Source: an uncultured Bacteroidales bacterium
GTDB lineage: Bacteria > Bacteroidota > Bacteroidia > Bacteroidales > UBA10428
Direction: 5' to 3'
Length of the DNA stretch: 64,000 nucleotides
NCBI GenBank assembly: GCA_964456825.1
Contig: CAYWCR010000012.1
Location: 1,223 to 65,222, forward strand
Shown here: piece after piece, positions 1 to 64,000 of the stretch
Numbering within the stretch: the first letter of the stretch is position 1
Layout of the letters: each line of letters begins with the position of its first letter
Made by a program: the position numbers and the translations under genes
The notes under the pieces: generated by a model
Seen by the model: only the letters and a program-made list of their open reading frames with translations
Database searches by the model: none
Told to the model about the DNA's origin: nothing

Positions 1-465
1 ACAGACTATTACAGGCGCTATTTCAATACGGGGGCTGCCCATAAAAAGGATATGAAAGTCCTGTATTTTTCTTCTGTTGTCATCAGCATCCTTGGTATAT
101 TTATAGGCCTTGCCATGATCAATGTTAAAAGTGCTCTCGACGTATGGTGGAAACTGGCCTCGATCTTCAGTGGCGGGATGCTCGGATTGTTCCTGCTCGC
201 AGCATTTTCGCGTGTTAAGAAACCGGGTGCCGCCATGATTGGAATAATAACCGGTATTTTGGTAATTTTATGGCTGAGCGCAGGACCGATGGTTTTTGGA
301 AAAGATATACCCGGCGGGCATTTGCACAGCTATCTGACCATCGTTTTTGGCACTACGGCTGTTTTTGTAGCAGGATTCCTGGCATCGTGGATTGCCGGCA
401 AACTAAATTTAAAAACAAAACCACAAAATATTGTAACCACTAAGGCACCAAAAACACCAAAATAA
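1..465 (+). CDS. Sodium:solute symporter-like membrane protein, C-terminal fragment (5' end lies outside the window)
   Basis: The frame is open from base 1 with no stop. The translated tail is a series of hydrophobic helices (GIFIGLAMINV, GGMLGLFLLAAF, IGIITGILVILWL, TAVFVAGFLASWI). The family call is by resemblance only. Confidence 0.5.
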   Translation, partial: TDYYRRYFNTGAAHKKDMKVLYFSSVVISILGIFIGLAMINVKSALDVWWKLASIFSGGMLGLFLLAAFSRVKKPGAAMIGIITGILVILWLSAGPMVFGKDIPGGHLHSYLTIVFGTTAVFVAGFLASWIAGKLNLKTKPQNIVTTKAPKTPK

Positions 466-564
466 GAAAATAAAATTATGCACTAACATATTTTTGGTGC
501 TTCAGTGTTTTGGTGGCAATTTAGATGTTTTTTAGTGTTGACTTTACTTTTACAAATTATCTGA

Positions 565-2004
565 TTGGCTATGAAGACAACCCTTAGATTTTTCGTGTTA
601 TTATTGGCCGCAGGGCTTTCCGGAGTGAGCCTGCAGGCGGAAATAAGATTACCTTCTTTATTCTCCGACAACATGGTATTGCAGCAACAGGAAGAAGCCC
701 CCATCTGGGGATGGGCTGAAGCGGGCGCCAGGGTAGTCCTGATTCCCTCCTGGAACAACCAGTCGTATAAAACAACAGCAAATGAAGACGGGAAGTGGAA
801 GCTGAAAATTAAAACTCCTGTCGCCGGTGGACCTTATGAAATTACAATTTCGGATGGCATGGAGCGGGTTATCAGCAACGTATTGATCGGTGAGATATGG
901 TTATGTTCAGGGCAGTCGAATATGGAAATGCCCATGAAAGGATATTCCGGCCAGCCGGTAATGGGTTCCAATGATGCCGTGGTAAGATCAAAAAATGAGC
1001 ATATCCGTTTTATTACCGTCCCGCGTTCCTCAGAAATTGAGGTTCAGGATGATTTTGATGGCCGCTGGTTGCAGGCTGAGCCTTCTACGGTTGTCAATTT
1101 CAGCGCCACGGCATACTACTTTGCAAAGTTGCTTTATGAAGTGCTCGGTGTTCCTGTGGGTCTGATCCATGTCAGCTACGGAGGTTCATGCATTGAGACC
1201 TGGATGAGCAAAGAAACAGCTGAACCTTACATGGGCGTTGGTATACCTCAGCCGGGTGATTCGGTGAAAGTGCCCAACAGAACACCCACCGTATTGTTCA
1301 ATAGTATGCTGAGCCCGGTTATCGGATATGCCATCAGGGGTGCCATCTGGTATCAGGGAGAGACCAATTATATGAATGCGGATGAGTACACGCGTCTTTT
1401 TTCAACCATGGTAAGGGAATGGAGGGACCGATGGGGACAGGGGGACTTCCCTTTTTATTATGCCCAGATCGCACCTTTCAATTACAGGCTGTATAAACCC
1501 CGTGAGGATTTTTATGAAAAGCTGAACTCAGCTTACCTGCGCGAAGCCCAGCTCAGAGCCATGGAGGTCATTCCCAATTGCGGCATGGCCGTTTTAATGG
1601 ACCTGGGCGAAGAATTGTGCATCCACCCGGCAGATAAAAAAACAGGATCCGAGAGACTGGCTTACTGGGCATTGGCAAAGACATACGGCTTGGAGGGTAT
1701 CGGATATGCCTGTCCTTTTCTCAAAGAAATGACGGTTAACGATACAGCTGCAATATTAACCTTTAATAATATACCCAATGGTCTAACCACATTCGGGAAA
1801 GAGCTTACCGCTTTTGAGGTTGCCGGGGATGACCGGGTCTTTTATCCTGCCAGTGCCGTATTAAGCCGTACATCAGTGATCCTCACCTGCAGGGAAGTTA
1901 GCCATATTGTTGCCGCCCGGTATGCATTCAAAGATTTTGTTGTTGGCGAATTGTACAGCACTGAAGGTATACCTGTGCCTTCATTCAGAACAGATGACTG
2001 GTAG
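565..2004 (+). CDS. Sialate O-acetylesterase-like SGNH esterase, secreted
   Basis: N-terminal signal peptide (FFVLLLAAGLSGVSLQA). GQSNM catalytic block in LCSGQSNMEMPM. WYQGETN block typical of the SASA/9-O-acetylesterase family. Confidence 0.8.
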   Translation: MAMKTTLRFFVLLLAAGLSGVSLQAEIRLPSLFSDNMVLQQQEEAPIWGWAEAGARVVLIPSWNNQSYKTTANEDGKWKLKIKTPVAGGPYEITISDGMERVISNVLIGEIWLCSGQSNMEMPMKGYSGQPVMGSNDAVVRSKNEHIRFITVPRSSEIEVQDDFDGRWLQAEPSTVVNFSATAYYFAKLLYEVLGVPVGLIHVSYGGSCIETWMSKETAEPYMGVGIPQPGDSVKVPNRTPTVLFNSMLSPVIGYAIRGAIWYQGETNYMNADEYTRLFSTMVREWRDRWGQGDFPFYYAQIAPFNYRLYKPREDFYEKLNSAYLREAQLRAMEVIPNCGMAVLMDLGEELCIHPADKKTGSERLAYWALAKTYGLEGIGYACPFLKEMTVNDTAAILTFNNIPNGLTTFGKELTAFEVAGDDRVFYPASAVLSRTSVILTCREVSHIVAARYAFKDFVVGELYSTEGIPVPSFRTDDW

Positions 2005-2137
2005 AAAAGAATATCGGCTGCCGGAAAAAAATATTTCAGAACCTCTGATCACTTGTAGCTCGCCACTGCTGCAACAAAACCATTAAACAGGGCGATCACA
2101 AGGATCGCCCCTACGTTTTTATAATCCCGACCTCTGA

Positions 2138-4843
2138 TTAATCTTTTATCAACCTGATCCTGTGCTGTGTATTTCCTGTCTTTTCCTCCAGTACACCGAT
2201 GTACACACCGGCAGGCAAATGGCCGGCTCCCCAGGATACCGTGTGTTCGCCTGCTTCCGTGAATGCATCATAGACGTTTGTTATTTCAGTACCCAGCAGG
2301 TTATATATCTTTATGCTGATATGCGAAGGTTCCGAAAGGAAGAATACAATTTTTGCTTCTTCTCTGAAAGGATTGGGATAAGCATATAAATATTCAGGCT
2401 GGTCTGAGTATAGATTGGTATTGGAGGAACTCAGACTGCTGACCATGAATTTACGCGTCACAAGTTTCGACCATAGCGTGTCTTTTTTTACCCTTGCCGA
2501 AACTGTTATAGTATCATCATCCAGCGGAAGGGCAAGATTGTCATAGACAAAAATGGAAGATGAACCGGACAATGCAAAATGACCGGGATCTGTGCCATCA
2601 AAGGTATACCGGATCTCACCCCCGTCAGGGGAAGTCATCATGAGCTGAAAATCATCGGGGATGACATTATTCTCCGTATTGAAAGCAGGTATCCCTATTT
2701 CAGGATATATGCCTGCTGTGATAAACTGGCTGAAAACATTCTCGGTCCTGGGTGGAAAAAAGGTGTATATGAATCTGTGGAGGCTTGTGTTCCAGATATC
2801 ATTGATCCATACCCACCGTGCCTGATCACTAATGAGGGCTGTGTCGATCTCGTCAAGCCAACGTTCATACCGGGCCAGGCAGGGGGCTGGTGTCAATGCC
2901 CCGCCTTCAAAAAAATGTTTGTTCACACGGCTGATGAAATGATTTTTGAATTGCTCATTCTCCATCAGATCGGAAAATACACCGGTTGGCCTGTTATATT
3001 CACCTCCGTCAATGATATGCGCCACATTATTGGAGCCCCCGAGAATGCTTTCAGCATCCCATACAAGAAAATGAAATCCTTCTGAATCGGTTCTCCTGCG
3101 AGCTGCTATCCAGTTATGAAAATCCCAGTCAAATGTGCCTGCGTACATGTTCATCATAACATAGTCGATCAGGTTTTCAGGGTTGACCATCTTTTCATAA
3201 GCGGTATCCGGTGTACCATCCGAATTATTCCCCAATAGTTTCTGATAGTTCTCAGTCAGTTCTATACTATCTTCCGCCATGGCGACCAGTTTGCTCCAGG
3301 CTATGGTATCGCCGGATTCCACCTCAAAATAATCTTTTAATATATCATAATCATCCTCATCACCTCCTAGGTAATCACGCATGCAATTGGCATCCATTCT
3401 TTCCGAAAGGTTATACATTCCCCAGTATAGCCCGTTAATATATACATGCACGAATTTGCTGTGGGCGGCATATTGTCCCATCTCCCGCATGGATGATTTT
3501 GCCCAGGGATCCAGAACCTGCTGTCCGAGACGCCGGTCAAAGCCACCTCTCAATACAAGCCAGTCATAGTGACTGGGAGATTCCCTGCCAAATACCTGTT
3601 CCTCCAATTTTGAAGGGCCATATGCTGCTTTAAAGCCAAGCCTGAAAGAATGCTTAAGGGTCTTGGCTCTTGTCCTTGTTGCTCCTCCGTGTATTTTAAT
3701 GCAGCAGTTAGCCTGGAAATCGATTTCTCCGTCACCGGCATCTGAATTGAAATATTCAACGGAAGCCGGGCGTTCCCATCCGCGTCCCAGATGATATTTC
3801 AGCCCACGGGTAGGTCCATCGGGCTCACCGTTATGCATGTATATTCCCCCCGAATCGGGATGGGTGCTTTTAGAAAAGAAATTATCAATATCGCTTACAA
3901 CCGAAACCACAGGAAGGCTTTTTAATGATGGAATGATCACTGTGTTTACATCGGCCCTGGATGTGAACTCCGTTTTCATGCCGTAGCTAGAAGGAATCTC
4001 AAAATAAATATTGGTATCATGAATGGGCGACAGCCATGTGTCAGGGTATCCAGGTTGTTCCTGTGGCTGATTGACAACATCGGCAGGGAAAATATAACTC
4101 TGCGTGACAGCATAACTTTCTCCGCCTCCTTCACTTACGGCAATGGCACGGATAACAGTTGTTGTGGTTATGTTGACGGGACCGGTATACTTTGTTGATG
4201 TTGTTTTATCGGGAGTGCTGGCATCCGTGGTATAATATAGTTCAACATCCCCCGTGTTGCTGTATAGCTCAAGACTGAAAGGACTTTCAAAAAATCCGTG
4301 ACCGATACTGAATTGCGGGGGTGAGATAAAGGTATTTCCGGAATTTCCGGCACCTGGTGTAGGTGTGGAATAATAAATGTATCCGGATGCCGACAAGCCG
4401 TAAGATATGTTTTGATATTGTTCAGGATAGGATGGTGAAAATACTGTTGAAGTTTCGGTTCCGCCAGGCTTCACCAGTGCCAGGAATTCACCTGAGCTGC
4501 TCAGCTTAAAATTGGCATGTAGCTTATCCTTCTCGGTATTCCGGTCTTTCGCTGAAGCAAAGACTATCAGGTATCCTTTAGGTGCCAGTGTAAAACCAGG
4601 GAAGGCCCATTTATCCATGTTTTCGTTATTGTCAGTAAGATACCAGCCAAGCAGGTTGACGGATGTTGAACCGGTATTGTGAATTTCGATCCAGTCGGAA
4701 TAATCGCCATCCTCATCCTGCAGGATATCATTATTAACGGCCATTAATTCATTTATCACAAGAGAATCCTGGCAGAAGGTGGGGTTGGCTGATAATAAAA
4801 TGCAGGTAAGAGCAGAAAGAAATGAGTTTTTATCGATTGGCAT
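2138..4843 (-). CDS. CotH-family protein with an N-terminal lamin-tail domain and a T9SS C-terminal sorting domain
   Basis: LTD-like start (LVINELMAVNN...WIEIHNTG...NLLGWYLTD). Large CotH-like core. C-terminus YPNPFREEAKIVFF...IKIYNLLGTEI...GVYIGVL is typical of T9SS type A CTDs. Confidence 0.75.
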   Translation of the reverse strand: MPIDKNSFLSALTCILLSANPTFCQDSLVINELMAVNNDILQDEDGDYSDWIEIHNTGSTSVNLLGWYLTDNNENMDKWAFPGFTLAPKGYLIVFASAKDRNTEKDKLHANFKLSSSGEFLALVKPGGTETSTVFSPSYPEQYQNISYGLSASGYIYYSTPTPGAGNSGNTFISPPQFSIGHGFFESPFSLELYSNTGDVELYYTTDASTPDKTTSTKYTGPVNITTTTVIRAIAVSEGGGESYAVTQSYIFPADVVNQPQEQPGYPDTWLSPIHDTNIYFEIPSSYGMKTEFTSRADVNTVIIPSLKSLPVVSVVSDIDNFFSKSTHPDSGGIYMHNGEPDGPTRGLKYHLGRGWERPASVEYFNSDAGDGEIDFQANCCIKIHGGATRTRAKTLKHSFRLGFKAAYGPSKLEEQVFGRESPSHYDWLVLRGGFDRRLGQQVLDPWAKSSMREMGQYAAHSKFVHVYINGLYWGMYNLSERMDANCMRDYLGGDEDDYDILKDYFEVESGDTIAWSKLVAMAEDSIELTENYQKLLGNNSDGTPDTAYEKMVNPENLIDYVMMNMYAGTFDWDFHNWIAARRRTDSEGFHFLVWDAESILGGSNNVAHIIDGGEYNRPTGVFSDLMENEQFKNHFISRVNKHFFEGGALTPAPCLARYERWLDEIDTALISDQARWVWINDIWNTSLHRFIYTFFPPRTENVFSQFITAGIYPEIGIPAFNTENNVIPDDFQLMMTSPDGGEIRYTFDGTDPGHFALSGSSSIFVYDNLALPLDDDTITVSARVKKDTLWSKLVTRKFMVSSLSSSNTNLYSDQPEYLYAYPNPFREEAKIVFFLSEPSHISIKIYNLLGTEITNVYDAFTEAGEHTVSWGAGHLPAGVYIGVLEEKTGNTQHRIRLIKD

Positions 4844-5398
4844 GCGGTGAGAAATTAATTCATAAAAAATGAAAACTGCATAAGCCTGTAATTATAATCA
4901 ATAATAAATAAATAAAACAACTGAAAAAAGAACCGCCGATGAATCAGGAATTCGTTTTATGCATGCAAATAAAAATCCCATCCCAGGTATATATCCACTT
5001 TTTAAACCTGCGGTTATTTATCTGATTTTATTTGCAAATCTATGAGAAGAAAATTAATATTGCAATATAAACGTTTACAAAAAATATTAAAAATAAAAAT
5101 TTAACTACTTAATAATTTGATATATAGAGAATGAAAACGTTTACATTGAATTATATATTCTCATTCGATACCTGGAAAGACTTCAGCGCGTTCTCCGGCG
5201 AGCACATTGCAGGGACAGAGTTTGTGATAGGCTCATTACTGGTAATGCATGGTGTATCAGCCCGGGATTTCTTTCTGGGCCTCCTGAAACAAGAACCAAG
5301 AGCCAAGACAAGAATGGACGAGGGAATAGTAGGGGCAATCCTTTCGGAATGTAATTTTTTTGATGTTTTTAGGGTTTTATGGCATATTTATAATTACC

Positions 5399-7429
5399 AT
5401 GAGTAAACCATATATTATAATAATGACCCTGCTGATTGCAGGTTTAAGCATTAGAGCCCAGGATAAGGGCCTGGTCAACACTTCCCGCAGTCCGTATGCA
5501 AAGCTTGGCAGTATAGATATATCTGATATGCGATGGACAGCGGGTTTCTGGGCTGATAGATTCAATGTATGCGCTCAGGCCATGGTGCCTCATATGATGG
5601 ACAACTATATGAATGATACATTGAGCCATGGTTTTGCGAATTTCGAAATAGCCGCAGGGTTAAAAGAGGGAGAACACAAAGGCCCGGCTTTTCATGATGG
5701 GGATTTTTACAAGATACTCGAAGGCCTGATCATGGTAAATGCAATTAGCCGGGATAAGAAACTTGAGGGGCAGATTGATTCCCTTATTGCTGTCATTGCG
5801 AAAAGCCAGCGTGAAGACGGTTATATTCACACTCCGGTTGTTATTGAGCAGCGCAACAGTCGGAACGGCAAGAAAGAATTCACTGAACGGCTCGGTTTTG
5901 AAACTTATAATATGGGCCATTTGATGACGGCAGCCTGTCTGCATTACCGGATCACAGGAAAAACAAGCCTGCTGGAGATTGCCCGAAAAGCAACGGATTT
6001 TCTATATGAACTGTACCGGCAGGATCCGGTTGAACTGGCGAACAATGCCATATGCCCGTCGCATTATATGGGCACAGTTGAGATGTACCGGACTATGCAT
6101 GATCAGCGTTATCTGGAACTTGCCCAGTCGTTTATCAATATCCGCGGCATGGTTAAAAACGGCACCGACGACAACCAGGACCGGATTCCGTTCCGACAGC
6201 AGACAAAAGCCGTAGGGCACGCCGTTCGTGCCAACTACCTTTATGCAGGTGCTGCGGACCTTTACCTTGAGACCGGTGAAGATTCCCTTTTTAATGCCCT
6301 CGATGCTATCTGGCATGATGTGGTAACAAAAAAAATGTATATTACAGGTGGTTGTGGTGCCCTGTATAACGGCGTATCGCCTGATGGTACCACCTATAAA
6401 CAATCGCCGGTGCAACAGGTACATCAGGCTTATGGACGCGATTTTCAATTGCCCAATATCACAGCCCATAACGAATCCTGTGCCAACATCGGCAATTTGC
6501 TATGGAACTGGCGTATGTTGCTGGCGACAGCAGATGCGCGATACGCTGATATTATGGAAATGGTCATGTACAACAGTCTGCTCGCCGGAGTAAGCCTCGA
6601 CGGGAATGGTTATTTCTATACCAATCCGCTCTGCGTTTCAGCTGACCTGCCTTATACTTTACGCTGGTCGAAAGTACGTGAGCCTTACATCCGATACTGC
6701 AACTGCTGTCCTCCCAATACCATTCGCACCATTGCCGGAATCCACAATTATTTTTACAGTATGTCCGATGCGGGACTTTGGATTAATTTTTATGGCGGGA
6801 ATACCCTTAAGACACAATGCAAGGATGGCTCAAACATCGAATTGACGCAACGTACCGACTATCCGTGGGACGGCAATATTGAACTGATCTTTGAAAAGGT
6901 CCCGGTGAAAACGTTTTCATTAATGTTAAGAATTCCTTCCTGGGTTGATAGTGCCTCCGTCAGTATTAACGGGAAACAATACCGTAAGGATATTGTCTCC
7001 GGTCAATATGCTGAAATAAGCAGGGTGTGGAGATCCGGTGATGTGGTCGAACTAATGCTGCCCATGCATGTTGACCTCATGGAAGCCAATCCACTGGTTG
7101 AAGAAGTCCGCAACCAGGTAGCCATAAAGCGCGGGCCTGTGGTATATTGCCTTGAATCGGAAGACCTTCCGGCAGGTAGCCGGATCTTCGATATTGTGTT
7201 GCCTGCATCCATACAATTTAAGACGGAAAGTGACACAATAGGAGAGAGCCCTTTGATGACATTAACCGGGAAAGCCTTGCTCTCAGGGAATGAAGATTGG
7301 GATGAACACTTGTATCGTAACATCAGCAACGATACAGGACAAAAAGTTTCCGTTAAGCTCATCCCTTATTATGCCTGGGGGAACAGGGGAAAGGGCGATA
7401 TGACAGTTTGGCTGCCGGTTTCACGCTGA
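5399..7429 (+). CDS. Glycoside hydrolase family 127 (beta-L-arabinofuranosidase, DUF1680 type)
   Basis: ESCANIGN and CNCCPPN Cys-rich blocks characteristic of the HypBA1 family. I chose the start at the internal ATG (MSKPYIIIMTLLIAGLSIRAQ) because it gives a clean signal peptide; the ORF-track start at 5360 adds 13 residues. Confidence 0.85.
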   Translation: MSKPYIIIMTLLIAGLSIRAQDKGLVNTSRSPYAKLGSIDISDMRWTAGFWADRFNVCAQAMVPHMMDNYMNDTLSHGFANFEIAAGLKEGEHKGPAFHDGDFYKILEGLIMVNAISRDKKLEGQIDSLIAVIAKSQREDGYIHTPVVIEQRNSRNGKKEFTERLGFETYNMGHLMTAACLHYRITGKTSLLEIARKATDFLYELYRQDPVELANNAICPSHYMGTVEMYRTMHDQRYLELAQSFINIRGMVKNGTDDNQDRIPFRQQTKAVGHAVRANYLYAGAADLYLETGEDSLFNALDAIWHDVVTKKMYITGGCGALYNGVSPDGTTYKQSPVQQVHQAYGRDFQLPNITAHNESCANIGNLLWNWRMLLATADARYADIMEMVMYNSLLAGVSLDGNGYFYTNPLCVSADLPYTLRWSKVREPYIRYCNCCPPNTIRTIAGIHNYFYSMSDAGLWINFYGGNTLKTQCKDGSNIELTQRTDYPWDGNIELIFEKVPVKTFSLMLRIPSWVDSASVSINGKQYRKDIVSGQYAEISRVWRSGDVVELMLPMHVDLMEANPLVEEVRNQVAIKRGPVVYCLESEDLPAGSRIFDIVLPASIQFKTESDTIGESPLMTLTGKALLSGNEDWDEHLYRNISNDTGQKVSVKLIPYYAWGNRGKGDMTVWLPVSR

Positions 7430-7430
7430 C

Positions 7431-7520
7431 CCAGGGGCAATAGATAAGGACAGTACAGGGCGATGCATCTTTTGCCCCTGACTAAAGCCTGCCTGCTGTC
7501 AGGCAGGCTTTAGTCAGGGG
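7431..7520. repeat. Nested palindromic intergenic element (GCCTGCCTG family, member 1)
   Basis: CAGGGGCAA (7432-7440) is complementary to TTGCCCCTG (7472-7480). CCCCTGACTAAAGCCTGCCTG (7475-7495) forms a perfect 21-bp stem with 7500-7520 and a 4-nt loop. The CCCCTG segment is shared by both hairpins. Confidence 0.85.
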
Positions 7521-7535
7521 AAAACTAATATATCC

Positions 7536-8576
7536 ATGAAACACAAAGACCGATTCCTCGCCACCATTGCCAATGCTCAGGTTGACCGGCCGGCTTCCTG
7601 GATGGGATTGCCTGTGCCTGAAGCAGAACCGGGATTGAAAAAATACTTTGGCGTTAAGTCCATGGATGAACTGAAAAGGGTTGTTGATGATGACATTTAT
7701 CCTATTGAGGTGCCTTACTATTTTCCGCCTTCAAATCATATTGCCTGCGCTTTCAATTTTGCCAAGGTTCGTCACGATGACACCACCGATAACCGGACGC
7801 TGACAGCTCCGGGCTTTTTTGAAGATTACAGCCTCCCCGCAGATGTGGATAAATTTGAGTGGCCTGATCCATCCCGGTATCTCGACCGTGAGGAATCGAA
7901 ACGCAGGGCAAAAGCAGCCGATGAGCATTATGCCCGCATGGGCATTCTATGGAGTGCCCATTTTCAGGATGCCTGTTCGGCTTTCGGGATGGAACACGCC
8001 CTTATGGTCATGCTGACCAATCCCGATATGTTTCAGGCTGTAATTGACCGGATTACGGAATTCTACCTTACGGCCAATGAGATCTTTTATGAAGCCACTA
8101 AGGGATATCTAGATGCCGTGCTGATCGGAAACGACTTTGGCAGCCAAAACGGCCTGATCGTTGATCCGGACCTGCTGAACAAACATATTTTCCCCGGGAC
8201 AAAAAAACTAATCGACCAGGCAAAAAGTTATGGCCTTAAAGTGATGCACCACTCTTGCGGATCAATCTTTCCCATAATCGATGATATCATCCGGCTCGGG
8301 GCCGATATCATACATCCTATACAAGCCCTGGCCCATGATATGGATGCACACAACCTCAAATCCCATTTCGATAAGAAGGTCGCATTCTGTGGAGGCGTTG
8401 ATGCGCAATATTTAATGGTAAACGGATCTCCTGCCGATGTCAGCCAAAAAGTTTCGGAGCTGGTGGATCTGTTTCCAACAGGACTGATCATATCTCCCAG
8501 TCACGAAGCGATTCTCCCCGACATTCCGCCCGCGAACATTGAAGCACTTTTCAAAACACTGAATAAAACCATGTAA
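7536..8576 (+). CDS. Uroporphyrinogen decarboxylase (URO-D) family protein of unknown substrate
   Basis: 346 aa. URO-D/MtaA-like C-terminal half (GNDFGSQNGL..., HSCGSIFPIIDD..., IHPIQ). Sits between GH127 and rhaM. Confidence 0.65.
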   Translation: MKHKDRFLATIANAQVDRPASWMGLPVPEAEPGLKKYFGVKSMDELKRVVDDDIYPIEVPYYFPPSNHIACAFNFAKVRHDDTTDNRTLTAPGFFEDYSLPADVDKFEWPDPSRYLDREESKRRAKAADEHYARMGILWSAHFQDACSAFGMEHALMVMLTNPDMFQAVIDRITEFYLTANEIFYEATKGYLDAVLIGNDFGSQNGLIVDPDLLNKHIFPGTKKLIDQAKSYGLKVMHHSCGSIFPIIDDIIRLGADIIHPIQALAHDMDAHNLKSHFDKKVAFCGGVDAQYLMVNGSPADVSQKVSELVDLFPTGLIISPSHEAILPDIPPANIEALFKTLNKTM

Positions 8577-8577
8577 C

Positions 8578-8901
8578 ATGAGAAGATTCGGACAGACCAT
8601 CAGCCTGAAACCCGGTAAGGACGGGGAATATGTCAGGTACCATGCAGCTGTTTGGCCCGGAGTGTTAAAGATGATAAAGGAATGCAACATTTCCAATTAC
8701 TCCATATTTATTAAAGATCATATGTTATTTACCTATTTTGAATACACCGGACATGACTTTGATGCCGATATGAAAAGAATGGCCGCACATAAGGAAACCC
8801 AGCAATGGTGGGACGTTGTAAAACCGTTGATGGCCCCTGCAGAAACCAGGAAAGAAGGAGAGTTCTGGGCTGATATGGAGGAGATATTTCATTTGGAATA
8901 G
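8578..8901 (+). CDS. rhaM: L-rhamnose mutarotase
   Basis: 107 aa. MRRFGQTISLKPGK..EY...H..VWP-type N-terminus and ...QQWW... block typical of RhaM. The start is 1 nt after the upstream stop. Confidence 0.85.
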   Translation: MRRFGQTISLKPGKDGEYVRYHAAVWPGVLKMIKECNISNYSIFIKDHMLFTYFEYTGHDFDADMKRMAAHKETQQWWDVVKPLMAPAETRKEGEFWADMEEIFHLE

Positions 8902-8929
8902 GGATAAGGGACAAGTAATACCTATAAAC

Positions 8930-8961
8930 CTAAACTGCTAAAAGGCTAAACCGCTAAACAG
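8930..8961. repeat. Octamer array (CTAAAnnG)x4
   Basis: ctaaactg ctaaaagg ctaaaccg ctaaacag. The reverse complement of the same words occurs at 42155-42183. Confidence 0.8.
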
Positions 8962-9020
8962 CTTTATTCTAAAATCAACAAATCAATCCGTCTTTGCTGA
9001 AGCTACGACGGACGCAGCAA

Positions 9021-9076
9021 ATCAAAAAATCAATAAATCAACAAATCAACAAATCAACAAATCAACAAATCAACAA
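9021..9076. repeat. Octamer array (ATCAACAA)x7 ending 6 nt before the rhaT ATG
   Basis: atcaaaaa atcaataa, then 5 perfect atcaacaa units. Two more units lie at 8974-8989. Confidence 0.9.
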
Positions 9077-9082
9077 ATACTC

Positions 9083-10150
9083 ATGACTCCCAATCCCCTT
9101 ATCGGAACCGGAATTCACGCACTCGGCGGTATTTCAGCTTCCACCTGTTATCTGCCTTCACAGGGAACCAAAAACTGGTCATGGGGCACATTCTGGATTG
9201 TACAATCCTGTTTTGCCTGGCTCTTCATGCCGGCACTAATCGGGTGGCTGACAGTACCTGATTTTTTTGGTATTTTGGCAAACGCCCCGTCAAAACCATT
9301 CTGGATGGCATTTGCACTGGGGGCCGTTTATGGTTTTGGCGGTATGTCGTTTGGCCTGGCCATCAAACATATCGGGTATTCGCTTACATACACTATTTCC
9401 ATAGGCATCTCTGCAGTACTGGGGACCCTGATCCCCTTAATGGTATTCGGCGGTTTAGCAGCGTATTTCAGCCGGCCCGGCGGAAATATTGTATTATGCG
9501 GAATGGCAGTTTCCATAATTGGTGTTGCCATTTGCGGATTGGCCGGATTCAGGAAAGAAAAGGATTACAGCAGGCTGCAAAATGCATCGTTGAAGTTTAA
9601 CATGCTTTCCGGGTTATTGCTTGCCATTGTTGGCGGCGTGTTGTCTGGAGTTTTCAATATTTCACTTGAATTTGGTCAACCTATCGCTGACATGGCTGCT
9701 GCAAAAGGGGCAGGACACTTTGAAGGCAATGCCAAACAAATCGTCTCCACATCGGGTTGCCTGGTCGTAAACCTTGTATGGTTTATCGTTGCCGGTATCC
9801 GTGAAAAAACGCTCAAAGAATTCACTTCACGGTCAGGGTTATCCGTCAAAACGAGATTTAGAAATGGTTTATGGTCGGCGTTTGCGGGTTGTCTTTGGGC
9901 GGGACAATTCTTTTTCTATGCAATGGGTCACGTTTACATGGGAAATTTCCAGTTCGTCAGCTGGGTCATCCACATGTCCATGCTCATCTTTTTCAGCTAT
10001 GTTGTAGGCGTGATCCTGAAAGAATGGAAACAGGTAAATCGGGGTACCTATGCAGTATTGGTAACCGGACTTGTTACCCTGATAATCTCGTTCATCATCA
10101 CTACCTATGGCAGTGTTTATGGGGAAAGGGTCATACAGGCAGGTGGATAA
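9083..10150 (+). CDS. rhaT: L-rhamnose/proton symporter
   Basis: 355-aa polytopic membrane protein with a RhaT-like N-terminus (GIHALGGISASTCYLP...W.WGTFW). Adjacent to rhaM. Confidence 0.8.
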   Translation: MTPNPLIGTGIHALGGISASTCYLPSQGTKNWSWGTFWIVQSCFAWLFMPALIGWLTVPDFFGILANAPSKPFWMAFALGAVYGFGGMSFGLAIKHIGYSLTYTISIGISAVLGTLIPLMVFGGLAAYFSRPGGNIVLCGMAVSIIGVAICGLAGFRKEKDYSRLQNASLKFNMLSGLLLAIVGGVLSGVFNISLEFGQPIADMAAAKGAGHFEGNAKQIVSTSGCLVVNLVWFIVAGIREKTLKEFTSRSGLSVKTRFRNGLWSAFAGCLWAGQFFFYAMGHVYMGNFQFVSWVIHMSMLIFFSYVVGVILKEWKQVNRGTYAVLVTGLVTLIISFIITTYGSVYGERVIQAGG

Positions 10151-10212
10151 TACGGTATAACCACACTGAAAACTTATGCAATCACGCCGGCAAACAACAG
10201 GGCAGCGGACAG

Positions 10213-11499
10213 CTACAACGCTGCTATAAACCGTATCATCAGCCTGGCATAGTTCTCAAACGCTGCCATGCTGAGGGCATCGGCTGTATCAAACGGATCG
10301 TGATACGTTGCATTTCCTCCCAGGGTATAGATAAAGAAGCAGGGAATACCCTTGAGATAAAAGGGACAGTGGTCACTGTTGCATGCTTCCCCGCGCGTTT
10401 TAATAACCGGCAGTAAAGAATCCCTGTCGTTAATGCGCATCAGTGTTGAGAATTCCAACGGAAATATACTGCCGTTCACCACCATTATACCTTCTTCACC
10501 TGTTCCGACCAGATCGAAATTGAGCAGAAAACGCACTTTTTCTTGTTCGACAACCGGGTTTTCGACATAATGCCGGGCTCCGAGAAAACCTGACTCCTCG
10601 GCTGAAGTGGCCAGAAATAAGAGGGAATAGGCCGGCGGATGGTCAGCATAATATTTCATCAGGCTGAGCAGCATCGCTATTCCTGAGGCGTTGTCATTGG
10701 CACCGGGGAAAAAGACTTCTTTTCCCAATGAACCGATATGGTCATAATGTGCGGTCAATAGGATGAAGGAATCAGGTTTCAGCGCCCCCCTGTAAAAACC
10801 TATAATATTCCTTGTTTTATGTTCCTGCAACCATCGGCTTTTCAATGCTATTTTAATCCGGCTGAGAGAATCAACAGCGACAGCCTGGTTCATCTTTATC
10901 CAGGGCTTGTTGTATCGTTGCCCGGAGGTATACCACATAAGTTTATCCTGGGCAGTCTCAATAATTCCTGCTGCCCTTGTGAGGTTGTCGCTTTTCAGAT
11001 GCGCTGTAAAATTTGTGACGGCATTTCTTTGCTCCCGGTTCAGGGTATCTGTTCCGGAAAGGTTTAGGTACAGCAACTGATCCCGCGTTGCACGCTGCAA
11101 TTTTACCATACCGGAACCGGATAGTATATCAAGTGTATTTATCTCAGCAAGTCCGAAGGTCCCCTTTATGCCCGGTGAAGAAGGATCGGGCAGGAATTCT
11201 GTTAAGGGTTTTAATAGGGTATCGTTAACAGCCAGTTCAACGGGACCGGGAAAGGTATTGATGTTTAAACGGAACCATTGACTATAGCTGCTATTGACCG
11301 GTATTGCACCATTTTTTTTGTATTCCTTTATTATATAGGTTGCTGCCTTGTTGATACCCTGTTGTGTAAATCCCCTGCCATGCATGGCAGAACTTGTTAA
11401 GTCTTCCACAACCCTGCGGGCATAAAGGATATCCTGTGCGTCCAGATCCTGAAACAGCAGCAGGTAGACCAGCAGAAAAATAAAATGCTTTATCACCAT
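10213..11499 (-). CDS. M28 family metallopeptidase, secreted
   Basis: Signal peptide. HYDHIG and GANDNASG zinc-ligand blocks. FLATSAEESGFLG. Confidence 0.8.
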   Translation of the reverse strand: MVIKHFIFLLVYLLLFQDLDAQDILYARRVVEDLTSSAMHGRGFTQQGINKAATYIIKEYKKNGAIPVNSSYSQWFRLNINTFPGPVELAVNDTLLKPLTEFLPDPSSPGIKGTFGLAEINTLDILSGSGMVKLQRATRDQLLYLNLSGTDTLNREQRNAVTNFTAHLKSDNLTRAAGIIETAQDKLMWYTSGQRYNKPWIKMNQAVAVDSLSRIKIALKSRWLQEHKTRNIIGFYRGALKPDSFILLTAHYDHIGSLGKEVFFPGANDNASGIAMLLSLMKYYADHPPAYSLLFLATSAEESGFLGARHYVENPVVEQEKVRFLLNFDLVGTGEEGIMVVNGSIFPLEFSTLMRINDRDSLLPVIKTRGEACNSDHCPFYLKGIPCFFIYTLGGNATYHDPFDTADALSMAAFENYARLMIRFIAAL

Positions 11500-11595
11500 T
11501 TATTCCAAAGTATGGCTGATTATGGTTATCAAAAATTATGAAACAAGTCCAGTATCGCCCCTTATATCCTGCTCCATCATGGGGTAGTTTTTTGT

Positions 11596-13809
11596 TTAAA
11601 ACCAGTACCCGATATTGAAATAGGACAACAAATCATGATGAGCATTGGAAGCCATTAACGTAAATTCAATAGGCCCTATCATACTGTTATTGCCGATCGT
11701 TACCCCGAACCCAAACAATCCGCTGCCACGGGTAAATATTTCCCCCAGCATCCATGCTGTGCTCCCTGCGTTGGCCTTAAGCACAATATAATTATTGCGC
11801 CAGATGTTATATTGCAGATTAAGGCCAATCCCACTCATGATCCTGTTGTTTATCTGCATGAAGTCGAGGCCGACAAAGGGCAGAAGGCCTTTGTGAATCA
11901 TTTGATTCATCCCTCCAACATATAACAGGTAAGCTGAGGTAGTGGAATCGGCACTCGTATATCCTCCGAAGACAGAAGGTATAAGAGTAAACCTTTTTTC
12001 AACCGGAATCGCTTTCTCATAGCGAAAATGGAAAAAATGAACAGAAGAAATATCGGCTGCATTCACCAGCTTGTAGATTCCATGGAACCTGCTGCCTTTT
12101 GATGGATAGCTTATATCATCATATTGGTCGAGGTTCATGAAGAAAAAGCCGTTGTAATACCGGTTCGATTCCTTCTCTGGTAAAACGTCTCCTACCAGGG
12201 GTTTCAGGTTAACGAACTCATATTCGAAACCTCCTCCGATGGCGAAAGAATGTCTAAAGATGGACTGGGTAAATAACCTGAAGGAAATATCAGTGTAATC
12301 AATGGTTGTGGTTTTATGGGCTCCCCGGTAAAGATAAACATCCAGTTTTTGTCCTTCAATATCTACGCCGAAGCCTGGTTTTGCACCATTGTTCTTAAAG
12401 TATGAGGCCAGTACTTTTGGATTATCACCCAATCCAAGGTTCAGCGATAATTTGGATCCGTCTAACAGCATATTGCGAAAAGTGGCATTGATAATGATAG
12501 ACGAATTGAAATTGGAGTTGTAGTTAAGTCCCACGCGCAAAAGTCCGCCTTCTTTTTCGGTAACATGGATCAGCATCCTTACGTTGTCAGTTGCTTTTTC
12601 ATTTTCAATGGGTTCCAGATCGTAAGTAACCTTGGAAAAATAAAGGCTTGAAAAAGCATTGTCAATGGCTGTTGCCACTTCCTCAGGCTTTATCCAGGAA
12701 AGCAGGGTAAGCTCCAGCTTACCGGTAAGCAAACGGGCAGAAACTTTATTGAGGCCAAGAATGTGGATCTCCTTCAGAAATATAGAATCTACCGGAGGAA
12801 GGACGGGCTTCTTGCAGGTGAACGTGTCGTATTTCTGCAGGGATTCCCTTAGCTCATGAAGGGCTTTCAGCTGTGACAGGGCTGCCTTTTCTCCGCGTGC
12901 AATCAGTGAATCCGCTTTGTTGAAATCAGATGACCCCAGGCCTGTAAGATCAGGTTTAATCAATATATCACATTGTTTCCGGTTTGCATTTGCCCGGGCT
13001 TCTGAGGTAAGAAAAATAGTCTGTTCAAATATCTTGAATGCATCATAAATATCCGATGGTTCCGGTTTCTGATAGCCGACATCAACACCGATAATAATAT
13101 CAGCCCCCATTTCTTTCAGCCTGTCAACAGGAAAATTGTTGATGACGCCGCCATCAACCAGCAAAAGAGAATCACGCTGAACAGGGGCGAACAGAGAAGG
13201 TATGGCCATGCTGGACCTCATAGCATCAGGAAGATATCCGTCGCGGATGACCACTTCAGTCCCTGAGATTATATCCATCGCCACGCATAGAAAGGGGATG
13301 GGTAACTGATTGAAATCCCTGATCCTGTAAACGGGGAAACATAAGGTATTCATGAGGTTCTCAATATTCTGCCCGGATATGATGCCTGATGGAACCCTGA
13401 CCCCTGATTTTCCGAAAGGAAAGGATACAAAGAATATATCTTCTTCGTTTTTTTCCTCAATGGATATTTCCGTACGGGAGATATTATCGGAAAAAAGCTT
13501 GTTCCAGTTTTGTCCAACGCTTATTTTCTCCAGCTTGTCTGCCCCGTAGCCGACTGAATAGAGACCGCCGATGATCGCTCCCATGCTGGTTCCCGCGATA
13601 TAATCAATCGGTATTCCGGCTTCCTCGATTACTTTCAGAACACCGATGTGGGCAATACCTTTGGCTGAACCACCGCTTAATACAACGCCTACTTTAGGCC
13701 TTTTATCTGATTCGGTTTGGGCGACAAGCTCACCGGACACCAGGGCAATTAATACCGTAATAAGGATCAGTTTAGCTGCAGTTTTATGAAATGAAAAGTT
13801 TTGTATCAT
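11596..13809 (-). CDS. Patatin-like phospholipase fused to an Omp85/BamA-like beta-barrel
   Basis: GGSAKG oxyanion block and GTSMG nucleophile elbow, DGG catalytic Asp block. The long C-terminal beta-strand-rich region ends in an aromatic residue (GYWF). Confidence 0.8.
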   Translation of the reverse strand: MIQNFSFHKTAAKLILITVLIALVSGELVAQTESDKRPKVGVVLSGGSAKGIAHIGVLKVIEEAGIPIDYIAGTSMGAIIGGLYSVGYGADKLEKISVGQNWNKLFSDNISRTEISIEEKNEEDIFFVSFPFGKSGVRVPSGIISGQNIENLMNTLCFPVYRIRDFNQLPIPFLCVAMDIISGTEVVIRDGYLPDAMRSSMAIPSLFAPVQRDSLLLVDGGVINNFPVDRLKEMGADIIIGVDVGYQKPEPSDIYDAFKIFEQTIFLTSEARANANRKQCDILIKPDLTGLGSSDFNKADSLIARGEKAALSQLKALHELRESLQKYDTFTCKKPVLPPVDSIFLKEIHILGLNKVSARLLTGKLELTLLSWIKPEEVATAIDNAFSSLYFSKVTYDLEPIENEKATDNVRMLIHVTEKEGGLLRVGLNYNSNFNSSIIINATFRNMLLDGSKLSLNLGLGDNPKVLASYFKNNGAKPGFGVDIEGQKLDVYLYRGAHKTTTIDYTDISFRLFTQSIFRHSFAIGGGFEYEFVNLKPLVGDVLPEKESNRYYNGFFFMNLDQYDDISYPSKGSRFHGIYKLVNAADISSVHFFHFRYEKAIPVEKRFTLIPSVFGGYTSADSTTSAYLLYVGGMNQMIHKGLLPFVGLDFMQINNRIMSGIGLNLQYNIWRNNYIVLKANAGSTAWMLGEIFTRGSGLFGFGVTIGNNSMIGPIEFTLMASNAHHDLLSYFNIGYWF

Positions 13810-13831
13810 TAATTAACCAGCCATAAATGGT

Positions 13832-14809
13832 TTAAATGTGATTGGAAAAATATTTCATAAACTGTGACCGCTCATAAACGGTGGGATCAGGGATATTATG
13901 AATATTTAGTTTTCCCCTGAAGGCTTCAATGGAATTAAAATGATGTTTCTCCATCCATTGCTCGACATCTTTCTTTATTACAGGAAGATATTCAACCCCT
14001 TCCCTGTAAAGCACTGAACAGACCTGAACAGCTTTGGCACCGGCCAGGATTTGTTTGACAGCCCCCTTGCCATCATGAATACCCGTTGAAGCTGCAATGT
14101 CAATTTTTTCCACCAGGTGGGAGATGATTCCAACCCATCGCAAGGAATTCCGGATATCGGAAGGAGTGCTAAAAACATCGGCTGCGGTGATCTTCATATT
14201 GTCAATATCAATATCCGGTGCATAGAAACGGTTGAACATAACCACTCCGCGTGCACCTCTTATATATAAATTATGTACCAGTTTCACCAGGTTGGTGAAA
14301 TGCATGCCTATTTTGACCGCGATCGGTATTCCGGCTTTTTTTCTGACCCTGGAGATCACATCATAATAGAGTTCTTCATGCTTCTCTGAAGGAATATCTT
14401 TATCGGTGGGCAGGAAAAAGATGTTCAATTCAAGTGCATCAGCTCCGGCTTTCTCAATATCACTTGCGAAACCAATCCAATCCGATGCAGAGATGCAGTT
14501 TATGCTGGCAATAACCGGGATTCTGACGGACTTCTTTGCATCTTCGATCAGCTGAAGGTATTCTTCAAGCGAATGGCTTCTGGTATACTGCAAAACGTAA
14601 TCCTGTGCTTCAGGATAGGAACTCTCACCAAGCATTCGTCCTGCTTCAGCCTGGATCTGTTCTTCAAACAGTGACTTCAGCACTACCGCACCGGCTCCGA
14701 GTTCTTCAAGCTGCCGGATCTTCTCCACGGAGTTGGTCAATCCGGAGCTGCTCACGATCAAAGGATTGCTGAGTTTCAGTCCGAGGTAGTTTGTTGCTAG
14801 ATTTGCCAT
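13832..14809 (-). CDS. Dihydroorotate dehydrogenase-like TIM-barrel flavoprotein
   Basis: LKLSNPLIVSSSGL, N-terminal PyrD-like barrel motifs. 325 aa. Confidence 0.65.
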   Translation of the reverse strand: MANLATNYLGLKLSNPLIVSSSGLTNSVEKIRQLEELGAGAVVLKSLFEEQIQAEAGRMLGESSYPEAQDYVLQYTRSHSLEEYLQLIEDAKKSVRIPVIASINCISASDWIGFASDIEKAGADALELNIFFLPTDKDIPSEKHEELYYDVISRVRKKAGIPIAVKIGMHFTNLVKLVHNLYIRGARGVVMFNRFYAPDIDIDNMKITAADVFSTPSDIRNSLRWVGIISHLVEKIDIAASTGIHDGKGAVKQILAGAKAVQVCSVLYREGVEYLPVIKKDVEQWMEKHHFNSIEAFRGKLNIHNIPDPTVYERSQFMKYFSNHI

Positions 14810-14832
14810 ACAGTTATTGGTTATTTTGATGT

Positions 14833-15498
14833 TTAAGTTCTTTCACCAAATATCAGGGTTCCGATCCTCAGCAGGGTTGCACCCTCTTCCAGGGCTATGG
14901 GATAGTCCCCTGACATACCCATGGAAAGTTCAGAAAAGGATTCATAAGTGCTAAAATGATCGGATTTGATTTGCCTGAAACAACCGGCAAGGGAACGAAA
15001 CTCTGAACGGATCCGGGCAGTATCCTGGGTAAATGTTGCCATCCCCATCAAACCGCAGATGCTGATATTTTTCATCTGTTGGAATTCAGGGGCAGACAGC
15101 AATTCGTGTGCGCCCTCCGGTGATAATCCATATTTTGTCTCCTCTTGTGCTATTCTGATTTGCAAGAGGCAATGGATGATCCTGTTGTTTTTGATGGCTT
15201 CCTGGTTGATCACTGACAGAAGGTCCAGGTTATCAACGGAATGGATCATAGCGATGAAAGGAGCGATATATTTTACCTTGTTTGACTGCAGATGTCCGAT
15301 CATATGCCATTCGATGTCACGCGGAAGGTTTGTTTGTTTGCGGAGGAGTTCCTGCACCCTGTTTTCACCAAAGATCCTGTGATTACAATGGTAAGCCTCC
15401 AAGATGTCAGTTTCCGGAATGGTCTTTGATACCGCAACAATCCTGACATATGCCGGAATGCTATGTTTCAACCGCTGAATATTTTCTGCTATCTCCAT
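14833..15498 (-). CDS. YggS-family pyridoxal-phosphate homeostasis protein
   Basis: 221 aa. VAVSKT (PLP lysine block), FGENRVQE, HxIGHLQSNK, LSMGMSGDY. Confidence 0.85.
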   Translation of the reverse strand: MEIAENIQRLKHSIPAYVRIVAVSKTIPETDILEAYHCNHRIFGENRVQELLRKQTNLPRDIEWHMIGHLQSNKVKYIAPFIAMIHSVDNLDLLSVINQEAIKNNRIIHCLLQIRIAQEETKYGLSPEGAHELLSAPEFQQMKNISICGLMGMATFTQDTARIRSEFRSLAGCFRQIKSDHFSTYESFSELSMGMSGDYPIALEEGATLLRIGTLIFGERT

Positions 15499-15564
15499 GA
15501 AGGATGCACTGGGACGGCGTAAAAGTAATAAAAATTATGGTGAGAACTGTGGTCAATCGATAAC

Positions 15565-15662
15565 CGGCAACCGGTGATCGGTAATCAGTCACACAGTATG
15601 GTAAATCACTGTTATATAGTTCTAATCACCGTTAGCTACTAATCACTGGTTACCGGTTGCCG
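15565..15662. repeat. 11-bp inverted repeat flanking TAATCAC-type words in the yggS/mdh divergent spacer
   Basis: CGGCAACCGGT (15565-15575) is the exact reverse complement of ACCGGTTGCCG (15652-15662). Between them lie gtaatcag, gtaaatcac, ctaatcacc and ctaatcact. Confidence 0.7.
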
Positions 15663-15785
15663 TTCTTTTAAGTGAATTGTGGGCTGTGATTGTGAACAAT
15701 TTTTCGCTGGAAAATCTGATTAATTTTTCTTATCATTGTTGTTTCTGGAAATCACATTAACAGTACTTTACTAAAACCGTATGCT

Positions 15786-16727
15786 ATGAAAGTTTCGGTA
15801 ATCGGATCGGGGAATGTAGGTTCCAGTTGTGCCGATGTTCTGGCTCACAAGGATGCCGCCCATGAAGTGGTTCTGGTTGATATTAAGCCCGGTCTGGCCG
15901 AAGGCAAAGCCCTTGATATCTGGCAAAGTGCTCCTATCGATCGTTTTAACACAAAAACCATCGGGGTCACCAACGACTATACAGCAACGGCCAATTCCAA
16001 CATAGTCATTATTACATCCGGACTGCCCCGTAAACCGGGGATGAGCCGGGATGATCTGATTGAGACCAATGCCGCGATAGTAAAATCGGTTACCGAGAGT
16101 GTTATACAATATTCGCCCTGTGCCATTATTATTGTTGTCTCCAATCCCCTCGACGTTATGACTTACCAGGCCTATCTTACTTCCGCATTCCCAAGGACAA
16201 GGGTGATGGGCATGGCAGGCATACTGGATACAGGACGGTACAGGGCTTTTATCGCGGATGAACTGAATGTTTCACCCAAGGACGTCCAGGCGGTCATGCT
16301 GGGAGGTCATGGAGATACTATGGTACCCCTTCCGCGATATACAACCGTGAGTGGTATACCTTTAATTGAATTGCTTCCGGTTGAAAAAATCAATGCCATC
16401 ATCGAACGCACAAGATTTGGCGGTGGCGAAATTGTGAAACTGATGGGCACTTCAGCCTGGTATGCTCCGGGTTCGGCAGCAGCCCGTATGGCCGAAGCCA
16501 TTTCCGGTAACGAAAAAAGAGTATTTCCCTGTTGTGTAAAGCTTGAAGGGGAATATGGACTTGAGAATGTTTTTGTTGGGGTCCCTGTAGTGCTGGGAAA
16601 AAATGGCATAGAAAGGATCATTGAACTGAAACTGAACGATGAAGAGAAGCGACAACTCTATGCGAGCGCTGATTCCGTAAAGGAGATGATGGATGTTCTG
16701 GACAGGATGGAAACAAAAAACCGCTAG
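15786..16727 (+). CDS. mdh: Malate dehydrogenase (LDH-like type)
   Basis: MKVSVIGSGNVG Rossmann start, ITSGLPRKPGMSRDDL, GGHGDTMVP. Confidence 0.9.
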   Translation: MKVSVIGSGNVGSSCADVLAHKDAAHEVVLVDIKPGLAEGKALDIWQSAPIDRFNTKTIGVTNDYTATANSNIVIITSGLPRKPGMSRDDLIETNAAIVKSVTESVIQYSPCAIIIVVSNPLDVMTYQAYLTSAFPRTRVMGMAGILDTGRYRAFIADELNVSPKDVQAVMLGGHGDTMVPLPRYTTVSGIPLIELLPVEKINAIIERTRFGGGEIVKLMGTSAWYAPGSAAARMAEAISGNEKRVFPCCVKLEGEYGLENVFVGVPVVLGKNGIERIIELKLNDEEKRQLYASADSVKEMMDVLDRMETKNR

Positions 16728-16745
16728 ACGAATCCAGCGGTTTTT
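16716..16745. terminator. Hairpin with flanking A and T runs between the convergent mdh and the small ORF
   Basis: aaaaaccgct (16716-16725) pairs with agcggttttt (16736-16745), with a 10-nt loop. It overlaps the mdh stop codon. Confidence 0.5.
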
Positions 16746-16757
16746 ATCAGTTCCTCA

Positions 16758-17012
16758 TCAAAGGTTCATAGTTGCATTCTCATTTCGGGCTTTTTCTGTA
16801 TTCCAGTTCTTGGAGAAGTTCAGAATCCTGTCAATTACCTCATCCCGAACATCGGTTTGAAGATTATCAAGGTAATTTTCAATTAATTCCAGATCTTCAT
16901 TTTCTAAAAACCCGGCGAGTTTTATTAACTCGCTTTCTTTTTCGTCTGAGAATGAACCTGTTGAACCATGCAACGTAAAAGTTCTGTTCATAGGCACAAA
17001 ATTAGGGTTCAA
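16758..17012 (-). CDS. Hypothetical small acidic protein
   Basis: ORF only. No recognisable motif. Lies downstream of the ECF sigma gene on the same strand. The start is uncertain (alternative Met at residue 8). Confidence 0.35.
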   Translation of the reverse strand: MNPNFVPMNRTFTLHGSTGSFSDEKESELIKLAGFLENEDLELIENYLDNLQTDVRDEVIDRILNFSKNWNTEKARNENATMNL

Positions 17013-17169
17013 CTAAAGACAGTTTATAAACGCCCCAAACGAATCTTTTATTATCCTAAAGATATAAAATATTTTTAATGATGTCAACAATATTATTACC
17101 TTAGGTAACTGCCATAAGGTCAATATTATCTGTGACGAAAATTCAGCAAGGCCTTGCTGTGCCTTAATC

Positions 17170-17760
17170 TTATTGCTCAGAAAGAATAAGATTCTTTTCC
17201 TTCACCAGTTTTCTGAGGTTAATAAGCGCATACCTCATTCTGCCTAAGGCTGTATTAATACTGACATGGGTCTGGTCAGCGATCTCTTTGAAGCTCAGCC
17301 CACAATAATGTCTAAGTATTAATACCTCTTTCTGATCATCGGGCAGGTAATCAACAAGATTTCTTAAATCCTGTTCAATCTGTTCATGGATGATGTCATC
17401 TTCAACGGTTTTTGCCGCGAAACGCTTTGAATTGAAGACATCCATCCCAAACTCGTTGTTGGAGACAGAATTCATTTGTTTTTCACGCCGGAAATGATCA
17501 ATTACAAGATTATGTGCAATTCGCACAACCCAGGCAAGAAACTTACCGTCATCACGATACCTGCCTTCATGCAAGGAACGGATCACCTTTACAAAGGTAT
17601 CCTGAAAAATATCTTCTGCAAGGTGTTGATTTTTAATCAACAGCACAATATATGAATAAACCTGTTTTCTGTATCGTGTGATCAGCACTTCAAGACTTGA
17701 CTGATCGCCACTGACAAAGTTGCTTACAAGCTCGTTGTCAGAAAGAACACATGTTTTCAA
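17170..17760 (-). CDS. RNA polymerase sigma-70 family (ECF-type) factor
   Basis: Region 2 (EDIFQDTFVKV..., AWVVRIAHNLVIDHFR) and region 4 HTH (LSFKEIADQTHVSINTALGRMRYA). Confidence 0.8.
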   Translation of the reverse strand: MKTCVLSDNELVSNFVSGDQSSLEVLITRYRKQVYSYIVLLIKNQHLAEDIFQDTFVKVIRSLHEGRYRDDGKFLAWVVRIAHNLVIDHFRREKQMNSVSNNEFGMDVFNSKRFAAKTVEDDIIHEQIEQDLRNLVDYLPDDQKEVLILRHYCGLSFKEIADQTHVSINTALGRMRYALINLRKLVKEKNLILSEQ

Positions 17761-17944
17761 AACTACCTCCTTTTTAAGGTTATTGCATAATTAACGGTAG
17801 AATTGTGTCTATAGGCGATCCTCCCTGGTGTGGTTAATTTTGAGTTGAAATAAGGTATTTATTGTCAATAAACCAATATTTTTGTTTCAAAAATAAGTTA
17901 AATTTTGTTAAAAACAAATACCCAAGGGGGTTAACTCAAAAATT

Positions 17945-20785
17945 ATGCCGAAAGAAAATCCTAAAGGTAGACCCAACGGTAGGCCTGAAGGTAAAAGGGA
18001 AGATTCCGGAGCTATTGTAATTTCAGGGGCGCGTGTCCACAACCTGAAAAATATCAATCTTACACTTTCAAGGAACAGACTGATCGTGGTCACGGGATTA
18101 TCAGGTTCAGGCAAGTCCTCACTTGCTTTTGACACCATATATGCAGAAGGACAAAGACGGTACGTCGAGAGCCTGTCAAGCTATGCCAGACAATTCCTGG
18201 GCCGGGCCAACAAGCCCGAAGTGGATTTTATCAGGGGCATCCCCCCGGCTATTGCTATTGAACAAAAGGTGAATACCAGGAATCCCAGGTCAACAGTCGG
18301 GACTTCGACTGAAATATACGATTATCTGAAGTTGTTATATGCCCGTATTGGCAGAACCTATTCACCTTCTACGGGTTCCCTGGTAAAGAAGGACACCGTA
18401 ACGGATGTGGTGGATTACATAGTCACATTCTCACCGGAAAACCGGGTTTTAATTCTTGCTCCATTGAAAGACAATACCAGGCTCAACCTGACACAGCATG
18501 TAGAAGACCTTATACACCAAGGTATTACAAGACTTGAGGTCAATGGGGTCATGGTAAAGGCTGAAGAATTTGTTCAGTCTGCCTCCGGTATTGCCAGGTC
18601 CGATGTAAATGTTATTATCGACAGGATCGTAGTGGCTCATGATGAGGATTCCAAAAGCCGTTATGCCGACTCGGTGCAAATAGCATTTCGCATTGGAGAG
18701 GGGATCTGCCTGATAAAGGAAGCGGATAAGGCATCCTCCGGCAGGTATTTTAGCGATGCTTTTGAGGCAGAGGGTGTCCGTTTTGAAGAGCCTTCCGTGC
18801 ATCTGTTCAGCTTTAACAATCCTATAGGGGCTTGCCCCGTCTGCGAAGGATATGGTAAAGTGATCGGCGTCGATGAAGATCTGGTGATTCCCAATAAAGG
18901 ACTTTCGGTATATGAAGATGCGGTAGTTTGCTGGAAAGGAGAAAAAATGCAGAAATGGAAAGACCGGCTGATCATTCATGCAGATCAGGCTGGCTTCCCT
19001 ATTCACCGCCCTTATTATGAACTTACGGATGAACAGCGCACGCTTTTGTGGAAAGGCAACAAATTCTTTAAAGGCATTAATGCTTTTTTTGATTACCTCG
19101 AAACAAAGAAATACAAGATTCAGTACCGTGTGATGCTTTCCAGATACCGGGGTAAAACCATTTGCCCGCACTGCATGGGGGCCCGGTTAAAAAAGGAAGC
19201 CGGCTTTGTAAAGATTAACAGCAAGTCTATCACTGATCTGGTGATGATGCCGGTTGAAAAACTGAAAGCATTCGTGGAAACAATCGAGCTTACGCCATAT
19301 GAAGAAACAATAGCCAGGCGTATTTTGCAGGAGATCAAATCAAGGATCGGTTATTTATGTGATGTCGGCCTGGAGTACCTTACACTCAACAGGCTTTCAT
19401 CCACGCTTTCGGGCGGTGAATCACAGCGCATCAACCTTTCCGCAACACTGGGCAGCAGCCTGGTAGGTTCGCTTTATATTCTTGATGAACCCAGCATAGG
19501 TTTACATCCAAGGGATACCAACCGTCTGGTGGGTGTGTTAAAGAACCTGAGGGACATAGGAAACACGGTGATGGTGGTCGAACATGAAGAAGAGATCATA
19601 AAGGCTGCAGATGATATTGTAGATATTGGACCACTGGCAGGAAGGAATGGAGGAGAAGTGATATACCATGGCCCATATGATGCATTTCTAAAAGAGGGCA
19701 AAGGCCTTACGGCCGCATTTCTTACCGGTAAGGAAACGATCGAAGTTCCCGGGGTACGAAGAAAATGGAATAATTATATCGAAGTTCACGGAGCCAGGGA
19801 AAACAACCTGAAAGGTATCAACGTCAAAATTCCCCTGAATGTAATGACGGTGATCACCGGGGTTAGCGGTTCAGGCAAATCATCCCTGGTAAAGTCCATT
19901 ATCTTTCCTGCCCTGAATAAAATCTATTATGGCTCTGGTGAAAAGGCCGGTCAGTATGGGAAAATTGACGGGGATATCCATTTATTGTCAGGTATTGAAT
20001 TTGTTGACCAAAATCCCATTGGTAAATCCACAAGATCTAATCCGGTTACCTACAGCAAGGCTTTTGATGACATCCGGAAACTGTTTGCATCACAACAGTT
20101 GTCGAAGTACAACGGCTTTACCGCCTCACATTTTTCGTTCAATATCGATGGCGGGAGATGTGAGGAATGTCAGGGAGAAGGCGAGATAAAGGTTGAAATG
20201 CAATTTATGGCCGATGTGCATCTGGTTTGTGAAAGTTGTCATGGCAAGCGCTATAAGGATGACATACTGGAAGTCACCTATCAGGGAAGGAATATTTATG
20301 ATATCCTCGAGATGACCGTTGATGAGGCAATTTCGCTTTTTACATCACAAAACGGGACCCTTGAAAAATCAATTATCCGGAAGCTTCTGCCACTAGCCGA
20401 GGTCGGCCTGGGTTATGTACAACTCGGACAGTCCTCCAGCACCCTTAGCGGAGGAGAAAACCAGCGGGTGAAGCTTGCTTCATTTCTGGGAGGTGAAAAA
20501 GGACAGGTCACCACCTTGTTTGTTTTTGATGAACCTACCACGGGTCTCCATTTCCATGACATCAGAAAACTGCTCGATGCGTTCAATGCATTAATCCAGC
20601 GGGGCCATTCCATTTTGATCATTGAACACAATCCGGAAGTGATAAAAACAGCCGACTGGATTATTGACCTTGGTCCCGAAGGTGGAGAAGGAGGGGGGTA
20701 TGTTGTTTGTGAGGGAACACCGGAAGAACTTGTCCGTTGTGAAGGATCGTATACGGGGCAATTTCTCCGGAGAAAGCTGAAATGA
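17945..20785 (+). CDS. uvrA: Excinuclease ABC subunit A
   Basis: Two ABC modules ([18 protein letters not shown]; [16 protein letters not shown]). Zinc-finger Cys pairs ([22 protein letters not shown]). Confidence 0.95.
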
Positions 20786-20843
20786 ATTACAAACGACGAA
20801 TAACGAAAAATGTATTGATCAATGTTCAGTCTTTTGTCTCTAA

Positions 20844-20880
20844 CCTGTAGTCTATAGCCTGTAGTTTATAGCCTGTAGCC
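20844..20880. repeat. Alternating heptamer array CCTGTAG / TYTATAG
   Basis: cctgtag tctatag cctgtag tttatag cctgtag cc. Related words tctatag cctgcag cctgctg recur at 43486-43506. Confidence 0.85.
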
Positions 20881-20981
20881 TTTATTCCATTAATACTGAT
20901 CCAAATACCTTCTGGATGAAATCAACCGCTATAATAAATATTCTGTTCATGATATGGAGGGTTGGTTAATAATCATTATGT

Positions 20982-21015
20982 AAAAAAAGCCTGTTTATAA
21001 GTCAACAGGCTTTTT
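20982..21015. terminator. Bidirectional intrinsic terminator between uvrA and the convergent gene
   Basis: Stem gcctgtt (20989-20995) / aacaggc (21004-21010), preceded by an A-run and followed by a T-run. Confidence 0.7.
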
Positions 21016-21036
21016 CTGGTTCGATGTTATCTAAGT

Positions 21037-21477
21037 TTACTTCTCCTTAAAGCCAAACATAATAGCAACACAGCTGCTGAAGGGATATTCAGCCTGTTTA
21101 TTGGTAACAGGGACTTTAATGATTATTTTAAGCTGTTGGCTAGACTCCAGTTTAAAATCCCATGACAAGGCACTATTATGATCCCGATTATCATAAAGTA
21201 TATTTTTGTAAGCATCCACAACCTGGAATTCAATTTTTGTAAGAGGTTCAGCGCCGCATACAGCAATCCGGTAGTTCTGGCCTGAGTAAAATGTTTTATA
21301 TAGTTCAGCTTCTTCTCCTTCGGTAAGTATGGCTGCATGATAATTGCCGTCATGAATATAGGGTGTTAATTCCTGCTTGCAGATTTTTTTTGCAAACCCT
21401 TTGCATTGAGCATGTACTGTAAAATTAACTGCTAAAAGTGCTGCTAATAAAAGGAGTGCAGGTATGGTTCTTTTCAT
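21037..21477 (-). CDS. Hypothetical secreted protein
   Basis: Signal peptide MKRTIPALLLLAALLAVNFTVHA. No recognised domain. 12 nt downstream of the preceding gene. Confidence 0.6.
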   Translation of the reverse strand: MKRTIPALLLLAALLAVNFTVHAQCKGFAKKICKQELTPYIHDGNYHAAILTEGEEAELYKTFYSGQNYRIAVCGAEPLTKIEFQVVDAYKNILYDNRDHNSALSWDFKLESSQQLKIIIKVPVTNKQAEYPFSSCVAIMFGFKEK

Positions 21478-21489
21478 AATGATTTATTT

Positions 21490-22431
21490 TTATAGTATAA
21501 AATTGGTTCGCAAAGAATTAACCGCATTCCGTAGATCAGTGAATGCCTCCGGTGAAACCGTTATCTTGGTCTGTGATTTTAACGTAGTAACGTTTGTCTG
21601 TTCATTTGGTTCAACCTTTACGGCTGAAGTCTGAACGATAATTTTGGAATATGCAGTTCTAAGACCCTGCAATTCATTCATAAGATTTACTATATCCACA
21701 TTTTGCTCTCCTTTCTCATTGACTTTATTGTCTTCCAGCATACGGTCGACGATAGAGAAGGATAATTTTTGTTCGGCTATTCTGTCTACCAGCTTATTTT
21801 CTTCCAGCGATTTATCTCCCACAAGCTGGGTAGCCAGGTACAATCCTTCAATCCAGCCTCCGACGAGAACAATGGCGGCCACGGCCTGTCTTTCGTTTTC
21901 CTTCAGGTATGAACTGGAGTTCAGGAAAGTCTCCGATATGATATCCATAACTACGTCCCTGTTGTTAAGGTTTTCTTCAAGCCTGATCATGGTTTCCTCG
22001 TCAATGGCATCTTTTATGTCCATGCCCTCAGCCAGTTTCCGCGTAGCATCCATATAATTCAGGGATGTCTGAGTCTGATCAAACAAACTGCAAAAGCTTA
22101 GATCGGTGGTATAAATTCCCAGGTTCAACGCCATACTTTTATTGGTAGTGTATTTCTCAACATTTCCCAGGGGATTTAACAGCTGTTCATTATAATCCGC
22201 ACCGGCGGATTTAATCAGCATAGCGGTTTCGAGTGGAGAGGGAAGGGAATAAAAGATCTTCTTGGCTTTGTCAATGTCATCAAAAATATCCTCACCCGAA
22301 ATAAATTCATCCAAACTTACTTCTTTACCTTTTTCTTTACTTTTATCTGATTTGCAGGCAGGAAAAGCAGCAAACAGCAAAAAGAGCAAAAAGGCGTGAA
22401 AGACCCTGATAGTAAAGTTTTTTAGATACAT
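21490..22431 (-). CDS. Hypothetical lipoprotein
   Basis: Lipobox-like LFAAFPAC followed by a K/E-rich linker. Otherwise no recognised motif. Confidence 0.6.
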   Translation of the reverse strand: MYLKNFTIRVFHAFLLFLLFAAFPACKSDKSKEKGKEVSLDEFISGEDIFDDIDKAKKIFYSLPSPLETAMLIKSAGADYNEQLLNPLGNVEKYTTNKSMALNLGIYTTDLSFCSLFDQTQTSLNYMDATRKLAEGMDIKDAIDEETMIRLEENLNNRDVVMDIISETFLNSSSYLKENERQAVAAIVLVGGWIEGLYLATQLVGDKSLEENKLVDRIAEQKLSFSIVDRMLEDNKVNEKGEQNVDIVNLMNELQGLRTAYSKIIVQTSAVKVEPNEQTNVTTLKSQTKITVSPEAFTDLRNAVNSLRTNFIL

Positions 22432-22564
22432 GGATTCATAGGTTTATTTATACTGTCTAATTTACATATAAATATAGTGATAGTAAAATTAATATATTTT
22501 TTCTTATTTCAAAACGTATTGCCCCATGCGTTTTCAGCAATCCTGTAATTTCACATTCAGTATA

Positions 22565-23488
22565 TCAATCGGTTAACAATGCCTTGTACTTATCTTCAAG
22601 TTCATTTTCCCAGCCGATGAGGAACCGTGTCAGATTCCCCATAACAAAATGGTCAATCTTCCCTGCATAGGTATCCTGCATTATATCATTGGGCGAAAGG
22701 TCTTTTGCCATTTTGATCTTTTTGTCGTTCCTCCTGTAAACAGTCTCATACAGGTCAGCTGCTCCGAACAGGCTCAGGATGTTCTGTGCAATAACCGCAG
22801 GATATTTGTAACTGATAATGGCGAATTCAATATCCTTGTCATCAAGATGATTCATGGGAATAGAAATGTCATTGCGAAAATAATTATTCAGCATGAACAA
22901 CAAGGCGACACTTTCTGCCTGTTTTTCATCGCGAAGAAAAGCGATCAGCCGTTCAACATTTTTTGGCGTCGGAATATCCGGTATGCCATCTTTCTGTTCT
23001 ATATTCAGCGTGCTGCCGGCCCTTTTTGCCACATAATCAGCCCATTCATTTAACAGTGCTGCCCCCTGGTTAAATCTTCCTTCAGTAACAGATTGTTTAA
23101 CAGTACCTTGAGGCAAAGCCCTTTTGACAGGAGTATATTCGGGACCAATATAATAATCCGTCATGAGATTAAGCTGTTTTTCATATTGGCCTGCTTGTTC
23201 AGACAACCATCGTACGGCGAGGTTTAGCGAATCCAATGTGGTGCGTATGTCAAATTCTGTCCAGGGCGCAGTTTCGCGACTGTCTACAAAAATAATGTAA
23301 ACCAATACATTATCTTTTAAATCCTTGCAGACATTGTTATGCTTTCCTTTTGAGAAGTCGGTTTTCCGAATGGAAAAACCTTGCGGAACCAGAAATAACA
23401 GTGAAACCAGCATAACTTTAAACGGAGCAATCATCGGTAAAATCGATATTTTTCCAAAAATACATTTTTCAAAATGGTTTAGCAGCAA
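22565..23488 (-). CDS. Hypothetical protein, probably exported
   Basis: ORF with hydrophobic N-terminus. A more likely start is at residue 19 (MIAPFKVMLVSLLFLVPQG, coordinate 23434). No motif recognised. Confidence 0.55.
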   Translation of the reverse strand: MLLNHFEKCIFGKISILPMIAPFKVMLVSLLFLVPQGFSIRKTDFSKGKHNNVCKDLKDNVLVYIIFVDSRETAPWTEFDIRTTLDSLNLAVRWLSEQAGQYEKQLNLMTDYYIGPEYTPVKRALPQGTVKQSVTEGRFNQGAALLNEWADYVAKRAGSTLNIEQKDGIPDIPTPKNVERLIAFLRDEKQAESVALLFMLNNYFRNDISIPMNHLDDKDIEFAIISYKYPAVIAQNILSLFGAADLYETVYRRNDKKIKMAKDLSPNDIMQDTYAGKIDHFVMGNLTRFLIGWENELEDKYKALLTD

Positions 23489-23520
23489 TTATTGTTCACA
23501 GATATTAACAATTTGCCCGA

Positions 23521-24165
23521 TCAGGTCCGGATTTTTTTATCAGGGTAAGGACAAATATCAGCAAGATGGCAAAGATGGCATTTAGGTCTTCGGGAAGTGC
23601 ATACATACCTTCCATGTAAAATCAGCCAGTGATGGGCAATTGGAATGAGCTTCTCAGGAATATACTGAACCAGCTGTCTTTCTGAAGCCAAAGGAGTCCT
23701 GGCATTACGGGTCAGCCCGAGTCTTGCTGAAACCCTGAAAACATGCGTATCCACCGCAAGTGCTGGTTGATTAAATACGACCGCTGCAATCACATTGGCC
23801 GTTTTTCTGCCAACGCCGGGCAATCTCATAAGATCTTCAATCCCTGAGGGTACAATTCCTCCGAATTCGTTCAACAAAGTACGCGCCATTCCGACCAGGT
23901 GCTTCGATTTGTTATTCGGATAGGAACAGCTTTTTATATATTCATACACTTCCTGTGGTGTAGAACCGGCCATGTCGCTAACGGTCGGAAAACGATGCAG
24001 CAGGGCAGGGGTGATCATATTGACCCGTTTGTCAGTGCATTGGGCTGAAAGAATAACAGCTACCAGGAGTTCGTAGGGAGTTCTGTATAAAAGCTCAGTC
24101 TCCGCAACAGGCATATGCTGCTGAAAACGTTCAATTACCCTGGCAAATCGTTCTTTCCTGTTCAT
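23521..24165 (-). CDS. nth: Endonuclease III
   Basis: HhH-GPD block (LMRLPGVGRKTANVI). C-terminal 4Fe-4S cluster loop CTSRRPKCHLCHLADIC. Confidence 0.9.
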   Translation of the reverse strand: MNRKERFARVIERFQQHMPVAETELLYRTPYELLVAVILSAQCTDKRVNMITPALLHRFPTVSDMAGSTPQEVYEYIKSCSYPNNKSKHLVGMARTLLNEFGGIVPSGIEDLMRLPGVGRKTANVIAAVVFNQPALAVDTHVFRVSARLGLTRNARTPLASERQLVQYIPEKLIPIAHHWLILHGRYVCTSRRPKCHLCHLADICPYPDKKIRT

Positions 24166-24226
24166 GAGGTGATGTATTGGATAAATAAGTCATACAGCCT
24201 GCCTGCATCGCCTTTGCGTAACCGCT

Positions 24227-24284
24227 AACAATTAACAATTAACAATTATGCCTTATGCCTTTTGCCTTTTACCTTTTGCCTTTT
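24227..24284. repeat. Composite heptamer array (AACAATT)x3 followed by (WTRCCTT)x5
   Basis: aacaatt x3 (24227-24247), then atgcctt atgcctt ttgcctt ttacctt ttgcctt (24248-24282). The same composite occurs in inverted orientation at 43363-43483. Confidence 0.9.
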
Positions 24285-24380
24285 AGCCACCGGCTACTGT
24301 CAAAAATACCAAATAATCCATTAATTTCAACCACTGGTTTGTCTGCTGCAGTTCGATTTTGAATATTCAAAAACTTTGTT

Positions 24381-24388
24381 TATTTTTG
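24381..24388 (+). promoter_or_regulatory. Candidate Bacteroidota -7 promoter box (TAnnTTTG) for the aromatic amino-acid operon leader
   Basis: tatttttg matches TAnnTTTG and ends 17 nt upstream of the leader ATG at 24406. Confidence 0.5.
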
Positions 24389-24405
24389 CACTCCAATAAG
24401 ATTAT

Positions 24406-24468
24406 ATGAATAATTATACAACCATAGCATTCTATTTTTATTATTTTTTTTACTTCCGGAAAACCTGA
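24406..24468 (+). CDS. Phe/Tyr-rich leader peptide (20 codons) of a transcription attenuator
   Basis: ATG AAT AAT TAT ACA ACC ATA GCA TTC TAT TTT TAT TAT TTT TTT TAC TTC CGG AAA ACC TGA translates to MNNYTTIAFYFYYFFYF RKT. It contains nine consecutive aromatic codons (5 Phe and 5 Tyr in total). Too short for the ORF track. Confidence 0.65.
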   Translation: MNNYTTIAFYFYYFFYFRKT

Positions 24469-24505
24469 AGGGGCTTTGTTTGTATAATAAACTAAGGCAT
24501 TATAT

Positions 24506-24540
24506 AAAGGAGTCCCGGAAAAACGGGGCTCCTTTTTTTT
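24506..24540 (+). terminator. Intrinsic terminator of the attenuator, 26 nt upstream of the pheA ATG
   Basis: GGAGTCCCG (24509-24517) pairs with CGGGGCTCC (24524-24532): 9 bp including one G.U, with a 6-nt loop. It is followed by T8 (24533-24540). Confidence 0.75.
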
Positions 24541-24566
24541 ATAACCTGTCACCTTGAACGTTAATT

Positions 24567-25427
24567 ATGAATGAAACTGCTGTAAAGCCAAAAAGAATCG
24601 CAATCCAGGGAGGCTATGGCGCTTTCCACGAGATTGCAGCCTTGAATTATTTCGAAAACGAAGAAATTGAGATCATACCGCGAAACACATTCAAAGACTT
24701 ATTCCAGGCATTAAAACAAGGTTTTGTGGATTATGGGATCACGGCCATTGAAAATTCCATTGCAGGAAGCATCTTACCGAATTATACCCTGCTGCTGGAA
24801 TCCAATCTGAGCATCATCGGGGAAATATTCCTGCGGATAGAGCAAAACATGGTTGCCTTACCCGGCCAGCGAATAGAAGATATCCGGGAAGTGCATTCAC
24901 ACCCCATGGCCATTCTGCAATGCATGCGTTTCTTTGACGATTATCCGCACATCGTGCTGGTGGACAGTATTGACACAGCCTTATGTGCAAAGGAAATTGC
25001 TGACAGGAAGATCATGGGAAGAGCGGCAATTGCAGGCAAAAAAGCAGCCCGTCAGTACGGACTTGAAATTATTGCAGAGAGCATTGAAACCCACAAAATG
25101 AATTATACCCGGTTTCTTATACTGAAAGGGAAAAACGGAAAAAATCTGATATCAGTGGTTGCGAACAAAGCTTCCGTCACCTTCGCCCTGGCTCATAAAA
25201 TTGGCTGTCTTTCGAAAGTATTGTCCATTTTGTCCTATTATAATATCAACCTGGCTAAAATACAGTCCATGCCTATTATTGGCAAAGACTGGGAATATCA
25301 GTTCTTTGTGGATGTGGAAATTGATGATTATCCCTTATATCTTCAGGCATTGGAAGCTATTAAACCATTTACAAGCCATCTTCAGATCCTTGGAGAGTAT
25401 CTCAAGGGTAAGGCAATACAAGAATAA
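24567..25427 (+). CDS. pheA: Prephenate dehydratase
   Basis: PDT domain (IAIQGGYGAFHE) plus a C-terminal ACT domain (ASVTFALAHKIGCLSKVLSIL...NLAKIQSMP). Confidence 0.9.
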   Translation: MNETAVKPKRIAIQGGYGAFHEIAALNYFENEEIEIIPRNTFKDLFQALKQGFVDYGITAIENSIAGSILPNYTLLLESNLSIIGEIFLRIEQNMVALPGQRIEDIREVHSHPMAILQCMRFFDDYPHIVLVDSIDTALCAKEIADRKIMGRAAIAGKKAARQYGLEIIAESIETHKMNYTRFLILKGKNGKNLISVVANKASVTFALAHKIGCLSKVLSILSYYNINLAKIQSMPIIGKDWEYQFFVDVEIDDYPLYLQALEAIKPFTSHLQILGEYLKGKAIQE

Positions 25428-25431
25428 TCCC

Positions 25432-26520
25432 ATGAGTATTACACTTAAATTAACGCCCTTCACTTTTGAAGGTGTTCCGGAGGAGCGGCCCCTGGTTATG
25501 TCAGGTCCATGCAGCGCTGAGTCGGAGGAACAGGTTATGGAAACAGCCATACAACTAAAAAATGCCGGGATAAAAATATTCCGGGCTGGCATCTGGAAAC
25601 CCCGCACACGCCCCAGTGCTTTTGAGGGAGTCGGAAAGGAAGGATTGCCCTGGCTGAAACGCGTAAAAGAGGAATTAAAAATGTATACGGCTACCGAAGT
25701 AGCCAATGTGAAACATGTATACGATGCGCTGAAAGCCGGAATTGACATGCTTTGGCTGGGGGCAAGGACAACGGCGAATCCTTTTGCCGTCCAGGAAATC
25801 GCAGATGCCTTAAAAGGCGTGGATATTCCGATACTAATAAAGAATCCCATCAATCCTGATGTGGAATTATGGATTGGTGCCTTTGAACGGCTTAACCAGG
25901 CAGGCATTACAAAACTTGCCGCAATTCACCGGGGATTTTCCCTTTACAGCAAGACCCTGTACCGCAATCATCCGCAATGGGAAATCCCCATTGAGCTGAA
26001 ACGAAGAATACCGGATCTGCCTATCATAACGGATCCCAGCCATATTTGCGGAAGCAGGGACCTGTTGTTTGAAGTATCCCAAAGAGCAATGGACCTCGAT
26101 TTTGATGGGCTGATCATTGAAACCCATTGCCATCCTGATAAAGCACTTAGTGATGCACAGCAGCAGATCACCCCTGGCGACCTGCAGAAATTGCTCAGCA
26201 GACTGATCCTCAGGAAAGCCAACATCGAAAGCAATGCTCTTTTGTCAACCCTGGAAGAACTGCGCCATGAAATTGATAAATATGACGACCGGCTGGTGGA
26301 AATATTCGAACTTAGAATGGCCGTGGCACGAAAAATCGGCCTTTATAAGAAAAACAACAATATTACCATCCTCCAGACCAACCGCTGGGATGAAATACTG
26401 AAACACCGGATTGATCAGGCGGCACAGAAAGGATTGAGTGAGGAATTCATCATTAAGGTTTTCCGGGCCATTCATGAAGAATCCATCAATCATCAGACCA
26501 GGGTTATGAATGAACAATGA
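25432..26520 (+). CDS. Bifunctional 3-deoxy-7-phosphoheptulonate synthase / chorismate mutase type II
   Basis: KDSA-like DAHPS core (SGPCSAESEEQ, KPRT.P..F.G, DPSH). C-terminal CM helix bundle (LEELRHEIDKYDDRLVEIFELRMAVARKIG). The start is at MSITLK (25432), 4 nt after the pheA stop. The ORF-track start at 25159 would overlap pheA. Confidence 0.9.
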   Translation: MSITLKLTPFTFEGVPEERPLVMSGPCSAESEEQVMETAIQLKNAGIKIFRAGIWKPRTRPSAFEGVGKEGLPWLKRVKEELKMYTATEVANVKHVYDALKAGIDMLWLGARTTANPFAVQEIADALKGVDIPILIKNPINPDVELWIGAFERLNQAGITKLAAIHRGFSLYSKTLYRNHPQWEIPIELKRRIPDLPIITDPSHICGSRDLLFEVSQRAMDLDFDGLIIETHCHPDKALSDAQQQITPGDLQKLLSRLILRKANIESNALLSTLEELRHEIDKYDDRLVEIFELRMAVARKIGLYKKNNNITILQTNRWDEILKHRIDQAAQKGLSEEFIIKVFRAIHEESINHQTRVMNEQ

Positions 26521-26575
26521 GCAATGAACAATGAGCAATGAACAATGAACAATGAGCAATGAACAACAAACAATA
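26506..26575. repeat. Heptamer array (ARCAATG)x~10 that begins inside the last codons of the DAHPS/CM gene
   Basis: atgaatg aacaatg agcaatg aacaatg agcaatg aacaatg aacaatg agcaatg aacaaca aacaata. Codons AAT GAA CAA TGA (..NEQ stop, 26509-26520) are part of the array. Confidence 0.9.
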
Positions 26576-26604
26576 AAGCAGGTTACAGATTTACCAGTTC
26601 ACAA

Positions 26605-26626
26605 ACCTGCCTGCCGGCAGGCAGGT
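26605..26626. repeat. Perfect 22-nt palindrome ACCTGCCTGCCGGCAGGCAGGT (GCCTGCCTG family)
   Basis: Self-complementary over its full length. Lies 15 nt upstream of the aroB start. Confidence 0.9.
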
Positions 26627-26640
26627 CAACAAATACTCAT

Positions 26641-27669
26641 GTGAGATCCATAGCCATAACCACTGAAAACAAAGTTTCACGGATCCTTATCGGTGAATCA
26701 CTGAAAAACCTGGGGAATTACCTCCCCCCGGGTAAATCCATCATCATTACCGATGACAATATCCTTCGTTATTATGCCGGAGCGCTGCCACCCATGCCGG
26801 TGATTACTATTGGCACTGGAGAAAAGCATAAAACAATGGAGACCCTTACCCATATTTTCGAAAGGTTGATCGACCTGGAAGCCGACCGCACCACCTTTAT
26901 TATCGGTATCGGCGGGGGTATTGTGTGCGATGTTGCCGGATTTGCTGCCTCGGTTTATATGCGTGGGCTCCAGTTCGGATTTGTCTCCACCACCTTGTTG
27001 TCACAGGTTGACGCAAGTGTCGGCGGGAAAAACGGAGTTAATTTCCGGCGGTTTAAAAATATGCTTGGAGTTTTCAACCAGCCTGAATTTGTTATCTGTG
27101 ATCCCCTGATGCTGAAAACACTTCAGCAAAATGAGTTTGTCGCAGGATTTGCTGAAATCGTCAAAGCCGGCGTTATTAAGTCAGCACCGTTGTTTGATTA
27201 TCTTGAGGAAAATGCGGAAAAAGCCTTGATGGCTGACCCGGAAGTGCTGGAAAACCTGGTTTATGAATCCGTCAGGATTAAGGCTGAGGTGGTGGAAGCT
27301 GATGAAAAGGAAAAAGGGGAAAGAAAAAAACTAAATTTCGGTCATACCTTTGCCCATGCTTTTGAAAATATGGCAGAAATTCTTCATGGTGAAGCCGTGA
27401 GCATGGGTATGGTATTGGCATCCAAACTGTCGCGTGACATTGGTTTTCTGGCAGCGGAAGAGGCTAACCGCATTGAACGTCTTTTATCCCGGCTGCAACT
27501 GCCGGTTAAACCCGTGATGGAACCAGGACTGGCATTGGCACCTATGAAACAGGATAAGAAAAGGGAGGGCGATGCTGTTCATATGGTCCTGCTGAAAAAG
27601 ATAGGAGAAGCTGTAATTGAAAAAATTACCTACAACAAACTGGAGGAAATAATCCATGATTTGCGTTAG
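26641..27669 (+). CDS. aroB: 3-dehydroquinate synthase
   Basis: GIGGGIVCDVAGFAAS, VDASVGGKNG, and the HTFAHAFE / HGEAVSMGM metal-site blocks. GTG start: the ATG at 26639 is out of frame and runs straight into TGA. Confidence 0.9.
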   Translation: MRSIAITTENKVSRILIGESLKNLGNYLPPGKSIIITDDNILRYYAGALPPMPVITIGTGEKHKTMETLTHIFERLIDLEADRTTFIIGIGGGIVCDVAGFAASVYMRGLQFGFVSTTLLSQVDASVGGKNGVNFRRFKNMLGVFNQPEFVICDPLMLKTLQQNEFVAGFAEIVKAGVIKSAPLFDYLEENAEKALMADPEVLENLVYESVRIKAEVVEADEKEKGERKKLNFGHTFAHAFENMAEILHGEAVSMGMVLASKLSRDIGFLAAEEANRIERLLSRLQLPVKPVMEPGLALAPMKQDKKREGDAVHMVLLKKIGEAVIEKITYNKLEEIIHDLR

Positions 27670-28294
27670 TATTTGTGAAAAGGACATCGATAAGTGTCAT
27701 GCTATTATTGAAAAGACGGAAATATCTGAGATCCGTCTCGATATGACCGATTTCGGTGACGATGAGATAGAGCGGATTTTTTCCTGCCGCAAAAGGCTTA
27801 TTGCTACCTGCAGACCTCTAAAACATTCGATGGATAAGCAAATGGAAATGTTGAAAAAGGCCATCAAATGCGGGGCAACATACGTGGATATCGAATATGA
27901 GGCACCGGATGAGTACAAACAGGAACTAATCGATTTTGCACATCATCATGAATGCTATGTGATCATATCCTATCATAATTTTGAGATGACTCCTGAAGTG
28001 GAGGAACTTGAGGAAATAATGAAGGGTTGCTTTGCCCAGGGATGTGATATTGCAAAAATTGTGACCCTGGTAAGGGTTAACCGGGATAATTCAAAAATAC
28101 TTTCCTTATACAAGAGTCCGGGCCGCCTGATTGCCTTCGGCATGGGGGATCTCGGTAAAATAACCCGCATTGTAGCGCCGTTCCTGGGTGCGGAGTTTAC
28201 ATATGCAGCCATGGATGAAGGGGATCCGACTGCCCCGGGTCAGATAAGGTACACTAGGCTGAAGGAATTTATTTCATCCATTCAACAAATCTGA
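27656..28294 (+). CDS. aroD: Type I 3-dehydroquinate dehydratase
   Basis: 212 aa. MICVSI...EIRLD start and YHNFE..TP block typical of AroD. Overlaps the aroB end by 14 nt. Confidence 0.8.
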   Translation: MICVSICEKDIDKCHAIIEKTEISEIRLDMTDFGDDEIERIFSCRKRLIATCRPLKHSMDKQMEMLKKAIKCGATYVDIEYEAPDEYKQELIDFAHHHECYVIISYHNFEMTPEVEELEEIMKGCFAQGCDIAKIVTLVRVNRDNSKILSLYKSPGRLIAFGMGDLGKITRIVAPFLGAEFTYAAMDEGDPTAPGQIRYTRLKEFISSIQQI

Positions 28295-28297
28295 AGC

Positions 28298-29302
28298 ATG
28301 AACAGTTTTGGCAAATTATTTCGGGTAAGCATCTTTGGAGAATCACATGGTACCAATGTCGGTCTGGTGATCGATGGTTGTCCTGCCGGCCTGCCGCTGA
28401 CCGTGGAAGAATTTGCGGAAGACTTTAACCGGCGCAGGAGCGGTGCCAGGGGCACTACACCCCGTACAGAAACCGATCAGCCGGGCCTTAAAAGCGGTGT
28501 TTTCCATGATCACACAACCGGAGCCCCCGTTATGATATTGTTCGAAAACACCAATACCCGCTCGCGCGATTATGCCCAACTGAGAGATATCCCCCGGCCG
28601 GGCCATGCTGATTTTGTGGCGATGAAGAAATTTGGCGGGTATGAAGATTACCGGGGAGGCGGTCATTTTTCGGGAAGACTCACCCTTGGCCTTGTAGCTG
28701 CCGGAGTGATCGCTAAAAAAATCATTGCTCCGGTGAAGGTAAGCACCCGAATAATGGAAGCCGGTGGCAATAAAAATATTGAGGAAGCCATAACGGCGGC
28801 TGTTGAGCAAAAGGATTCCATCGGCGGAATTATCGAATGCAGGGTTATGAATGTACCGGTCGGTTTGGGTGAACCTTTTTTTGATTCAGTTGAATCTGTA
28901 TTGAGCCATATGATGCTCTCCATACCTGCTATCAAGGGGATTGAATTCGGATCAGGTTTTGCCGCTGCAACAATGAAAGGCAGCGAACACAATGATAAAC
29001 TGGTTTCCGTCGACGGAAAAACAGCGACCAATTATGCCGGTGGAATAAACGGGGGAATTACCAATGGCAACGAGATTGTTTTCAGGGTCCCGGTAAAACC
29101 TACTTCAAGTATACACCTGAAACAGCGAACCATGAATGTCAACATTGGCGAAATGACTGACCTTGAGATTGAAGGCAGGCATGATACGTGTATTGCGCTG
29201 CGTATACCTGTGGTGATTGAAGCTGCCACAGCCATCGTGCTGACAGATTTCATGATGCAGGCAGGATTGATCCCCAGGATATGGGGTAAAGGCAGCAATT
29301 GA
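28298..29302 (+). CDS. aroC: Chorismate synthase
   Basis: FGESHG, RPGHAD and GGG.FSGR blocks. EGRHDTCIA near the C-terminus. Confidence 0.9.
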   Translation: MNSFGKLFRVSIFGESHGTNVGLVIDGCPAGLPLTVEEFAEDFNRRRSGARGTTPRTETDQPGLKSGVFHDHTTGAPVMILFENTNTRSRDYAQLRDIPRPGHADFVAMKKFGGYEDYRGGGHFSGRLTLGLVAAGVIAKKIIAPVKVSTRIMEAGGNKNIEEAITAAVEQKDSIGGIIECRVMNVPVGLGEPFFDSVESVLSHMMLSIPAIKGIEFGSGFAAATMKGSEHNDKLVSVDGKTATNYAGGINGGITNGNEIVFRVPVKPTSSIHLKQRTMNVNIGEMTDLEIEGRHDTCIALRIPVVIEAATAIVLTDFMMQAGLIPRIWGKGSN

Positions 29303-29343
29303 GGTTCGACCGGAAGAACCCACATTAACGGGAAACGAAAAGT

Positions 29344-29364
29344 GAACATTGAACAGTGAACAAT
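29344..29364. repeat. Heptamer array GAACAnT x3
   Basis: gaacatt gaacagt gaacaat. Same word family as 26506-26575. Confidence 0.7.
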
Positions 29365-29424
29365 GACCCTCCTTCGCCATGGTTAAGGCAGGCAAGTCAG
29401 TAAACAAAACATAAAACAGCATCT

Positions 29425-30198
29425 ATGAAAATCTTAGTTGTCGGAGCCGGAAAAATGGGCACCTGGTTGATTGAATCCCTTTGCCTTGATCATGAAGTTG
29501 CCGCTTTTGATACGGATCTCAACCGGCTGAAATATTTATTTAATACCATAAAATTAGTTACGCACGAGGAAATTACAGCGTTTGATCCTGATATGGTTAT
29601 CAATGCTGTAAGCCTTGAAAGAACCATACCGGTATACCATGACATCATACCGCTTCTCAGCGAAAAATGCCTGCTGGCAGATATTACTTCGGTTAAAAAC
29701 GGGTTGCGCAATTTTTATCTGCAACAGGGAAGAAGATTTGTATCAACCCACCCTATGTTCGGTCCTACTTTTGCCAACATCAAAAGTCTTGCCGGGCAGA
29801 ATGCCATTATTATCAGTGAGTCGGATGAAGAAGGGAAAAAATTCTTCCATAATTTTTTCAATGGCTTTAATCTTAATATTTTTGAGTACTCGTTTACAGA
29901 ACATGATCAAACCATTGCGTATTCCCTTTCCATACCGTTTGCTTCCAGCATGGTATTTGCTGCATGCATGAAAAAGCAGGAAGCCCCAGGAACAACTTTT
30001 AAAAAACATTATGAAATAGCCCGCGGCGTTTTGTCAGAAGATGATTATCTCCTGGCTGAGATATTGTTCAGTCCCTATACCCATGATCAGATTGAAAGGA
30101 TTGGTGAACGCCTTAATTTTCTTAAGGAGATCATCAATGAGAAAAGCTTTGTGAAAATGAAGCAGTTTTTGGATGATCTCAGGGATAATATAAAGTAA
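29425..30198 (+). CDS. tyrA: Prephenate dehydrogenase
   Basis: MKILVVGAGKMG Rossmann start, STHPMFGP block. Last gene of the aromatic operon. Confidence 0.8.
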   Translation: MKILVVGAGKMGTWLIESLCLDHEVAAFDTDLNRLKYLFNTIKLVTHEEITAFDPDMVINAVSLERTIPVYHDIIPLLSEKCLLADITSVKNGLRNFYLQQGRRFVSTHPMFGPTFANIKSLAGQNAIIISESDEEGKKFFHNFFNGFNLNIFEYSFTEHDQTIAYSLSIPFASSMVFAACMKKQEAPGTTFKKHYEIARGVLSEDDYLLAEILFSPYTHDQIERIGERLNFLKEIINEKSFVKMKQFLDDLRDNIK

Positions 30199-30224
30199 CC
30201 GCCTGCCGTTACCGGTTACTTTTT
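30194..30224 (+). terminator. Intrinsic terminator overlapping the tyrA stop
   Basis: agtaaccg (30194-30201) pairs with cggttact (30213-30220), followed by tttt. Located between convergent genes. Confidence 0.55.
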
Positions 30225-32859
30225 ATTGTCTTCCGAATCTCCATTTTTCCTTCCTGGCTACCCCCGACTCTTTAACGGTAAATTCTGCCGATGCGCTAAC
30301 GGATTTCCCGGCATCATCCATACCTTGAACAAGAATGACATAAGTACCTGAAACATCAGATGAATAAAAGGTAACCGTCATCCGGTCCTCTTGTGCCGGA
30401 ATAAGAAGTCCCGGATTCCAGTATAAGGTTGTCCTGATATCATCTGCGGAAGCTTTTTCAAGGCTGTAATCGGGAGAGCGAAATTCACGGTTCAGCTCCA
30501 GCATATCAATTCCTGACAAACCGGGAAGCATTCTGTTCTGGGCAACTCCCCGCACTGTTATAATATCGATAACAGCCAGATAATTAAGGCTTGTATATCG
30601 TCTGATCTCTGACGGGGTGGTGAGTATATCAATGTAGACAATGTCAGGAGGAGTCAAGTTGTGGATAACGTTGACATGAGTTCCCTGTGACAAGCCATCC
30701 ACCAGGATCAGGGCTCCGGTCGGATTGGTGTATACATTCTGTATTCCTTTGAAAAATATCTGATCATTTATTACATCCAGCGGTTTCAGGTTTATGATGA
30801 TATCCATTACGCTTGAATAATCGACATATTGCTGGGGACTGGATATCTTCTTTGCTTCGCGGTCAGTACTCTTTTTCTTTTTTTCAGGATACTGGAAAGT
30901 TGCCAGTACATCAGGATAGGGGAATTTGAAAATATCGGCGATTTTTTGTTCTGTTAGATTTTTTTCGCTGATCATCAATGAATTATTTACAGATTTCGAG
31001 AAATCCTGGTCCACGATTGGCCATAATGTCGTCTTTCCGGACGCATCAAATGCATTGATGTTCAAATAATTGAAATCAATGATATCCGAACCGAATAAAA
31101 CCCTGAATATGCCTGATTCATCACATTGTGTTTCGTACGATTTCCAGTTCGCTATGTTGATGGCTTTGACCTTGGCATAACCGACCGGTACTTTTCTTTT
31201 GTCGTAGACGATGCCGGTAAGCCCATCGCGGTTATAATACCTTACCTTGCTGTCCCCGGTAGGCGAAGCCAGGGATGCCCAGTTCACCGGGAAAGGCTTG
31301 GATGACATTAAATATGCATTGGTATCCATGGCTTCCGATCTGAAAATAACATCGGGGAGCCGGTTTTCATAGTTCACGTACTCATCAATATTCACACCAT
31401 GATAATTCTCCGCCAAATGTTTCTGGGTAACCGATAATGAAAGATCGAGATTGCCGTTTATGTTGCCCTTGTCAGTCAGGAGGATTTCAGCGGTTATCCT
31501 TTCACGCTTGCCATAGCGGTTCTTGTCTGTAATTATCCTGACGGGATTGATCATGCTTTTCCCCTTAAGAAGATTATCATAAAGGAGGCCTCCTTTTTCA
31601 TCCAATACCGAAACCTGAACCAGCCCTTCCCTGTTTTCCGGAAGTGGTACATCAACTATGGCTTCACCGGTCATTTCAATGGTCGATGACCAGTATTTCT
31701 TACGGGATGAGGATGCTATCCATGATGTTTTAACGGATGTATTCTCCGGTAAAGCTTTCACCGCAAAGGATAAATCGTTGTTCTTAATGCCCTGGTAATC
31801 AATATAGATTCCGGACCCGGCAACAGGAGGTAGGATGTAGAGGCTGTCGCCGGGTGGGACGATAATCCTTGCCCTGTATATCCGGTCATTTGGCACGAAC
31901 GAAAATTCGCCATGGCCATTGACTCCGCTTTTAAACGACAAAATCGCTTTGCCTGACTGGTTTATAATTTCTCCCTCACAGCAAACCGGTACTCCGTTCG
32001 GGGTTTGTGTTCTGAAACTGACCCGGTTCTCACAGCCTTTCAGCAGGTAGGGTTGGGCTGAATTGAAGGTTAGCCGGATATCCCCTGATAACAATGGCAG
32101 CGGAAAGATATATTTGCCGGTGCCTTGTTTGCTGCTGATGATAAATTTAATGAAACATACTTCCCGGATCTTGTGCAAAGGAATACCATCTTTGATTTGA
32201 GCAAGCCCCTGCGGATCAGTGATGGAATTTCCCTGCTTCATGTTCTTATGGATCCCCTGGATGGAATAGGTCACTGATGCACCTCCCACGGGTTCACCGG
32301 TTTGAGTCCTGACACTAAGGACTGCAGCAAATGTATCGGAGTTGCAGGTTGCTTTGTCAAGCATCCTGAAGTCCGCTATAATCCTTCTCTTATTGTTTTT
32401 TACCACGATCATTTCTTTGCTGAAGAATTGAACAGGATCACTGTTTTTCATCCAGCTTGTATACGCCAGCAGATAATATTTGCCCCGCTCGGTTGATTTT
32501 GGCAAAGAAAGGTATCCGGAGACAACATTATTGACGATAGGATACCTTCGGTAAATCAACTCGTCGTTTTGCTGGTCCAGTAGTTTTACATATAAATCAT
32601 TACTGTACAGGGGAGTACGATCACCATTCAGGGAAGCAATATACCCTTTAAACCATACTGTTTCACCAGCCTCATAAAGGTATTTATCGGTATGGAGAAA
32701 GACTTTCTCCATGGGATATTGCTTGTTGTACCAATCAATTCTATCCCCGGGTTGATCAGGAAGGAGAACGCTGTCGGAGGCTGCCAGAGCAAGTATTAGG
32801 ATGACAGGACCCGCCAGGAGTTTCCATTTGCCGGTATGGAGTGTACTGAATGAGACCAT
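30223..32859 (-). CDS. Large exported protein with an MG2-like N-terminal region and a TonB Plug-like C-terminal segment, without a beta-barrel
   Basis: N-terminal hydrophobic segment. YLYEAGETVWFKGYI resembles MG2-domain starts. ALILVDGLSQG...PPDIVYIDIL...AVIDIITVRG resembles Plug domains. Calls are by resemblance only. Confidence 0.45.
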   Translation of the reverse strand: MVSFSTLHTGKWKLLAGPVILILALAASDSVLLPDQPGDRIDWYNKQYPMEKVFLHTDKYLYEAGETVWFKGYIASLNGDRTPLYSNDLYVKLLDQQNDELIYRRYPIVNNVVSGYLSLPKSTERGKYYLLAYTSWMKNSDPVQFFSKEMIVVKNNKRRIIADFRMLDKATCNSDTFAAVLSVRTQTGEPVGGASVTYSIQGIHKNMKQGNSITDPQGLAQIKDGIPLHKIREVCFIKFIISSKQGTGKYIFPLPLLSGDIRLTFNSAQPYLLKGCENRVSFRTQTPNGVPVCCEGEIINQSGKAILSFKSGVNGHGEFSFVPNDRIYRARIIVPPGDSLYILPPVAGSGIYIDYQGIKNNDLSFAVKALPENTSVKTSWIASSSRKKYWSSTIEMTGEAIVDVPLPENREGLVQVSVLDEKGGLLYDNLLKGKSMINPVRIITDKNRYGKRERITAEILLTDKGNINGNLDLSLSVTQKHLAENYHGVNIDEYVNYENRLPDVIFRSEAMDTNAYLMSSKPFPVNWASLASPTGDSKVRYYNRDGLTGIVYDKRKVPVGYAKVKAINIANWKSYETQCDESGIFRVLFGSDIIDFNYLNINAFDASGKTTLWPIVDQDFSKSVNNSLMISEKNLTEQKIADIFKFPYPDVLATFQYPEKKKKSTDREAKKISSPQQYVDYSSVMDIIINLKPLDVINDQIFFKGIQNVYTNPTGALILVDGLSQGTHVNVIHNLTPPDIVYIDILTTPSEIRRYTSLNYLAVIDIITVRGVAQNRMLPGLSGIDMLELNREFRSPDYSLEKASADDIRTTLYWNPGLLIPAQEDRMTVTFYSSDVSGTYVILVQGMDDAGKSVSASAEFTVKESGVARKEKWRFGRQ

Positions 32860-32872
32860 AATTCACTTACCT

Positions 32873-34459
32873 TTATTCATGGTTAATTGTATCGGGTATT
32901 GTATCATTTATTTTACGGATCGCAAAACGCTGATCAAACTGAATGCCCTCCTTTTTCCCAAGCCTCAGAATTGTTTTTTCAATGGGCTCCTCGGGGATAA
33001 TGATGTTTTCATCTCCCCAGAATGACTCATCCGTTTCCTGGATCTGTTGTACCAGTATATCGCGCGGACGTGATATCTCGTTAAATTTAAAACGGGCGGT
33101 AATGGAACTGTCAATACCGGTAACCACAAATTCGGAAACGGATTCAAACATGTAGTTTAGCTTGTCCTGTGATTTATCCTTTCTGTGTCTGACCCGCACG
33201 CTGATATCACTTCTGACATTGCTCAGATTCCACCGGTTGTTATACTGCCGGTAATATACCTGGTAACTTGCGCTGACGGGTTTTACCCTTAGTTTGCGCG
33301 GACATTTTTTGACGTAGAGCCCCTCAGCATAATTCATCCCCTCCTGGCTGAGTTCGAAATCTGCACCGATGATCGCCAGGCTTTCCACATCGATGTATAG
33401 CTTTCCCCTGTAACATGGATAATTTACACCGCTGCGCTGATCAAATGAAATAATATAGGTAGGCCTTTCATGGTGATAGATTATTTTGTCGATAATATAA
33501 TCATACAAATGAAAATAATCCTTGTCAAGAAAAGTGATCCCGTTTTTTACTATATCCAGCTGCAGGTTATTGTACAATCCGCCCTGAACAATGAAATCAA
33601 TATTTTCCTTGTTGGCAATGTTGTTGCCTTTCCTTCCTTTGAATATTTTCACCTGATCTGGACGGGAGGAGATATAGGATTCCTTGAATATATGAATAAC
33701 GGCTTCTGACAAGGATATATTGTCATCGTTCTGTTTGGTCGATTCACGAAAAAATGCTGTTAAAACAGATGCATTAAGCTCATAATTTTCCGGAATACTC
33801 TCAATGGCCTTTGTTATAATATAAATCGGATCGTAAGGCCTGATAATGATCTCATCAATCTGTACGTGGCTGGTAGATAACCGGATGGTAAGATGATTCG
33901 TGTCGATGTCATAAACGGGCATACGGAACAAACTGTAACCGATGTAGGATACACCTAATGTGTCTTCCGGCGGGATATCCGAAAGCTTCAGCATAAAAGC
34001 CCCGGATGCGTTGGTAATGGTGCCGACACTTTTGTTGACGATGAAAACATTGGCATAGGGCAAGGGCTTTCTGGATTTCTTGTCCAGTACGACACCCCGT
34101 ATATATCGGACAGCAAGATTGGGTTTGATAACCGGCCGCTGTCTTTCTGCAATCAGCAAAATTTTATTGTTCCTTTCAACAAACCTGATGCTGTCAGGAT
34201 TGAGGATCTCGGTCAGATGCGAGCGGATGGTCTGTTTTGATTTTGACAGGGTGACGATCCTGTAAACCGGCACTTTTGATGTATAGGAAAACTCGATTTT
34301 TGCTTCTTCGCTGATCTCATCCAGAAAGTTTTCGATACTGTTCCGCCCTGTTGGTAATTTGATCTCTTTATCCAGCAAGGATTTCTGAGCCTTAATCGAA
34401 AAACAGGAAAATAATGTAATCAGGATGAGAACACCGGTATTTCGGAAGCAGGATTTCAT
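32873..34459 (-). CDS. STN-like plus carboxypeptidase-regulatory-like domain protein (no Plug, no barrel)
   Basis: Signal peptide. IENFLDEISEEAKIEFSY resembles the secretin/TonB N-terminal signalling domain. IRGVVLDKKSRKPLPYANVFI...TNASGAFML is CarboxypepD_reg-like. Only 528 aa. Confidence 0.55.
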   Translation of the reverse strand: MKSCFRNTGVLILITLFSCFSIKAQKSLLDKEIKLPTGRNSIENFLDEISEEAKIEFSYTSKVPVYRIVTLSKSKQTIRSHLTEILNPDSIRFVERNNKILLIAERQRPVIKPNLAVRYIRGVVLDKKSRKPLPYANVFIVNKSVGTITNASGAFMLKLSDIPPEDTLGVSYIGYSLFRMPVYDIDTNHLTIRLSTSHVQIDEIIIRPYDPIYIITKAIESIPENYELNASVLTAFFRESTKQNDDNISLSEAVIHIFKESYISSRPDQVKIFKGRKGNNIANKENIDFIVQGGLYNNLQLDIVKNGITFLDKDYFHLYDYIIDKIIYHHERPTYIISFDQRSGVNYPCYRGKLYIDVESLAIIGADFELSQEGMNYAEGLYVKKCPRKLRVKPVSASYQVYYRQYNNRWNLSNVRSDISVRVRHRKDKSQDKLNYMFESVSEFVVTGIDSSITARFKFNEISRPRDILVQQIQETDESFWGDENIIIPEEPIEKTILRLGKKEGIQFDQRFAIRKINDTIPDTINHE

Positions 34460-34481
34460 AATTCGAAAATTACAAAAATCC

Positions 34482-35450
34482 CTACTGTTTCACAACGATA
34501 ATATTTTCTGCCTGATTAATGGTTAGGGATGTAAGCAAACGAAGTTCTTCCAGAATATCATCCAGTGTTTGTTCAGTGAACTGTGCAGTAAGGCTGTCGT
34601 CTATAGCGGTTTCAATATGCAGTTCCTGATGAAAGTGATGGGCAATATCCTGAAGAGCCGATTCAACAGGAGTCTTGTGAAAAACAAGCTGACCGGTTTT
34701 CCAGGATATATTGTTGAGGTTCACCTGTTGATGTTTTTCAACCGTGTTATCCCTGAACATGAATCCGGATTCATCCTTTGAAACTATGGTTGCGACAGCA
34801 GGATTCTCGGAGGACTGAAACGAAATACTACCCGAAAGAACCAACACACGGACATAAGCAGTATCCTCAAAAATAGAAAAACGTGTTCCGGTAACTTCAA
34901 CAACGGAATTACCCGTGTAGACCCTGAAGGGAAGTTTCGGGTTATGTTCTGCTTCAAAATAGGCTTCTCCCTGCAATATGATATCCCGGGAATCATGGTT
35001 AAAACTCCGGTTGTACCGCAAGGATGAATTGACATTCAGGGTAACCATGGATCCATCCGGTAATGTTACGGATTTTACCTGTTCCAGGGATTCCACGGAT
35101 GTGTAATGCGAAGGATCTTTGGCAACCGTATGAAAAATCTTTATCAGTCCAAGAGATAAACCGATGGCCAGTAAAACAAACGCTGCGATTCTAAGCATAT
35201 ATTGCCGGAATGAAATGGCTTTGTGCCTCAGTTTATAAGGACTGCCAATTCGCTGCCGTACGATGGTCCAGTCAACTTCGGTATCGATATCTTCAAAGGG
35301 TTTAATATGTGAAGATTCATTCCACAGGGTTTGCAGCTTTTCAACTTCAGCCCGTCTGCCAGGTTTTTCCTTCATCCAACGCTGCAATTCATCTATGTCC
35401 TCTTTGCTGGCTGTCTGATTAAAGAATTTTGAAATGAGATTAAAATTCAT
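34482..35450 (-). CDS. FecR-family anti-sigma factor
   Basis: Cytoplasmic N-terminus, a single TM helice (LRIAAFVLLAIGLSLGLI), and a periplasmic FecR domain (LPDGSMVTLN..S.L.Y, GEAYFE). Confidence 0.85.
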   Translation of the reverse strand: MNFNLISKFFNQTASKEDIDELQRWMKEKPGRRAEVEKLQTLWNESSHIKPFEDIDTEVDWTIVRQRIGSPYKLRHKAISFRQYMLRIAAFVLLAIGLSLGLIKIFHTVAKDPSHYTSVESLEQVKSVTLPDGSMVTLNVNSSLRYNRSFNHDSRDIILQGEAYFEAEHNPKLPFRVYTGNSVVEVTGTRFSIFEDTAYVRVLVLSGSISFQSSENPAVATIVSKDESGFMFRDNTVEKHQQVNLNNISWKTGQLVFHKTPVESALQDIAHHFHQELHIETAIDDSLTAQFTEQTLDDILEELRLLTSLTINQAENIIVVKQ

Positions 35451-35557
35451 GGTAAAAATCTAAAGCTAATTATAAGACATTTAATTATTCATTTGCACTT
35501 ACTTGCAGGCAATCGTTGCAGGTTATTAAATATAATATAAAATTGAAAATCAGTTAT

Positions 35558-36139
35558 TTAATTTATGAACAATTTTAAAAGGACTATAACCGGAAAATAG
35601 TCAGCAAGCTTTTTTCGCATAATTTTCAAAGCTTTGCTGATCTGAGTTTCAATGGTTCTCTTCGAAAGTTTTAACCGCTCAGCGATCTGATCGTTTTTAA
35701 GCCCCTCCAGCCGGTTCATTTTAAATATCCGCCTGCACTGATCGGGTAAACTCTCAATGCAGGCATAAATACGGTTTTGTAATTCAATAGCTGCAACCTG
35801 ATCATCGTCAAATACATTTTCGGATTGAATCGCTATGTTTTTAAGATGTTTCATACGCATTTCCATGTGTGAGATATGATTGATACAGCCGTTGTAAACC
35901 GAACGATAAAGGTATGATTTCAGGGATGTATCAATGAAGACCGAAAGCCTTTTTTCATAAAATTTAACAAAGAAATCCTGTACAATTTCCTTTGCCATAT
36001 CGGGATCCCTGACGTAATTCATGGCAAAAACAACCAGTGGACGGTAATATTCCTTAAAAAGCAATTCAAAAGACTGCATATTACCTGACTTCAAATCATC
36101 CAGGCAAACCGGTGCCTTTTTTGCTGGTGCCATTTTCAA
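35558..36139 (-). CDS. ECF sigma-70 factor (Bacteroidota FecI-like)
   Basis: Region 2 (AKEIVQDFFVKFYEK) and region 4 (LKNDQIAERLKLSKRTIETQISKAL). Directly upstream of fecR. Confidence 0.85.
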   Translation of the reverse strand: MKMAPAKKAPVCLDDLKSGNMQSFELLFKEYYRPLVVFAMNYVRDPDMAKEIVQDFFVKFYEKRLSVFIDTSLKSYLYRSVYNGCINHISHMEMRMKHLKNIAIQSENVFDDDQVAAIELQNRIYACIESLPDQCRRIFKMNRLEGLKNDQIAERLKLSKRTIETQISKALKIMRKKLADYFPVIVLLKLFIN

Positions 36140-36354
36140 TCAGGCTTTTCCGGATAAGTTTCCCCTAAAACAGTCGCAGGTGCATTTAGGAATATATTTC
36201 CAAACCATGACACCCGGAAATTCAGAAAAAAGAGCAGGGAGATTCTCTTTCGCATAGGATTGTGCTTGGGATTCGAAGCATAAATATAACTAAAAAACGG
36301 AAAAATAGACAAAAATTTCAATTCCTTCAGTCCTCCTGTTACCAATAATAATTT

Positions 36355-36362
36355 TAAATTTG
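36355..36362 (+). promoter_or_regulatory. Candidate -7 box TAnnTTTG upstream of the aldose 1-epimerase gene
   Basis: taaatttg ends 34 nt upstream of the ATG at 36397. Confidence 0.45.
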
Positions 36363-36396
36363 CACCCTGCTAATTTTTTAACTTAACAATAAACGT

Positions 36397-37533
36397 ATGA
36401 AAATAATCAGATTCCTTCCGTTAGCTTTATTGGTGTTTTTGATGGGCTGCAAGCAACAGGCTCCCGTTACCTCCGGCATTCAACAGAAATCATTTGGGAA
36501 GTTGGCCGATGGTACGGAAACTACCTTGTATACGCTCACAAACGCACTGGGAATGACAGTATCCATCACAAATTATGGTGGCAGGATTACTTCCATCATG
36601 GTTCCTGATAAAAATGGATCAATAGGTGATGTCATCCTTGGTTTTGACAGTGTGGCCGGATATGTAGCCGACAATACTTTTCAGGGCAGCCTCGTTGGCC
36701 GTTACGCGAACCGTATCGGTAAGGGTCAGTTCTCCATTGACGGCAAAGCCTATACCCTTGCCTGCAATAATGCACCTAATCACCTGCATGGCGGTATTGT
36801 TGGATTTGACAGAAAAATGTGGGGTGTTAAAGAAATATCCGACTCTGCTCAGGTTGGTGTGGAATTATCCTATACCAGTGTTAGCGGCGAAGAAGGATAT
36901 CCCGGTAATCTTTCCGTAAAGGTTATTTATTCGCTCAGCAATGGTTCCAACGACCTTAAAATCGAATATTGGGCCGAAACGGATACGCCCACCATTGTGA
37001 ATCTTACCAATCATGCCTATTATAACCTCTCTGCAGGTGCACAGCCTACCATTCTCGATCAGTATCTCATGATACCGGCCGATTCGATAACTCCGGTTGA
37101 CAGTACGCTCATCCCCACAGGAACGCTGGCCGGTGTTGAAGGAACACCATTCGATTTCAGAAAACTAACCAAAGTCGGGCTTATGTTAGGTGCTTCCGAT
37201 CAGCAAATGTGATATGGGCAGGGATATGATCATAATTTCGCACTGCATTATAACGGAAGTCTGGCCCTGGCGGCAGAAGTAGTTGACAGCATTTCCGGCA
37301 GGGTGTTGCAGGTACAAACCACAAAACCCGGTATTCAGTTCTACAGTGGCAATTTCCTCGATGGTACCTTTACCGGAAAGGAAGGGAAGGTCCATACTTA
37401 CCGCTGTGCGCTTTGCCTTGAACCCCAGCATTTCCCTGACTCACCCAATAAGCCCCAATTTGTATCCCCGGTCCTCCGGCCTGGTGAAAAATACCATCAG
37501 ATTGATTTATACAAATTCTCCGTATTGCCGTAA
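36397..37533 (+). pseudogene. galM: Aldose 1-epimerase (galactose mutarotase) interrupted by a single in-frame TGA at 37210-37212
   Basis: ORFs 36397-37212 and 37303-37533 are in the same frame. Read-through gives ...GASDQQM*YGQGYDHNFALHYNG...RVLQVQTTKPGIQFYSGNF...CLEPQHFPDSPN, a full-length mutarotase with the GYDHNF, QFY.GN and CLE.Q blocks intact. Confidence 0.75.
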
Positions 37534-37554
37534 AGCGTTATAGAATTAAAAACT

Positions 37555-37590
37555 ACTGCCAGATACCGGAAGGTACCTGGCAGTTTTTTT
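37555..37590 (+). terminator. Intrinsic terminator after galM (convergent junction)
   Basis: actgccag (37555-37562) pairs with ctggcagt (37577-37584), with an inner tacc/ggta extension, followed by T7. Confidence 0.75.
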
Positions 37591-37636
37591 ATATGGACAG
37601 ATCCAAAATCCCGGAATCTACCGGACAGAATCAGTG

Positions 37637-38431
37637 CTATTCTTTAACAAATTTGGAACATACAGTCCCTGTAACTGATTCCAGTGTCATGAAGTAAATA
37701 CCCCTGGTGAGGTCGGATATATCCAGAACCTCAAAATCGGAGTGCTGAAACTGAAACGATTTGATGTTCTGCCCTGTCAGGTTGGTAATGGCTATCCGCT
37801 TTAATCCTTCACACCGTACGTTTATCATTTCTTCAGCAGGGTCAGGATAGAGGCTGAAACTGATTTGGCTTTTATTCTTCAATGATGTACCAAAATCAAA
37901 TGTGCCTTCGAAACCGATATTATCAATATAACTTAAAGAACCGGCCGTCCGGGTTGCAGGGAAATCCGGGAAAAAGACCAATCGTGTATAGGTTTTGCCC
38001 TTAACCCCTGAAAAGTCAAAGGAAAGCAATTCCCATTCACCAGTCAGCGTATTGGGAGTCCTTACCTCAACTACGTCAGCTCCTGCTTCAAGTTTTAAAA
38101 GACAATCACTGATCACATCTTTATAGACCATCATTTGCAGCATGAATTGGTCATTGTTGATCTCAATATCGCCATAGGCATCAGAATAAGCTCCCGCCCA
38201 GGGATCGGCATTAACCAGCACGTTAAACAGGATACAGTAATCCGATGGATTAATGCCGGACATATCCGGATTTTCAGCCAGCACAAGATTCTCCGCAGCT
38301 TCACCGGCATTCGCAAATTGATTCCAGTTAGTATCCTCCTCCACCTCTTCGAAATAAACGGGCAGTGTATACTGCGCATTTATACCCATGCAAAGCAGGA
38401 CGAATAAAATAACAAATAATTCTTTTTTCAT
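37637..38431 (-). CDS. Secreted protein with a T9SS C-terminal sorting domain
   Basis: Start chosen at MKKELFVILFVLLCMGINAQ (signal peptide). C-terminus LYPDPAEEMINV...ITNLTGQNI...GIYFMTLE is CTD-like. Confidence 0.7.
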   Translation of the reverse strand: MKKELFVILFVLLCMGINAQYTLPVYFEEVEEDTNWNQFANAGEAAENLVLAENPDMSGINPSDYCILFNVLVNADPWAGAYSDAYGDIEINNDQFMLQMMVYKDVISDCLLKLEAGADVVEVRTPNTLTGEWELLSFDFSGVKGKTYTRLVFFPDFPATRTAGSLSYIDNIGFEGTFDFGTSLKNKSQISFSLYPDPAEEMINVRCEGLKRIAITNLTGQNIKSFQFQHSDFEVLDISDLTRGIYFMTLESVTGTVCSKFVKE

Positions 38432-38708
38432 AGTAGTTGATTTTCTGATTATATAAAAATATCCAATAAATACATGATTCATATTGTCTCCCATAAATTC
38501 CCCAATCAGGGAAATTCCGGGATTCCGGCAGGTTAATTATGGCTATCCCGGTTTGGAGGATAAACCATAATAAAATTAATGAATTTACTGGATAATCAAA
38601 AAAGGAAACAAGATTATTTGTTTAACAAAACCACTTTAATATATACCGGTTTTTCAGCAGGTGTATTATACAGTTCTCTGTATTCCTGATTTTTTCACCT
38701 GTTATTTA

Positions 38709-39953
38709 TTAAAGAAAGATCCTTCTGATATGCCTTTCATATAAATTCTCAAAAACCTGACTGCCTACCAGATCGGCATTTACCAGGAGGGCATTAAGGT
38801 ATACACTGCCGTATTCGGCTGCAATTTTATATCCGACATGAATCAGCTGGCGCAGGTCGGGATTAAAATCCGGATGCCCCGGCACATGCCTGAGGGAATG
38901 GGCAAATTTATCTGCATTCCATGCATGGACCGTTTCCGGTGATGGCAGCCTGGAGGGATTAATATCAATTACCGATGCATAGGGAGCGCACAGATCCGCA
39001 CGGCGCTGGTATGCTTTTGCATAAATTCCCTTGGCCAGTTCAAGCGCATCCCCTCCTGCCATTGCCAGTCCTGTTACCTCCTCGAGCCACGTGGTACCAG
39101 CCGTTTTTAAATGGATACCCTTGTTATACTGCCGCATGATCCTGGCTATTTCGGGATACAGGCTGAATTTGTCACTGCCTGAATGGACACTCAGTTTAGG
39201 ACCAGGCTCCAGGCTGAATTCCTTTACCGCAAAATCGATTACCAGGATATCCTCTTCAAATTCTTTTGCAAAAGTTTTAATATCACCCACGTAGTCGACT
39301 CCTTTATTAAACCTTCCGGTAAACTTGGGAGCGATTGTGCTGAATGATACCTTTTCCATAGCAAGGGCTCCCATGATGAAGAACAGCTCAATAGGGGTCT
39401 GCGGATTATTAACTTCATCCATGGATACTTCAGCAATGAAATTGTCTTTCCCTTTTTTGTTTTCAATTGTCCTGTAAATTGCCGCGGCTTCCTTTACAGC
39501 AAAGAGGTATTTACCGGCAATTTCCTGAAGTGCTTTTTCTGTGATCTCAAATGGCCTTGCTATTCCCGGGACCATAAGGCTGCCCTGGTATTTTTTAAAG
39601 AAATACAGAAAGGCAGCAATATCTTTTTCCTGTGCGGGCTTCCCGATGAAATCCGCGACGTCAAGGGTAAAAAAATCACTCGAATCAAGGAATTTTTCAA
39701 CATTGGAATTGTTGATATGGTCAGCATCAACAAAATAATCCTTTCTCCATTTCCTTTCCTTTACCGCATGATCAGCTTCCGTTCTGACATCATCCGGTGC
39801 AGAATGAACAATGGTATGCTCCCGGTTTGATTTGTTCCATACCGGTGTGATCTCAACACCGGCTTGCAGGGCTTTTTCAAAAGCCTGTAACTGATATATT
39901 CCCTGCAATCCAAACCGATCACCTATGCCCATTGAATATTTTCCTAATTTCAT
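38709..39953 (-). CDS. Tagaturonate/fructuronate epimerase (UxaE)-like protein
   Basis: 414 aa. The N-terminal YSMGIGDRFG motif and overall size recall the UxaE family. The call is by recognition only. Confidence 0.55.
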   Translation of the reverse strand: MKLGKYSMGIGDRFGLQGIYQLQAFEKALQAGVEITPVWNKSNREHTIVHSAPDDVRTEADHAVKERKWRKDYFVDADHINNSNVEKFLDSSDFFTLDVADFIGKPAQEKDIAAFLYFFKKYQGSLMVPGIARPFEITEKALQEIAGKYLFAVKEAAAIYRTIENKKGKDNFIAEVSMDEVNNPQTPIELFFIMGALAMEKVSFSTIAPKFTGRFNKGVDYVGDIKTFAKEFEEDILVIDFAVKEFSLEPGPKLSVHSGSDKFSLYPEIARIMRQYNKGIHLKTAGTTWLEEVTGLAMAGGDALELAKGIYAKAYQRRADLCAPYASVIDINPSRLPSPETVHAWNADKFAHSLRHVPGHPDFNPDLRQLIHVGYKIAAEYGSVYLNALLVNADLVGSQVFENLYERHIRRIFL

Positions 39954-39983
39954 GGTTGTTTATATTGGTTAAAAACTAACTTC

Positions 39984-39997
39984 CGTGTACGGACACG
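39984..39997. promoter_or_regulatory. Candidate operator 1, CGTGT-N4-ACACG
   Basis: cgtgtacggacacg. The extended match TTCCGTGTACGsACACGA is shared (inverted) with site 2. Confidence 0.5.
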
Positions 39998-40035
39998 AAA
40001 TTACATTATTTTTTTATCAGGCAAAAAAAAATTCC

Positions 40036-40043
40036 TATATTTG
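40036..40043 (+). promoter_or_regulatory. Candidate -7 box TAnnTTTG for the LacI-family gene
   Basis: tatatttg, 12 nt upstream of operator 2 and 38 nt upstream of the ATG at 40082. Confidence 0.45.
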
Positions 40044-40055
40044 TCAAAAATTAAT

Positions 40056-40069
40056 CGTGTGCGTACACG
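40056..40069. promoter_or_regulatory. Candidate operator 2, CGTGT-N4-ACACG
   Basis: cgtgtgcgtacacg. With its flanks it is the reverse complement of site 1 apart from one central base. Confidence 0.5.
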
Positions 40070-40081
40070 GAAAAAGCAATC

Positions 40082-41206
40082 ATGAGATTGAGATACAAAA
40101 GCAAAATCCCAAAAATCGAGATCCAGACAACAGGAAAGATCAGGATAATCGATATTGCCAAGCTGGCCGGGATATCCATCGGAACCGTTGACCGTGTATT
40201 GCATAACCGGGGAGAGGTTTCCAACAGTACGCGGCAGAAGATCATGAGCATTATCAACGATATGAACTATAAGCCGGACATCCTGGCGCGCAGGCTGGCA
40301 TCAAAGAGCCGGTGCCGTTTTGGTGTGCTTTTCCCGCGGTCAAATCCCGACAGCTCATTCTGGCAAACTCCCCTTGAAGGGGTCCACAAGGCGATCAATG
40401 AAATCGATTTCTACAACGTTGTCGGCGAAGAATTTTTATTTAACCAGTTCGATCGTACTTCCTTTAGTAAGAAGGCCAAGGCATTGATTAAATACAAACC
40501 CGATGGCGCGCTTATCGCTCCGGTATATTATGAAGAATCGATTGAGCTGGTTTCTTCCTGTAAAAACCTGGGAATACCTTATATATTTATTAACTCAACG
40601 ATTGACGGATTAAATGACTATGGTTTTGTGGGACAGGATTCCTTCCAGAGCGGTTTTCTGGCAGCCAAGCTGCTCACATACGGAATGCCCCCCGAATCAT
40701 CCTATTGTGTCATTAATCTGGCAAGATCATTGAATAACCATAAACATATTATGAGCCGTCAGAAAGGCTTTGAGGAATATTTTCATACCTGCTTCAAGGG
40801 AAGGGCAAATGTGTATGTTTATGATATTGAAGATACAGGGGAAGCAGAAGTGAATGATTCGCTTTCGCGCATTTTTATCAGCCATAAAAACCTGGATGGG
40901 GTCTTTGTTACCAATTCCAGGGTTTTTAAAGTGGCCCGCTTTTTAAAGTACAATAAAATACAATTACAAAGGCTGATCGGATATGACATTATCAACGAAA
41001 ATATTGAGTTCCTGGAAGACGGTACCGTTGATTTCCTTATCAGTCAAAAACCTTTCGATCAGGGATATATGGGAATAAGGGCATTGTTCAACCTGATCAT
41101 TCTCAGAAAATCCATTAACCGGGAATACTACCTGCCCATCGAAATACTGACACGTGAAAACTATCGTTATCACAGGCTTGACATATTGAAGGAAGGACTA
41201 TATTGA
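40082..41206 (+). CDS. LacI-family transcriptional regulator
   Basis: N-terminal HTH (IIDIAKLAGISIGTVDRVLHNRGEVS) followed by a periplasmic-binding-protein-like sugar-binding fold. Confidence 0.85.
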   Translation: MRLRYKSKIPKIEIQTTGKIRIIDIAKLAGISIGTVDRVLHNRGEVSNSTRQKIMSIINDMNYKPDILARRLASKSRCRFGVLFPRSNPDSSFWQTPLEGVHKAINEIDFYNVVGEEFLFNQFDRTSFSKKAKALIKYKPDGALIAPVYYEESIELVSSCKNLGIPYIFINSTIDGLNDYGFVGQDSFQSGFLAAKLLTYGMPPESSYCVINLARSLNNHKHIMSRQKGFEEYFHTCFKGRANVYVYDIEDTGEAEVNDSLSRIFISHKNLDGVFVTNSRVFKVARFLKYNKIQLQRLIGYDIINENIEFLEDGTVDFLISQKPFDQGYMGIRALFNLIILRKSINREYYLPIEILTRENYRYHRLDILKEGLY

Positions 41207-41245
41207 GGAACGCAATTCGAAACATCCATTTAATCCAATATCTAT

Positions 41246-42091
41246 ATGAAGAATACGACATTTGATGATCTCAAAGGAAAAGTCTGCGTGATCACGGGTG
41301 GAGCTGGCGTTATCGGGTCTGCTCTGGCTGAAGGACTTGGTTATGCCGGTGTAAAAGTAGCCCTTTTGGACATCAATGAAGAACTGGCCAGCAAAGCCGC
41401 TGAAAATGTTAAAATGGTCACAGGCACTGAGGCAGCAGGTTTTAAAGCCAATGTGCTGGATAAAGCCTCATTGATCGAAGCCAGGAAAAATGTAAATGCC
41501 CGGTTTGGAAATATTGAGTTCCTGATAAACGGAGCCGGTGGCAACTCGCCAAAAGCAACAACACAGGTCGAACAGATCATGGATATCAACGAACTGGATA
41601 AGTCATTCTTCGGTCTTGAAATGGAAGCATTTGACAAGGTTTTTGCACTGAATTTTACCGGAACATTGCTCCCAACCATGGTTTTTGCTGACGAAATGCT
41701 GAAACGGCATAAAGGTGTGATCCTGAATATTTCTTCCATGAATTCTTTCAGGCCGCTGACGAAAATACCTGCCTATTCTGCAGCAAAAGCCTCCATTAAT
41801 AACTTCACGCAATGGCTGGCGGTGCATCTGGCCAAAACAGGGATCCGTGTGAATGCCATAGCCCCCGGGTTTTTTCTCACCAACCAAAACCGTTTCCTGC
41901 TGACGGATGAAAAAACCGGCGCTCCGACTGCCCGGGGACTGAAAATTATTGCTAACACACCCGTAGGAAAATACGGAACGCCGGAGGATCTGCAGGGCGC
42001 AGCGCTGTTCCTGCTTTCTGATATTTCACAGTTTATCAACGGCATCATTCTTCCTGTCGATGGCGGATACAGTGCATACGGGGGAGTTTAG
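41246..42091 (+). CDS. SDR-family oxidoreductase (UxuB-like mannonate/fructuronate type)
   Basis: TGGAGVIG cofactor motif, NGAG, and the S...YSAAK catalytic tetrad region. The substrate assignment is inferred from context only. Confidence 0.7.
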   Translation: MKNTTFDDLKGKVCVITGGAGVIGSALAEGLGYAGVKVALLDINEELASKAAENVKMVTGTEAAGFKANVLDKASLIEARKNVNARFGNIEFLINGAGGNSPKATTQVEQIMDINELDKSFFGLEMEAFDKVFALNFTGTLLPTMVFADEMLKRHKGVILNISSMNSFRPLTKIPAYSAAKASINNFTQWLAVHLAKTGIRVNAIAPGFFLTNQNRFLLTDEKTGAPTARGLKIIANTPVGKYGTPEDLQGAALFLLSDISQFINGIILPVDGGYSAYGGV

Positions 42092-42272
42092 AAGAAGGGA
42101 CAAGGGACAAGGAACAAGGAAGTGACAAGGGACGAGTTTAGGAATATAGCTTTTTAGCGATTTAGCAGTTTAGCGATTTAGCCTAAAGCCTGCAGACCGC
42201 AAGACCGCATGACCGCATGACCGCAACTATTAAATCAACAAATCAACAAATCATCAAATCAACCAATATTCC
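42092..42272. repeat. Intergenic spacer made almost entirely of four consecutive short tandem arrays
   Basis: (GGGACAA/GGAACAA) 42097-42135. (TAGCGATT/TAGCAGTT) 42155-42183. (GACCGCAW) 42193-42227. (ATCAACAA-like)x4 42234-42265, ending 7 nt before the ATG at 42273. Confidence 0.9.
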
Positions 42273-43352
42273 ATGAGTATTCAACTTAAAAAAGACTTTA
42301 TGTGGTCCCTTCTGGTACCTACCAGCATGGGTGTGCGCATTACTCCTGTTAACGGGCAACCGGTTCACAGCAGCGAACTGTTTGTTATGCAGGCAACCAG
42401 TGCCGAGACCAATGTAGCCAGTATTGCAGCATATCTTGGACTTCCTGTAAAAGTGCTGACCACTTTTGTGAAAGGCAGCCCTATAGCACAGCTTATTAAG
42501 AATAATCTTGCCAGCCGTCACATAGCATACGAAGGTGCGGAAGTTTCTCAGGGTGGTCCGTGGGGATACCGCCATCAGTTTAATATTGCCGACAGCGGTT
42601 TTGGTTCACGTGGCCCTCGCGTTCAGAATGACCGGGCCGGAGAGGTTGGCAGAACCCTGAATGTAAATGACTTTGACCTGGCACGGATTTTCGGAAAAGA
42701 AGGGGTTCAGATCATACATCTTTCCGGATTAATCGGTGCCCTGTCTCCCGAAACCAGTACATTCTGCCTTGAACTGGCCCGTGCTGCCCGTAAATACGGC
42801 ACACGCATATCATTCGACCTGAATTACAGGGCTTCCTTCTGGAAAGGCCGTGAAAAGGAACTGCACGATATATTCAAAGAAATCGCCTCGGTATCCGATA
42901 TCCTGGTCGGCAACGAAGAGGATTTTCAGCTATGCCTGGGTATTGAAGGACCGGAAGCAGGAGGAAAAGACGTTGCAGCCCAAACGGAAAGCTTTAAAGG
43001 TATGATAGACCGGGTCAAAAAGGCATTCCCAAATGCATCTGTGTTTGCAACCACCTTACGTCAGGTCACCCATGCCAATATCCACCACTGGGGTGCTATT
43101 ATGTTGGAAGGCAGCAACTGGCATGTGATTGAACCGCGCGAGATTCATATACTGGATCGTATTGGCGGCGGCGATGGCTTTGTCGGCGGCATGCTCTATG
43201 GTATTCTGAAAGGATGGGAACCTCAGAAATGGGTGCAGTTTGGCTGGGCTAGCGGGGCACTGGCCACCACATTCCTTACTGATTATGCACAGCCTGCTGA
43301 TGAAGAAATGGTATGGAGCATCTGGGAAGGAAATGCAAGGGTGAGGAGGTAG
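42273..43352 (+). CDS. PfkB-family sugar (acid) kinase, KdgK-like
   Basis: 359 aa. C-terminal PfkB signature region (DRIGGGDGFVGGMLYG). Ribokinase-like fold blocks. Confidence 0.75.
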   Translation: MSIQLKKDFMWSLLVPTSMGVRITPVNGQPVHSSELFVMQATSAETNVASIAAYLGLPVKVLTTFVKGSPIAQLIKNNLASRHIAYEGAEVSQGGPWGYRHQFNIADSGFGSRGPRVQNDRAGEVGRTLNVNDFDLARIFGKEGVQIIHLSGLIGALSPETSTFCLELARAARKYGTRISFDLNYRASFWKGREKELHDIFKEIASVSDILVGNEEDFQLCLGIEGPEAGGKDVAAQTESFKGMIDRVKKAFPNASVFATTLRQVTHANIHHWGAIMLEGSNWHVIEPREIHILDRIGGGDGFVGGMLYGILKGWEPQKWVQFGWASGALATTFLTDYAQPADEEMVWSIWEGNARVRR

Positions 43353-43362
43353 TTGCGGACAA

Positions 43363-43506
43363 AAGGCATAAGGCAAAAGAAAAAAGGCATAAGGCATAAG
43401 GCATAAGGCATAAGGCTGAAGAGTATAATGGTTAATTGATCAATTGTCCAATATTTATTGTTCATTGTTAATTGTTAATTGACAGTCTATAGCCTGCAGC
43501 CTGCTG
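43363..43506. repeat. Composite array: (AAGGCAT)x8, a 12-nt palindrome, (TTGTTMA)x4, TCTATAG/CCTGCAG words
   Basis: Heptamer register is kept across 43363-43418. AATTGATCAATT palindrome at 43434-43445. tattgttcattgttaattgttaattgac at 43456-43483. This is the reverse complement of the 24227-24284 composite. Confidence 0.9.
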
Positions 43507-43532
43507 GAACTAATAACATAAACATTAATAAA

Positions 43533-44810
43533 ATGCTATACTATTCAAGGGGACATAAGAATGATCATCTCACGCATGAAGAATTGCGGAATGGACTTCA
43601 TGATGCACTTGGGAAACTGGGAAAACGCAACAGGATATTGGTAGTCCCCCCCGATTTTACACGCTACCATTCATGTGCAGGCATACTGACAGAAATGGCA
43701 TGGGAATATTACGGAAACCGGATTACGGACATCCTTCCCGCACTGGGAACCCATGTGGCCATGACGGAAGACCAGATACGGAAAATGTATGGCAGGACAC
43801 CCTTGTCACTTTTCCGCGTCCATAACTGGCGTACTGATGTTACGACACTGGGTGAAGTTCCTTCGGAATTCGTTCACGAGGTCTCCGAAGGCAAAGTTAA
43901 CTATCCCTGGCCAGCCCAGGTAAACAGAAGACTTGTGCAGGGGGATTACGATCTCATACTTTCCATTGGCCAGGTGGTACCTCATGAAGTGATTGGAATG
44001 GCCAACTACAATAAAAATATCTTTGTAGGGACCGGAGGTCCTGAAAGTATTAATAAAAGCCATTTTCTGGGTGCCGCCTATGGTATGGAAAGAATTATGG
44101 GCCGTGCCGATAATCCGGTTCGCAAAGTGCTGAATTATGCTTCGGATAATTTTGCACGCTCATTCCCCATTGTATATATTCATACCGTTGTGGAAAACAC
44201 GGCAGACGGTCTGGTCATAAGGGGGCTGTACATGAGCGATGACAGTTCCGGCTTTTATAGTGCTGCTGACCTTTCACTGGAGGTTAATTTTACCCATCTT
44301 GACAAACCGATAAATAAATGCATTGTTTATCTTGATCCTGAAGAATTCAAATCAACCTGGCTGGGAAATAAAAGTATCTATCGAACCCGGATGGCCCTTG
44401 CTGACGGTGCGGAGCTTATTGTTCTGGCCCCGGGGCTTTATGAATTCGGAGAGGATAAGGAAATAGACCGCCTGATACGTAAATATGGATATTGCAATAC
44501 AGAGCGCGTTCTCGAACACACCGGAAGGAATGATGAGCTGAAAAATAATCTGAGCGCCGCTGCGCACTTGATTCATGGTTCTTCCGAGAACCGGTTCAGC
44601 ATTACCTATTGTCCGGGCAGGCTTTCAAAAGAAGAAATTGAAAGTGTTCAATACCACTTTGGTAACCTGAAAGATATGACTGAAAAATATCAGGTCAGTA
44701 TGCTTAAGGACGGTTATAACAGGTTGCCTGACGGAGAAGAGGTATTCTTTATTTCAAATCCTGCGCTGGGATTATGGGCATCAAAGGACAGATTTAATCG
44801 GGCCTCATGA
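43533..44810 (+). CDS. LarA-like (lactate racemase / DUF2088 family) protein
   Basis: GQVVPHEVIGMANYNKNIFVG...INKSH aligns by eye with the LarA PH...GG.K...NH region, with the catalytic His and cofactor-tethering Lys positions retained. Start taken at ATG 43533; the ORF-track TTG at 43479 lies inside the repeat array. Confidence 0.65.
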   Translation: MLYYSRGHKNDHLTHEELRNGLHDALGKLGKRNRILVVPPDFTRYHSCAGILTEMAWEYYGNRITDILPALGTHVAMTEDQIRKMYGRTPLSLFRVHNWRTDVTTLGEVPSEFVHEVSEGKVNYPWPAQVNRRLVQGDYDLILSIGQVVPHEVIGMANYNKNIFVGTGGPESINKSHFLGAAYGMERIMGRADNPVRKVLNYASDNFARSFPIVYIHTVVENTADGLVIRGLYMSDDSSGFYSAADLSLEVNFTHLDKPINKCIVYLDPEEFKSTWLGNKSIYRTRMALADGAELIVLAPGLYEFGEDKEIDRLIRKYGYCNTERVLEHTGRNDELKNNLSAAAHLIHGSSENRFSITYCPGRLSKEEIESVQYHFGNLKDMTEKYQVSMLKDGYNRLPDGEEVFFISNPALGLWASKDRFNRAS

Positions 44811-44890
44811 TAATGCAAAAGAGACAGGGATAAAACAGATTATGGATCTGATCCTGGGTAAAAGTGACTTAATCTTGTAAATTTATTAGT

Positions 44891-46018
44891 ATGCTGGTAA
44901 TTGCTGACGATAAAATCCCATTCTTAAAAGGTGCACTGGAACCTTATACGGATATTGAGTATTGTTCCGGTGATGAGATCACACCCGAACGAATCCGGTA
45001 TGCAGATGCCCTGTTGATCCGGACACGTACAAAATGCAACAGGAATCTGCTGGAAGGTTCCGGGGTGCGGTTTATCGGAACGGCAACCATTGGCTATGAC
45101 CATATCGATACTGAATACTGCAATCAGCATGGCATTCATTGGACCAACGCTCCGGGATGCAATGCTGCTTCAGTTAACCAATATATAGCTTCCGCACTGG
45201 TGACCTTATCACATCAACAGAGTTTTAAATTAAGAGACCGGGTACTGGGCGTTGTCGGTGTTGGCAATGTTGGTAGCAAAGTAGTAAGGACAGCGGAATT
45301 GCTGAATATGAGGGTATATCTCAATGATCCCCCAAGGGTAAGAAAGGAAGGAATTTGTGGTTTTCTTAACCTGGAAAGTATTATGCGGGAGTGCGATATT
45401 ATTTCTTTTCATGTCCCGCTTTCCTTTGACGGGCCTGATAAAACTTATCACATGGCAGATGAAACTATGTTGTCAGCGTTAAATCCCGGTACTGTTATTA
45501 TCAACAGCTCTCGCGGAGAAGTTGCGAATACCGGAGCGCTGAAAAAAGCAAAATCGGAGGGAAAGGTTGAAAGCCTGGTGCTGGACGTTTGGGAAAATGA
45601 ACCTGAAATTGACCGGGAATTGCTGGCTATGTCATCCGTTGCAACCCCTCATATCGCAGGATATTCAGCCGACGGAAAAGCAAAAGGTACGGCTATAGTT
45701 GTACAGGCCCTGAGCCTGTTTTTTGACCTGGGAATAGAAGATTGGGAACCGGAAGATATTCCTGTACCTGAAAAGAAAGTAATTTTGCTTAACTGCAAGC
45801 ACATGGATGCTGAAAAAGCGCTGGGGGAGGCAATATTGGCCACTTACCAGGTGGAACAAGATGACCATCGCCTGCGCTCCTCGGTTGAGACATTTGAGAA
45901 GCAACGCGCAAATTATCCCCTCAGGCGGGAATTTCCGGCTTATACGATAAGGCTGTTGCATGAACACTCAGGGATCAGCCAGCTATTGATGAAATTGGGA
46001 TTTAGGATGGAGCAGTAA
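44891..46018 (+). CDS. pdxB: 4-phosphoerythronate dehydrogenase
   Basis: D-2-hydroxyacid dehydrogenase fold (GVVGVGNVGSKV). PdxB-type N-terminus (ADDKIPFLKGALEPY) and a C-terminal dimerisation extension. 375 aa. Confidence 0.8.
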   Translation: MLVIADDKIPFLKGALEPYTDIEYCSGDEITPERIRYADALLIRTRTKCNRNLLEGSGVRFIGTATIGYDHIDTEYCNQHGIHWTNAPGCNAASVNQYIASALVTLSHQQSFKLRDRVLGVVGVGNVGSKVVRTAELLNMRVYLNDPPRVRKEGICGFLNLESIMRECDIISFHVPLSFDGPDKTYHMADETMLSALNPGTVIINSSRGEVANTGALKKAKSEGKVESLVLDVWENEPEIDRELLAMSSVATPHIAGYSADGKAKGTAIVVQALSLFFDLGIEDWEPEDIPVPEKKVILLNCKHMDAEKALGEAILATYQVEQDDHRLRSSVETFEKQRANYPLRREFPAYTIRLLHEHSGISQLLMKLGFRMEQ

Positions 46019-46020
46019 GA

Positions 46021-46043
46021 AAGGGACAAGGGACAAGCAGGGA
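46021..46043. repeat. Heptamer array GGGACAA x2 immediately after the pdxB stop
   Basis: aa gggacaa gggacaa gcaggga. The same word follows the stops of rhaM (8901-8915) and the SDR gene (42097-42135). Confidence 0.8.
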
Positions 46044-46101
46044 AAAGGTAAAAAAGAGAATAAACGAGTTAGACATTAGAGAATAGAAAACAAATCAAAG
46101 C

Positions 46102-46173
46102 GCCAGGGCTATTAAAGGCGAGATATCTATTGCCCCTGGCCTGCCTACCGTCAGGCAGGTTTTAACCAGGGGG
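46102..46173. repeat. Nested palindromic intergenic element (GCCTGCCTG family, member 2)
   Basis: gccagggc...ttgcccctggcctgcctaccgtcaggcaggttttaaccaggggg. It has the same segment order as 7431-7520 (CCAGGG.C / TTGCCCCTG / GCCTGCCT-loop-AGGCAGG / CAGGGG). Confidence 0.8.
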
Positions 46174-46184
46174 TAAAAAAGAGA

Positions 46185-46205
46185 ATCAAATCAACAAATC
46201 AACAA
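46185..46205. repeat. ATCAACAA-type octamer units upstream of gnd
   Basis: atcaa atcaacaa atcaacaa, ending 16 nt before the ATG at 46222. Confidence 0.75.
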
Positions 46206-46221
46206 ATAAATACATCGACAC

Positions 46222-47676
46222 ATGGAAAAGAAAGCAGACATTGGCCTCATCGGCCTGGCCGTAATGGGTGAAAACCTGGTGCTGAATATGGAAAGCAAGG
46301 GTTTTACGGTAGCCGTATATAACCGTACGGTGGAGAAAGTGGATAAATTTATTTCAGGAAGAGGAAAAGGTAAGAATTTTATCGGCACTCATTCGATCGA
46401 TGAATTTGTTGCTTCACTGAGGAAACCCAGGAAAGTGATGATGCTGGTGAAAGCAGGGCAGGCAGTGGATGATCTGATCGAACAACTGGTGCCGATCCTT
46501 GAACCGGGTGATATTATCATTGACGGAGGCAACTCGCATTTTCCCGACACCAACAGGAGAACCAAACTGGTAGAAAGCAAAGGCTTGCTTTATATCGGTA
46601 CCGGTGTATCTGGCGGTGAAGAAGGTGCCCTGCTGGGTCCCTCCATTATGCCGGGTGGATCAAAGGCAGCATGGCCTCATGTAAAACCAATATTCCAGGC
46701 CATTGCAGCCAAAGTTGCTGATGGAACACCATGCTGTGACTGGGTGGGAGAAGACGGAGCAGGCCACTTTGTTAAAATGGTGCACAATGGCATCGAATAC
46801 GGCGATATGCAATTGATCTGTGAAGCCTATCACCTGATGCGTGATCTGCTGGGTATGTCATATGATGAGATGCATACTATTTTCAAAGAGTGGAATGAAG
46901 GTGAGCTGAACAGTTATCTGATTGAAATTACACGCGATATTATGGCATTCAAAGATACAGACGGTCAGCCCCTGGTTGAAAAAATACTGGATAAGGCCGG
47001 ACAGAAAGGTACCGGTAAATGGACCGTGGTATCTGCACTGGATGCAGGTGTTCCGCTCACCCTGATCAGTGAAGCTGTGTTTTCACGGACGTTGTCGTCC
47101 CAGAAAGAAGAGCGTGTTGAGGCATCGCGGATACTGAAGCAGTCAAAACCGGATTTTCAGGTTGATAAGAAAGCGTTCATAAAAGATATCCATGATGCAT
47201 TATATGCTTCCAAAATAGTGTCCTATGCCCAGGGATATGTGTTGATGCGGACGGCAGCAAAGGAATTCGGATGGGAACTGAACTATGGCGGCATTGCCCT
47301 GATGTGGAGAGGGGGGTGCATTATCCGTTCAGCATTCCTGGGGAAGATCAAGGAAGCCTTTGACCATAATTCAGGATTGACTAATCTGCTGCTTGATCCG
47401 TTCTTTAAAGAAAAAATAGAAAAAAGTCAGCAGGGATGGCGCCGGGTTGTTGCAGCGGCAGCTACCAATGGAATTCCCGTACCTTCTTTTGCTTCGGCAC
47501 TGGCATATTTCGACGGATATCGCACCGAAAGGCTGCCCGCTAACCTGCTGCAGGCCCAGCGCGATTATTTCGGCGCCCATACATATGAAAGGACCGACAA
47601 ACCCCGTGGTGAATTTTTTCACACCAACTGGACGGGCAGGGGAGGAGATACGGCATCAACAACCTACAATGTCTGA
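46222..47676 (+). CDS. gnd: 6-phosphogluconate dehydrogenase, decarboxylating
   Basis: IGLIGLAVMGENL Rossmann start, GGNSHF, HNGIEYGDMQLI, RDYFGAHTYER. Confidence 0.95.
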   Translation: MEKKADIGLIGLAVMGENLVLNMESKGFTVAVYNRTVEKVDKFISGRGKGKNFIGTHSIDEFVASLRKPRKVMMLVKAGQAVDDLIEQLVPILEPGDIIIDGGNSHFPDTNRRTKLVESKGLLYIGTGVSGGEEGALLGPSIMPGGSKAAWPHVKPIFQAIAAKVADGTPCCDWVGEDGAGHFVKMVHNGIEYGDMQLICEAYHLMRDLLGMSYDEMHTIFKEWNEGELNSYLIEITRDIMAFKDTDGQPLVEKILDKAGQKGTGKWTVVSALDAGVPLTLISEAVFSRTLSSQKEERVEASRILKQSKPDFQVDKKAFIKDIHDALYASKIVSYAQGYVLMRTAAKEFGWELNYGGIALMWRGGCIIRSAFLGKIKEAFDHNSGLTNLLLDPFFKEKIEKSQQGWRRVVAAAATNGIPVPSFASALAYFDGYRTERLPANLLQAQRDYFGAHTYERTDKPRGEFFHTNWTGRGGDTASTTYNV

Positions 47677-47747
47677 TATACCATGGTCAGTTCAAATAAA
47701 CAAATTGTGAATTCGTAGTAATCTGTCATGTTATCCGACGATTCCGG

Positions 47748-47777
47748 AACCGGTGTATCTTTGCACCGGTTTTTTTT
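47748..47777 (+). terminator. Intrinsic terminator after gnd
   Basis: aaccggtg (47748-47755) pairs with caccggtt (47764-47771), with an 8-nt loop and a T-run to 47777. Confidence 0.8.
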
Positions 47778-48022
47778 ATCTGTTTTTTCAGTATCCAATT
47801 CACGGTGTTTTTTTTGAATAAAAATAAAACGAACTTCGTGTGGAAATCTTATTATTTTTACAGCCGATAGATATTGATTAGAATCAGAACCAAGAATAGG
47901 GAATCAGTAGCTGGGAGGCAATGACAAGGATAAGTAAAAAAAAATGAAGCATGGAAAGAATCCGAGGAAATTGAGCCATGAATTGTCACCAGCCATAAAT
48001 CAAAATATCACCACATTAAAAT

Positions 48023-48931
48023 ATGTATAGAAAAGTACTTGTTGTTTATTATACCCAAACCGGTCAATTATTCGAAATCGTTAAATCCATAACAAATTCC
48101 CTTCAGGTTAACGGCGATATTGATGTTGTTTTCGAGGAACTTAAACCCAAATCTCCCTTCCCCTTTCCCTGGAGTTCAAACGAATTTTTTCAGGCTTTCC
48201 CGGAATCAGTGAAGGGAATACCGTGTGAACTTGAGTCCTTTACGGTTTCTCCCGACGAACCTTTTGATCTGGTGATCATCGCTTATCAGTCATGGTTTTT
48301 ATCTCCCTCCATACCTTTTCACGCTTTTTTTCAGCATGAAAGTACCAAACGGTTATTGGCAGGAAAGCCCGTAATAACCGTTATCGGTTGCCGCAACATG
48401 TGGGTAATGGCCCATGAGAATATGAAACAGTACATCAGGGAGGCTAATGGCAGGCTGGTAGGCAATATCGTGCTTCGGGATAAGGCGGCCAACCTGTTAA
48501 GCGTTGTGACCATTATTCGCTGGATGATGAAAGGTAAGAAAGACAGGTACCTGAGAATATTTCCCCCTGCCGGCATATCACACTCCGACATCGAAGGTGC
48601 TGCAATTTTTGGAAACATTATTTACTTATCTGTGCAACACGGAAATTTCGATAACCTGCGGAACGACCTTTTTGATGCCGGTGCAGTTACAGTGCAACCC
48701 GAATTGATTATGCTTGAAAAGAGAGGAAAGATTTTTTTCAACTTCTGGGCTGATTTTGCACTGAAAAAAGGTTCTTATGGCAGCAAATCAAGGAATTTCA
48801 GACTCATTCTTTTTAAATATTATCTGCTGACCGTTTTGTTCCTTGTTTCTCCGTTTGCCACCCTGGCCTTTTATCTTGCCAAACCATTCAGATACCGTTC
48901 CGTACAAAAACAAATAATGATGTTCCGGTAG
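48023..48931 (+). CDS. darA: DarA-like dialkylresorcinol condensing/aromatising enzyme (flavodoxin-like N-terminus)
   Basis: KVLVVYYTQTGQL flavodoxin-like start. About 300 aa with a hydrophobic C-terminal tail. Lies immediately upstream of a KAS III-like gene, as in dar loci. The family call is by recognition and context. Confidence 0.65.
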   Translation: MYRKVLVVYYTQTGQLFEIVKSITNSLQVNGDIDVVFEELKPKSPFPFPWSSNEFFQAFPESVKGIPCELESFTVSPDEPFDLVIIAYQSWFLSPSIPFHAFFQHESTKRLLAGKPVITVIGCRNMWVMAHENMKQYIREANGRLVGNIVLRDKAANLLSVVTIIRWMMKGKKDRYLRIFPPAGISHSDIEGAAIFGNIIYLSVQHGNFDNLRNDLFDAGAVTVQPELIMLEKRGKIFFNFWADFALKKGSYGSKSRNFRLILFKYYLLTVLFLVSPFATLAFYLAKPFRYRSVQKQIMMFR

Positions 48932-48969
48932 TGAGGCCGGATTCAATTTCTTATTAAGATTGCTGCTAT

Positions 48970-50106
48970 ATGATGAATAACGTTTTTATTACTGGAATTT
49001 CAAAGTTTTTGCCGAACAATCCTGTTTCGAATGACGAAATGGAGGAGTACATAGGCATGATCGGTAACAAACCATCCAAAGCCAGAAGAATAGTACTGAG
49101 GAACAACGGGATCACCACGCGGTATTATGCGCTTACAAAAGCGGGGAAACCTACTCACAGTAACGCAGAGCTTGCAGCGAATGCTGTTAATCAATTGTTT
49201 AATGCAGGATTTAAAAAAGACGAACTGGAATTGCTGGTCTGCGGTACTGCAACTCCCGATCAGATTATGCCATCTCATGCTTCGATGGTACACGGTCTGC
49301 TTGATATTCCCAGTATCGAGATTGCTTCTTTTGCCGGATCATGCTGTGCCAGCATGCAGGCATTAAAATATGCCAGGCTCTCAATAGCCGGAGGTAATAC
49401 CCGTAATGCAATTTGTACGGGTTCTGAAATACTCTCCCATTGGATGCTTGCCAAATATTTTGAAAACGAAATAAAAAACGAAGGCAACATTAAAGAAAAT
49501 CCGTTACTGGCCTTCGAGAAGGAGTTTCTGCGGTGGATGCTTTCGGATGGGGCGGGAGCAGTATTGCTCGAAAACAAGCCCTCCGGACCGCATCCCTTGA
49601 AAATTGAATGGATTGAGATAAGATCGTATGCAAATAGGATGGAAACCTGTATGTATGTTGGTGCCGAAAGGGATGGTAACGATAAGTTGTTGGGTTGGTG
49701 CAGGTTTGAACCTGAGGAATGGTTGACAAAATCAATTTTTTCAATGAAACAGGACACCCGGATGTTGGGTGCAAATATTGTTTCGCTGGGGGGACATTTT
49801 CTTAAAGATATTATTCTGAGGCGGGGCCTCGATATTGAAACGGTGGACTTTTTTTTGCCCCATCTCTCTTCAGAATTTTTCAGAGTAAACATTTATTCCG
49901 AACTTAGCCAACTGAATATCCATATTCCTAAAGAGAAGTGGTTCACGAATCTTACAAGAGTCGGAAATGTGGCTACTGCTTCTTTTTTGCTGATGCTTGA
50001 AGAACTGGTAAATACCCGGACGTTGAAGAAGGGGCAGAAAATACTGATACAGGTTCCGGAGAGTGCCAGATTTACTTATGCTTATGCGCTTTTAACCGTT
50101 TGTTAA
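48970..50106 (+). CDS. darB: KAS III-like ketosynthase (DarB-like)
   Basis: Thiolase fold with the nucleophile Cys in FAGSCCASMQALKYA, His in FFLPHLSSEFF and Asn in TRVGNVATASF. Confidence 0.75.
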   Translation: MMNNVFITGISKFLPNNPVSNDEMEEYIGMIGNKPSKARRIVLRNNGITTRYYALTKAGKPTHSNAELAANAVNQLFNAGFKKDELELLVCGTATPDQIMPSHASMVHGLLDIPSIEIASFAGSCCASMQALKYARLSIAGGNTRNAICTGSEILSHWMLAKYFENEIKNEGNIKENPLLAFEKEFLRWMLSDGAGAVLLENKPSGPHPLKIEWIEIRSYANRMETCMYVGAERDGNDKLLGWCRFEPEEWLTKSIFSMKQDTRMLGANIVSLGGHFLKDIILRRGLDIETVDFFLPHLSSEFFRVNIYSELSQLNIHIPKEKWFTNLTRVGNVATASFLLMLEELVNTRTLKKGQKILIQVPESARFTYAYALLTVC

Positions 50107-50117
50107 ACAGAAACCTA

Positions 50118-50549
50118 ATGAAAATTAACGAGGTACCGCAGGATGGAGCTTTTCTGGTTGAGGGCAAGATCCGTGACCTGTGTTATGTGGTTGATGACAA
50201 AGGCCATTATACAAAGGTACTGAGCAAAGGATGGACGCCAAAGAATGATGCCATCAGGCTTGCATGGAATATGATATATGAAAATGCCGAAGAGATCCGG
50301 CGACAGGTTCTTTCCGGCATATTGAGCCCCATTGCGCTTTTTATGGAACTTAATGTCATGGATGTGAGTATTCTGGCGAGTTACACGGGACTGCCCCGGC
50401 GAAAGGTACGAAAGCACCTGAAAATGAAAGGATTCAGAAAACTGTCACCCGAGCATATCCGGAAATATGCCGATGCACTGAATCTTACGGTTGATGAATT
50501 GACTGATATTGAAAGAATCCGCAGGATTGAGATCAAACATGAAAATTAA
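50118..50549 (+). CDS. Small HTH-like protein, paralogue 1
   Basis: The C-terminal half SILASYTGLPRRKVRKHLKMKGFRKLSPEHIRKYADALNLTVDEL resembles an XRE-type HTH. Paralogous to 59972-60484. Overlaps the next gene by 11 nt. Start taken at ATG 50118. Confidence 0.6.
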   Translation: MKINEVPQDGAFLVEGKIRDLCYVVDDKGHYTKVLSKGWTPKNDAIRLAWNMIYENAEEIRRQVLSGILSPIALFMELNVMDVSILASYTGLPRRKVRKHLKMKGFRKLSPEHIRKYADALNLTVDELTDIERIRRIEIKHEN

Positions 50550-51540
50550 TTTTCATCACAGCCAGGCTGCACATTGTGAGAACGGTGTGACATCCAATCT
50601 TTTAAGATTTCATGGCATTAACCTGAGTGAACCCATGATCTTTGGTATCGGATCAGGATATTTCTTTTCCCACATGCCCTTTTACAAGCTCAACGGCATG
50701 GCTGTGACTTCCTTCAGGGTATGGCCCGGCCTGATTTTCAGCCGCGTTACCCGCAGGTTGAATATTACCGTCAGGCGCAGAAAATTCAGCAATCCCGGTA
50801 AAGCCATGCAGGAACTTGACCGGATGCTTGATAAGGGAATCCCGGTAGGCATGCTGGTGGGTGTTTTTCACCTGCCTTATTTTCCCAAAGAATACAGATT
50901 CCATTTTAATGCGCACAATATTACAGTTTTTGGCAGGGAAGGCGATCATTACCAGGTAAGCGATCCGGTGATGGAAAACATGGAGAAACTTACCTCGGAA
51001 GAGCTTAAAGCAGTGAGGTATGCAAAGGGAACTCATCCGCCCCAAGGCCGGATGTATTACATCACCAGCCTGCCTGGTCAGATTGACATCAAACCAGCCA
51101 TCATCAGGGGTATCCATAAGACTGCCAGCGATATGCTCACGATTCCCCTGCCGATGTTTGGTGTTAAGGGTATCCGGTACCTGGCAAAAAGAATGCGAAA
51201 GTGGCCGGAAAAATATGGTAATAAATTCGCTGCACTCAATCTCAGCCAGGTGGTCCGCATGCTCGAGGAAATCGGCACAGGCGGTGCCGGTTTCCGGTTC
51301 ATCTATGCTGCCTTTTTACAGGAGAGTGCAGAGGTCCTCGGCAAACCCTGGCTGAATGAAGCCAGCAAGGACATGACGGAAATCGGTGACGCATGGCGTG
51401 AGTTCGCCTATCAGTCAGGCCGGCATTTCAAAAACCGGAATAACGGAGATATATCCTATGATTCACTTGCAGATAGACTGATGATAATTGCCGACATGGA
51501 AGAAAAGGTCTTTGAACAACTCAGGTCATTAAGGCCATGA
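50539..51540 (+). CDS. BtrH_N-domain (papain-like Cys fold) protein, paralogue 1
   Basis: N-terminal AAHCENG...SEPMIFGIGSGYFF is typical of the butirosin BtrH N-terminal domain. Candidate His (NAHNITVFG) and Asp (VSD). C-terminal GTGGAGFRFIYAAFLQE block. Start at MKINFHH. Confidence 0.7.
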   Translation: MKINFHHSQAAHCENGVTSNLLRFHGINLSEPMIFGIGSGYFFSHMPFYKLNGMAVTSFRVWPGLIFSRVTRRLNITVRRRKFSNPGKAMQELDRMLDKGIPVGMLVGVFHLPYFPKEYRFHFNAHNITVFGREGDHYQVSDPVMENMEKLTSEELKAVRYAKGTHPPQGRMYYITSLPGQIDIKPAIIRGIHKTASDMLTIPLPMFGVKGIRYLAKRMRKWPEKYGNKFAALNLSQVVRMLEEIGTGGAGFRFIYAAFLQESAEVLGKPWLNEASKDMTEIGDAWREFAYQSGRHFKNRNNGDISYDSLADRLMIIADMEEKVFEQLRSLRP

Positions 51541-52292
51541 CATCTGCAAACAGGGTTATTACCATTGAAGGCCTGACCAAGGTATATAAAGGAAGCACCA
51601 GGCCTGCACTGAACAACGTGAGCCTTGACGTTGCAAGAGGTCATATCCTCGGTCTGCTCGGACCGAACGGGGCGGGTAAGACTACTATGATCAGGATCCT
51701 TTGCGGCTTGCTTTCTCCAACTTCCGGTGAGATATACATCAACAGCTTTTCCGTAAGGAGGCAATTGCATGAGATTCGCAGGATCATTGGTGTGGTGCCA
51801 CAGGAAATAGCCTTATATCCTAGCCTTACTGCATACGAAAATCTTTCGGTTTACGGAGGTATTTGCGGACTCAAGGGCTGGACCCTGGAACAACGTATTG
51901 ACGAATTGCTCCCGGTATTCGGTCTTGAGAAAAGCCTTCACAACAAAGTGATCCATTTTTCCGGTGGAATGAAACGGAGGCTGAATCTTATGGTTGGCTT
52001 GTTGCATAACCCCCAGATCCTCTTTCTTGATGAACCCACCGTAGGCGTAGATGTGCAATCAAAAAAAGTGATCCTGGAGAACCTGGTGGCCATTAACCGT
52101 GCAGGCACCACCATGATTTATACCTCACATTATCTTGAGGAAGCTGAGAACCTTTGTACCGACATCGCCATTATTGACGAGGGACAGATCATCATCCAGG
52201 GATCCATGGATGAAATCAGAAATTCCGGCAGGTTTTCCGGTTCTCTGGAGGAGATTTTTATTGCATTGACCGGGAAGGCACTCAGAGATTAA
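51537..52292 (+). CDS. ABC transporter ATP-binding protein, copy 1
   Basis: Walker A GPNGAGKTT, signature SGGMKRRL, Walker B ILFLDEPT. ATGA overlap with the upstream gene. Confidence 0.9.
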   Translation: MTSANRVITIEGLTKVYKGSTRPALNNVSLDVARGHILGLLGPNGAGKTTMIRILCGLLSPTSGEIYINSFSVRRQLHEIRRIIGVVPQEIALYPSLTAYENLSVYGGICGLKGWTLEQRIDELLPVFGLEKSLHNKVIHFSGGMKRRLNLMVGLLHNPQILFLDEPTVGVDVQSKKVILENLVAINRAGTTMIYTSHYLEEAENLCTDIAIIDEGQIIIQGSMDEIRNSGRFSGSLEEIFIALTGKALRD

Positions 52293-52301
52293 TAAAGGCA
52301 T

Positions 52302-53573
52302 ATGCTGGCAAAACTGATCTATAAAGACATACTGGTGCTCATTCGTGACAGGAGCGGACTGGCCATGTTATTCATCATGCCGCTGGCACTGGTCCTCATT
52401 ATGACAAGCCTGCAGGATTCAACTTTCAGATCCATGAATGAACGCGGAATAAGCCTGCTGCTGCTAAATCATGATAACGATTCCATGGGACTTGCCATAG
52501 AAAGGGAAATAAAGGCTTCTGATATCTTTTCCGTTCATCAACCGGCAAACATCAAAGAATATACCGATCAGCAGGTAAAGGAAGCAATTGCTTCCGGGCA
52601 TTACCAGATCGGTTTGATTATCCCGCCCAATGCCACACAAAAGATCCGGAACCGTGTAAAAGAAAATCTGACAACAGTTCTGTCCGGCGCCAGCATCATC
52701 CATAATGCTTCCGATTCCATTACTTTTGTGGTTTATTTGGACCCGGCGACCCGGTCTACGCTTCGCTCAACAGTGGAGGTTTCGGTTCGTGAACTGGCCT
52801 CACGGATTGAATCACAAATTGTTTTAAGCGAGCTGGCGAAAGAAATCGGCGCCCGCATGATGATCCCTCTAACAGACCCGGGACTGTTAAGACAGAAATC
52901 TGTATTTTACAGGGAAGAATATGCTGTCAAAGGAAATAAAAAGGCTATACCGGATTCTGTGCAACATAATGTTTCAGCCTGGACACTTTTTGCCATGTTC
53001 TTCATCGGAATTCCCTTTGCCGGAGCCATGATCAAGGAAAGAGAAGAGGGCAGCCTGGCGCGTCTGCTCACGATGCCGTGCTCGTATGGTTCCATCATGA
53101 TCAGCAAGGTGCTCGTTTACCTGTTCGTTTGTTATGTGCAGTTCATCCTGATCATGGGCATGGGGATCTACTTATTCCCGTTGCTTAAGCTTCCCGCTTT
53201 AATTATGGACGGACGGTTGGGGACACTTTCCGTAATGGCCATAACGGTTGCACTGGCTGCAATAGGATACGGAATTGCGATAGGGACAATAGCCAGGACT
53301 CATCAGCAGGCTTCCATATTTGCTTCCATCTCAGTGGTCATACTGGCTGCCATTGGCGGAATCTGGGTGCCCATCTTTATGATGCCCCCTTTGTTTCGCC
53401 ACATAAGCAAGGTATCTCCCCTGAACTGGGGATTGAACGGTTTCTACGATATCCTTATACGGGGTTCCGGCCTTCAGGATATTATTCCCTATATGGTATA
53501 CTTGTTGATTTTTACTGCCGGCTGTCTGCTGTTGTCCTTGTATTATCAAAAACTCAGAAAGGAAAATACCTGA
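52302..53573 (+). CDS. ABC-2 type transporter permease, copy 1
   Basis: N-terminal TM helix, a large extracytoplasmic loop, then five C-terminal TM helices. 9 nt after the ATPase gene. Confidence 0.8.
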   Translation: MLAKLIYKDILVLIRDRSGLAMLFIMPLALVLIMTSLQDSTFRSMNERGISLLLLNHDNDSMGLAIEREIKASDIFSVHQPANIKEYTDQQVKEAIASGHYQIGLIIPPNATQKIRNRVKENLTTVLSGASIIHNASDSITFVVYLDPATRSTLRSTVEVSVRELASRIESQIVLSELAKEIGARMMIPLTDPGLLRQKSVFYREEYAVKGNKKAIPDSVQHNVSAWTLFAMFFIGIPFAGAMIKEREEGSLARLLTMPCSYGSIMISKVLVYLFVCYVQFILIMGMGIYLFPLLKLPALIMDGRLGTLSVMAITVALAAIGYGIAIGTIARTHQQASIFASISVVILAAIGGIWVPIFMMPPLFRHISKVSPLNWGLNGFYDILIRGSGLQDIIPYMVYLLIFTAGCLLLSLYYQKLRKENT

Positions 53574-53778
53574 CTGCCGGTGGCCACGAAAGGTAAATCT
53601 TCAGTCATTGGATCGGGCATGATCTCGTTGTTAATTCCAAATTGACAGGCCGGGATTATTTTATATCTTAACTTTATGTAAAATTGTACAATTTTTGTCG
53701 GTTGAAATGTTTTGACCGCTTTTAAACCAAACAAGCCTGATAATTGTTTTTAGTAGCAGACTCTTAAATAACCTAAGG

Positions 53779-54042
53779 ATGATGGAAGAATTAATTATTC
53801 AGCTTAAAAAAGATATCATTGAAGCGCTTTCACTTGAAGATGTTGTTCCGGATGATTTCGATGCAGACACACCGCTTTTTGTTGAAGGACTGGGTTTGGA
53901 TTCCATCGATGCACTGGAATTGATCTTGCTGATGGAGAGAAAATATCAGGTTAAAATAGAGGATCCCAAAGAACGTCGCACTGTATTGCGCAATGTCAGA
54001 GCTATGGCAGAATGCATCCAGCAAAATAAAATCAAGCAATAA
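53779..54042 (+). CDS. Acyl carrier protein 1
   Basis: 87 aa. Phosphopantetheine attachment motif LGLDSIDALEL. Confidence 0.85.
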   Translation: MMEELIIQLKKDIIEALSLEDVVPDDFDADTPLFVEGLGLDSIDALELILLMERKYQVKIEDPKERRTVLRNVRAMAECIQQNKIKQ

Positions 54043-54044
54043 GA

Positions 54045-55235
54045 ATGCCACAGAGGGTTTTTGTGACCGGCGTTGGAATAATTTCGGCAACGGGAAATGG
54101 CACCGGGGAAAACCTTGCATCTTTTTATGATTTACGAACGGGTATCGGCAACCTTTCGCATCTTGCCTCTGTTCACAGCCATATTCCCGTTGCTGAGGTC
54201 AATCAATCAAATGAAGGCCTTGCGGAAATCGCGGGAGCGGATTTAACGGAGGGGAAATACTCGCGCAATACCCTGCTGGCATTGATTGCCTCACAACAAG
54301 CATTTGCAGATGCCGGATCACCGGATTTGTCAGGCAGACGCACCGGCATCATTTTTGCTACCACAACAGGCGGCATGGATTTGAACGAACGTTATTATAA
54401 ATCACTGCTGCAGGAAGGTACGTTTAAAGATTACATCCCTTTTTTTGATAGTGCTGATTGTACCGAGAGAATAGCAAGTTATTTCGGCGTCAGGCATAAC
54501 ATTACAACCATTTCTACAGCCTGTTCATCTTCCGCAAATGCTATTATGCATGGTGTCAGGATGATACGCAATCATAATGTCCACAGGATACTGGTCGGAG
54601 GGGCTGATGCCATCACCCGGTTCACCCTGAATGGTTTTTTAGCCCTTGAAATTGTGTCTCCTACCGGATGCAGGCCTTTTGACCAGTTCCGGAATGGGCT
54701 CACGATAGGTGAAGGGGCTGCCGCCCTAATGCTTGAATCGGAAGAAATGGCGGATCCTTCGAGGATAATCTGCGAGATTACCGGGTATGCCAATGTAAAT
54801 GAAGCCTATCATCAGACATCCTCCTCTGCGGATGGCATGGGTGCTATGATGGCCATGCAGCAGGCATTGGAAATTGCAGGCCTGCATGATCATGATATCA
54901 GCTATATAAATGCCCATGGAACAGGAACTGAAATCAATGACTTGTCAGAAGGCAGGGCGATCGAACATGTTTTTCAGGGAGGCATACCGCCGGTAAGCTC
55001 AACCAAGGCATTCACGGGTCATACATTGGGCGCTGCAGGCGCAGTTGAAGCCGTATTTGCGGTGTTATCCATCCGGCATCAGATCATCCTGCCGGGCATC
55101 AACTGTTTGAATCCGATGCCTGAATTAACATTCCGGCCACCGGCCAGCGTTCTGAAAGCTGTTGTTAACCATGTCATTTCCAATTCATTTGGATTCGGAG
55201 GGAACAATACATCCCTGATATTTTCGAAAGCCTAA
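54045..55235 (+). CDS. Beta-ketoacyl-ACP synthase (KS-alpha, FabF-like)
   Basis: Active-site Cys in ISTACSSSANAI. His residues in INAHGTGTE and FTGHTLGAAG. C-terminal SNSFGFGGNN. Confidence 0.9.
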   Translation: MPQRVFVTGVGIISATGNGTGENLASFYDLRTGIGNLSHLASVHSHIPVAEVNQSNEGLAEIAGADLTEGKYSRNTLLALIASQQAFADAGSPDLSGRRTGIIFATTTGGMDLNERYYKSLLQEGTFKDYIPFFDSADCTERIASYFGVRHNITTISTACSSSANAIMHGVRMIRNHNVHRILVGGADAITRFTLNGFLALEIVSPTGCRPFDQFRNGLTIGEGAAALMLESEEMADPSRIICEITGYANVNEAYHQTSSSADGMGAMMAMQQALEIAGLHDHDISYINAHGTGTEINDLSEGRAIEHVFQGGIPPVSSTKAFTGHTLGAAGAVEAVFAVLSIRHQIILPGINCLNPMPELTFRPPASVLKAVVNHVISNSFGFGGNNTSLIFSKA

Positions 55236-55236
55236 G

Positions 55237-56310
55237 ATGAAAGCATATATTACGGCAAACGGCATTATTTCCCCACAACATACCCATGATGCGACGGGGT
55301 TGCCCGGTCATTTTGAGACCCGGATATCAAACCGGCTTACCTGCATCGAACCCGATTACCGTACCCTGATAAACCCAATTCTATTAAGGCGAATGCCCAG
55401 GATCTTGAAGATGGGACTGGCCTCTTCGCAATTGTGTATCAACCGGTCTGGAAACATTCAGCCGGATGCGATCATTGTGGGTACCGGATTGGGATGTTTG
55501 CATAATCTTGAGCAATTTCTAACGGAAATGCTGTCGAATAATGAGCATATAACCAGTGTCCTTCCTTTTATCAACTCAACCCACAATGCTGTAGCTTCGC
55601 AAATAGCCATGCTGTTGAAAAACCATAACTACAATTTGACCTATTGTCACCGCGGATTTTCATTTGAAAGTGCATGTTTGGACGCCCTGATGCACCTTGC
55701 GGAAAAGCATGCTGAACATATTCTGGTTGGAGGGATCGACGAATGCACGGAGGATTTCATGAATCTGCATGGATATCTGGAATACTGGAAACATCCGGTT
55801 GATACGCTTGGTCTGTTGAATAATAAGACCACCGGAACAATTGCCGGGGAGGGTTCTGCTTTTTTCATGTTGTCGCGTGAATCAGGAAATAATGCGTCTA
55901 TTGCCCTCCGGGGGGTTCATACCTTTGTTACTTCCGATGATGCGCCTGCTCATGAAATTGAATCGGAAATAGATTATTTTATACAGGATAAAGGCCTCCA
56001 TCAGGATTGCCTTGACCTGGTAATTCTCGGAATGAATGGCGATGTTCGGTATGACAAGATTTACGATTATCTCCGGCAATCTTATTTTACCGGCAAAACG
56101 GGTTTTGCCGTGTACAAACCCCTGTGCGGAGAGTATTATACTTCCTCTGCCTTTGCTTTATGGCTTGCCACGGTTGTGCTGAATCAACAGATGGTACCCG
56201 CCCCGGTGTGCCTGTCTCCTGCCGCACCAGTGATGATTAAAAATGTTATGATATACAATCATATCCGTAATGTTGAGCATACCCTGATGCTGGTAACGGC
56301 TGATGGATGA
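55237..56310 (+). CDS. KS-beta / chain-length-factor-like ketosynthase homologue lacking the catalytic Cys
   Basis: Thiolase-fold size and position. The nucleophile-elbow region reads INSTHNAVASQIA, with no Cys. The start is 1 nt after the KS stop. Confidence 0.7.
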   Translation: MKAYITANGIISPQHTHDATGLPGHFETRISNRLTCIEPDYRTLINPILLRRMPRILKMGLASSQLCINRSGNIQPDAIIVGTGLGCLHNLEQFLTEMLSNNEHITSVLPFINSTHNAVASQIAMLLKNHNYNLTYCHRGFSFESACLDALMHLAEKHAEHILVGGIDECTEDFMNLHGYLEYWKHPVDTLGLLNNKTTGTIAGEGSAFFMLSRESGNNASIALRGVHTFVTSDDAPAHEIESEIDYFIQDKGLHQDCLDLVILGMNGDVRYDKIYDYLRQSYFTGKTGFAVYKPLCGEYYTSSAFALWLATVVLNQQMVPAPVCLSPAAPVMIKNVMIYNHIRNVEHTLMLVTADG

Positions 56311-56371
56311 CTAGCAGAGACAAAAGGCCATGCCGCTCTGAAACCGGTTGCAGGTTACCGGTTACCTTCTT

Positions 56372-57463
56372 CTACATCTTCTCTGCCTCAATCAGGCTGA
56401 GCGGCGCAACCGTCCGGCGGATCTTTCGTATCCGGAATCCGGCTTTTTGGAGCAGGGCGGAATACTCAGCTTTGGTCCTTTCCTTTCCTCCGACGGCCAC
56501 CATCATCAGCACATCAGACATTTTGCCAAAGGAAGGCCGGTTACCCGCTGGGATGATCGATTCCATGATCAACAGTCTCGATCCGGCGGACATGGCTTTG
56601 CGCAGATTGCTGAGTATTTTCAGACATGCCTCATCCGCCCAGTCATGCAAAACACTTTTAAGCATGTACAGGTCCCCTCCTTCGGGTAAACTTTCGAAAA
56701 AGCTGCCGGCTATGAATTTGCACCGGTCAGCAATACCATATTGCTCAATCATTTCCATGGCCTGGCCTTGCGCCTGCGGCAGATCAAATACTATGCCCCT
56801 GCACCCGGGGAATTTATTCAGCACCGAAGCCATCATCAGGCCTTGCCCACCGCCTATATCAAAAATATTCCTGTAGGGCCGGAATGAATATACGGATAAA
56901 ATGGCGGCAACCTGCATCATGGATGCACTGGTCATGGCTTTTATGAACAATTCATTACGCTTTTCATCCGCTCCTATATGATCAAAAAGAGCATGGCCGG
57001 TAAAAAGTTCAGCAGCATTTTTGCCCGTTCGAACGCAATAGGCGAGTTCACTGAACATGTTATAATGCAATTTGGTCAGGTGACCGGTGATAAGATATTT
57101 TAACTGTTCTTCCTGTAACGCTTTTGCCAGGGGTGTCAGAAAGAAGATCCGGTCGACATGTTCCCTGAATACATCATGCGATGCCAGCATCCGCATAAGC
57201 CTGTACAGTGATTCTTCATCCGAGCCGGTCTGCGAAGCCAGTTCACCGATGGGTTTTGGTCCCTTCTTTAAGATATCTGCAATACCTAATTCGGCTGCTA
57301 CTCCAATAGCCGACGCCAGCCAGAAATGATGGACCATTTCAAAAACGGCCACATTAGGATGAGTGAACTTCCTGTATAATCGTAAAAAAAAGGACCGCAT
57401 CCTTTCCGTTATGCTGACAAAAAACAAGGGTGGATAATGCGGAAATTCCGGGCTCTTCTTCAT
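56372..57463 (-). CDS. SAM-dependent O-methyltransferase (COMT / Methyltransf_2-like)
   Basis: SAM motif I IFDIGGGQG. N-terminal dimerisation/winged-helix-like region. DLYMLKSVLHDW block. It is the only reverse-strand gene in the cluster. Confidence 0.8.
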   Translation of the reverse strand: MKKSPEFPHYPPLFFVSITERMRSFFLRLYRKFTHPNVAVFEMVHHFWLASAIGVAAELGIADILKKGPKPIGELASQTGSDEESLYRLMRMLASHDVFREHVDRIFFLTPLAKALQEEQLKYLITGHLTKLHYNMFSELAYCVRTGKNAAELFTGHALFDHIGADEKRNELFIKAMTSASMMQVAAILSVYSFRPYRNIFDIGGGQGLMMASVLNKFPGCRGIVFDLPQAQGQAMEMIEQYGIADRCKFIAGSFFESLPEGGDLYMLKSVLHDWADEACLKILSNLRKAMSAGSRLLIMESIIPAGNRPSFGKMSDVLMMVAVGGKERTKAEYSALLQKAGFRIRKIRRTVAPLSLIEAEKM

Positions 57464-57584
57464 GCGGTGAATTGCTTATTTTATACAAACATAAAGAAAG
57501 GTGGGCTTATTTTTTGAACTTTTGAACCTAAATCGCATATTTGTCTCAGCAAATCGGATTGTCTGTTTCTTATCGCTACTATAC

Positions 57585-58337
57585 ATGAGCCCTGATCCTG
57601 CTATTATTGCCACGAATCTGAAAAAGCGATATAAAGGTTCAGAAGAGGAGGCTTTGAAAGGCATAAACCTGACCCTGCAACCGGGCGATTTTTTTGGATT
57701 ATTGGGGCCCAATGCTGCCGGCAAGTCAACCTTAATCGCCATACTGTGCGGTGTTATGGGATACTCTTCCGGTGAGGTTAAGATTTTTGGAAAAGCGGTT
57801 GACCGGCATGCTGATGGGTTGAAAACAAAGATTGGTCTTGTCCCGCAGGAAATAGCCCTGTACCCGTCACTTACGGTATTGGAAAATATACTTTTTTTTG
57901 GCAGGATGCACGGATTATCGGGGAAAAACCTGCAACAAAAGACGGATGAATGGTTGGCAACATTTCATCTGGCTGAACACAGCAACAAACTGATATCAAA
58001 ATGCTCAGGAGGAATTAAAAGGCGCGTGAATCTTATTACTGGCATTCTGCATGAGCCATCGCTGATCCTGCTGGATGAACCCACTTTAGGGGTTGACACC
58101 CAGCTGCGCTCCATGATCTTTGATTATCTGATAGCGTTGAACAAAGCCGGCACTACAATCCTATACACCACCCATTATATGGAGGAGGCAGAATTACTAT
58201 GCAACCGGGTTGGTATTATGGACCACGGGCTGATCATCACCGAAGGAAGACCTATGCATCTGATAGCTGCCATGCCCGGATGCAATACGCTGGGACAGCT
58301 GTTTTTAAATCTGACTGGCAGGGATTTGAGGGATTAA
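57585..58337 (+). CDS. ABC transporter ATP-binding protein, copy 2
   Basis: Walker A GPNAAGKST, signature SGGIKRRV, Walker B LILLDEPT. Start taken at MSPDPAII (57585). Confidence 0.9.
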   Translation: MSPDPAIIATNLKKRYKGSEEEALKGINLTLQPGDFFGLLGPNAAGKSTLIAILCGVMGYSSGEVKIFGKAVDRHADGLKTKIGLVPQEIALYPSLTVLENILFFGRMHGLSGKNLQQKTDEWLATFHLAEHSNKLISKCSGGIKRRVNLITGILHEPSLILLDEPTLGVDTQLRSMIFDYLIALNKAGTTILYTTHYMEEAELLCNRVGIMDHGLIITEGRPMHLIAAMPGCNTLGQLFLNLTGRDLRD

Positions 58338-58500
58338 TGGGAAGAAGAGGAAGAGAGACAGAGAGACTGAGAGAAAGAGGGATGGAGAGAGGGGATAAGT
58401 GGCAGGAGGCAGCGGCAGTAAACAGGAAGCAGTAGCAGTAGGCAGCGGAAGAAAATTCGGAAATCGAAAATCAACTATGGTAAATCGCAGATCAAAATAG
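58338..58500. repeat. Low-complexity spacer: about 90% purine tract, then GGCAG/AGCAG words, then AAATC words
   Basis: 58339-58400 has 6 pyrimidines in 62 nt. 58401-58446 contains GCAG seven times. 58451-58497 reads ggaaatcgaaaatcaac...taaatcgcagatcaaaa. Confidence 0.85.
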
Positions 58501-58549
58501 AACCAGGACATATAACTGTAAACGTATTTAGGAAACCGAATAGCTTGTA

Positions 58550-59935
58550 TTGGTGAAGAAATATCTTGCTATAGTAAAAAAAGAGTATCTTCAGGTCGTA
58601 CGTGACCTGCCCGGGCTTGCCATCCTATTCCTTATGCCGGCCCTGATGTTGATTGTCATTGCCCTTACCCAGGAAAAGGTGATTATCGGTAGGGAATCCG
58701 GAATGAGGATCATCCTTGTCAATGCCGATTCATCGGCCTTCGGCAACAGCATCGGGAATGAAATGAAAGCTAATCTTCGTTTTGACCTGGTGGCATATGC
58801 TTCAGAGAAAGAAGCAGAAAAAGATGTTTTTAACGGAAAATTTCAGTTGATGGTGGTAATCCCGGATAGTTCTACGGAAAGACTAGTGGCATCGGCCCGC
58901 CGTCAAAGTTGCGATATTACCGGGATCTCAACGGAGGGAGATGAAAAACAGTCCGCCGTTATTTTGCTATATGATCCTGCCGTAATGGAGATATACAAGG
59001 ACATGCTGGCTTCATCCCTGCATATGATCATCGAATCGACAGCGATGAAAATATTCATGGAAACATATAAGGAGTCTATAAAATCAGATATTGCAGAGCA
59101 ATTTGCAGCTTATAGAAAAGAATTGCTGTCCGTTGATGTTATCAGTGAAATGCCTGACTTTCCCTATAAAAAGCAGGTTTTGCAGCAATTTAAATCAGGT
59201 ATAGAAAAGAGGAGGGGGGAAACAATTCAGATTAAGCTGCCCCAAGATAATAAGTCATGCAAGAGTCTTGTTACGATAAAAGAGACAAGCGCCGGCAACA
59301 AAATCTATAACCTGAAACCCGATATCGTCAAAAACAATGTTCCCGCCTTCATCCTGTTTGCCATGTTTTTTATTGTCATACCCCTGGCCGGCAGCATTAT
59401 CAATGAAAAGCAACAGGGAACAAAAGACCGGCTGATGACCCTGCCGGTTTCAGGTTTTACTTTTCTTTCGGGCAAGATTACTGTTTACCTTTTGGTCTGT
59501 ATCCTGCAATTCATGCTGATGGTTGGCATCGGAATATACATCTTCCCGCGTATCAGCCAGTTGCCTCCGCTATCTCTTGACGTGAATCCTGGTGCGCTTT
59601 GGGCGGTCGTAATAGCATCCGGACTGGCCGCCATCGGATTTGGCATGTTGATAGGGACTGTATCAACCACCTACGGTCAGGCCGCTCCGTTAGGATCTGT
59701 GATGGTTGTTGTACTGGCCATTCTGGGAGGCATTTTTGTCCCGTCTTTCATGATGCCTGATTTAATCCGAAAGATTAGCATCATTTCACCCTTACGTTGG
59801 GGGACTGATGCTTTTTTCAGTATTTTTGCCAGGGGAGCAGGAATAAAGGTTGTCCTCCCCCAATTAATTTCTTTATTGATATTTTTTGGAATAGCAATGC
59901 TTGTTTCTATGAGGGTATATACGAAACGAAAATGA
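58550..59935 (+). CDS. ABC-2 type transporter permease, copy 2
   Basis: Same architecture as copy 1. TTG (58550) or GTG (58553) start. Confidence 0.8.
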   Translation: MVKKYLAIVKKEYLQVVRDLPGLAILFLMPALMLIVIALTQEKVIIGRESGMRIILVNADSSAFGNSIGNEMKANLRFDLVAYASEKEAEKDVFNGKFQLMVVIPDSSTERLVASARRQSCDITGISTEGDEKQSAVILLYDPAVMEIYKDMLASSLHMIIESTAMKIFMETYKESIKSDIAEQFAAYRKELLSVDVISEMPDFPYKKQVLQQFKSGIEKRRGETIQIKLPQDNKSCKSLVTIKETSAGNKIYNLKPDIVKNNVPAFILFAMFFIVIPLAGSIINEKQQGTKDRLMTLPVSGFTFLSGKITVYLLVCILQFMLMVGIGIYIFPRISQLPPLSLDVNPGALWAVVIASGLAAIGFGMLIGTVSTTYGQAAPLGSVMVVVLAILGGIFVPSFMMPDLIRKISIISPLRWGTDAFFSIFARGAGIKVVLPQLISLLIFFGIAMLVSMRVYTKRK

Positions 59936-59971
59936 ACAATTCATGATTTCTTTAGCAAGATTCACGGGGTT

Positions 59972-60484
59972 ATGAAAGAAAAAGATATTCTGATCGATTA
60001 TAAGGATCACCAGGTTGTCCTGTATGCTGAAAAGAGTGATAACACTATCGGACCTGTACAGACCGGCTCTTATGTTACCAGTCATTATTATAATGAATTC
60101 TTAAGCCTTATGGGAAGCCTGGAAAGGTCTCTATACGAAAAGCTGCAGAAAGGAGAGATCAGTCCTGTCTTCCTTTACATGACCCTTGAAGAACTTACCG
60201 TGTCAGAACTGGCGCTGAGGGTGAAGATCCCCTTGCGCAGGGTAAAAAAGCATCTCACCGTCAAGCATTTCCCTGCCGTCAAAGTAGATGAACTCAGGCG
60301 TTATGCAGAAGTATTCAATATTCCCGTGGCCAATTTTTTTCAGGTCATTGCTACACGACAGGATAACAAATGGCGCATGGGTTATTCGGCCGATATGGAA
60401 AATAAAAAACCGTTGACCATCTCCCAAGAAGAGACGAATAATCCTTATGTTGTTTTCACCAAACCCGAGATCAACCAGCCATGA
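59972..60484 (+). CDS. Small HTH-like protein, paralogue 2
   Basis: ISPVFLYMTLEELTVSELALRVKIPLRRVKKHLTVKHFPAVKVDELRRYAEVFNIPV aligns with paralogue 1. ATGA overlap with the next gene. Confidence 0.6.
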   Translation: MKEKDILIDYKDHQVVLYAEKSDNTIGPVQTGSYVTSHYYNEFLSLMGSLERSLYEKLQKGEISPVFLYMTLEELTVSELALRVKIPLRRVKKHLTVKHFPAVKVDELRRYAEVFNIPVANFFQVIATRQDNKWRMGYSADMENKKPLTISQEETNNPYVVFTKPEINQP

Positions 60485-61485
60485 GCACCATCCCTTTCAG
60501 TCATGTTATGGCTGCTCATTGTGAATCAGGCACGGTGACTGCCTTATTGAACTTTCATGGATTGAAAGTCTCAGAGCCTATGGTTTTCGGAATATCCGGT
60601 GGTATCTTTTTCGGTTATATGAAAACACCGATGCATACATTCCCCTCGGTTTTCGCAAGGATTAAACCAGGCCATATCCTGAAGAACTTTTCAAAAAGGA
60701 CAGGGATAGAATTTAAAACCAGAACATATAAAGACCCGGCTAAAGCTGAAATGGAGCTGGATAGCTTGCTGGAACAGAACCAACCCGTTGGCATCCAGGT
60801 GGACTTCTTTTATATGGACTATTTTCCTTCCTGGTATCGCGTTCATATTAATGTGCATTTTCTCACGGTCATTGGAAAAAAAGGGGATAAATATATCGTT
60901 AGTGATTGTTATCATCCTGTAATTACGGAGATCGGAAAAGATTCGCTTCGCAAGGGCAGATTTGCCGGAGGCAGTATGGCCCCCAGGGGATTCATGTGTT
61001 ACCCTGTAAATGTGCCCAAAGATAAGGATTTCAGCAAAGGAATTATAACCGGTATTAAAACTGCCACTTTCAACATGCTCAGGATTCCCATGCCCTTTTT
61101 AGGCGTTAAAGGGATCCGGCGATTTGCCGACAAAATTTCCGAATGGCCAAAATATGCAAGGGATACCGAACAGCTGGCTCATGAAATCTTCAAGATCAAT
61201 GTTATGCTGGAAGACCAGGGCACCGGAGGAGGTGGATTCCGTTACCTCTATGCCTCTTTCCTGCGGGAAGCAGCTCAGCTGATGAACAGACCTGAATGGC
61301 ATGAGCTTTCCGGGAGGTTGATGGATATCGGTGACGGATGGAGGCAGATATCCCTGTTTGCTTCCAGAATTGGGAAAAGCCGTGATCTTGGTGTTCCAAA
61401 ACTGAAAGAACTGGGTAAACTGATAAGCGCCAGGGCTGATCTTGAGTATTGTTTCTTTAATGATTTAAGAAAGACTATTGCATGA
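60481..61485 (+). CDS. BtrH_N-domain (papain-like Cys fold) protein, paralogue 2
   Basis: AAHCESG...SEPMVFGISGGIFF, NVHFLTVIG, VSD, GVKGIRRF, GTGGGGFRYLYASFLRE. Roughly one third of residues are identical to paralogue 1 by eye. Confidence 0.7.
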   Translation: MSTIPFSHVMAAHCESGTVTALLNFHGLKVSEPMVFGISGGIFFGYMKTPMHTFPSVFARIKPGHILKNFSKRTGIEFKTRTYKDPAKAEMELDSLLEQNQPVGIQVDFFYMDYFPSWYRVHINVHFLTVIGKKGDKYIVSDCYHPVITEIGKDSLRKGRFAGGSMAPRGFMCYPVNVPKDKDFSKGIITGIKTATFNMLRIPMPFLGVKGIRRFADKISEWPKYARDTEQLAHEIFKINVMLEDQGTGGGGFRYLYASFLREAAQLMNRPEWHELSGRLMDIGDGWRQISLFASRIGKSRDLGVPKLKELGKLISARADLEYCFFNDLRKTIA

Positions 61486-61775
61486 AGGAAAATCTGACAA
61501 ACATGACAGGACTTACCCTAAAGGATATCAAACTTGAAATAAAGAATTTGATCGTCACAACCCTGAATATGGGAAATGTTAATCCTGAAGAAATTCTGGA
61601 TGATGTTCCGTTATTGAGCGGCGAGAATGTGATCACCATTGACTCCATCGATGTGTTGGAAGTTGTTGTAGCCATTCAGAAACGGTTCAATGTCAGAATG
61701 GATGATCAGAATCTGGTACGGCATATCGTTAATACCGTCAACACCCTGGCAGATTTTGTCTATGCCCGGCAGTAA
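61482..61775 (+). CDS. Acyl carrier protein 2
   Basis: 97 aa. ITIDSIDVLEVVVAI phosphopantetheine motif. ATGA overlap with the upstream BtrH-like gene. Confidence 0.8.
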   Translation: MKENLTNMTGLTLKDIKLEIKNLIVTTLNMGNVNPEEILDDVPLLSGENVITIDSIDVLEVVVAIQKRFNVRMDDQNLVRHIVNTVNTLADFVYARQ

Positions 61776-61863
61776 AAAAACACAGTCTGCTCAAATACCT
61801 GAGTTGGTTCCCAAGTAAAAAACGCATGCTTTACCTTGTTTTACCAGTTAGATTGTATTTTCT

Positions 61864-62955
61864 ATGAACATGATCCATCTCCTGACCGGGATCAGGTCTC
61901 CTGTTTTGTTCAGGATGCTGGTGAGGAACGGAGTTTCATTTGGCCCCAATATGATACAGCTTCCGATGCTGCTGGTCAATTCTTTGATTTCCTCCATTCT
62001 GACTGGCGTTGAGAGAATAAAATATACCCAGAGTATCAAAAGGACCGTCATTGAAAAATCCCCTGTTTTTATCATTGGACATTGGCGTTCGGGGACAACC
62101 TATCTGCACCAGTTGATGCATCTAGATCCCCAGTTCACGGCTCCTTCAGTGGTACAGACCGTGATCCCCGACCACTTTCTGTTCAGTACAAAGTACTATA
62201 TCCCCGTCATGAAACTGTTGATGCCGAAAAAACGCCCCATGGATGAAGTGATGATCTCGCCCCTGGATCCGCAGGAAGATGAATTTGCATTGATCAGGTT
62301 GGGATCGGAAAGCCCGCTGGAGAAAATTGTTTTTCCGGCAGGCAATGAATATTTTCTTGCCGGTTATGATAAATATATCCCGGAGGGAGTAAGGCTGAAA
62401 GTATGGAAACAAAACCTGCTGAACTTTTACAAAAAGATAACATGGCTGACCGGCAAACAGATTGTGTCAAAGAATCCTTTCCATACCATGCGCATGCCAT
62501 TGTTGAGAAGCATGTTCCCGGGAGCCAGGTTTATTCATATCAGGCGTCATCCCTTCGAGGTTGTTCCCTCAACCATTAAGATGTGGAATACGGTTGCAGC
62601 ACATTACAGCCTTAAGAATGGCTGGAAAAAGCCCGGAATTGATGAGGTTTCATCGGTGCTGCGCTCCTTCGATGATTATGTATCTCATGAGAAACAACTG
62701 ATGGGTGAGCATGAATATGCCGAGGTACGTTTTGAGAATCTGGAGAAAGACCCCGTTGAAGAACTGAGAAAGATCTATGCTGAACTGAACCTGGAATTTT
62801 CCGGAACTTTCGAAAGGGAGATAAAAAGATTCCTGGAATCCCATAAGGAGTATGCAAAAAATATTTACCATCTGACCCAAAAGGAAAAGGATGTTATAGG
62901 GAGCATTCTGGGTGGAAATGTGGAACAGTGGAATTGTGGAATGATGGAAGACTGA
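61864..62955 (+). CDS. PAPS-dependent sulfotransferase family protein
   Basis: 5'-phosphosulfate-binding loop IIGHWRSGTTYLH and 3'-phosphate-binding block FIHIRRHPFEVVPS. Confidence 0.8.
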   Translation: MNMIHLLTGIRSPVLFRMLVRNGVSFGPNMIQLPMLLVNSLISSILTGVERIKYTQSIKRTVIEKSPVFIIGHWRSGTTYLHQLMHLDPQFTAPSVVQTVIPDHFLFSTKYYIPVMKLLMPKKRPMDEVMISPLDPQEDEFALIRLGSESPLEKIVFPAGNEYFLAGYDKYIPEGVRLKVWKQNLLNFYKKITWLTGKQIVSKNPFHTMRMPLLRSMFPGARFIHIRRHPFEVVPSTIKMWNTVAAHYSLKNGWKKPGIDEVSSVLRSFDDYVSHEKQLMGEHEYAEVRFENLEKDPVEELRKIYAELNLEFSGTFEREIKRFLESHKEYAKNIYHLTQKEKDVIGSILGGNVEQWNCGMMED

Positions 62956-63035
62956 GGTCGGAAGACCAAAGCAGGGGTGTTCCTTGTGGTCACCCTTCTG
63001 TATAGCCAATAAAAGATAAATCCTTTTCTTGCAGA

Positions 63036-63074
63036 CCTGCCTGCCATAGCGCAGGCCTAAGCAATGCAGGCAGG
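63036..63074. repeat. GCCTGCCTG-family inverted repeat at a convergent junction
   Basis: cctgcctgc (63036-63044) is complementary to gcaggcagg (63066-63074). It is followed by gcatgac/catgaccgcaagac words related to the 42193-42227 array. Confidence 0.7.
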
Positions 63075-63132
63075 CTGCAAAACTACCAGACTGCATGACT
63101 TCATGACCGCAAGACTAATTGACTTTTTGACT

Positions 63133-63819
63133 TCACGACCTGAATGCTGCAGCCTTTTGCAGAAATGCCCTTCCAATGCTGCCCGACATGTTATGGCTCA
63201 ATTCCATCCGTTCGGGATGCCATTGCACTCCCATCAGGAAATGAGAGGACTCTTTTTTGAGTTGAACGGCTTCAACCAGACCATCATCTGACCATGCCAC
63301 AGGTATCAGGCTACCGCCTATTCTACCGATAGCCTGGTGATGGCTGCTGTTCACCCTGTATTTGATGGCTTGTCCGTATTGGAAAAGATACGAGTCTTTC
63401 GCTACGGTGATCTCATGGGTTATATCTGTCTTGTTGCGGTGTTTTATCTTAATCCCTACTTCATCCGGTATATCAACTATCAACGATCCCTTAAAATAAA
63501 TATTGACCGCCTGCAATCCCCGGCAGATTGCCAGAAGGGGTATTTTGCTTTTTATGGCCGCATCAATCAGTTCTAACTCCAGCGTGTCCCTTTTGTCATC
63601 AATGCCGTCACACCGGTTTATCTCAATTGATTTTCCATACCTTGACGGATTGATATCTGCTCCACCGGTCAGTATTATTCCGGAACAGCGCAATAATAAC
63701 TTTTTTAAAGATGGTTCGCTTTTTGTATAAGCATTGGATAAATGAATGCCGGGATTAAGCCTTCTCAGCCAGGAAGAATAGTTGTCGTGCAGTGAAGATT
63801 TTGACAGGAGTATGATCAT
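63133..63819 (-). CDS. Class I glutamine amidotransferase-like gamma-glutamyl hydrolase (peptidase C26 / PuuD-like)
   Basis: Nucleophile elbow LLAICRGLQ, then SHHQAI and VQWHPE (His/Glu) blocks. Confidence 0.8.
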   Translation of the reverse strand: MIILLSKSSLHDNYSSWLRRLNPGIHLSNAYTKSEPSLKKLLLRCSGIILTGGADINPSRYGKSIEINRCDGIDDKRDTLELELIDAAIKSKIPLLAICRGLQAVNIYFKGSLIVDIPDEVGIKIKHRNKTDITHEITVAKDSYLFQYGQAIKYRVNSSHHQAIGRIGGSLIPVAWSDDGLVEAVQLKKESSHFLMGVQWHPERMELSHNMSGSIGRAFLQKAAAFRS

Positions 63820-63870
63820 ACGAGATCCGGATTAGCCAAAGGTGATAGGTAACATTGATTCACTTATCAC

Positions 63871-63893
63871 TGTTCATTGTTCATTGTTCACTG
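63871..63893. repeat. Heptamer array (TGTTCAY)x3, the reverse complement of AACAATG words
   Basis: tgttcat tgttcat tgttcac tg. It overlaps the stop and last codons of the minus-strand gene that ends at 63874. Confidence 0.85.
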
Positions 63894-64000
63894 TCCCCTT
63901 AACCACCTCTCCCTTAATGATCAGGGTTTCACTTCCTTCTCCGGCATTGGATTCAATAATTACGGATTTCTGAAAATAGCCGGTGTTCTGAGCATCGAAA
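63874..64000 (-). CDS. Hypothetical protein, C-terminal fragment (start lies outside the window)
   Basis: The minus-strand frame is open from the window edge: FDAQNTGYFQKSVIIESNAGEGSETLIIKGEVVKGTVNNEQ, then stop (tca at 63874-63876). Not in the ORF track because it has no Met in the window. Confidence 0.5.
   Translation of the reverse strand, partial: FDAQNTGYFQKSVIIESNAGEGSETLIIKGEVVKGTVNNEQ

Follow-up and report, generated by a model that had tools for sequence, protein, structure and literature searches.

A probable ribosome-mediated attenuator with a mixed Phe/Tyr codon run precedes the aromatic amino acid operon of an uncultured Bacteroidales bacterium

The window analysed here, a 64,000-nucleotide stretch of DNA from an uncultured Bacteroidales bacterium (contig CAYWCR010000012.1, assembly GCA_964456825.1), carries on its plus strand a series of six genes for the synthesis of aromatic amino acids. 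The first structural gene is pheA (24567-25427), which encodes a prephenate dehydratase with an ACT domain (Pfam PDT, 5e-54, and ACT). It is followed by a gene for DAHP synthase fused to chorismate mutase (25432-26520; Pfam DAHP_synth_1 and CM_2), for which the ATG at 25432 was read directly and whose length matches the 362-aa ORF at L004, one of the related loci described below. Then come aroB (26641-27669), a type I aroD (27656-28294) and aroC (28298-29302), each assigned from Pfam and the ORF list, and lastly a tyrA-like prephenate dehydrogenase gene (29425-30198; Pfam PDH_N, 7e-10), which ends the putative operon. By Pfam content, the genes cover Phe, Tyr and chorismate synthesis, in agreement with a preliminary description of this DNA that had recognized a pheA...tyrA operon including common-pathway genes. 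The gene 3' of the tyrA-like gene is convergent, and the gene 5' of the leader region, which encodes an HhH-GPD glycosylase (23521-24165), lies on the other strand and is divergent. Because the interval 24541-30198 contains neither an intergenic TAnnTTTG promoter box nor a plus-strand terminator-like site, and because the flanking genes are oriented in this way, it is plausible that pheA to tyrA constitute a single six-gene operon.

Between the glycosylase gene and pheA lies a 20-codon leader ORF on the plus strand (24406-24468), beginning with the ATG at 24406 and closed by the TGA at 24466-24468. Direct reading and translation give the product MNNYTTIAFYFYYFFYFRKT, that is, MNNYTTIAFYFYYFFYF and then RKT. 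A longer leader ORF is ruled out, since an in-frame TAA at 24397-24399 prevents any extension further 5'. Within it, positions 24430-24456 form a run of nine consecutive Phe/Tyr codons (TTC TAT TTT TAT TAT TTT TTT TAC TTC, translated as FYFYYFFYF), which we designate the sensor run. The peptide as a whole contains five Phe, five Tyr and no Trp residues, and in the bounds of the ORF, the nine-codon run and these counts our reading agrees with the preliminary description. The window contains 1223 ATG-started ORFs of 8-40 codons in its six frames, and outside the leader ORF no aromatic run in them exceeds four codons, versus nine in the leader ORF; the run is beyond chance.

A -7 promoter box of the TAnnTTTG form, TATTTTTG, occupies 24381-24388 on the plus strand, just where it had previously been noted. 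As stand-alone evidence the box was rejected, as 24 copies are found in the window and about 24 are expected per strand, which is chance frequency. Its conservation is significant: the box is nearly invariant in A1, a MAFFT alignment of 28 sequences, and 24 relatives out of 28 have it 9-22 nt (mostly 17-19) 5' of the leader start codon. A TTTG at 24358-24361, 19 nt 5' of the -7 box on the same strand, is possibly the -33 element of a Bacteroidota-type promoter, a weak suggestion from sequence; identical spacing occurs at two of the related loci (L001 and L002), and the element is not found in many of the others. For the pheA leader of Flavobacterium psychrophilum, the supplement of PMC9723704 gives, in the part that deals with this leader, a mapped transcription start 6 nt after the equivalent TATGTTTG box. 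In the window, transcription of the leader would start near 24394-24396, about 11 nt 5' of the leader ATG.

Downstream of the leader ORF, an intrinsic terminator spans 24506-24540 on the plus strand. The preliminary description had reported a 9-bp G/C stem at 24509-24532 followed by T8, 26 nt before the pheA ATG. This core, in which G24509...G24517 pairs with C24524...C24532 with one G-U pair, is indeed present, and three A-U pairs lengthen it to a 12-bp stem (24506-24517/24524-24535) closed by the loop GAAAAA and leading into T8 at 24533-24540; the pheA ATG at 24567 follows 26 nt after the end of the T8. No other plus-strand site between 23500 and 31000 is terminator-like with a long, 12-pair stem, the one other match on that strand having six pairs. 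That the hairpin might mark the end of the HhH-GPD glycosylase gene was rejected: this gene is on the other strand and diverges from the leader, and so the terminator does not serve it. The 151-nt leader as a whole folds at -37.1 kcal/mol, as compared with -23.6 +/- 3.5 kcal/mol for shuffled sequences (z = -3.9), and none of 200 shuffles is as stable.

Together with the terminator (segments 3:4), three plus-strand segments make up a set of competing pairings. Segment 1 (24413-24429), the 5' strand of an anti-antiterminator, covers leader codons 3-8 and pairs with 24473-24488 in the minimum free energy (MFE) structure of the full leader (1:2 helix, 24413-24429:24473-24488). Segment 2 (24470-24488), the 5' strand of the antiterminator, begins 2 nt after the leader stop codon and consists of a GGGGCUU clamp plus UUUGUAUAAU; its partner is either segment 1 or segment 3. 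Segment 3 (24499-24516), the 3' strand of the antiterminator, overlaps the left arm of the terminator. The resulting 2:3 antiterminator has 17 bp, made up of 24470-24476:24510-24516 and 24479-24488:24499-24508. Two antiterminators had been proposed beforehand. The first, a pairing of GGGGCTTT (24470-24477) with the left arm of the terminator, is borne out as the top of this longer hairpin, in which a 10-bp A/U stem lengthens it. As for the second, TTCCGG (24454-24459) and CCGGAA (24515-24520) are both present as described, but their pairing is not conserved in relatives; it reaches -10 kcal/mol only in the window and in L001, its nearest relative, being reduced to 3-5 bp or absent elsewhere, and as a conserved antiterminator it was rejected. 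In the window genome it may add a few pairs, and the fold truncated at 24523 does pair 24454-57 with 24517-20.

When the folding energies are compared, as the preliminary description had envisaged, the terminator comes out at -21.3 kcal/mol, the antiterminator at -15.1 kcal/mol and the 1:2 helix at -14.3 kcal/mol. In the full-length leader RNA, the combination of 1:2 helix and terminator is always favoured at equilibrium. This implies that an attenuation model for the leader requires kinetic control, as in classical attenuators. We accordingly refer below to folds of RNA ended at 24523, that is, before segment 4, either free or masked by a 28-nt ribosome footprint, assumed to extend from -15 to +12 nt around the A-site codon. 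In silico, the antiterminator is the MFE structure of the truncated RNA, both when free and when the footprint is placed on any of the Phe/Tyr codons. With the footprint on the stop codon, where it protects the RNA to 24478, the G-clamp is masked, the antiterminator is lost and the G/C core of the terminator left arm is unpaired. The Phe/Tyr codons themselves are unpaired, in a loop, in the folds predicted for the window.

A PheA scan of species-representative genomes returned 30 loci, all from Bacteroidales/Bacteroidota MAGs with PheA 51-90% identical, of which 28 have enough upstream sequence for evaluation. A mini-ORF rich in Phe and Tyr codons occurs within 330 nt upstream of pheA in 27 of these. 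In the remaining one, L004, the leader MNIYTNKAFYFRYFFYFWET is present, followed by a 200-nt insertion before pheA, for a total of 28 out of 28; absence of the mini-ORF from relatives, which the preliminary description had named as evidence against its reading, was thus not observed at any evaluable locus. All 28 leader ORFs start with ATG, comprise 17-25 codons and contain an F/Y(/W) run, and in all 28 loci the element is directly upstream of pheA. Twenty distinct orthologous runs together contain 162 codons, of which 159 are TTY, TAY or TGG; C stands in 68 and T in 82 of the third positions, synonymous T/C changes being frequent. For the comparisons that follow, the window, 27 of the related loci and the published F. 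psychrophilum leader were taken together as 29 sequences. In most of them, an in-frame ATG lies 6-13 codons 5' of the run (4 or 21 codons in three outliers). The strict period-3 pattern, in conjunction with the in-frame ATG upstream, argues that selection acts on translation and not on U-richness.

This pattern bears on the possibility that a factor other than a translating ribosome, for instance an RNA-binding protein, a tRNA or a small molecule, acts on the terminator, with the mini-ORF being incidental to a U-rich RNA element. Bacteroidota mRNAs generally lack a Shine-Dalgarno sequence, which means that translation of the mini-ORF is not inferable from a ribosome-binding site, and to that extent such control would fit. 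It is nevertheless very improbable, given that the codons follow T-[T/A/G]-[T/C] strictly, that an in-frame ATG lies upstream and a stop codon at or just before segment 2, and that segment 2 keeps its position relative to the stop even though the tail of the ORF is variable. Nor does the leader match a T-box, a riboswitch or any other Rfam family.

Which amino acids are sensed can be judged from the same runs. Codon totals across the 29 leader peptides are 162 Phe, 84 Tyr and 20 Trp. The roughly 2:1 excess of Phe over Tyr codons, the position of pheA as first gene and an Rfam resemblance to Phe_leader alone would suit an attenuator of the plain pheL type for which Phe is the sole signal, with Tyr (and Trp) codons as filler tolerated in a U-rich tract. 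We consider this unlikely, in that every one of the 29 peptides has two or more Tyr codons, set among the Phe codons of the run, and codons other than those for Phe, Tyr and Trp are not tolerated there, as the count of 159 in 162 attests. Furthermore, the operon includes the common pathway and ends with prephenate dehydrogenase, and the gamma-proteobacterial pheL leaders, as far as the account in PMC3082878 extends, have runs of Phe codons alone. An operon that makes Phe, Tyr and chorismate fits a sensor in which Phe and Tyr codons are mixed. A single TGG (Trp) codon occurs in 20 of the 29 peptides, namely those of 19 relatives and F. psychrophilum, and in most of them it occupies the position of a CGG codon in the window.

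The structural features are retained in the same set. Sequences were folded one by one, since the stems in A1 are out of register for RNAalifold, which on this 28-sequence alignment recovers only a 6-pair fragment of the terminator. None of the 29 sequences lacks a hairpin followed by T6-T10. With the ribosome on the last aromatic codon, the antiterminator is predicted in all 29 (z of -2.1 to -5.1 versus dinucleotide shuffles of the upstream strand); with the ribosome on the stop codon, it is lost in all 29, 0-2 G/C pairs remaining. In 20 sequences the G-rich strand begins at position +4, counted from the first base of the stop codon; in most others it lies within a longer ORF tail, and under the footprint model it falls beneath the ribosome that finishes the peptide in every one of the 29. 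An equivalent of the 1:2 helix appears in the MFE structure of 27 of them.

Segments 2 and 3 change in concert. GGGGC occurs with GCCCC or GUCCC, GGGAC with GUCCC and CCGGGGCU with AGUCCCGG, and in L028 and L029 a segment 2 containing CGAGGU is matched by a segment 3 containing GCCUCG. Cognate 2:3 duplexes have a mean of -12.1 kcal/mol versus -9.5 kcal/mol for non-cognate ones, and cognate 1:2 duplexes a mean of -13.1 versus -9.0 kcal/mol; in each case 0 of 10000 permutations do as well, a figure uncorrected for relatedness. Tested on A1, the 1:2 helix is 64.6% paired, as compared with 58.3 +/- 1.4% in shuffled alignments and 36-49% in slid controls. It shows compensatory change in 10 of 14 pairs, with a covariation score of 0.233 versus 0.149 shuffled (0 of 500). 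This helix explains the apparent conservation of 'S/T-N' codons near the N-terminus of the leader peptide. Column-wise scores on a further MAFFT alignment, A2, in which stems are out of register, are less distinct. The antiterminator is 83.1% paired there, its covariation being reached by 44 of 500 shuffles at low divergence, and the terminator is 80.4% paired, its covariation being reached by 9 of 500. As the undoubted terminator scores no better, we take the column-wise A2 test as uninformative, not as negative.

An ORF followed by a terminator would also yield a stable transcript of about 140 nt, and small hydrophobic peptides are common. Both facts would agree with a functional aromatic micropeptide, made from its own short terminated transcript and unrelated to pheA control. 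The comparative data make this extremely improbable. Peptide residues outside the aromatic run differ between relatives and are not conserved as amino acids; it is their nucleotides that covary with segment 2. Neither the length nor the frame of the ORF tail is constant (L007, L014, L024-26), the element is always found directly 5' of pheA (all 28 loci), and an alternative antiterminator that overlaps the terminator is conserved.

A search of the whole window against Rfam returned nothing at gathering score. The sole resemblance is to Phe_leader (RF01859), for which cmscan reports a full-length but sub-threshold match (36.1 bits, E of 8e-4, against a gathering threshold of 55 bits). Two relatives score similarly (L001, 39.7 bits; L002, 38.4 bits), and eight other loci show no match to this model at E values up to 0.1. 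Membership in Phe_leader was rejected on account of the score and of stem P1, which is mostly non-canonical in the cmscan alignment. RF01692 (Bacteroid-trp), RF01743 (Leu/phe leader) and RF00230 (T-box) are not among the matches listed for 23500-25500 at E values up to 10. The window leader thus belongs to no curated family, while probably working in the manner of the attenuator class. With the pheL-pheA system of gamma-Proteobacteria, which Phe_leader represents, it shares a leader peptide with Phe codons, alternative terminator and antiterminator structures, and the control of pheA. The differences lie in topology and in codon content. In the Phe_leader model, the U-rich stretch of Phe codons is the 5' side of a long stem, paired there with A-rich sequence, whereas in the window this stem is mostly unformed. 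The sensor codons of E. coli pheL are inside segment 1, whereas those of the window are in the 1-2 loop, directly 3' of segment 1. Finally, pheL has Phe codons only, whereas the window has mixed Phe/Tyr codons (Phe/Tyr/Trp in relatives) and an operon that also contains tyrA and common-pathway genes. Mixed sensors are familiar from the enterobacterial thr (Thr/Ile) and ilvGMEDA (Leu/Val/Ile) attenuators, in which one leader combines codons for several amino acids on which the operon depends. These differ from the window element in the amino acids sensed and in phylum, and are unrelated in sequence.

Within the Bacteroidota, a curated precedent for leader-peptide attenuation of an aromatic amino acid operon is the Bacteroid-trp leader (RF01692; Weinberg et al. 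2010, PMC2864571), which differs in that it senses Trp codons and precedes trpE. Closer to the present case is the work of Guerin et al. (2021, ISME Commun; PMC9723704), in which the pheA, hisG, trpE and ilvE operons of F. psychrophilum are proposed to be under leader-peptide attenuation. The pheA leader of that species, MNTNNTFYSNNSFYFYWNIGRDCYMVI, is given in their supplement with a mapped transcription start, a separate 5' segment of the transcript, 171 nt long, and read-through that depends on condition in published transcriptomes; the paper ascribes to this leader putative terminator and antiterminator hairpins and no Rfam hit. As laid out in Appendix D9 and Table S7 of that work, the element shares with the window a location upstream of pheA, an FYFYW mini-ORF, a TAnnTTTG promoter and a G-rich GGGAUUGU complementary to the left arm of a terminator, in this instance with T9. 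When folded here, the F. psychrophilum leader shows the same stalled-versus-stop behaviour as that of the window. A profile of 28 leaders matches it collinearly but weakly (nhmmer, 11.7 bits; 0 of 2000 shuffles match), at a level too weak to prove common descent as against convergence. According to the same parts of PMC9723704, the F. psychrophilum element differs in coming from the class Flavobacteriia, in having a 27-codon ORF that runs through segment 2 and a shorter aromatic run, and in preceding a pheA-aspC3 operon, whereas the window operon has no aminotransferase gene and includes aroB, aroD and aroC. A further attenuator, predicted in a database before the pheA...tyrA operon of B. thetaiotaomicron, is given in Table 7 of Song et al. 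(2005; PMC1173090) solely as a computed terminator and antiterminator, and the paper describes no leader peptide.

Taken together, the leader has the features by which the class is recognized: a cluster of Phe/Tyr codons that matches the operon, an intrinsic terminator, a mutually exclusive antiterminator, folds that in silico depend on ribosome position, and a 1:2 helix. We regard it as highly probable that the element is a ribosome-mediated leader-peptide transcription attenuator, sensing charged tRNA-Phe and tRNA-Tyr jointly and governing the six-gene aromatic operon, and the comparative and folding evidence upholds the initial proposal of a Phe/Tyr leader-peptide attenuator before pheA...tyrA. 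Such a switch very likely turns on aromatic amino acid genes only under shortage of those amino acids. From the anatomy observed, its codon signature, the degree to which both are conserved and the alternative folds predicted, we infer as follows how far the ribosome would cover the RNA, in what kinetic order the segments would fold and how the switch would respond to the supply of Phe and Tyr. With Phe and Tyr plentiful, the ribosome would reach the TGA, and its footprint, extending to about 24478, would cover the G-rich clamp of segment 2. Segment 3, deprived of segment 2 as a partner, would then pair with segment 4, and transcription would terminate. Should either aromatic tRNA be poorly charged, the ribosome would stall in the nine-codon run, keeping segment 1 from segment 2 and leaving segment 2 exposed. 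The 2:3 hairpin could then form ahead of the synthesis of segment 4, and the polymerase would enter pheA. For late stalls, in which segment 1 would be behind the ribosome, the exclusion of the 1:2 helix is a steric argument. If the leader were not translated at all, the 1:2 helix would form, then 3:4, with termination as the outcome.

A wider reading unites the window element with the 28 MAG loci and with the leader of F. psychrophilum in a single family of multivalent aromatic attenuators (Phe/Tyr, often with one Trp), uncurated and extending across the phylum Bacteroidota. Its topology would be its own, with sensor codons in the 1-2 loop, the G-clamp 1-2 nt after the stop and tandem duplication in some lineages. 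We give this reading an even chance. If it is true, the placement of the G-clamp right after the stop would reduce the decision to whether the ribosome reaches the stop codon. Tandem copies of the attenuator unit, noted in some lineages as part of this phylum-wide reading, would in that event give two-stage control.

Switches of this kind are well known; the lineage in which it occurs here has been little studied, and the leader element opens no new biological question. For an uncultured Bacteroidales lineage known only from MAGs, it provides a cis-regulatory annotation with good support, and it accounts for an 'empty' intergenic region of 400 nt. An alignment of the 29 examples, in which helices 1:2 and 2:3 covary, would be enough to seed an Rfam family that is currently missing. 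The pairing of a Phe/Tyr(/Trp) sensor with an operon running from pheA through the common pathway to tyrA is a clean case of multivalent attenuation, and it might serve as a Phe/Tyr-responsive part for Bacteroides engineering. For the group itself, a complete four-segment switch has been kept across Bacteroidales relatives down to 51% PheA identity, and classical ribosome-mediated attenuation would thereby be retained in a phylum that does not initiate translation as E. coli does.

In three relatives (loci L019, L022 and L023), the sequence upstream of pheA reads as two complete leader-peptide attenuators in tandem, occupying L019:2683-2985, L022:2712-2982 and L023:7-290, with second peptides MNANYTLKFYCTCFWFYSYFLWG, MRMNYKRIHIIVGFFCWFYFYFFRSN and MMKKNIDTYTYFFYWFFFYFFKR, respectively. 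Every tandem unit in these loci has its own mini-ORF with Phe, Tyr and Trp codons, a G-rich antiterminator strand, and a terminator followed by a T-run. In the relative locus L024, a tRNA gene (2705-2778; Rfam tRNA, 67 bits) lies immediately 5' of the pheA leader promoter. In another, L004, the leader terminator is separated from pheA by a G+C-rich insertion (2800-3000) roughly 200 nt long; this insertion has no counterpart in the window or in the other relatives, and no Rfam match at E-values up to 0.1.

Short tandem arrays are spread across the window, where Tandem Repeats Finder reports 26 rows, with units mainly of 7-8 nt but also of 12-20 nt. Those given a position are intergenic, and include 9018-9078, 24226-24284, 26509-26574, 29337-29366, 42091-42267 and 43363-43481, among others. 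Three copies of TAACAAT and five of TGCCTTT sit directly 5' of the leader promoter, and 9.4 copies of AATGAAC lie where the DAHP synthase gene is followed by aroB, in the stretch that separates the two. Similar arrays occur in L004. The 120-nt gap 5' of aroB also holds a perfect 22-nt palindrome, ACCTGCCTGCCGGCAGGCAGGT (26605-26626), which lacks a T-run. Related CCTGCC/GGCAGG motifs are found near 24195-24205, 29385-29395 and 30200-30215, the last being 3' of tyrA.

Within the leader itself, the window's nine-codon aromatic run is followed by CGG (Arg; 24457-24459). A few relatives share this codon, but most of the others have TGG (Trp) there. In a small predicted hairpin of the window (24453-24470, -3.7 kcal/mol), the GG of this codon is base-paired to the CC within ACC, the penultimate codon. 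Because the GG is also engaged in this predicted pairing, conservation at the position may be structural, may reflect a Trp sensor, or both.

Follow-up and report, generated by a model that had tools for sequence, protein, structure and literature searches.

The 15-kb stretch described here, part of a 64-kb window (the whole stretch of DNA that was analysed), consists of two separable, adjacent modules rather than a single new cluster. The region is a variant of a known pathway; a wholly new pathway is not indicated. Module A (48023–56310) is a canonical dialkylresorcinol (dar) operon, and module B (56372–62955) is an autonomous cassette, widespread but unstudied, that has a divergent promoter region of its own. 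It is probable, by a modest degree, that the two modules are sub-clusters of one flexirubin-type (aryl-polyene plus dialkylresorcinol) pathway, to which sulfation and O-methylation would add new tailoring steps. The “new resorcinol-type lipid pathway” proposed by a sequence-only reading of this DNA overstated the novelty, since the resorcinol chemistry is known. What is new is the second set of DarG, DarH, and ACP together with a sulfotransferase and a COMT-type O-methyltransferase.

All 16 of the predicted ORFs were found at their coordinates; only the O-methyltransferase is encoded on the − strand, the other 15 on the + strand. Their tight spacing was also confirmed: genes overlap by 4 nt at 51537, 60481, and 61482 and otherwise lie 1–38 nt apart, with wider gaps only in front of ACP1 (205 nt), permease 2 (212 nt), and the sulfotransferase (88 nt). 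The upstream edge of module A is a terminator-like hairpin after gnd (46222–47676, 6PGD match), which had been predicted and is real; housekeeping genes are located on the same contig downstream of 62955. The view of the 16 genes as one compact cluster did not hold, as genes 1–9 are the published dar operon and genes 10–16 the autonomous cassette. A second hairpin, in the gap where the CLF-like and O-methyltransferase genes converge, is likely the end of both transcripts, and a divergent gap (57464–57584) separates the O-methyltransferase from the remainder of module B. For this reason, modules A and B are regarded as separate transcription units. The two hairpins are:

47746..47773, + strand: terminator-like hairpin after gnd (12-bp stem, 5 GC pairs, then a T run)
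56342..56363, no strand: hairpin in the 61-nt convergent gap (7-bp stem AACCGGT...ACCGGTT)

Module A, in the order darA-darB-darG-darH-ABC-ABC2-ACP-KS-CLF, contains the following genes:

48023..48931, + strand: DarA-like protein, 302 aa (assigned by position, identity, and fold)
48970..50106, + strand: DarB, KAS III-like dialkylresorcinol/cyclohexanedione-forming ketosynthase (NF053539 resorcinol_DarB, 559.8 bits, cut-off 550)
50100..50549, + strand: DarG family protein (NF053536 DarG_fam, 135 bits vs. 70; Pfam HTH_26, 24.3 bits vs. 22)
50509..51540, + strand: DarH, BtrH-related papain-like predicted ACP-dependent acyltransferase (NF053550 DarH_acyl, 455.5 bits vs. 300; Pfam BtrH_N and DUF4872)
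51537..52292, + strand: ABC transporter ATPase (DarI in C. pinensis naming; ABC_tran, E 5e-35; DrrA-like)
52302..53573, + strand: ABC-2 permease (DarJ in C. pinensis naming; ABC2_membrane_3, E 2.5e-34)
53779..54042, + strand: acyl carrier protein ACP1 (DarC; PP-binding, E 2e-8; NF006617, 70.3 bits)
54045..55235, + strand: beta-ketoacyl-ACP synthase, Cys-His-His (DarD/DarJ; ketoacyl-synt N and C domains)
55237..56310, + strand: CLF-like KS partner (DarK in Azoarcus naming; weak KS-like matches only)

This order is the same as that of darA,B,D,E,F,I,C,J,K in Azoarcus BH72 and of darA,B,G,H,I,J,C,D in Chitinophaga pinensis (PMC3949708, PMC12968099). The architecture of genes 1–9 is thus already known; for genes 10–16, that is, module B, no description was found in the literature. 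The curated NCBIfam cut-offs are passed by DarB, DarG, and DarH. As predicted, DarB carries the Cys, His, and Asn (C125/126, H298, and N333, read from the sequence), and the KS its Cys-His-His residues (C160, H291, and H326, likewise read), whereas the CLF-like protein has E144 aligned with Cys160 and no HGTGT motif. Orthologues of the latter, with 60–71% identity, come after the KS in L013 and L092–L094. ACP1 has its serine in a GLDS motif. DarG combines an N-terminal domain with a Cro/C1-type HTH-like C-terminal half. Its start is probably 50118, and that of DarH is probably 50539.

ORF 48023–48931 has no match in Pfam or NCBIfam models, so that, of the DarA and DarB model matches expected for the first two ORFs, only the second was obtained. 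All 4328 homologues of this ORF are unnamed. Its identity as DarA is drawn from three lines of evidence. The gene is always immediately 5' of DarB in relatives (L092–L094). The protein is 36.5% identical, over 97% of its length, to a B. pseudomallei plasmid gene that is the first of a hypothetical-KASIII-ACP (darABC-type) trio. Finally, the N-terminal ~155 aa of its AF2 model (pLDDT 81) match flavodoxins, WrbA, and PnpB with a target-normalised TM of 0.5–0.73. The protein is presumed to be the aromatase oxidising the cyclohexanedione to the resorcinol.

Judged by homology, module B encodes an ABC-2 exporter, DarG2, DarH2, ACP2, and a PAPS-type sulfotransferase, together with an O-methyltransferase of the phenol type that is transcribed divergently from them:

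56372..57463, − strand: putative COMT-type small-molecule O-methyltransferase (Methyltransf_2 and Dimerisation, E 1e-51)
57501..58337, + strand: ABC transporter ATPase 2 (ABC_tran, E 5e-28; 45% identical to the module A ATPase)
58550..59935, + strand: ABC-2 permease 2 (ABC2_membrane_3, E 5e-35; 33% identical to the module A permease)
59972..60484, + strand: DarG2, divergent DarG-family protein, 170 aa (DarG_fam, 44 bits, under the cut-off of 70)
60481..61485, + strand: DarH2, papain-like predicted carrier-protein-dependent transacylase (BtrH_N and DUF4872; DarH_acyl, 315.8 bits vs. 300)
61482..61775, + strand: ACP2, carrier protein (PP-binding, E 2e-5)
61864..62955, + strand: PAPS-type sulfotransferase (Sulfotransfer_3, E 7e-33)

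The earlier family guesses for the ABC ATPases, ABC-2 permeases, ACPs, O-methyltransferase, and sulfotransferase were matched by Pfam, and both BtrH_N-like proteins are above the DarH_acyl cut-off. The two small “HTH-like” proteins are better placed in the DarG family (the second below threshold), although the first does match HTH_26. DarG2 is 34% identical to DarG across the C-terminal 70 aa, is found in 42 of 44 related loci, and adjoins DarH2 in nearly all of them. The DS serine of ACP2 is at least 90% conserved (41 sequences). The true start of ABC ATPase 2 is probably 57585, giving 250 aa as called in relatives. The O-methyltransferase, with the motifs DIGGGQG and LHDW, has PDB sequence matches to AlpH, 6c5b, CalO6, and MmcR (E 1e-64 to 1e-72), and its nearest relatives are aromatic-hydroxyl O-methyltransferases, including the last two. 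Its assignment as FlxJ was rejected (27.9 bits vs. a cut-off of 560). The sulfotransferase has the invariant motifs GHWRxGxT (5'-PSB-like) and R228...P235-S236, and PAPS-supply genes adjoin the cassette in some relatives: CysN and APS kinase genes are immediately 5' of it in L017 and L018, and an APS kinase gene in L016.

Of 42 Bacteroidota species genomes, 40 have the core of the cassette, DarG2-DarH2-ACP2-sulfotransferase; sulfotransferase homologues in Planctomycetota and other phyla (at most 37% identity) occur without the cassette. The dar operon adjoins module B in only 2–3 of about 45 loci. The junction is kept in L013, and a dar-like set adjoins the cassette in L030; elsewhere, the neighbours vary and include RND pumps, DUF1295, TonB-dependent receptors, B12-radical SAM proteins, and LpxL-like acyltransferases. 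These data bear on the reading, which we consider rather unlikely, that the 16 genes form one self-contained, flexirubin-independent pathway to a free dialkylresorcinol that is O-methylated and/or O-sulfated, with the BtrH-like enzymes adding acyl groups and two ABC-2 pumps exporting it. The modules are indeed physically adjacent here and in L013, the O-methyltransferase is closest to phenolic enzymes such as the orsellinate-modifying CalO6, polyene genes are absent from the 48 kb upstream and 10 kb downstream, and panosialins are natural sulfated alkyl-benzenediols (PMC10054515). However, among the 31 loci with at least 8 kb of upstream sequence, 30 lack the genes of the dar operon's 3' end (KS, CLF) on the upstream side of module B. 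In L007/L014 and L097, module B is located between the same flanks (gnd at one end and DUF1573/DjlA/CoaE at the opposite end), and the dar operon is absent. The separate transcription of the modules and the flexirubin genes that accompany orthologous cassettes also argue against this reading.

The region had been described as “not simply flexirubin” on the grounds of a missing TAL, ligase, KR, DH, and LolA. These gaps are no proof, because DAR and polyene clusters frequently occupy separate loci (in C. pinensis, Cpin_6850/51 lie apart from Cpin_1853-1877; PMC3949708 counts 7 such genomes among 16) and because orthologous cassettes adjoin Flx genes. An FlxY equivalog (714.8 bits vs. a cut-off of 520) adjoins the cassette in 22 loci, mostly downstream of the sulfotransferase. 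FlxA and FlxB adjoin it in one locus, L052, where the upstream genes include FlxA TAL (746.6 vs. 700), FlxB (388 vs. 340), a KS, and an ACP. In L050, FlxU-like, FlxV-like, C45 (FlxW-like), PPTase, and FlxY genes run in the same direction as the cassette. FlxV-like genes adjoin module B in L050, L046, and L030, and in L092–L094, FlxV-like desaturase genes flank the nine-gene dar operon, which is located elsewhere in the genome (60–86% identity). The FlxY-linked cassettes are the more distant ones (sulfotransferase 37–44% identical); in the closest clade (L007, L012–L018, L097), RND, DUF1295, or PAPS-supply genes, not FlxY, adjoin the cassette. FlxA, FlxB, FlxY, FlxV, FlxU, and FlxW-like genes are absent from the 64-kb window and the 10 kb downstream, so a flexirubin-type pathway in this organism is assumed, not seen.

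It is unlikely that the modules came together by chance rearrangement, with module A serving an ordinary flexirubin-type pigment and module B an unrelated AsbCDE-like aryl/acyl transfer to a lipid, sugar, or amine, followed by sulfation. Such a reading would fit the autonomy and variable neighbours of module B and the separate site of the dar operon in relatives. It would also fit the nearest relative (L095/L096), where the cassette is kept with the sulfotransferase reduced to a remnant; sulfation may therefore be dispensable. Nevertheless, of the seven genes in module B, five have paralogues in the dar operon (23–45% identity), DarH2 scores above the DarH model cut-off, and flexirubin-specific genes repeatedly adjoin module B and also flank dar operons.

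DarH2 is predicted to be a papain-like, carrier-protein-dependent transacylase with the CtaG/BtrH/AziU3 fold. Its AF2 model (pLDDT 80, pTM 0.83) matches AziU3/U2, CtaG, and CcbD in Foldseek, with a query-normalised TM of 0.63–0.67 for CtaG. It is 38.7% identical to DarH, and the two share invariant Cys, His, and Asp positions. In the sequence alignment, the invariant residues of DarH2 are C14, H122/N124/H126, and D142; the family's C14, H122/H126, and D142 are the putative counterparts of the triad C11-H128-D144 of CtaG, which acts by a ping-pong mechanism via a Cys-bound intermediate (PMC12865890). The top structural match is AziU3/U2 (E 6e-11), which acts in aziridine formation after sulfation and displaces the sulfate (Kurosawa 2022, as far as it is summarised in PMC9570651). 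The sulfate could thus be a transient leaving group on an ACP2-bound or free intermediate, after which DarH2 and DarG2 would eliminate or ring-close, or off-load decarboxylatively in the manner of the CurM ACP-ST-TE. The sulfotransferase gene directly adjoins that of ACP2 in 39 of 44 loci, and the CurM sulfotransferase is among the few, distant PDB relatives (with 2z6v and 2zq5). This possibility is very unlikely: DarH2 retains the Cys, His, and Asp typical of the transacylases CtaG and BtrH, canonical DarH belongs to operons without a sulfotransferase, the cassette outlasts sulfotransferase decay, and the CurM match is very weak (E 0.002).

It is reasonable to expect a phenolic product that is sulfated and/or O-methylated, with acyl transfer depending on an ACP and export on ABC transporters. 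For the favoured flexirubin-type pathway, we infer the donor, acceptor, step order, and product, and joint action of modules A and B on the same molecule, as follows. DarB would condense two fatty-acid-derived thioesters to a 2,5-dialkylcyclohexanedione, which flavodoxin-like DarA would aromatise to the 2,5-dialkylresorcinol. The module A ACP, KS, and Cys-less KS partner would supply or carry acyl units, and DarG, DarH, and the module A ABC-2 transporter may provide ACP-dependent acyl transfer and export. A point against this scheme is that DarA and DarB alone produce DAR in E. coli (PMC3992019). In module B, an acyl or aryl-acyl group on ACP2 would pass to Cys14 of DarH2 and then to a hydroxyl or amine acceptor, which resembles the logic of AsbC/D/E and CtaG/BtrH. 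The loading ligase could be the true FlxY found beside the cassette in 22 related genomes and absent from this window. The COMT-type O-methyltransferase and the PAPS-dependent sulfotransferase would modify phenolic or other hydroxyl groups, and the second ABC-2 transporter would export the product. This product is likely an O-sulfated and/or O-methylated DAR-containing ester (a modified flexirubin-type lipid), with the polyene and aryl starter genes presumably elsewhere in the genome.

The O-methyltransferase, sulfotransferase, and ABC-2/RND pumps also resemble phase-II conjugation with export. A detoxification or resistance system, in which phenolics are methylated or sulfated and pumped out, is nevertheless extremely improbable, as having its own carrier protein and a transacylase that depends on a carrier is a hallmark of biosynthesis, and FlxY, FlxA, FlxB, and PPTase genes run in the cassette's direction in several genomes.

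The region that follows gnd holds 16 genes, 15 of them on the + strand, and the ORF list places them where the sequence-only reading had put them. Most of its family assignments are upheld by Pfam and NCBIfam, often above curated cut-offs: two ABC ATPases, two ABC-2 permeases, two PP-binding carrier proteins, one full KS, one weakly KS-like protein, a Methyltransf_2/Dimerisation O-methyltransferase and a Sulfotransfer_3 enzyme. The proposed active sites hold as well, with Cys-His-Asn in DarB, C160/H291/H326 in the KS and Glu144 at the Cys position of its partner, and the terminator after gnd is real. The boundary of the cluster was wrong. It had been drawn from adjacency alone, around one 16-gene unit, and was corrected by comparative synteny, a point that matters for cluster mining in general. 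The region consists of two parts, an operon that is already known and a cassette distinct from it:

48023-56310, + strand: module A, genes 1-9 (darA, darB, darG, darH, ABC ATPase, ABC-2 permease, ACP, KS and CLF, the Cys-less KS-like partner)
56372-62955, + strand except the first gene: module B, the cassette, genes 10-16 (O-methyltransferase on the - strand, ABC ATPase 2, permease 2, DarG2, DarH2, ACP2, sulfotransferase)

In a longer copy of the same contig, only housekeeping genes lie 3' of the sulfotransferase (peptidase C26, DUF1573, DjlA, CoaE, YbbR, YajC, NusB), and the cluster therefore ends at 62955. The remaining 48 kb of the window carry carbohydrate, DNA-repair, aromatic amino-acid and ECF-sigma genes, with no polyketide-like genes among them. 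Nothing unusual is seen in the GC content between 48 and 63 kb (0.42-0.47), and a scan limited to sigma-70-type promoters gave 26 sites against 29 expected from shuffled sequence. The modules are divided by two gaps, one convergent and containing a hairpin (56342-56363), the other divergent and 121 nt long (57464-57584), and they comprise at least three transcription units. On the + strand, a 189-aa ORF (56307-56876) runs antisense to the gene of the O-methyltransferase, with a 4-nt overlap at the stop codon of CLF; it has no Pfam or NCBIfam match and is probably spurious. The gap between ABC ATPase 2 and permease 2 (58338-58549, 212 nt) contains a purine-rich, GA/GGA-repetitive stretch at about 58340-58450. 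The same gap measures 21 nt and 16 nt in two related loci from other genomes (L007 and L097, respectively), and it is also long in two copies from the lineage of the window (L002 and L003), where a 32-aa ORF is called.

Module A is the already known dar operon. Azoarcus sp. BH72 carries darA, darB, darD (hypothetical), darE (BtrH-like), darF (ABC ATPase), a toxin-antitoxin pair, darI (permease), darC (ACP), darJ (KS) and darK (hypothetical), as described by Schoener et al. (PMC3949708). In a 2026 paper, the genes of Chitinophaga pinensis are named darA, darB, darG, darH (with a BtrH N-terminal domain), darI, darJ, darC and darD (PMC12968099). Genes 1-9 share the families and the published order of these operons and of that of Flavobacterium johnsoniae (PMC3949708, PMC3992019, PMC12968099), including the accessory DarG, DarH, ABC ATPase, permease, ACP and KS. 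The DarG protein scores 135 bits with DarG_fam (cut-off 70), and the DarH_acyl model (cut-off 300) gives 455.5 bits for DarH and 315.8 bits for its module B counterpart DarH2. The closest DarA homologues on long contigs (64–66% identity) head the same nine genes at 60–86% identity, and in these relatives a KS/CLF pair is the standard 3' end. The Cys-His-His KS and its Cys-less partner are present in the window, where neither the cluster nor the rest contains a KR or DH for polyene formation. The operon differs from the published ones in having no polyene genes nearby and in its host, an uncultured Bacteroidales-like bacterium known solely from metagenomes. It is followed by module B, whereas the dar operons of close relatives (L092-L094) adjoin a his operon and then carry FlxV-like desaturases at that place. 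A CDF cation-efflux gene stands between the ABC-2 permease and the dar ACP in L092 (15675-16535) and L093 (11369-12235) and is absent from L094 and the window.

The first two ORFs, read earlier as DarA and DarB, fared differently. ORF 48970 passes the DarB model (NF053539, cut-off 550, score 559.8 bits; NF005293, cut-off 450, score 538.9 bits) and is a StlD/DarB-type KAS III with the active site C125/126, H298 and N333. Gene 1 (48023-48931) has no match in Pfam, NCBIfam or a PDB sequence search, so its identity as DarA is argued indirectly. A tblastn search found a counterpart on a Burkholderia plasmid (36.5% identity across 97% of the length of gene 1), an unnamed gene that heads a hypothetical-KASIII-ACP trio and so has the layout typical of darABC. 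It has 4328 homologues and is also the partner of DarB in L092-L094. Its model contains an N-terminal flavodoxin-like domain that matches FMN flavoproteins, flavodoxins, WrbA and PnpB; this predicted fold fits the published "DAR-aromatase" (oxidase/aromatase) role. The product of module A is predicted, from its genes, to be a 2,5-dialkylresorcinol (DAR). As for the claim of a new resorcinol-type lipid pathway, the part that may be undescribed is module B, for which no describing paper was found in the literature library searched.

The autonomy of the cassette is evident from a Bacteroidales MAG (GCA_016928305.1, loci L007 and L014). Its upstream flank (Lar_N, pdxB-like, gnd) and downstream flank (DUF1573, DUF5606, DjlA, CoaE, YbbR, YajC, NusB) are those of the window, and between them lie only the O-methyltransferase (- strand), ABC ATPase, permease, DarG2, DarH2, ACP2 and sulfotransferase, at 58–77% identity. 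L097 repeats the arrangement of L007, with a DarH2 that is 80% identical. No match to L007 (locus tag JW973) was found among the listed DarA homologues. A scan by sulfotransferase alignment, with one genome per species, returned 80 loci. DarG2-DarH2-ACP2-sulfotransferase is present in 40 of the 42 Bacteroidota-type loci, together with the ABC-2 permease in 33 and the O-methyltransferase in 29; all 42 genomes are MAGs and none is an isolate. Sulfotransferase homologues of at most 37% identity (Planctomycetota, Fibrobacterota and others) are accompanied by none of the cassette genes. The CLF-to-O-methyltransferase junction of the window recurs only in L013, and a dar-like set lies near module B only in L030 (DarG-DarH-ACP-KS-CLF, with no DarA or DarB in between). 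This set (1-3500, - strand) is divergent to a complete module B (6096-11089, + strand), and three tandem paralogous ORFs of 190–200 aa, with no assigned family, stand between them. A metagenome scan with the O-methyltransferase found only two close relatives, both on contigs shorter than 2 kb. In L017 (5949-7200), a single MAG, two tandem copies of DarG2 precede DarH2.

The idea of a self-contained pathway to a sulfated DAR lipid agrees with the lack of visible flx genes but is weakened by the autonomy of the cassette. The opposite view, that two unrelated modules are adjacent by chance, is weakened as well, by shared Flx neighbours and by paralogy. Five genes of module B have dar paralogues, in a different order: DarH2 is 38.7% identical to DarH, the ATPases share 45%, the permeases 33%, the DarG proteins 34% over 70 aa and the ACPs 23%.

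The Flx neighbours were identified by ORF clustering of the loci and family searches. In 22 loci the ligase beside the cassette, in most of them downstream of the sulfotransferase, scores 714.8 bits with the NCBIfam equivalog model for FlxY (cut-off 520). L052 has, upstream of its cassette, an FlxA tyrosine ammonia-lyase (746.6 bits, cut-off 700), an FlxB reductase (388 bits, cut-off 340), a KS, an ACP and an LpxL-like acyltransferase. The series ABC-permease-DarG2-DarH2-ACP2-sulfotransferase of L050 follows, in the same direction, genes for an FlxU-like acyltransferase/methyltransferase, an FlxV-like desaturase, an FlxW-like C45 Ntn-hydrolase, a PPTase of the AcpS type and FlxY. With such neighbours, the cassette is embedded in flexirubin-type clusters in more distant species, and its FlxV-like neighbours are genes that also follow dar operons. 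FlxY of C. pinensis has been characterised as the 4-coumarate-CoA ligase with which the synthesis of the flexirubin polyene begins (PMC3992019). In the window itself, the Flx proteins of the related loci have no tblastn match, and FlxA, FlxY, FlxB, dehydratases and LolA/acyltransferase/exporter genes are absent from the 48 kb upstream and 10 kb downstream. The closest cassettes (L007, L012-L018, L097) likewise have no FlxY within 10 kb. The earlier argument that the missing genes speak against a flexirubin cluster is undercut by the Flx genes at orthologous cassettes and by published examples, C. pinensis and Azoarcus, in which the DAR cluster lies apart from the polyene cluster (PMC3949708, PMC3992019). 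The flx gene list given for F. johnsoniae and C. pinensis in a legend of PMC12968099 comprises one DarG/DarH pair and a methyltransferase, FlxJ, but lacks a sulfotransferase; no flx genes lie in the window, and its COMT-type O-methyltransferase is not FlxJ.

Other genes recur around module B. In L019-L052, the flanks carry a B12-binding radical SAM protein (18 loci), a TonB-dependent-receptor-like protein (21 loci) and proteins of no family, namely a 128-aa protein (17 loci), a 697-aa protein (8 loci) and two small ones (15–16 loci); these genes recur in Prolixibacteraceae-type and other MAGs. In cassettes more closely related to that of the window (L009, 6017-6913; L012; L015), the O-methyltransferase has two neighbours on its own strand, a membrane protein with DUF1295 and a large efflux gene of RND/OEP type, which suggests an alternative or additional export route.

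The biochemical character of the cassette can be approached through DarH2, which matches BtrH_N (E 1e-40) and DUF4872 (E 2e-44). PDB sequence searches with DarG, DarG2 and DarH2 gave no significant match. The AF2 model of DarH2 (pLDDT 80, pTM 0.83) has strands and helices at residues 14–176 and an all-helical part at 185–333, and Foldseek retrieves AziU3/U2, CtaG and CcbD at E values of 6e-11 to 4e-6 and query-normalised TM scores of about 0.6–0.67 (CtaG: E 3.5e-9, 0.66). All 23 sequences compared, DarH among them, have C14, H122, N124, H126 and D142, and the positions of these residues, compared by sequence alone, are comparable to C11, H128 and D144 of CtaG. The ACP2 gene, encoding a PP-binding domain with the conserved Ser, has a 4-nt overlap with the end of the DarH2 gene, stop codon included, and comes after it in 39 of 44 loci.

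The class of papain-like, carrier-protein-dependent ligases includes CtaG (closthioamide), AsbE with AsbC/AsbD (petrobactin), BtrH/BtrI (butirosin) and CcbD. CtaG moves p-hydroxybenzoate off a carrier protein to an acceptor via Cys11 of its C11-H128-D144 triad, and its structural homologues AsbE and BtrH use free acceptors (PMC12865890, PMC7183216). DarH2 shares with them BtrH_N, a predicted N-terminal alpha/beta and C-terminal helical domain and invariant Cys, His and Asp at comparable positions; module B shares the carrier protein gene next door and, in the 22 related loci, an adjacent adenylating ligase. With this predicted fold, these residues and the adjoining carrier protein, FlxY-ACP2-DarH2 mirrors AsbC-AsbD-AsbE. 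There are also differences, as DarH2 is at most 16% identical to the solved structures, has an obligate small partner, DarG2, and may use a phenol (giving an ester) rather than an amine (giving an amide) as the acceptor, and as module B adds an adjacent sulfotransferase and O-methyltransferase.

These two tailoring enzymes can be placed in families. The sulfotransferase belongs to PF13469 (Sulfotransfer_3, E 7e-33) and has only distant solved relatives. Its residues G72, H73, W74, R75, G77, T79, R228, P235 and S236 are invariant in 27 sequences; judging by eye from what is generally known of such enzymes, we take them to be the 5'-phosphosulfate and 3'-phosphate binding motifs. An APS kinase gene lies directly upstream of the cassette in L016-L018, joined by CysN in L017 and L018. 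The O-methyltransferase is closest to AlpH, 6c5b, CalO6 and MmcR (E 1e-64 to 1e-72), enzymes that act on aromatic hydroxyls.

Two further comparisons suggest that sulfate could serve as a leaving group. The top fold match of DarH2 is AziU3/AziU2, which forms the azinomycin aziridine by sulfate elimination, acting after sulfation as summarised in PMC9570651, and whose cluster encodes a sulfotransferase too. In the CurM/olefin synthase ACP-ST-TE off-loading system, a carrier protein directly precedes the sulfotransferase, as in module B. However, DarH2 keeps the transacylase-type, presumably catalytic Cys, its partner DarG2 is a 170-aa HTH-like protein rather than a second BtrH-fold subunit, and module B has no amino-group carrier protein pathway. 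In contrast to CurM, the module B proteins stand alone with no thioesterase, and the sulfotransferase similarity is marginal (E 0.002). The cassette also outlives decay of the sulfotransferase. In its closest relative (L095 and L096, DarH2 82% identical), only a C-terminal remnant is left (5636-5962 and 3471-3797, respectively; aa 243–351, 45% identity), while nothing is missing from the O-methyltransferase, the two ABC genes, DarG2, DarH2 or ACP2; two independent assemblies show the same remnant, so the decay is probably real. A detoxification system fits in part: it agrees with an O-methyltransferase, a sulfotransferase and pumps but not with the carrier protein machinery.

From the fold, the invariant residues, the carrier, the kinship of the O-methyltransferase and the PAPS motifs, we propose a route of acyl transfer, O-methylation, sulfation and export. 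An acyl or aryl-acyl group would be transferred in a carrier-dependent step, for which DAR would be the obvious candidate acceptor in this organism, and the product would be tailored by O-methylation and PAPS-dependent sulfation and then leave by ABC-2 export; the acceptor, the donor and the order of the steps are putative. Product-level precedent for sulfate esters of resorcinol-type lipids is provided by the panosialins, sulfated alkyl-benzenediols of Streptomyces, although these come from another phylum and a mono-alkyl chemistry with no known tie to DarA/DarB or the cassette (PMC10054515).

Flexirubin-type pigments are chemotaxonomic markers whose assembly is understood in part, and DAR is their alcohol half. 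We know of no enzyme assigned to joining the polyene acid and the resorcinol, and of no assigned role for DarG/DarH. A second DarG/DarH/ACP set with a sulfotransferase occurs in dozens of uncultured Bacteroidota species, and this recurrence points to a tailored (sulfated or methoxylated) class of pigments or lipids, which would be missed by standard tests and current cluster annotations. A bolder reading, which we consider rather doubtful, is that the cassette, O-methyltransferase and exporter form an undescribed branch of flexirubin/DAR chemistry in uncultured, mostly anaerobic Bacteroidota. Its products may be sulfated and/or methoxylated aryl-acyl or DAR esters, which would then escape the classical KOH pigment test, or sulfate may activate a substrate for new chemistry by the BtrH-fold enzyme. 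In either version, it would bring the first functional assignment of the DarG/DarH pair, for example, to the ester-forming step of flexirubin assembly. The cassette is a tractable route to papain-like carrier-protein-dependent ligases beyond peptide and aminoglycoside pathways.

Elsewhere in the window, an aromatic amino-acid block (24567-30198) encodes prephenate dehydratase, a DAHP synthase-chorismate mutase fusion, dehydroquinate synthase, a type I dehydroquinase domain protein, chorismate synthase and a prephenate dehydrogenase-like protein. Tyrosine or aryl precursors could come from this block, but it is 18 kb away from the cluster and has the look of housekeeping. Two genes on the - strand encode a 737-aa fusion of a patatin-like phospholipase with an Omp85-superfamily beta-barrel (11596-13809) and a secreted 901-aa protein with lamin-tail, CHB_HEX_C/Fn3-associated, CotH kinase-like and T9SS C-terminal sorting domains (2138-4843).
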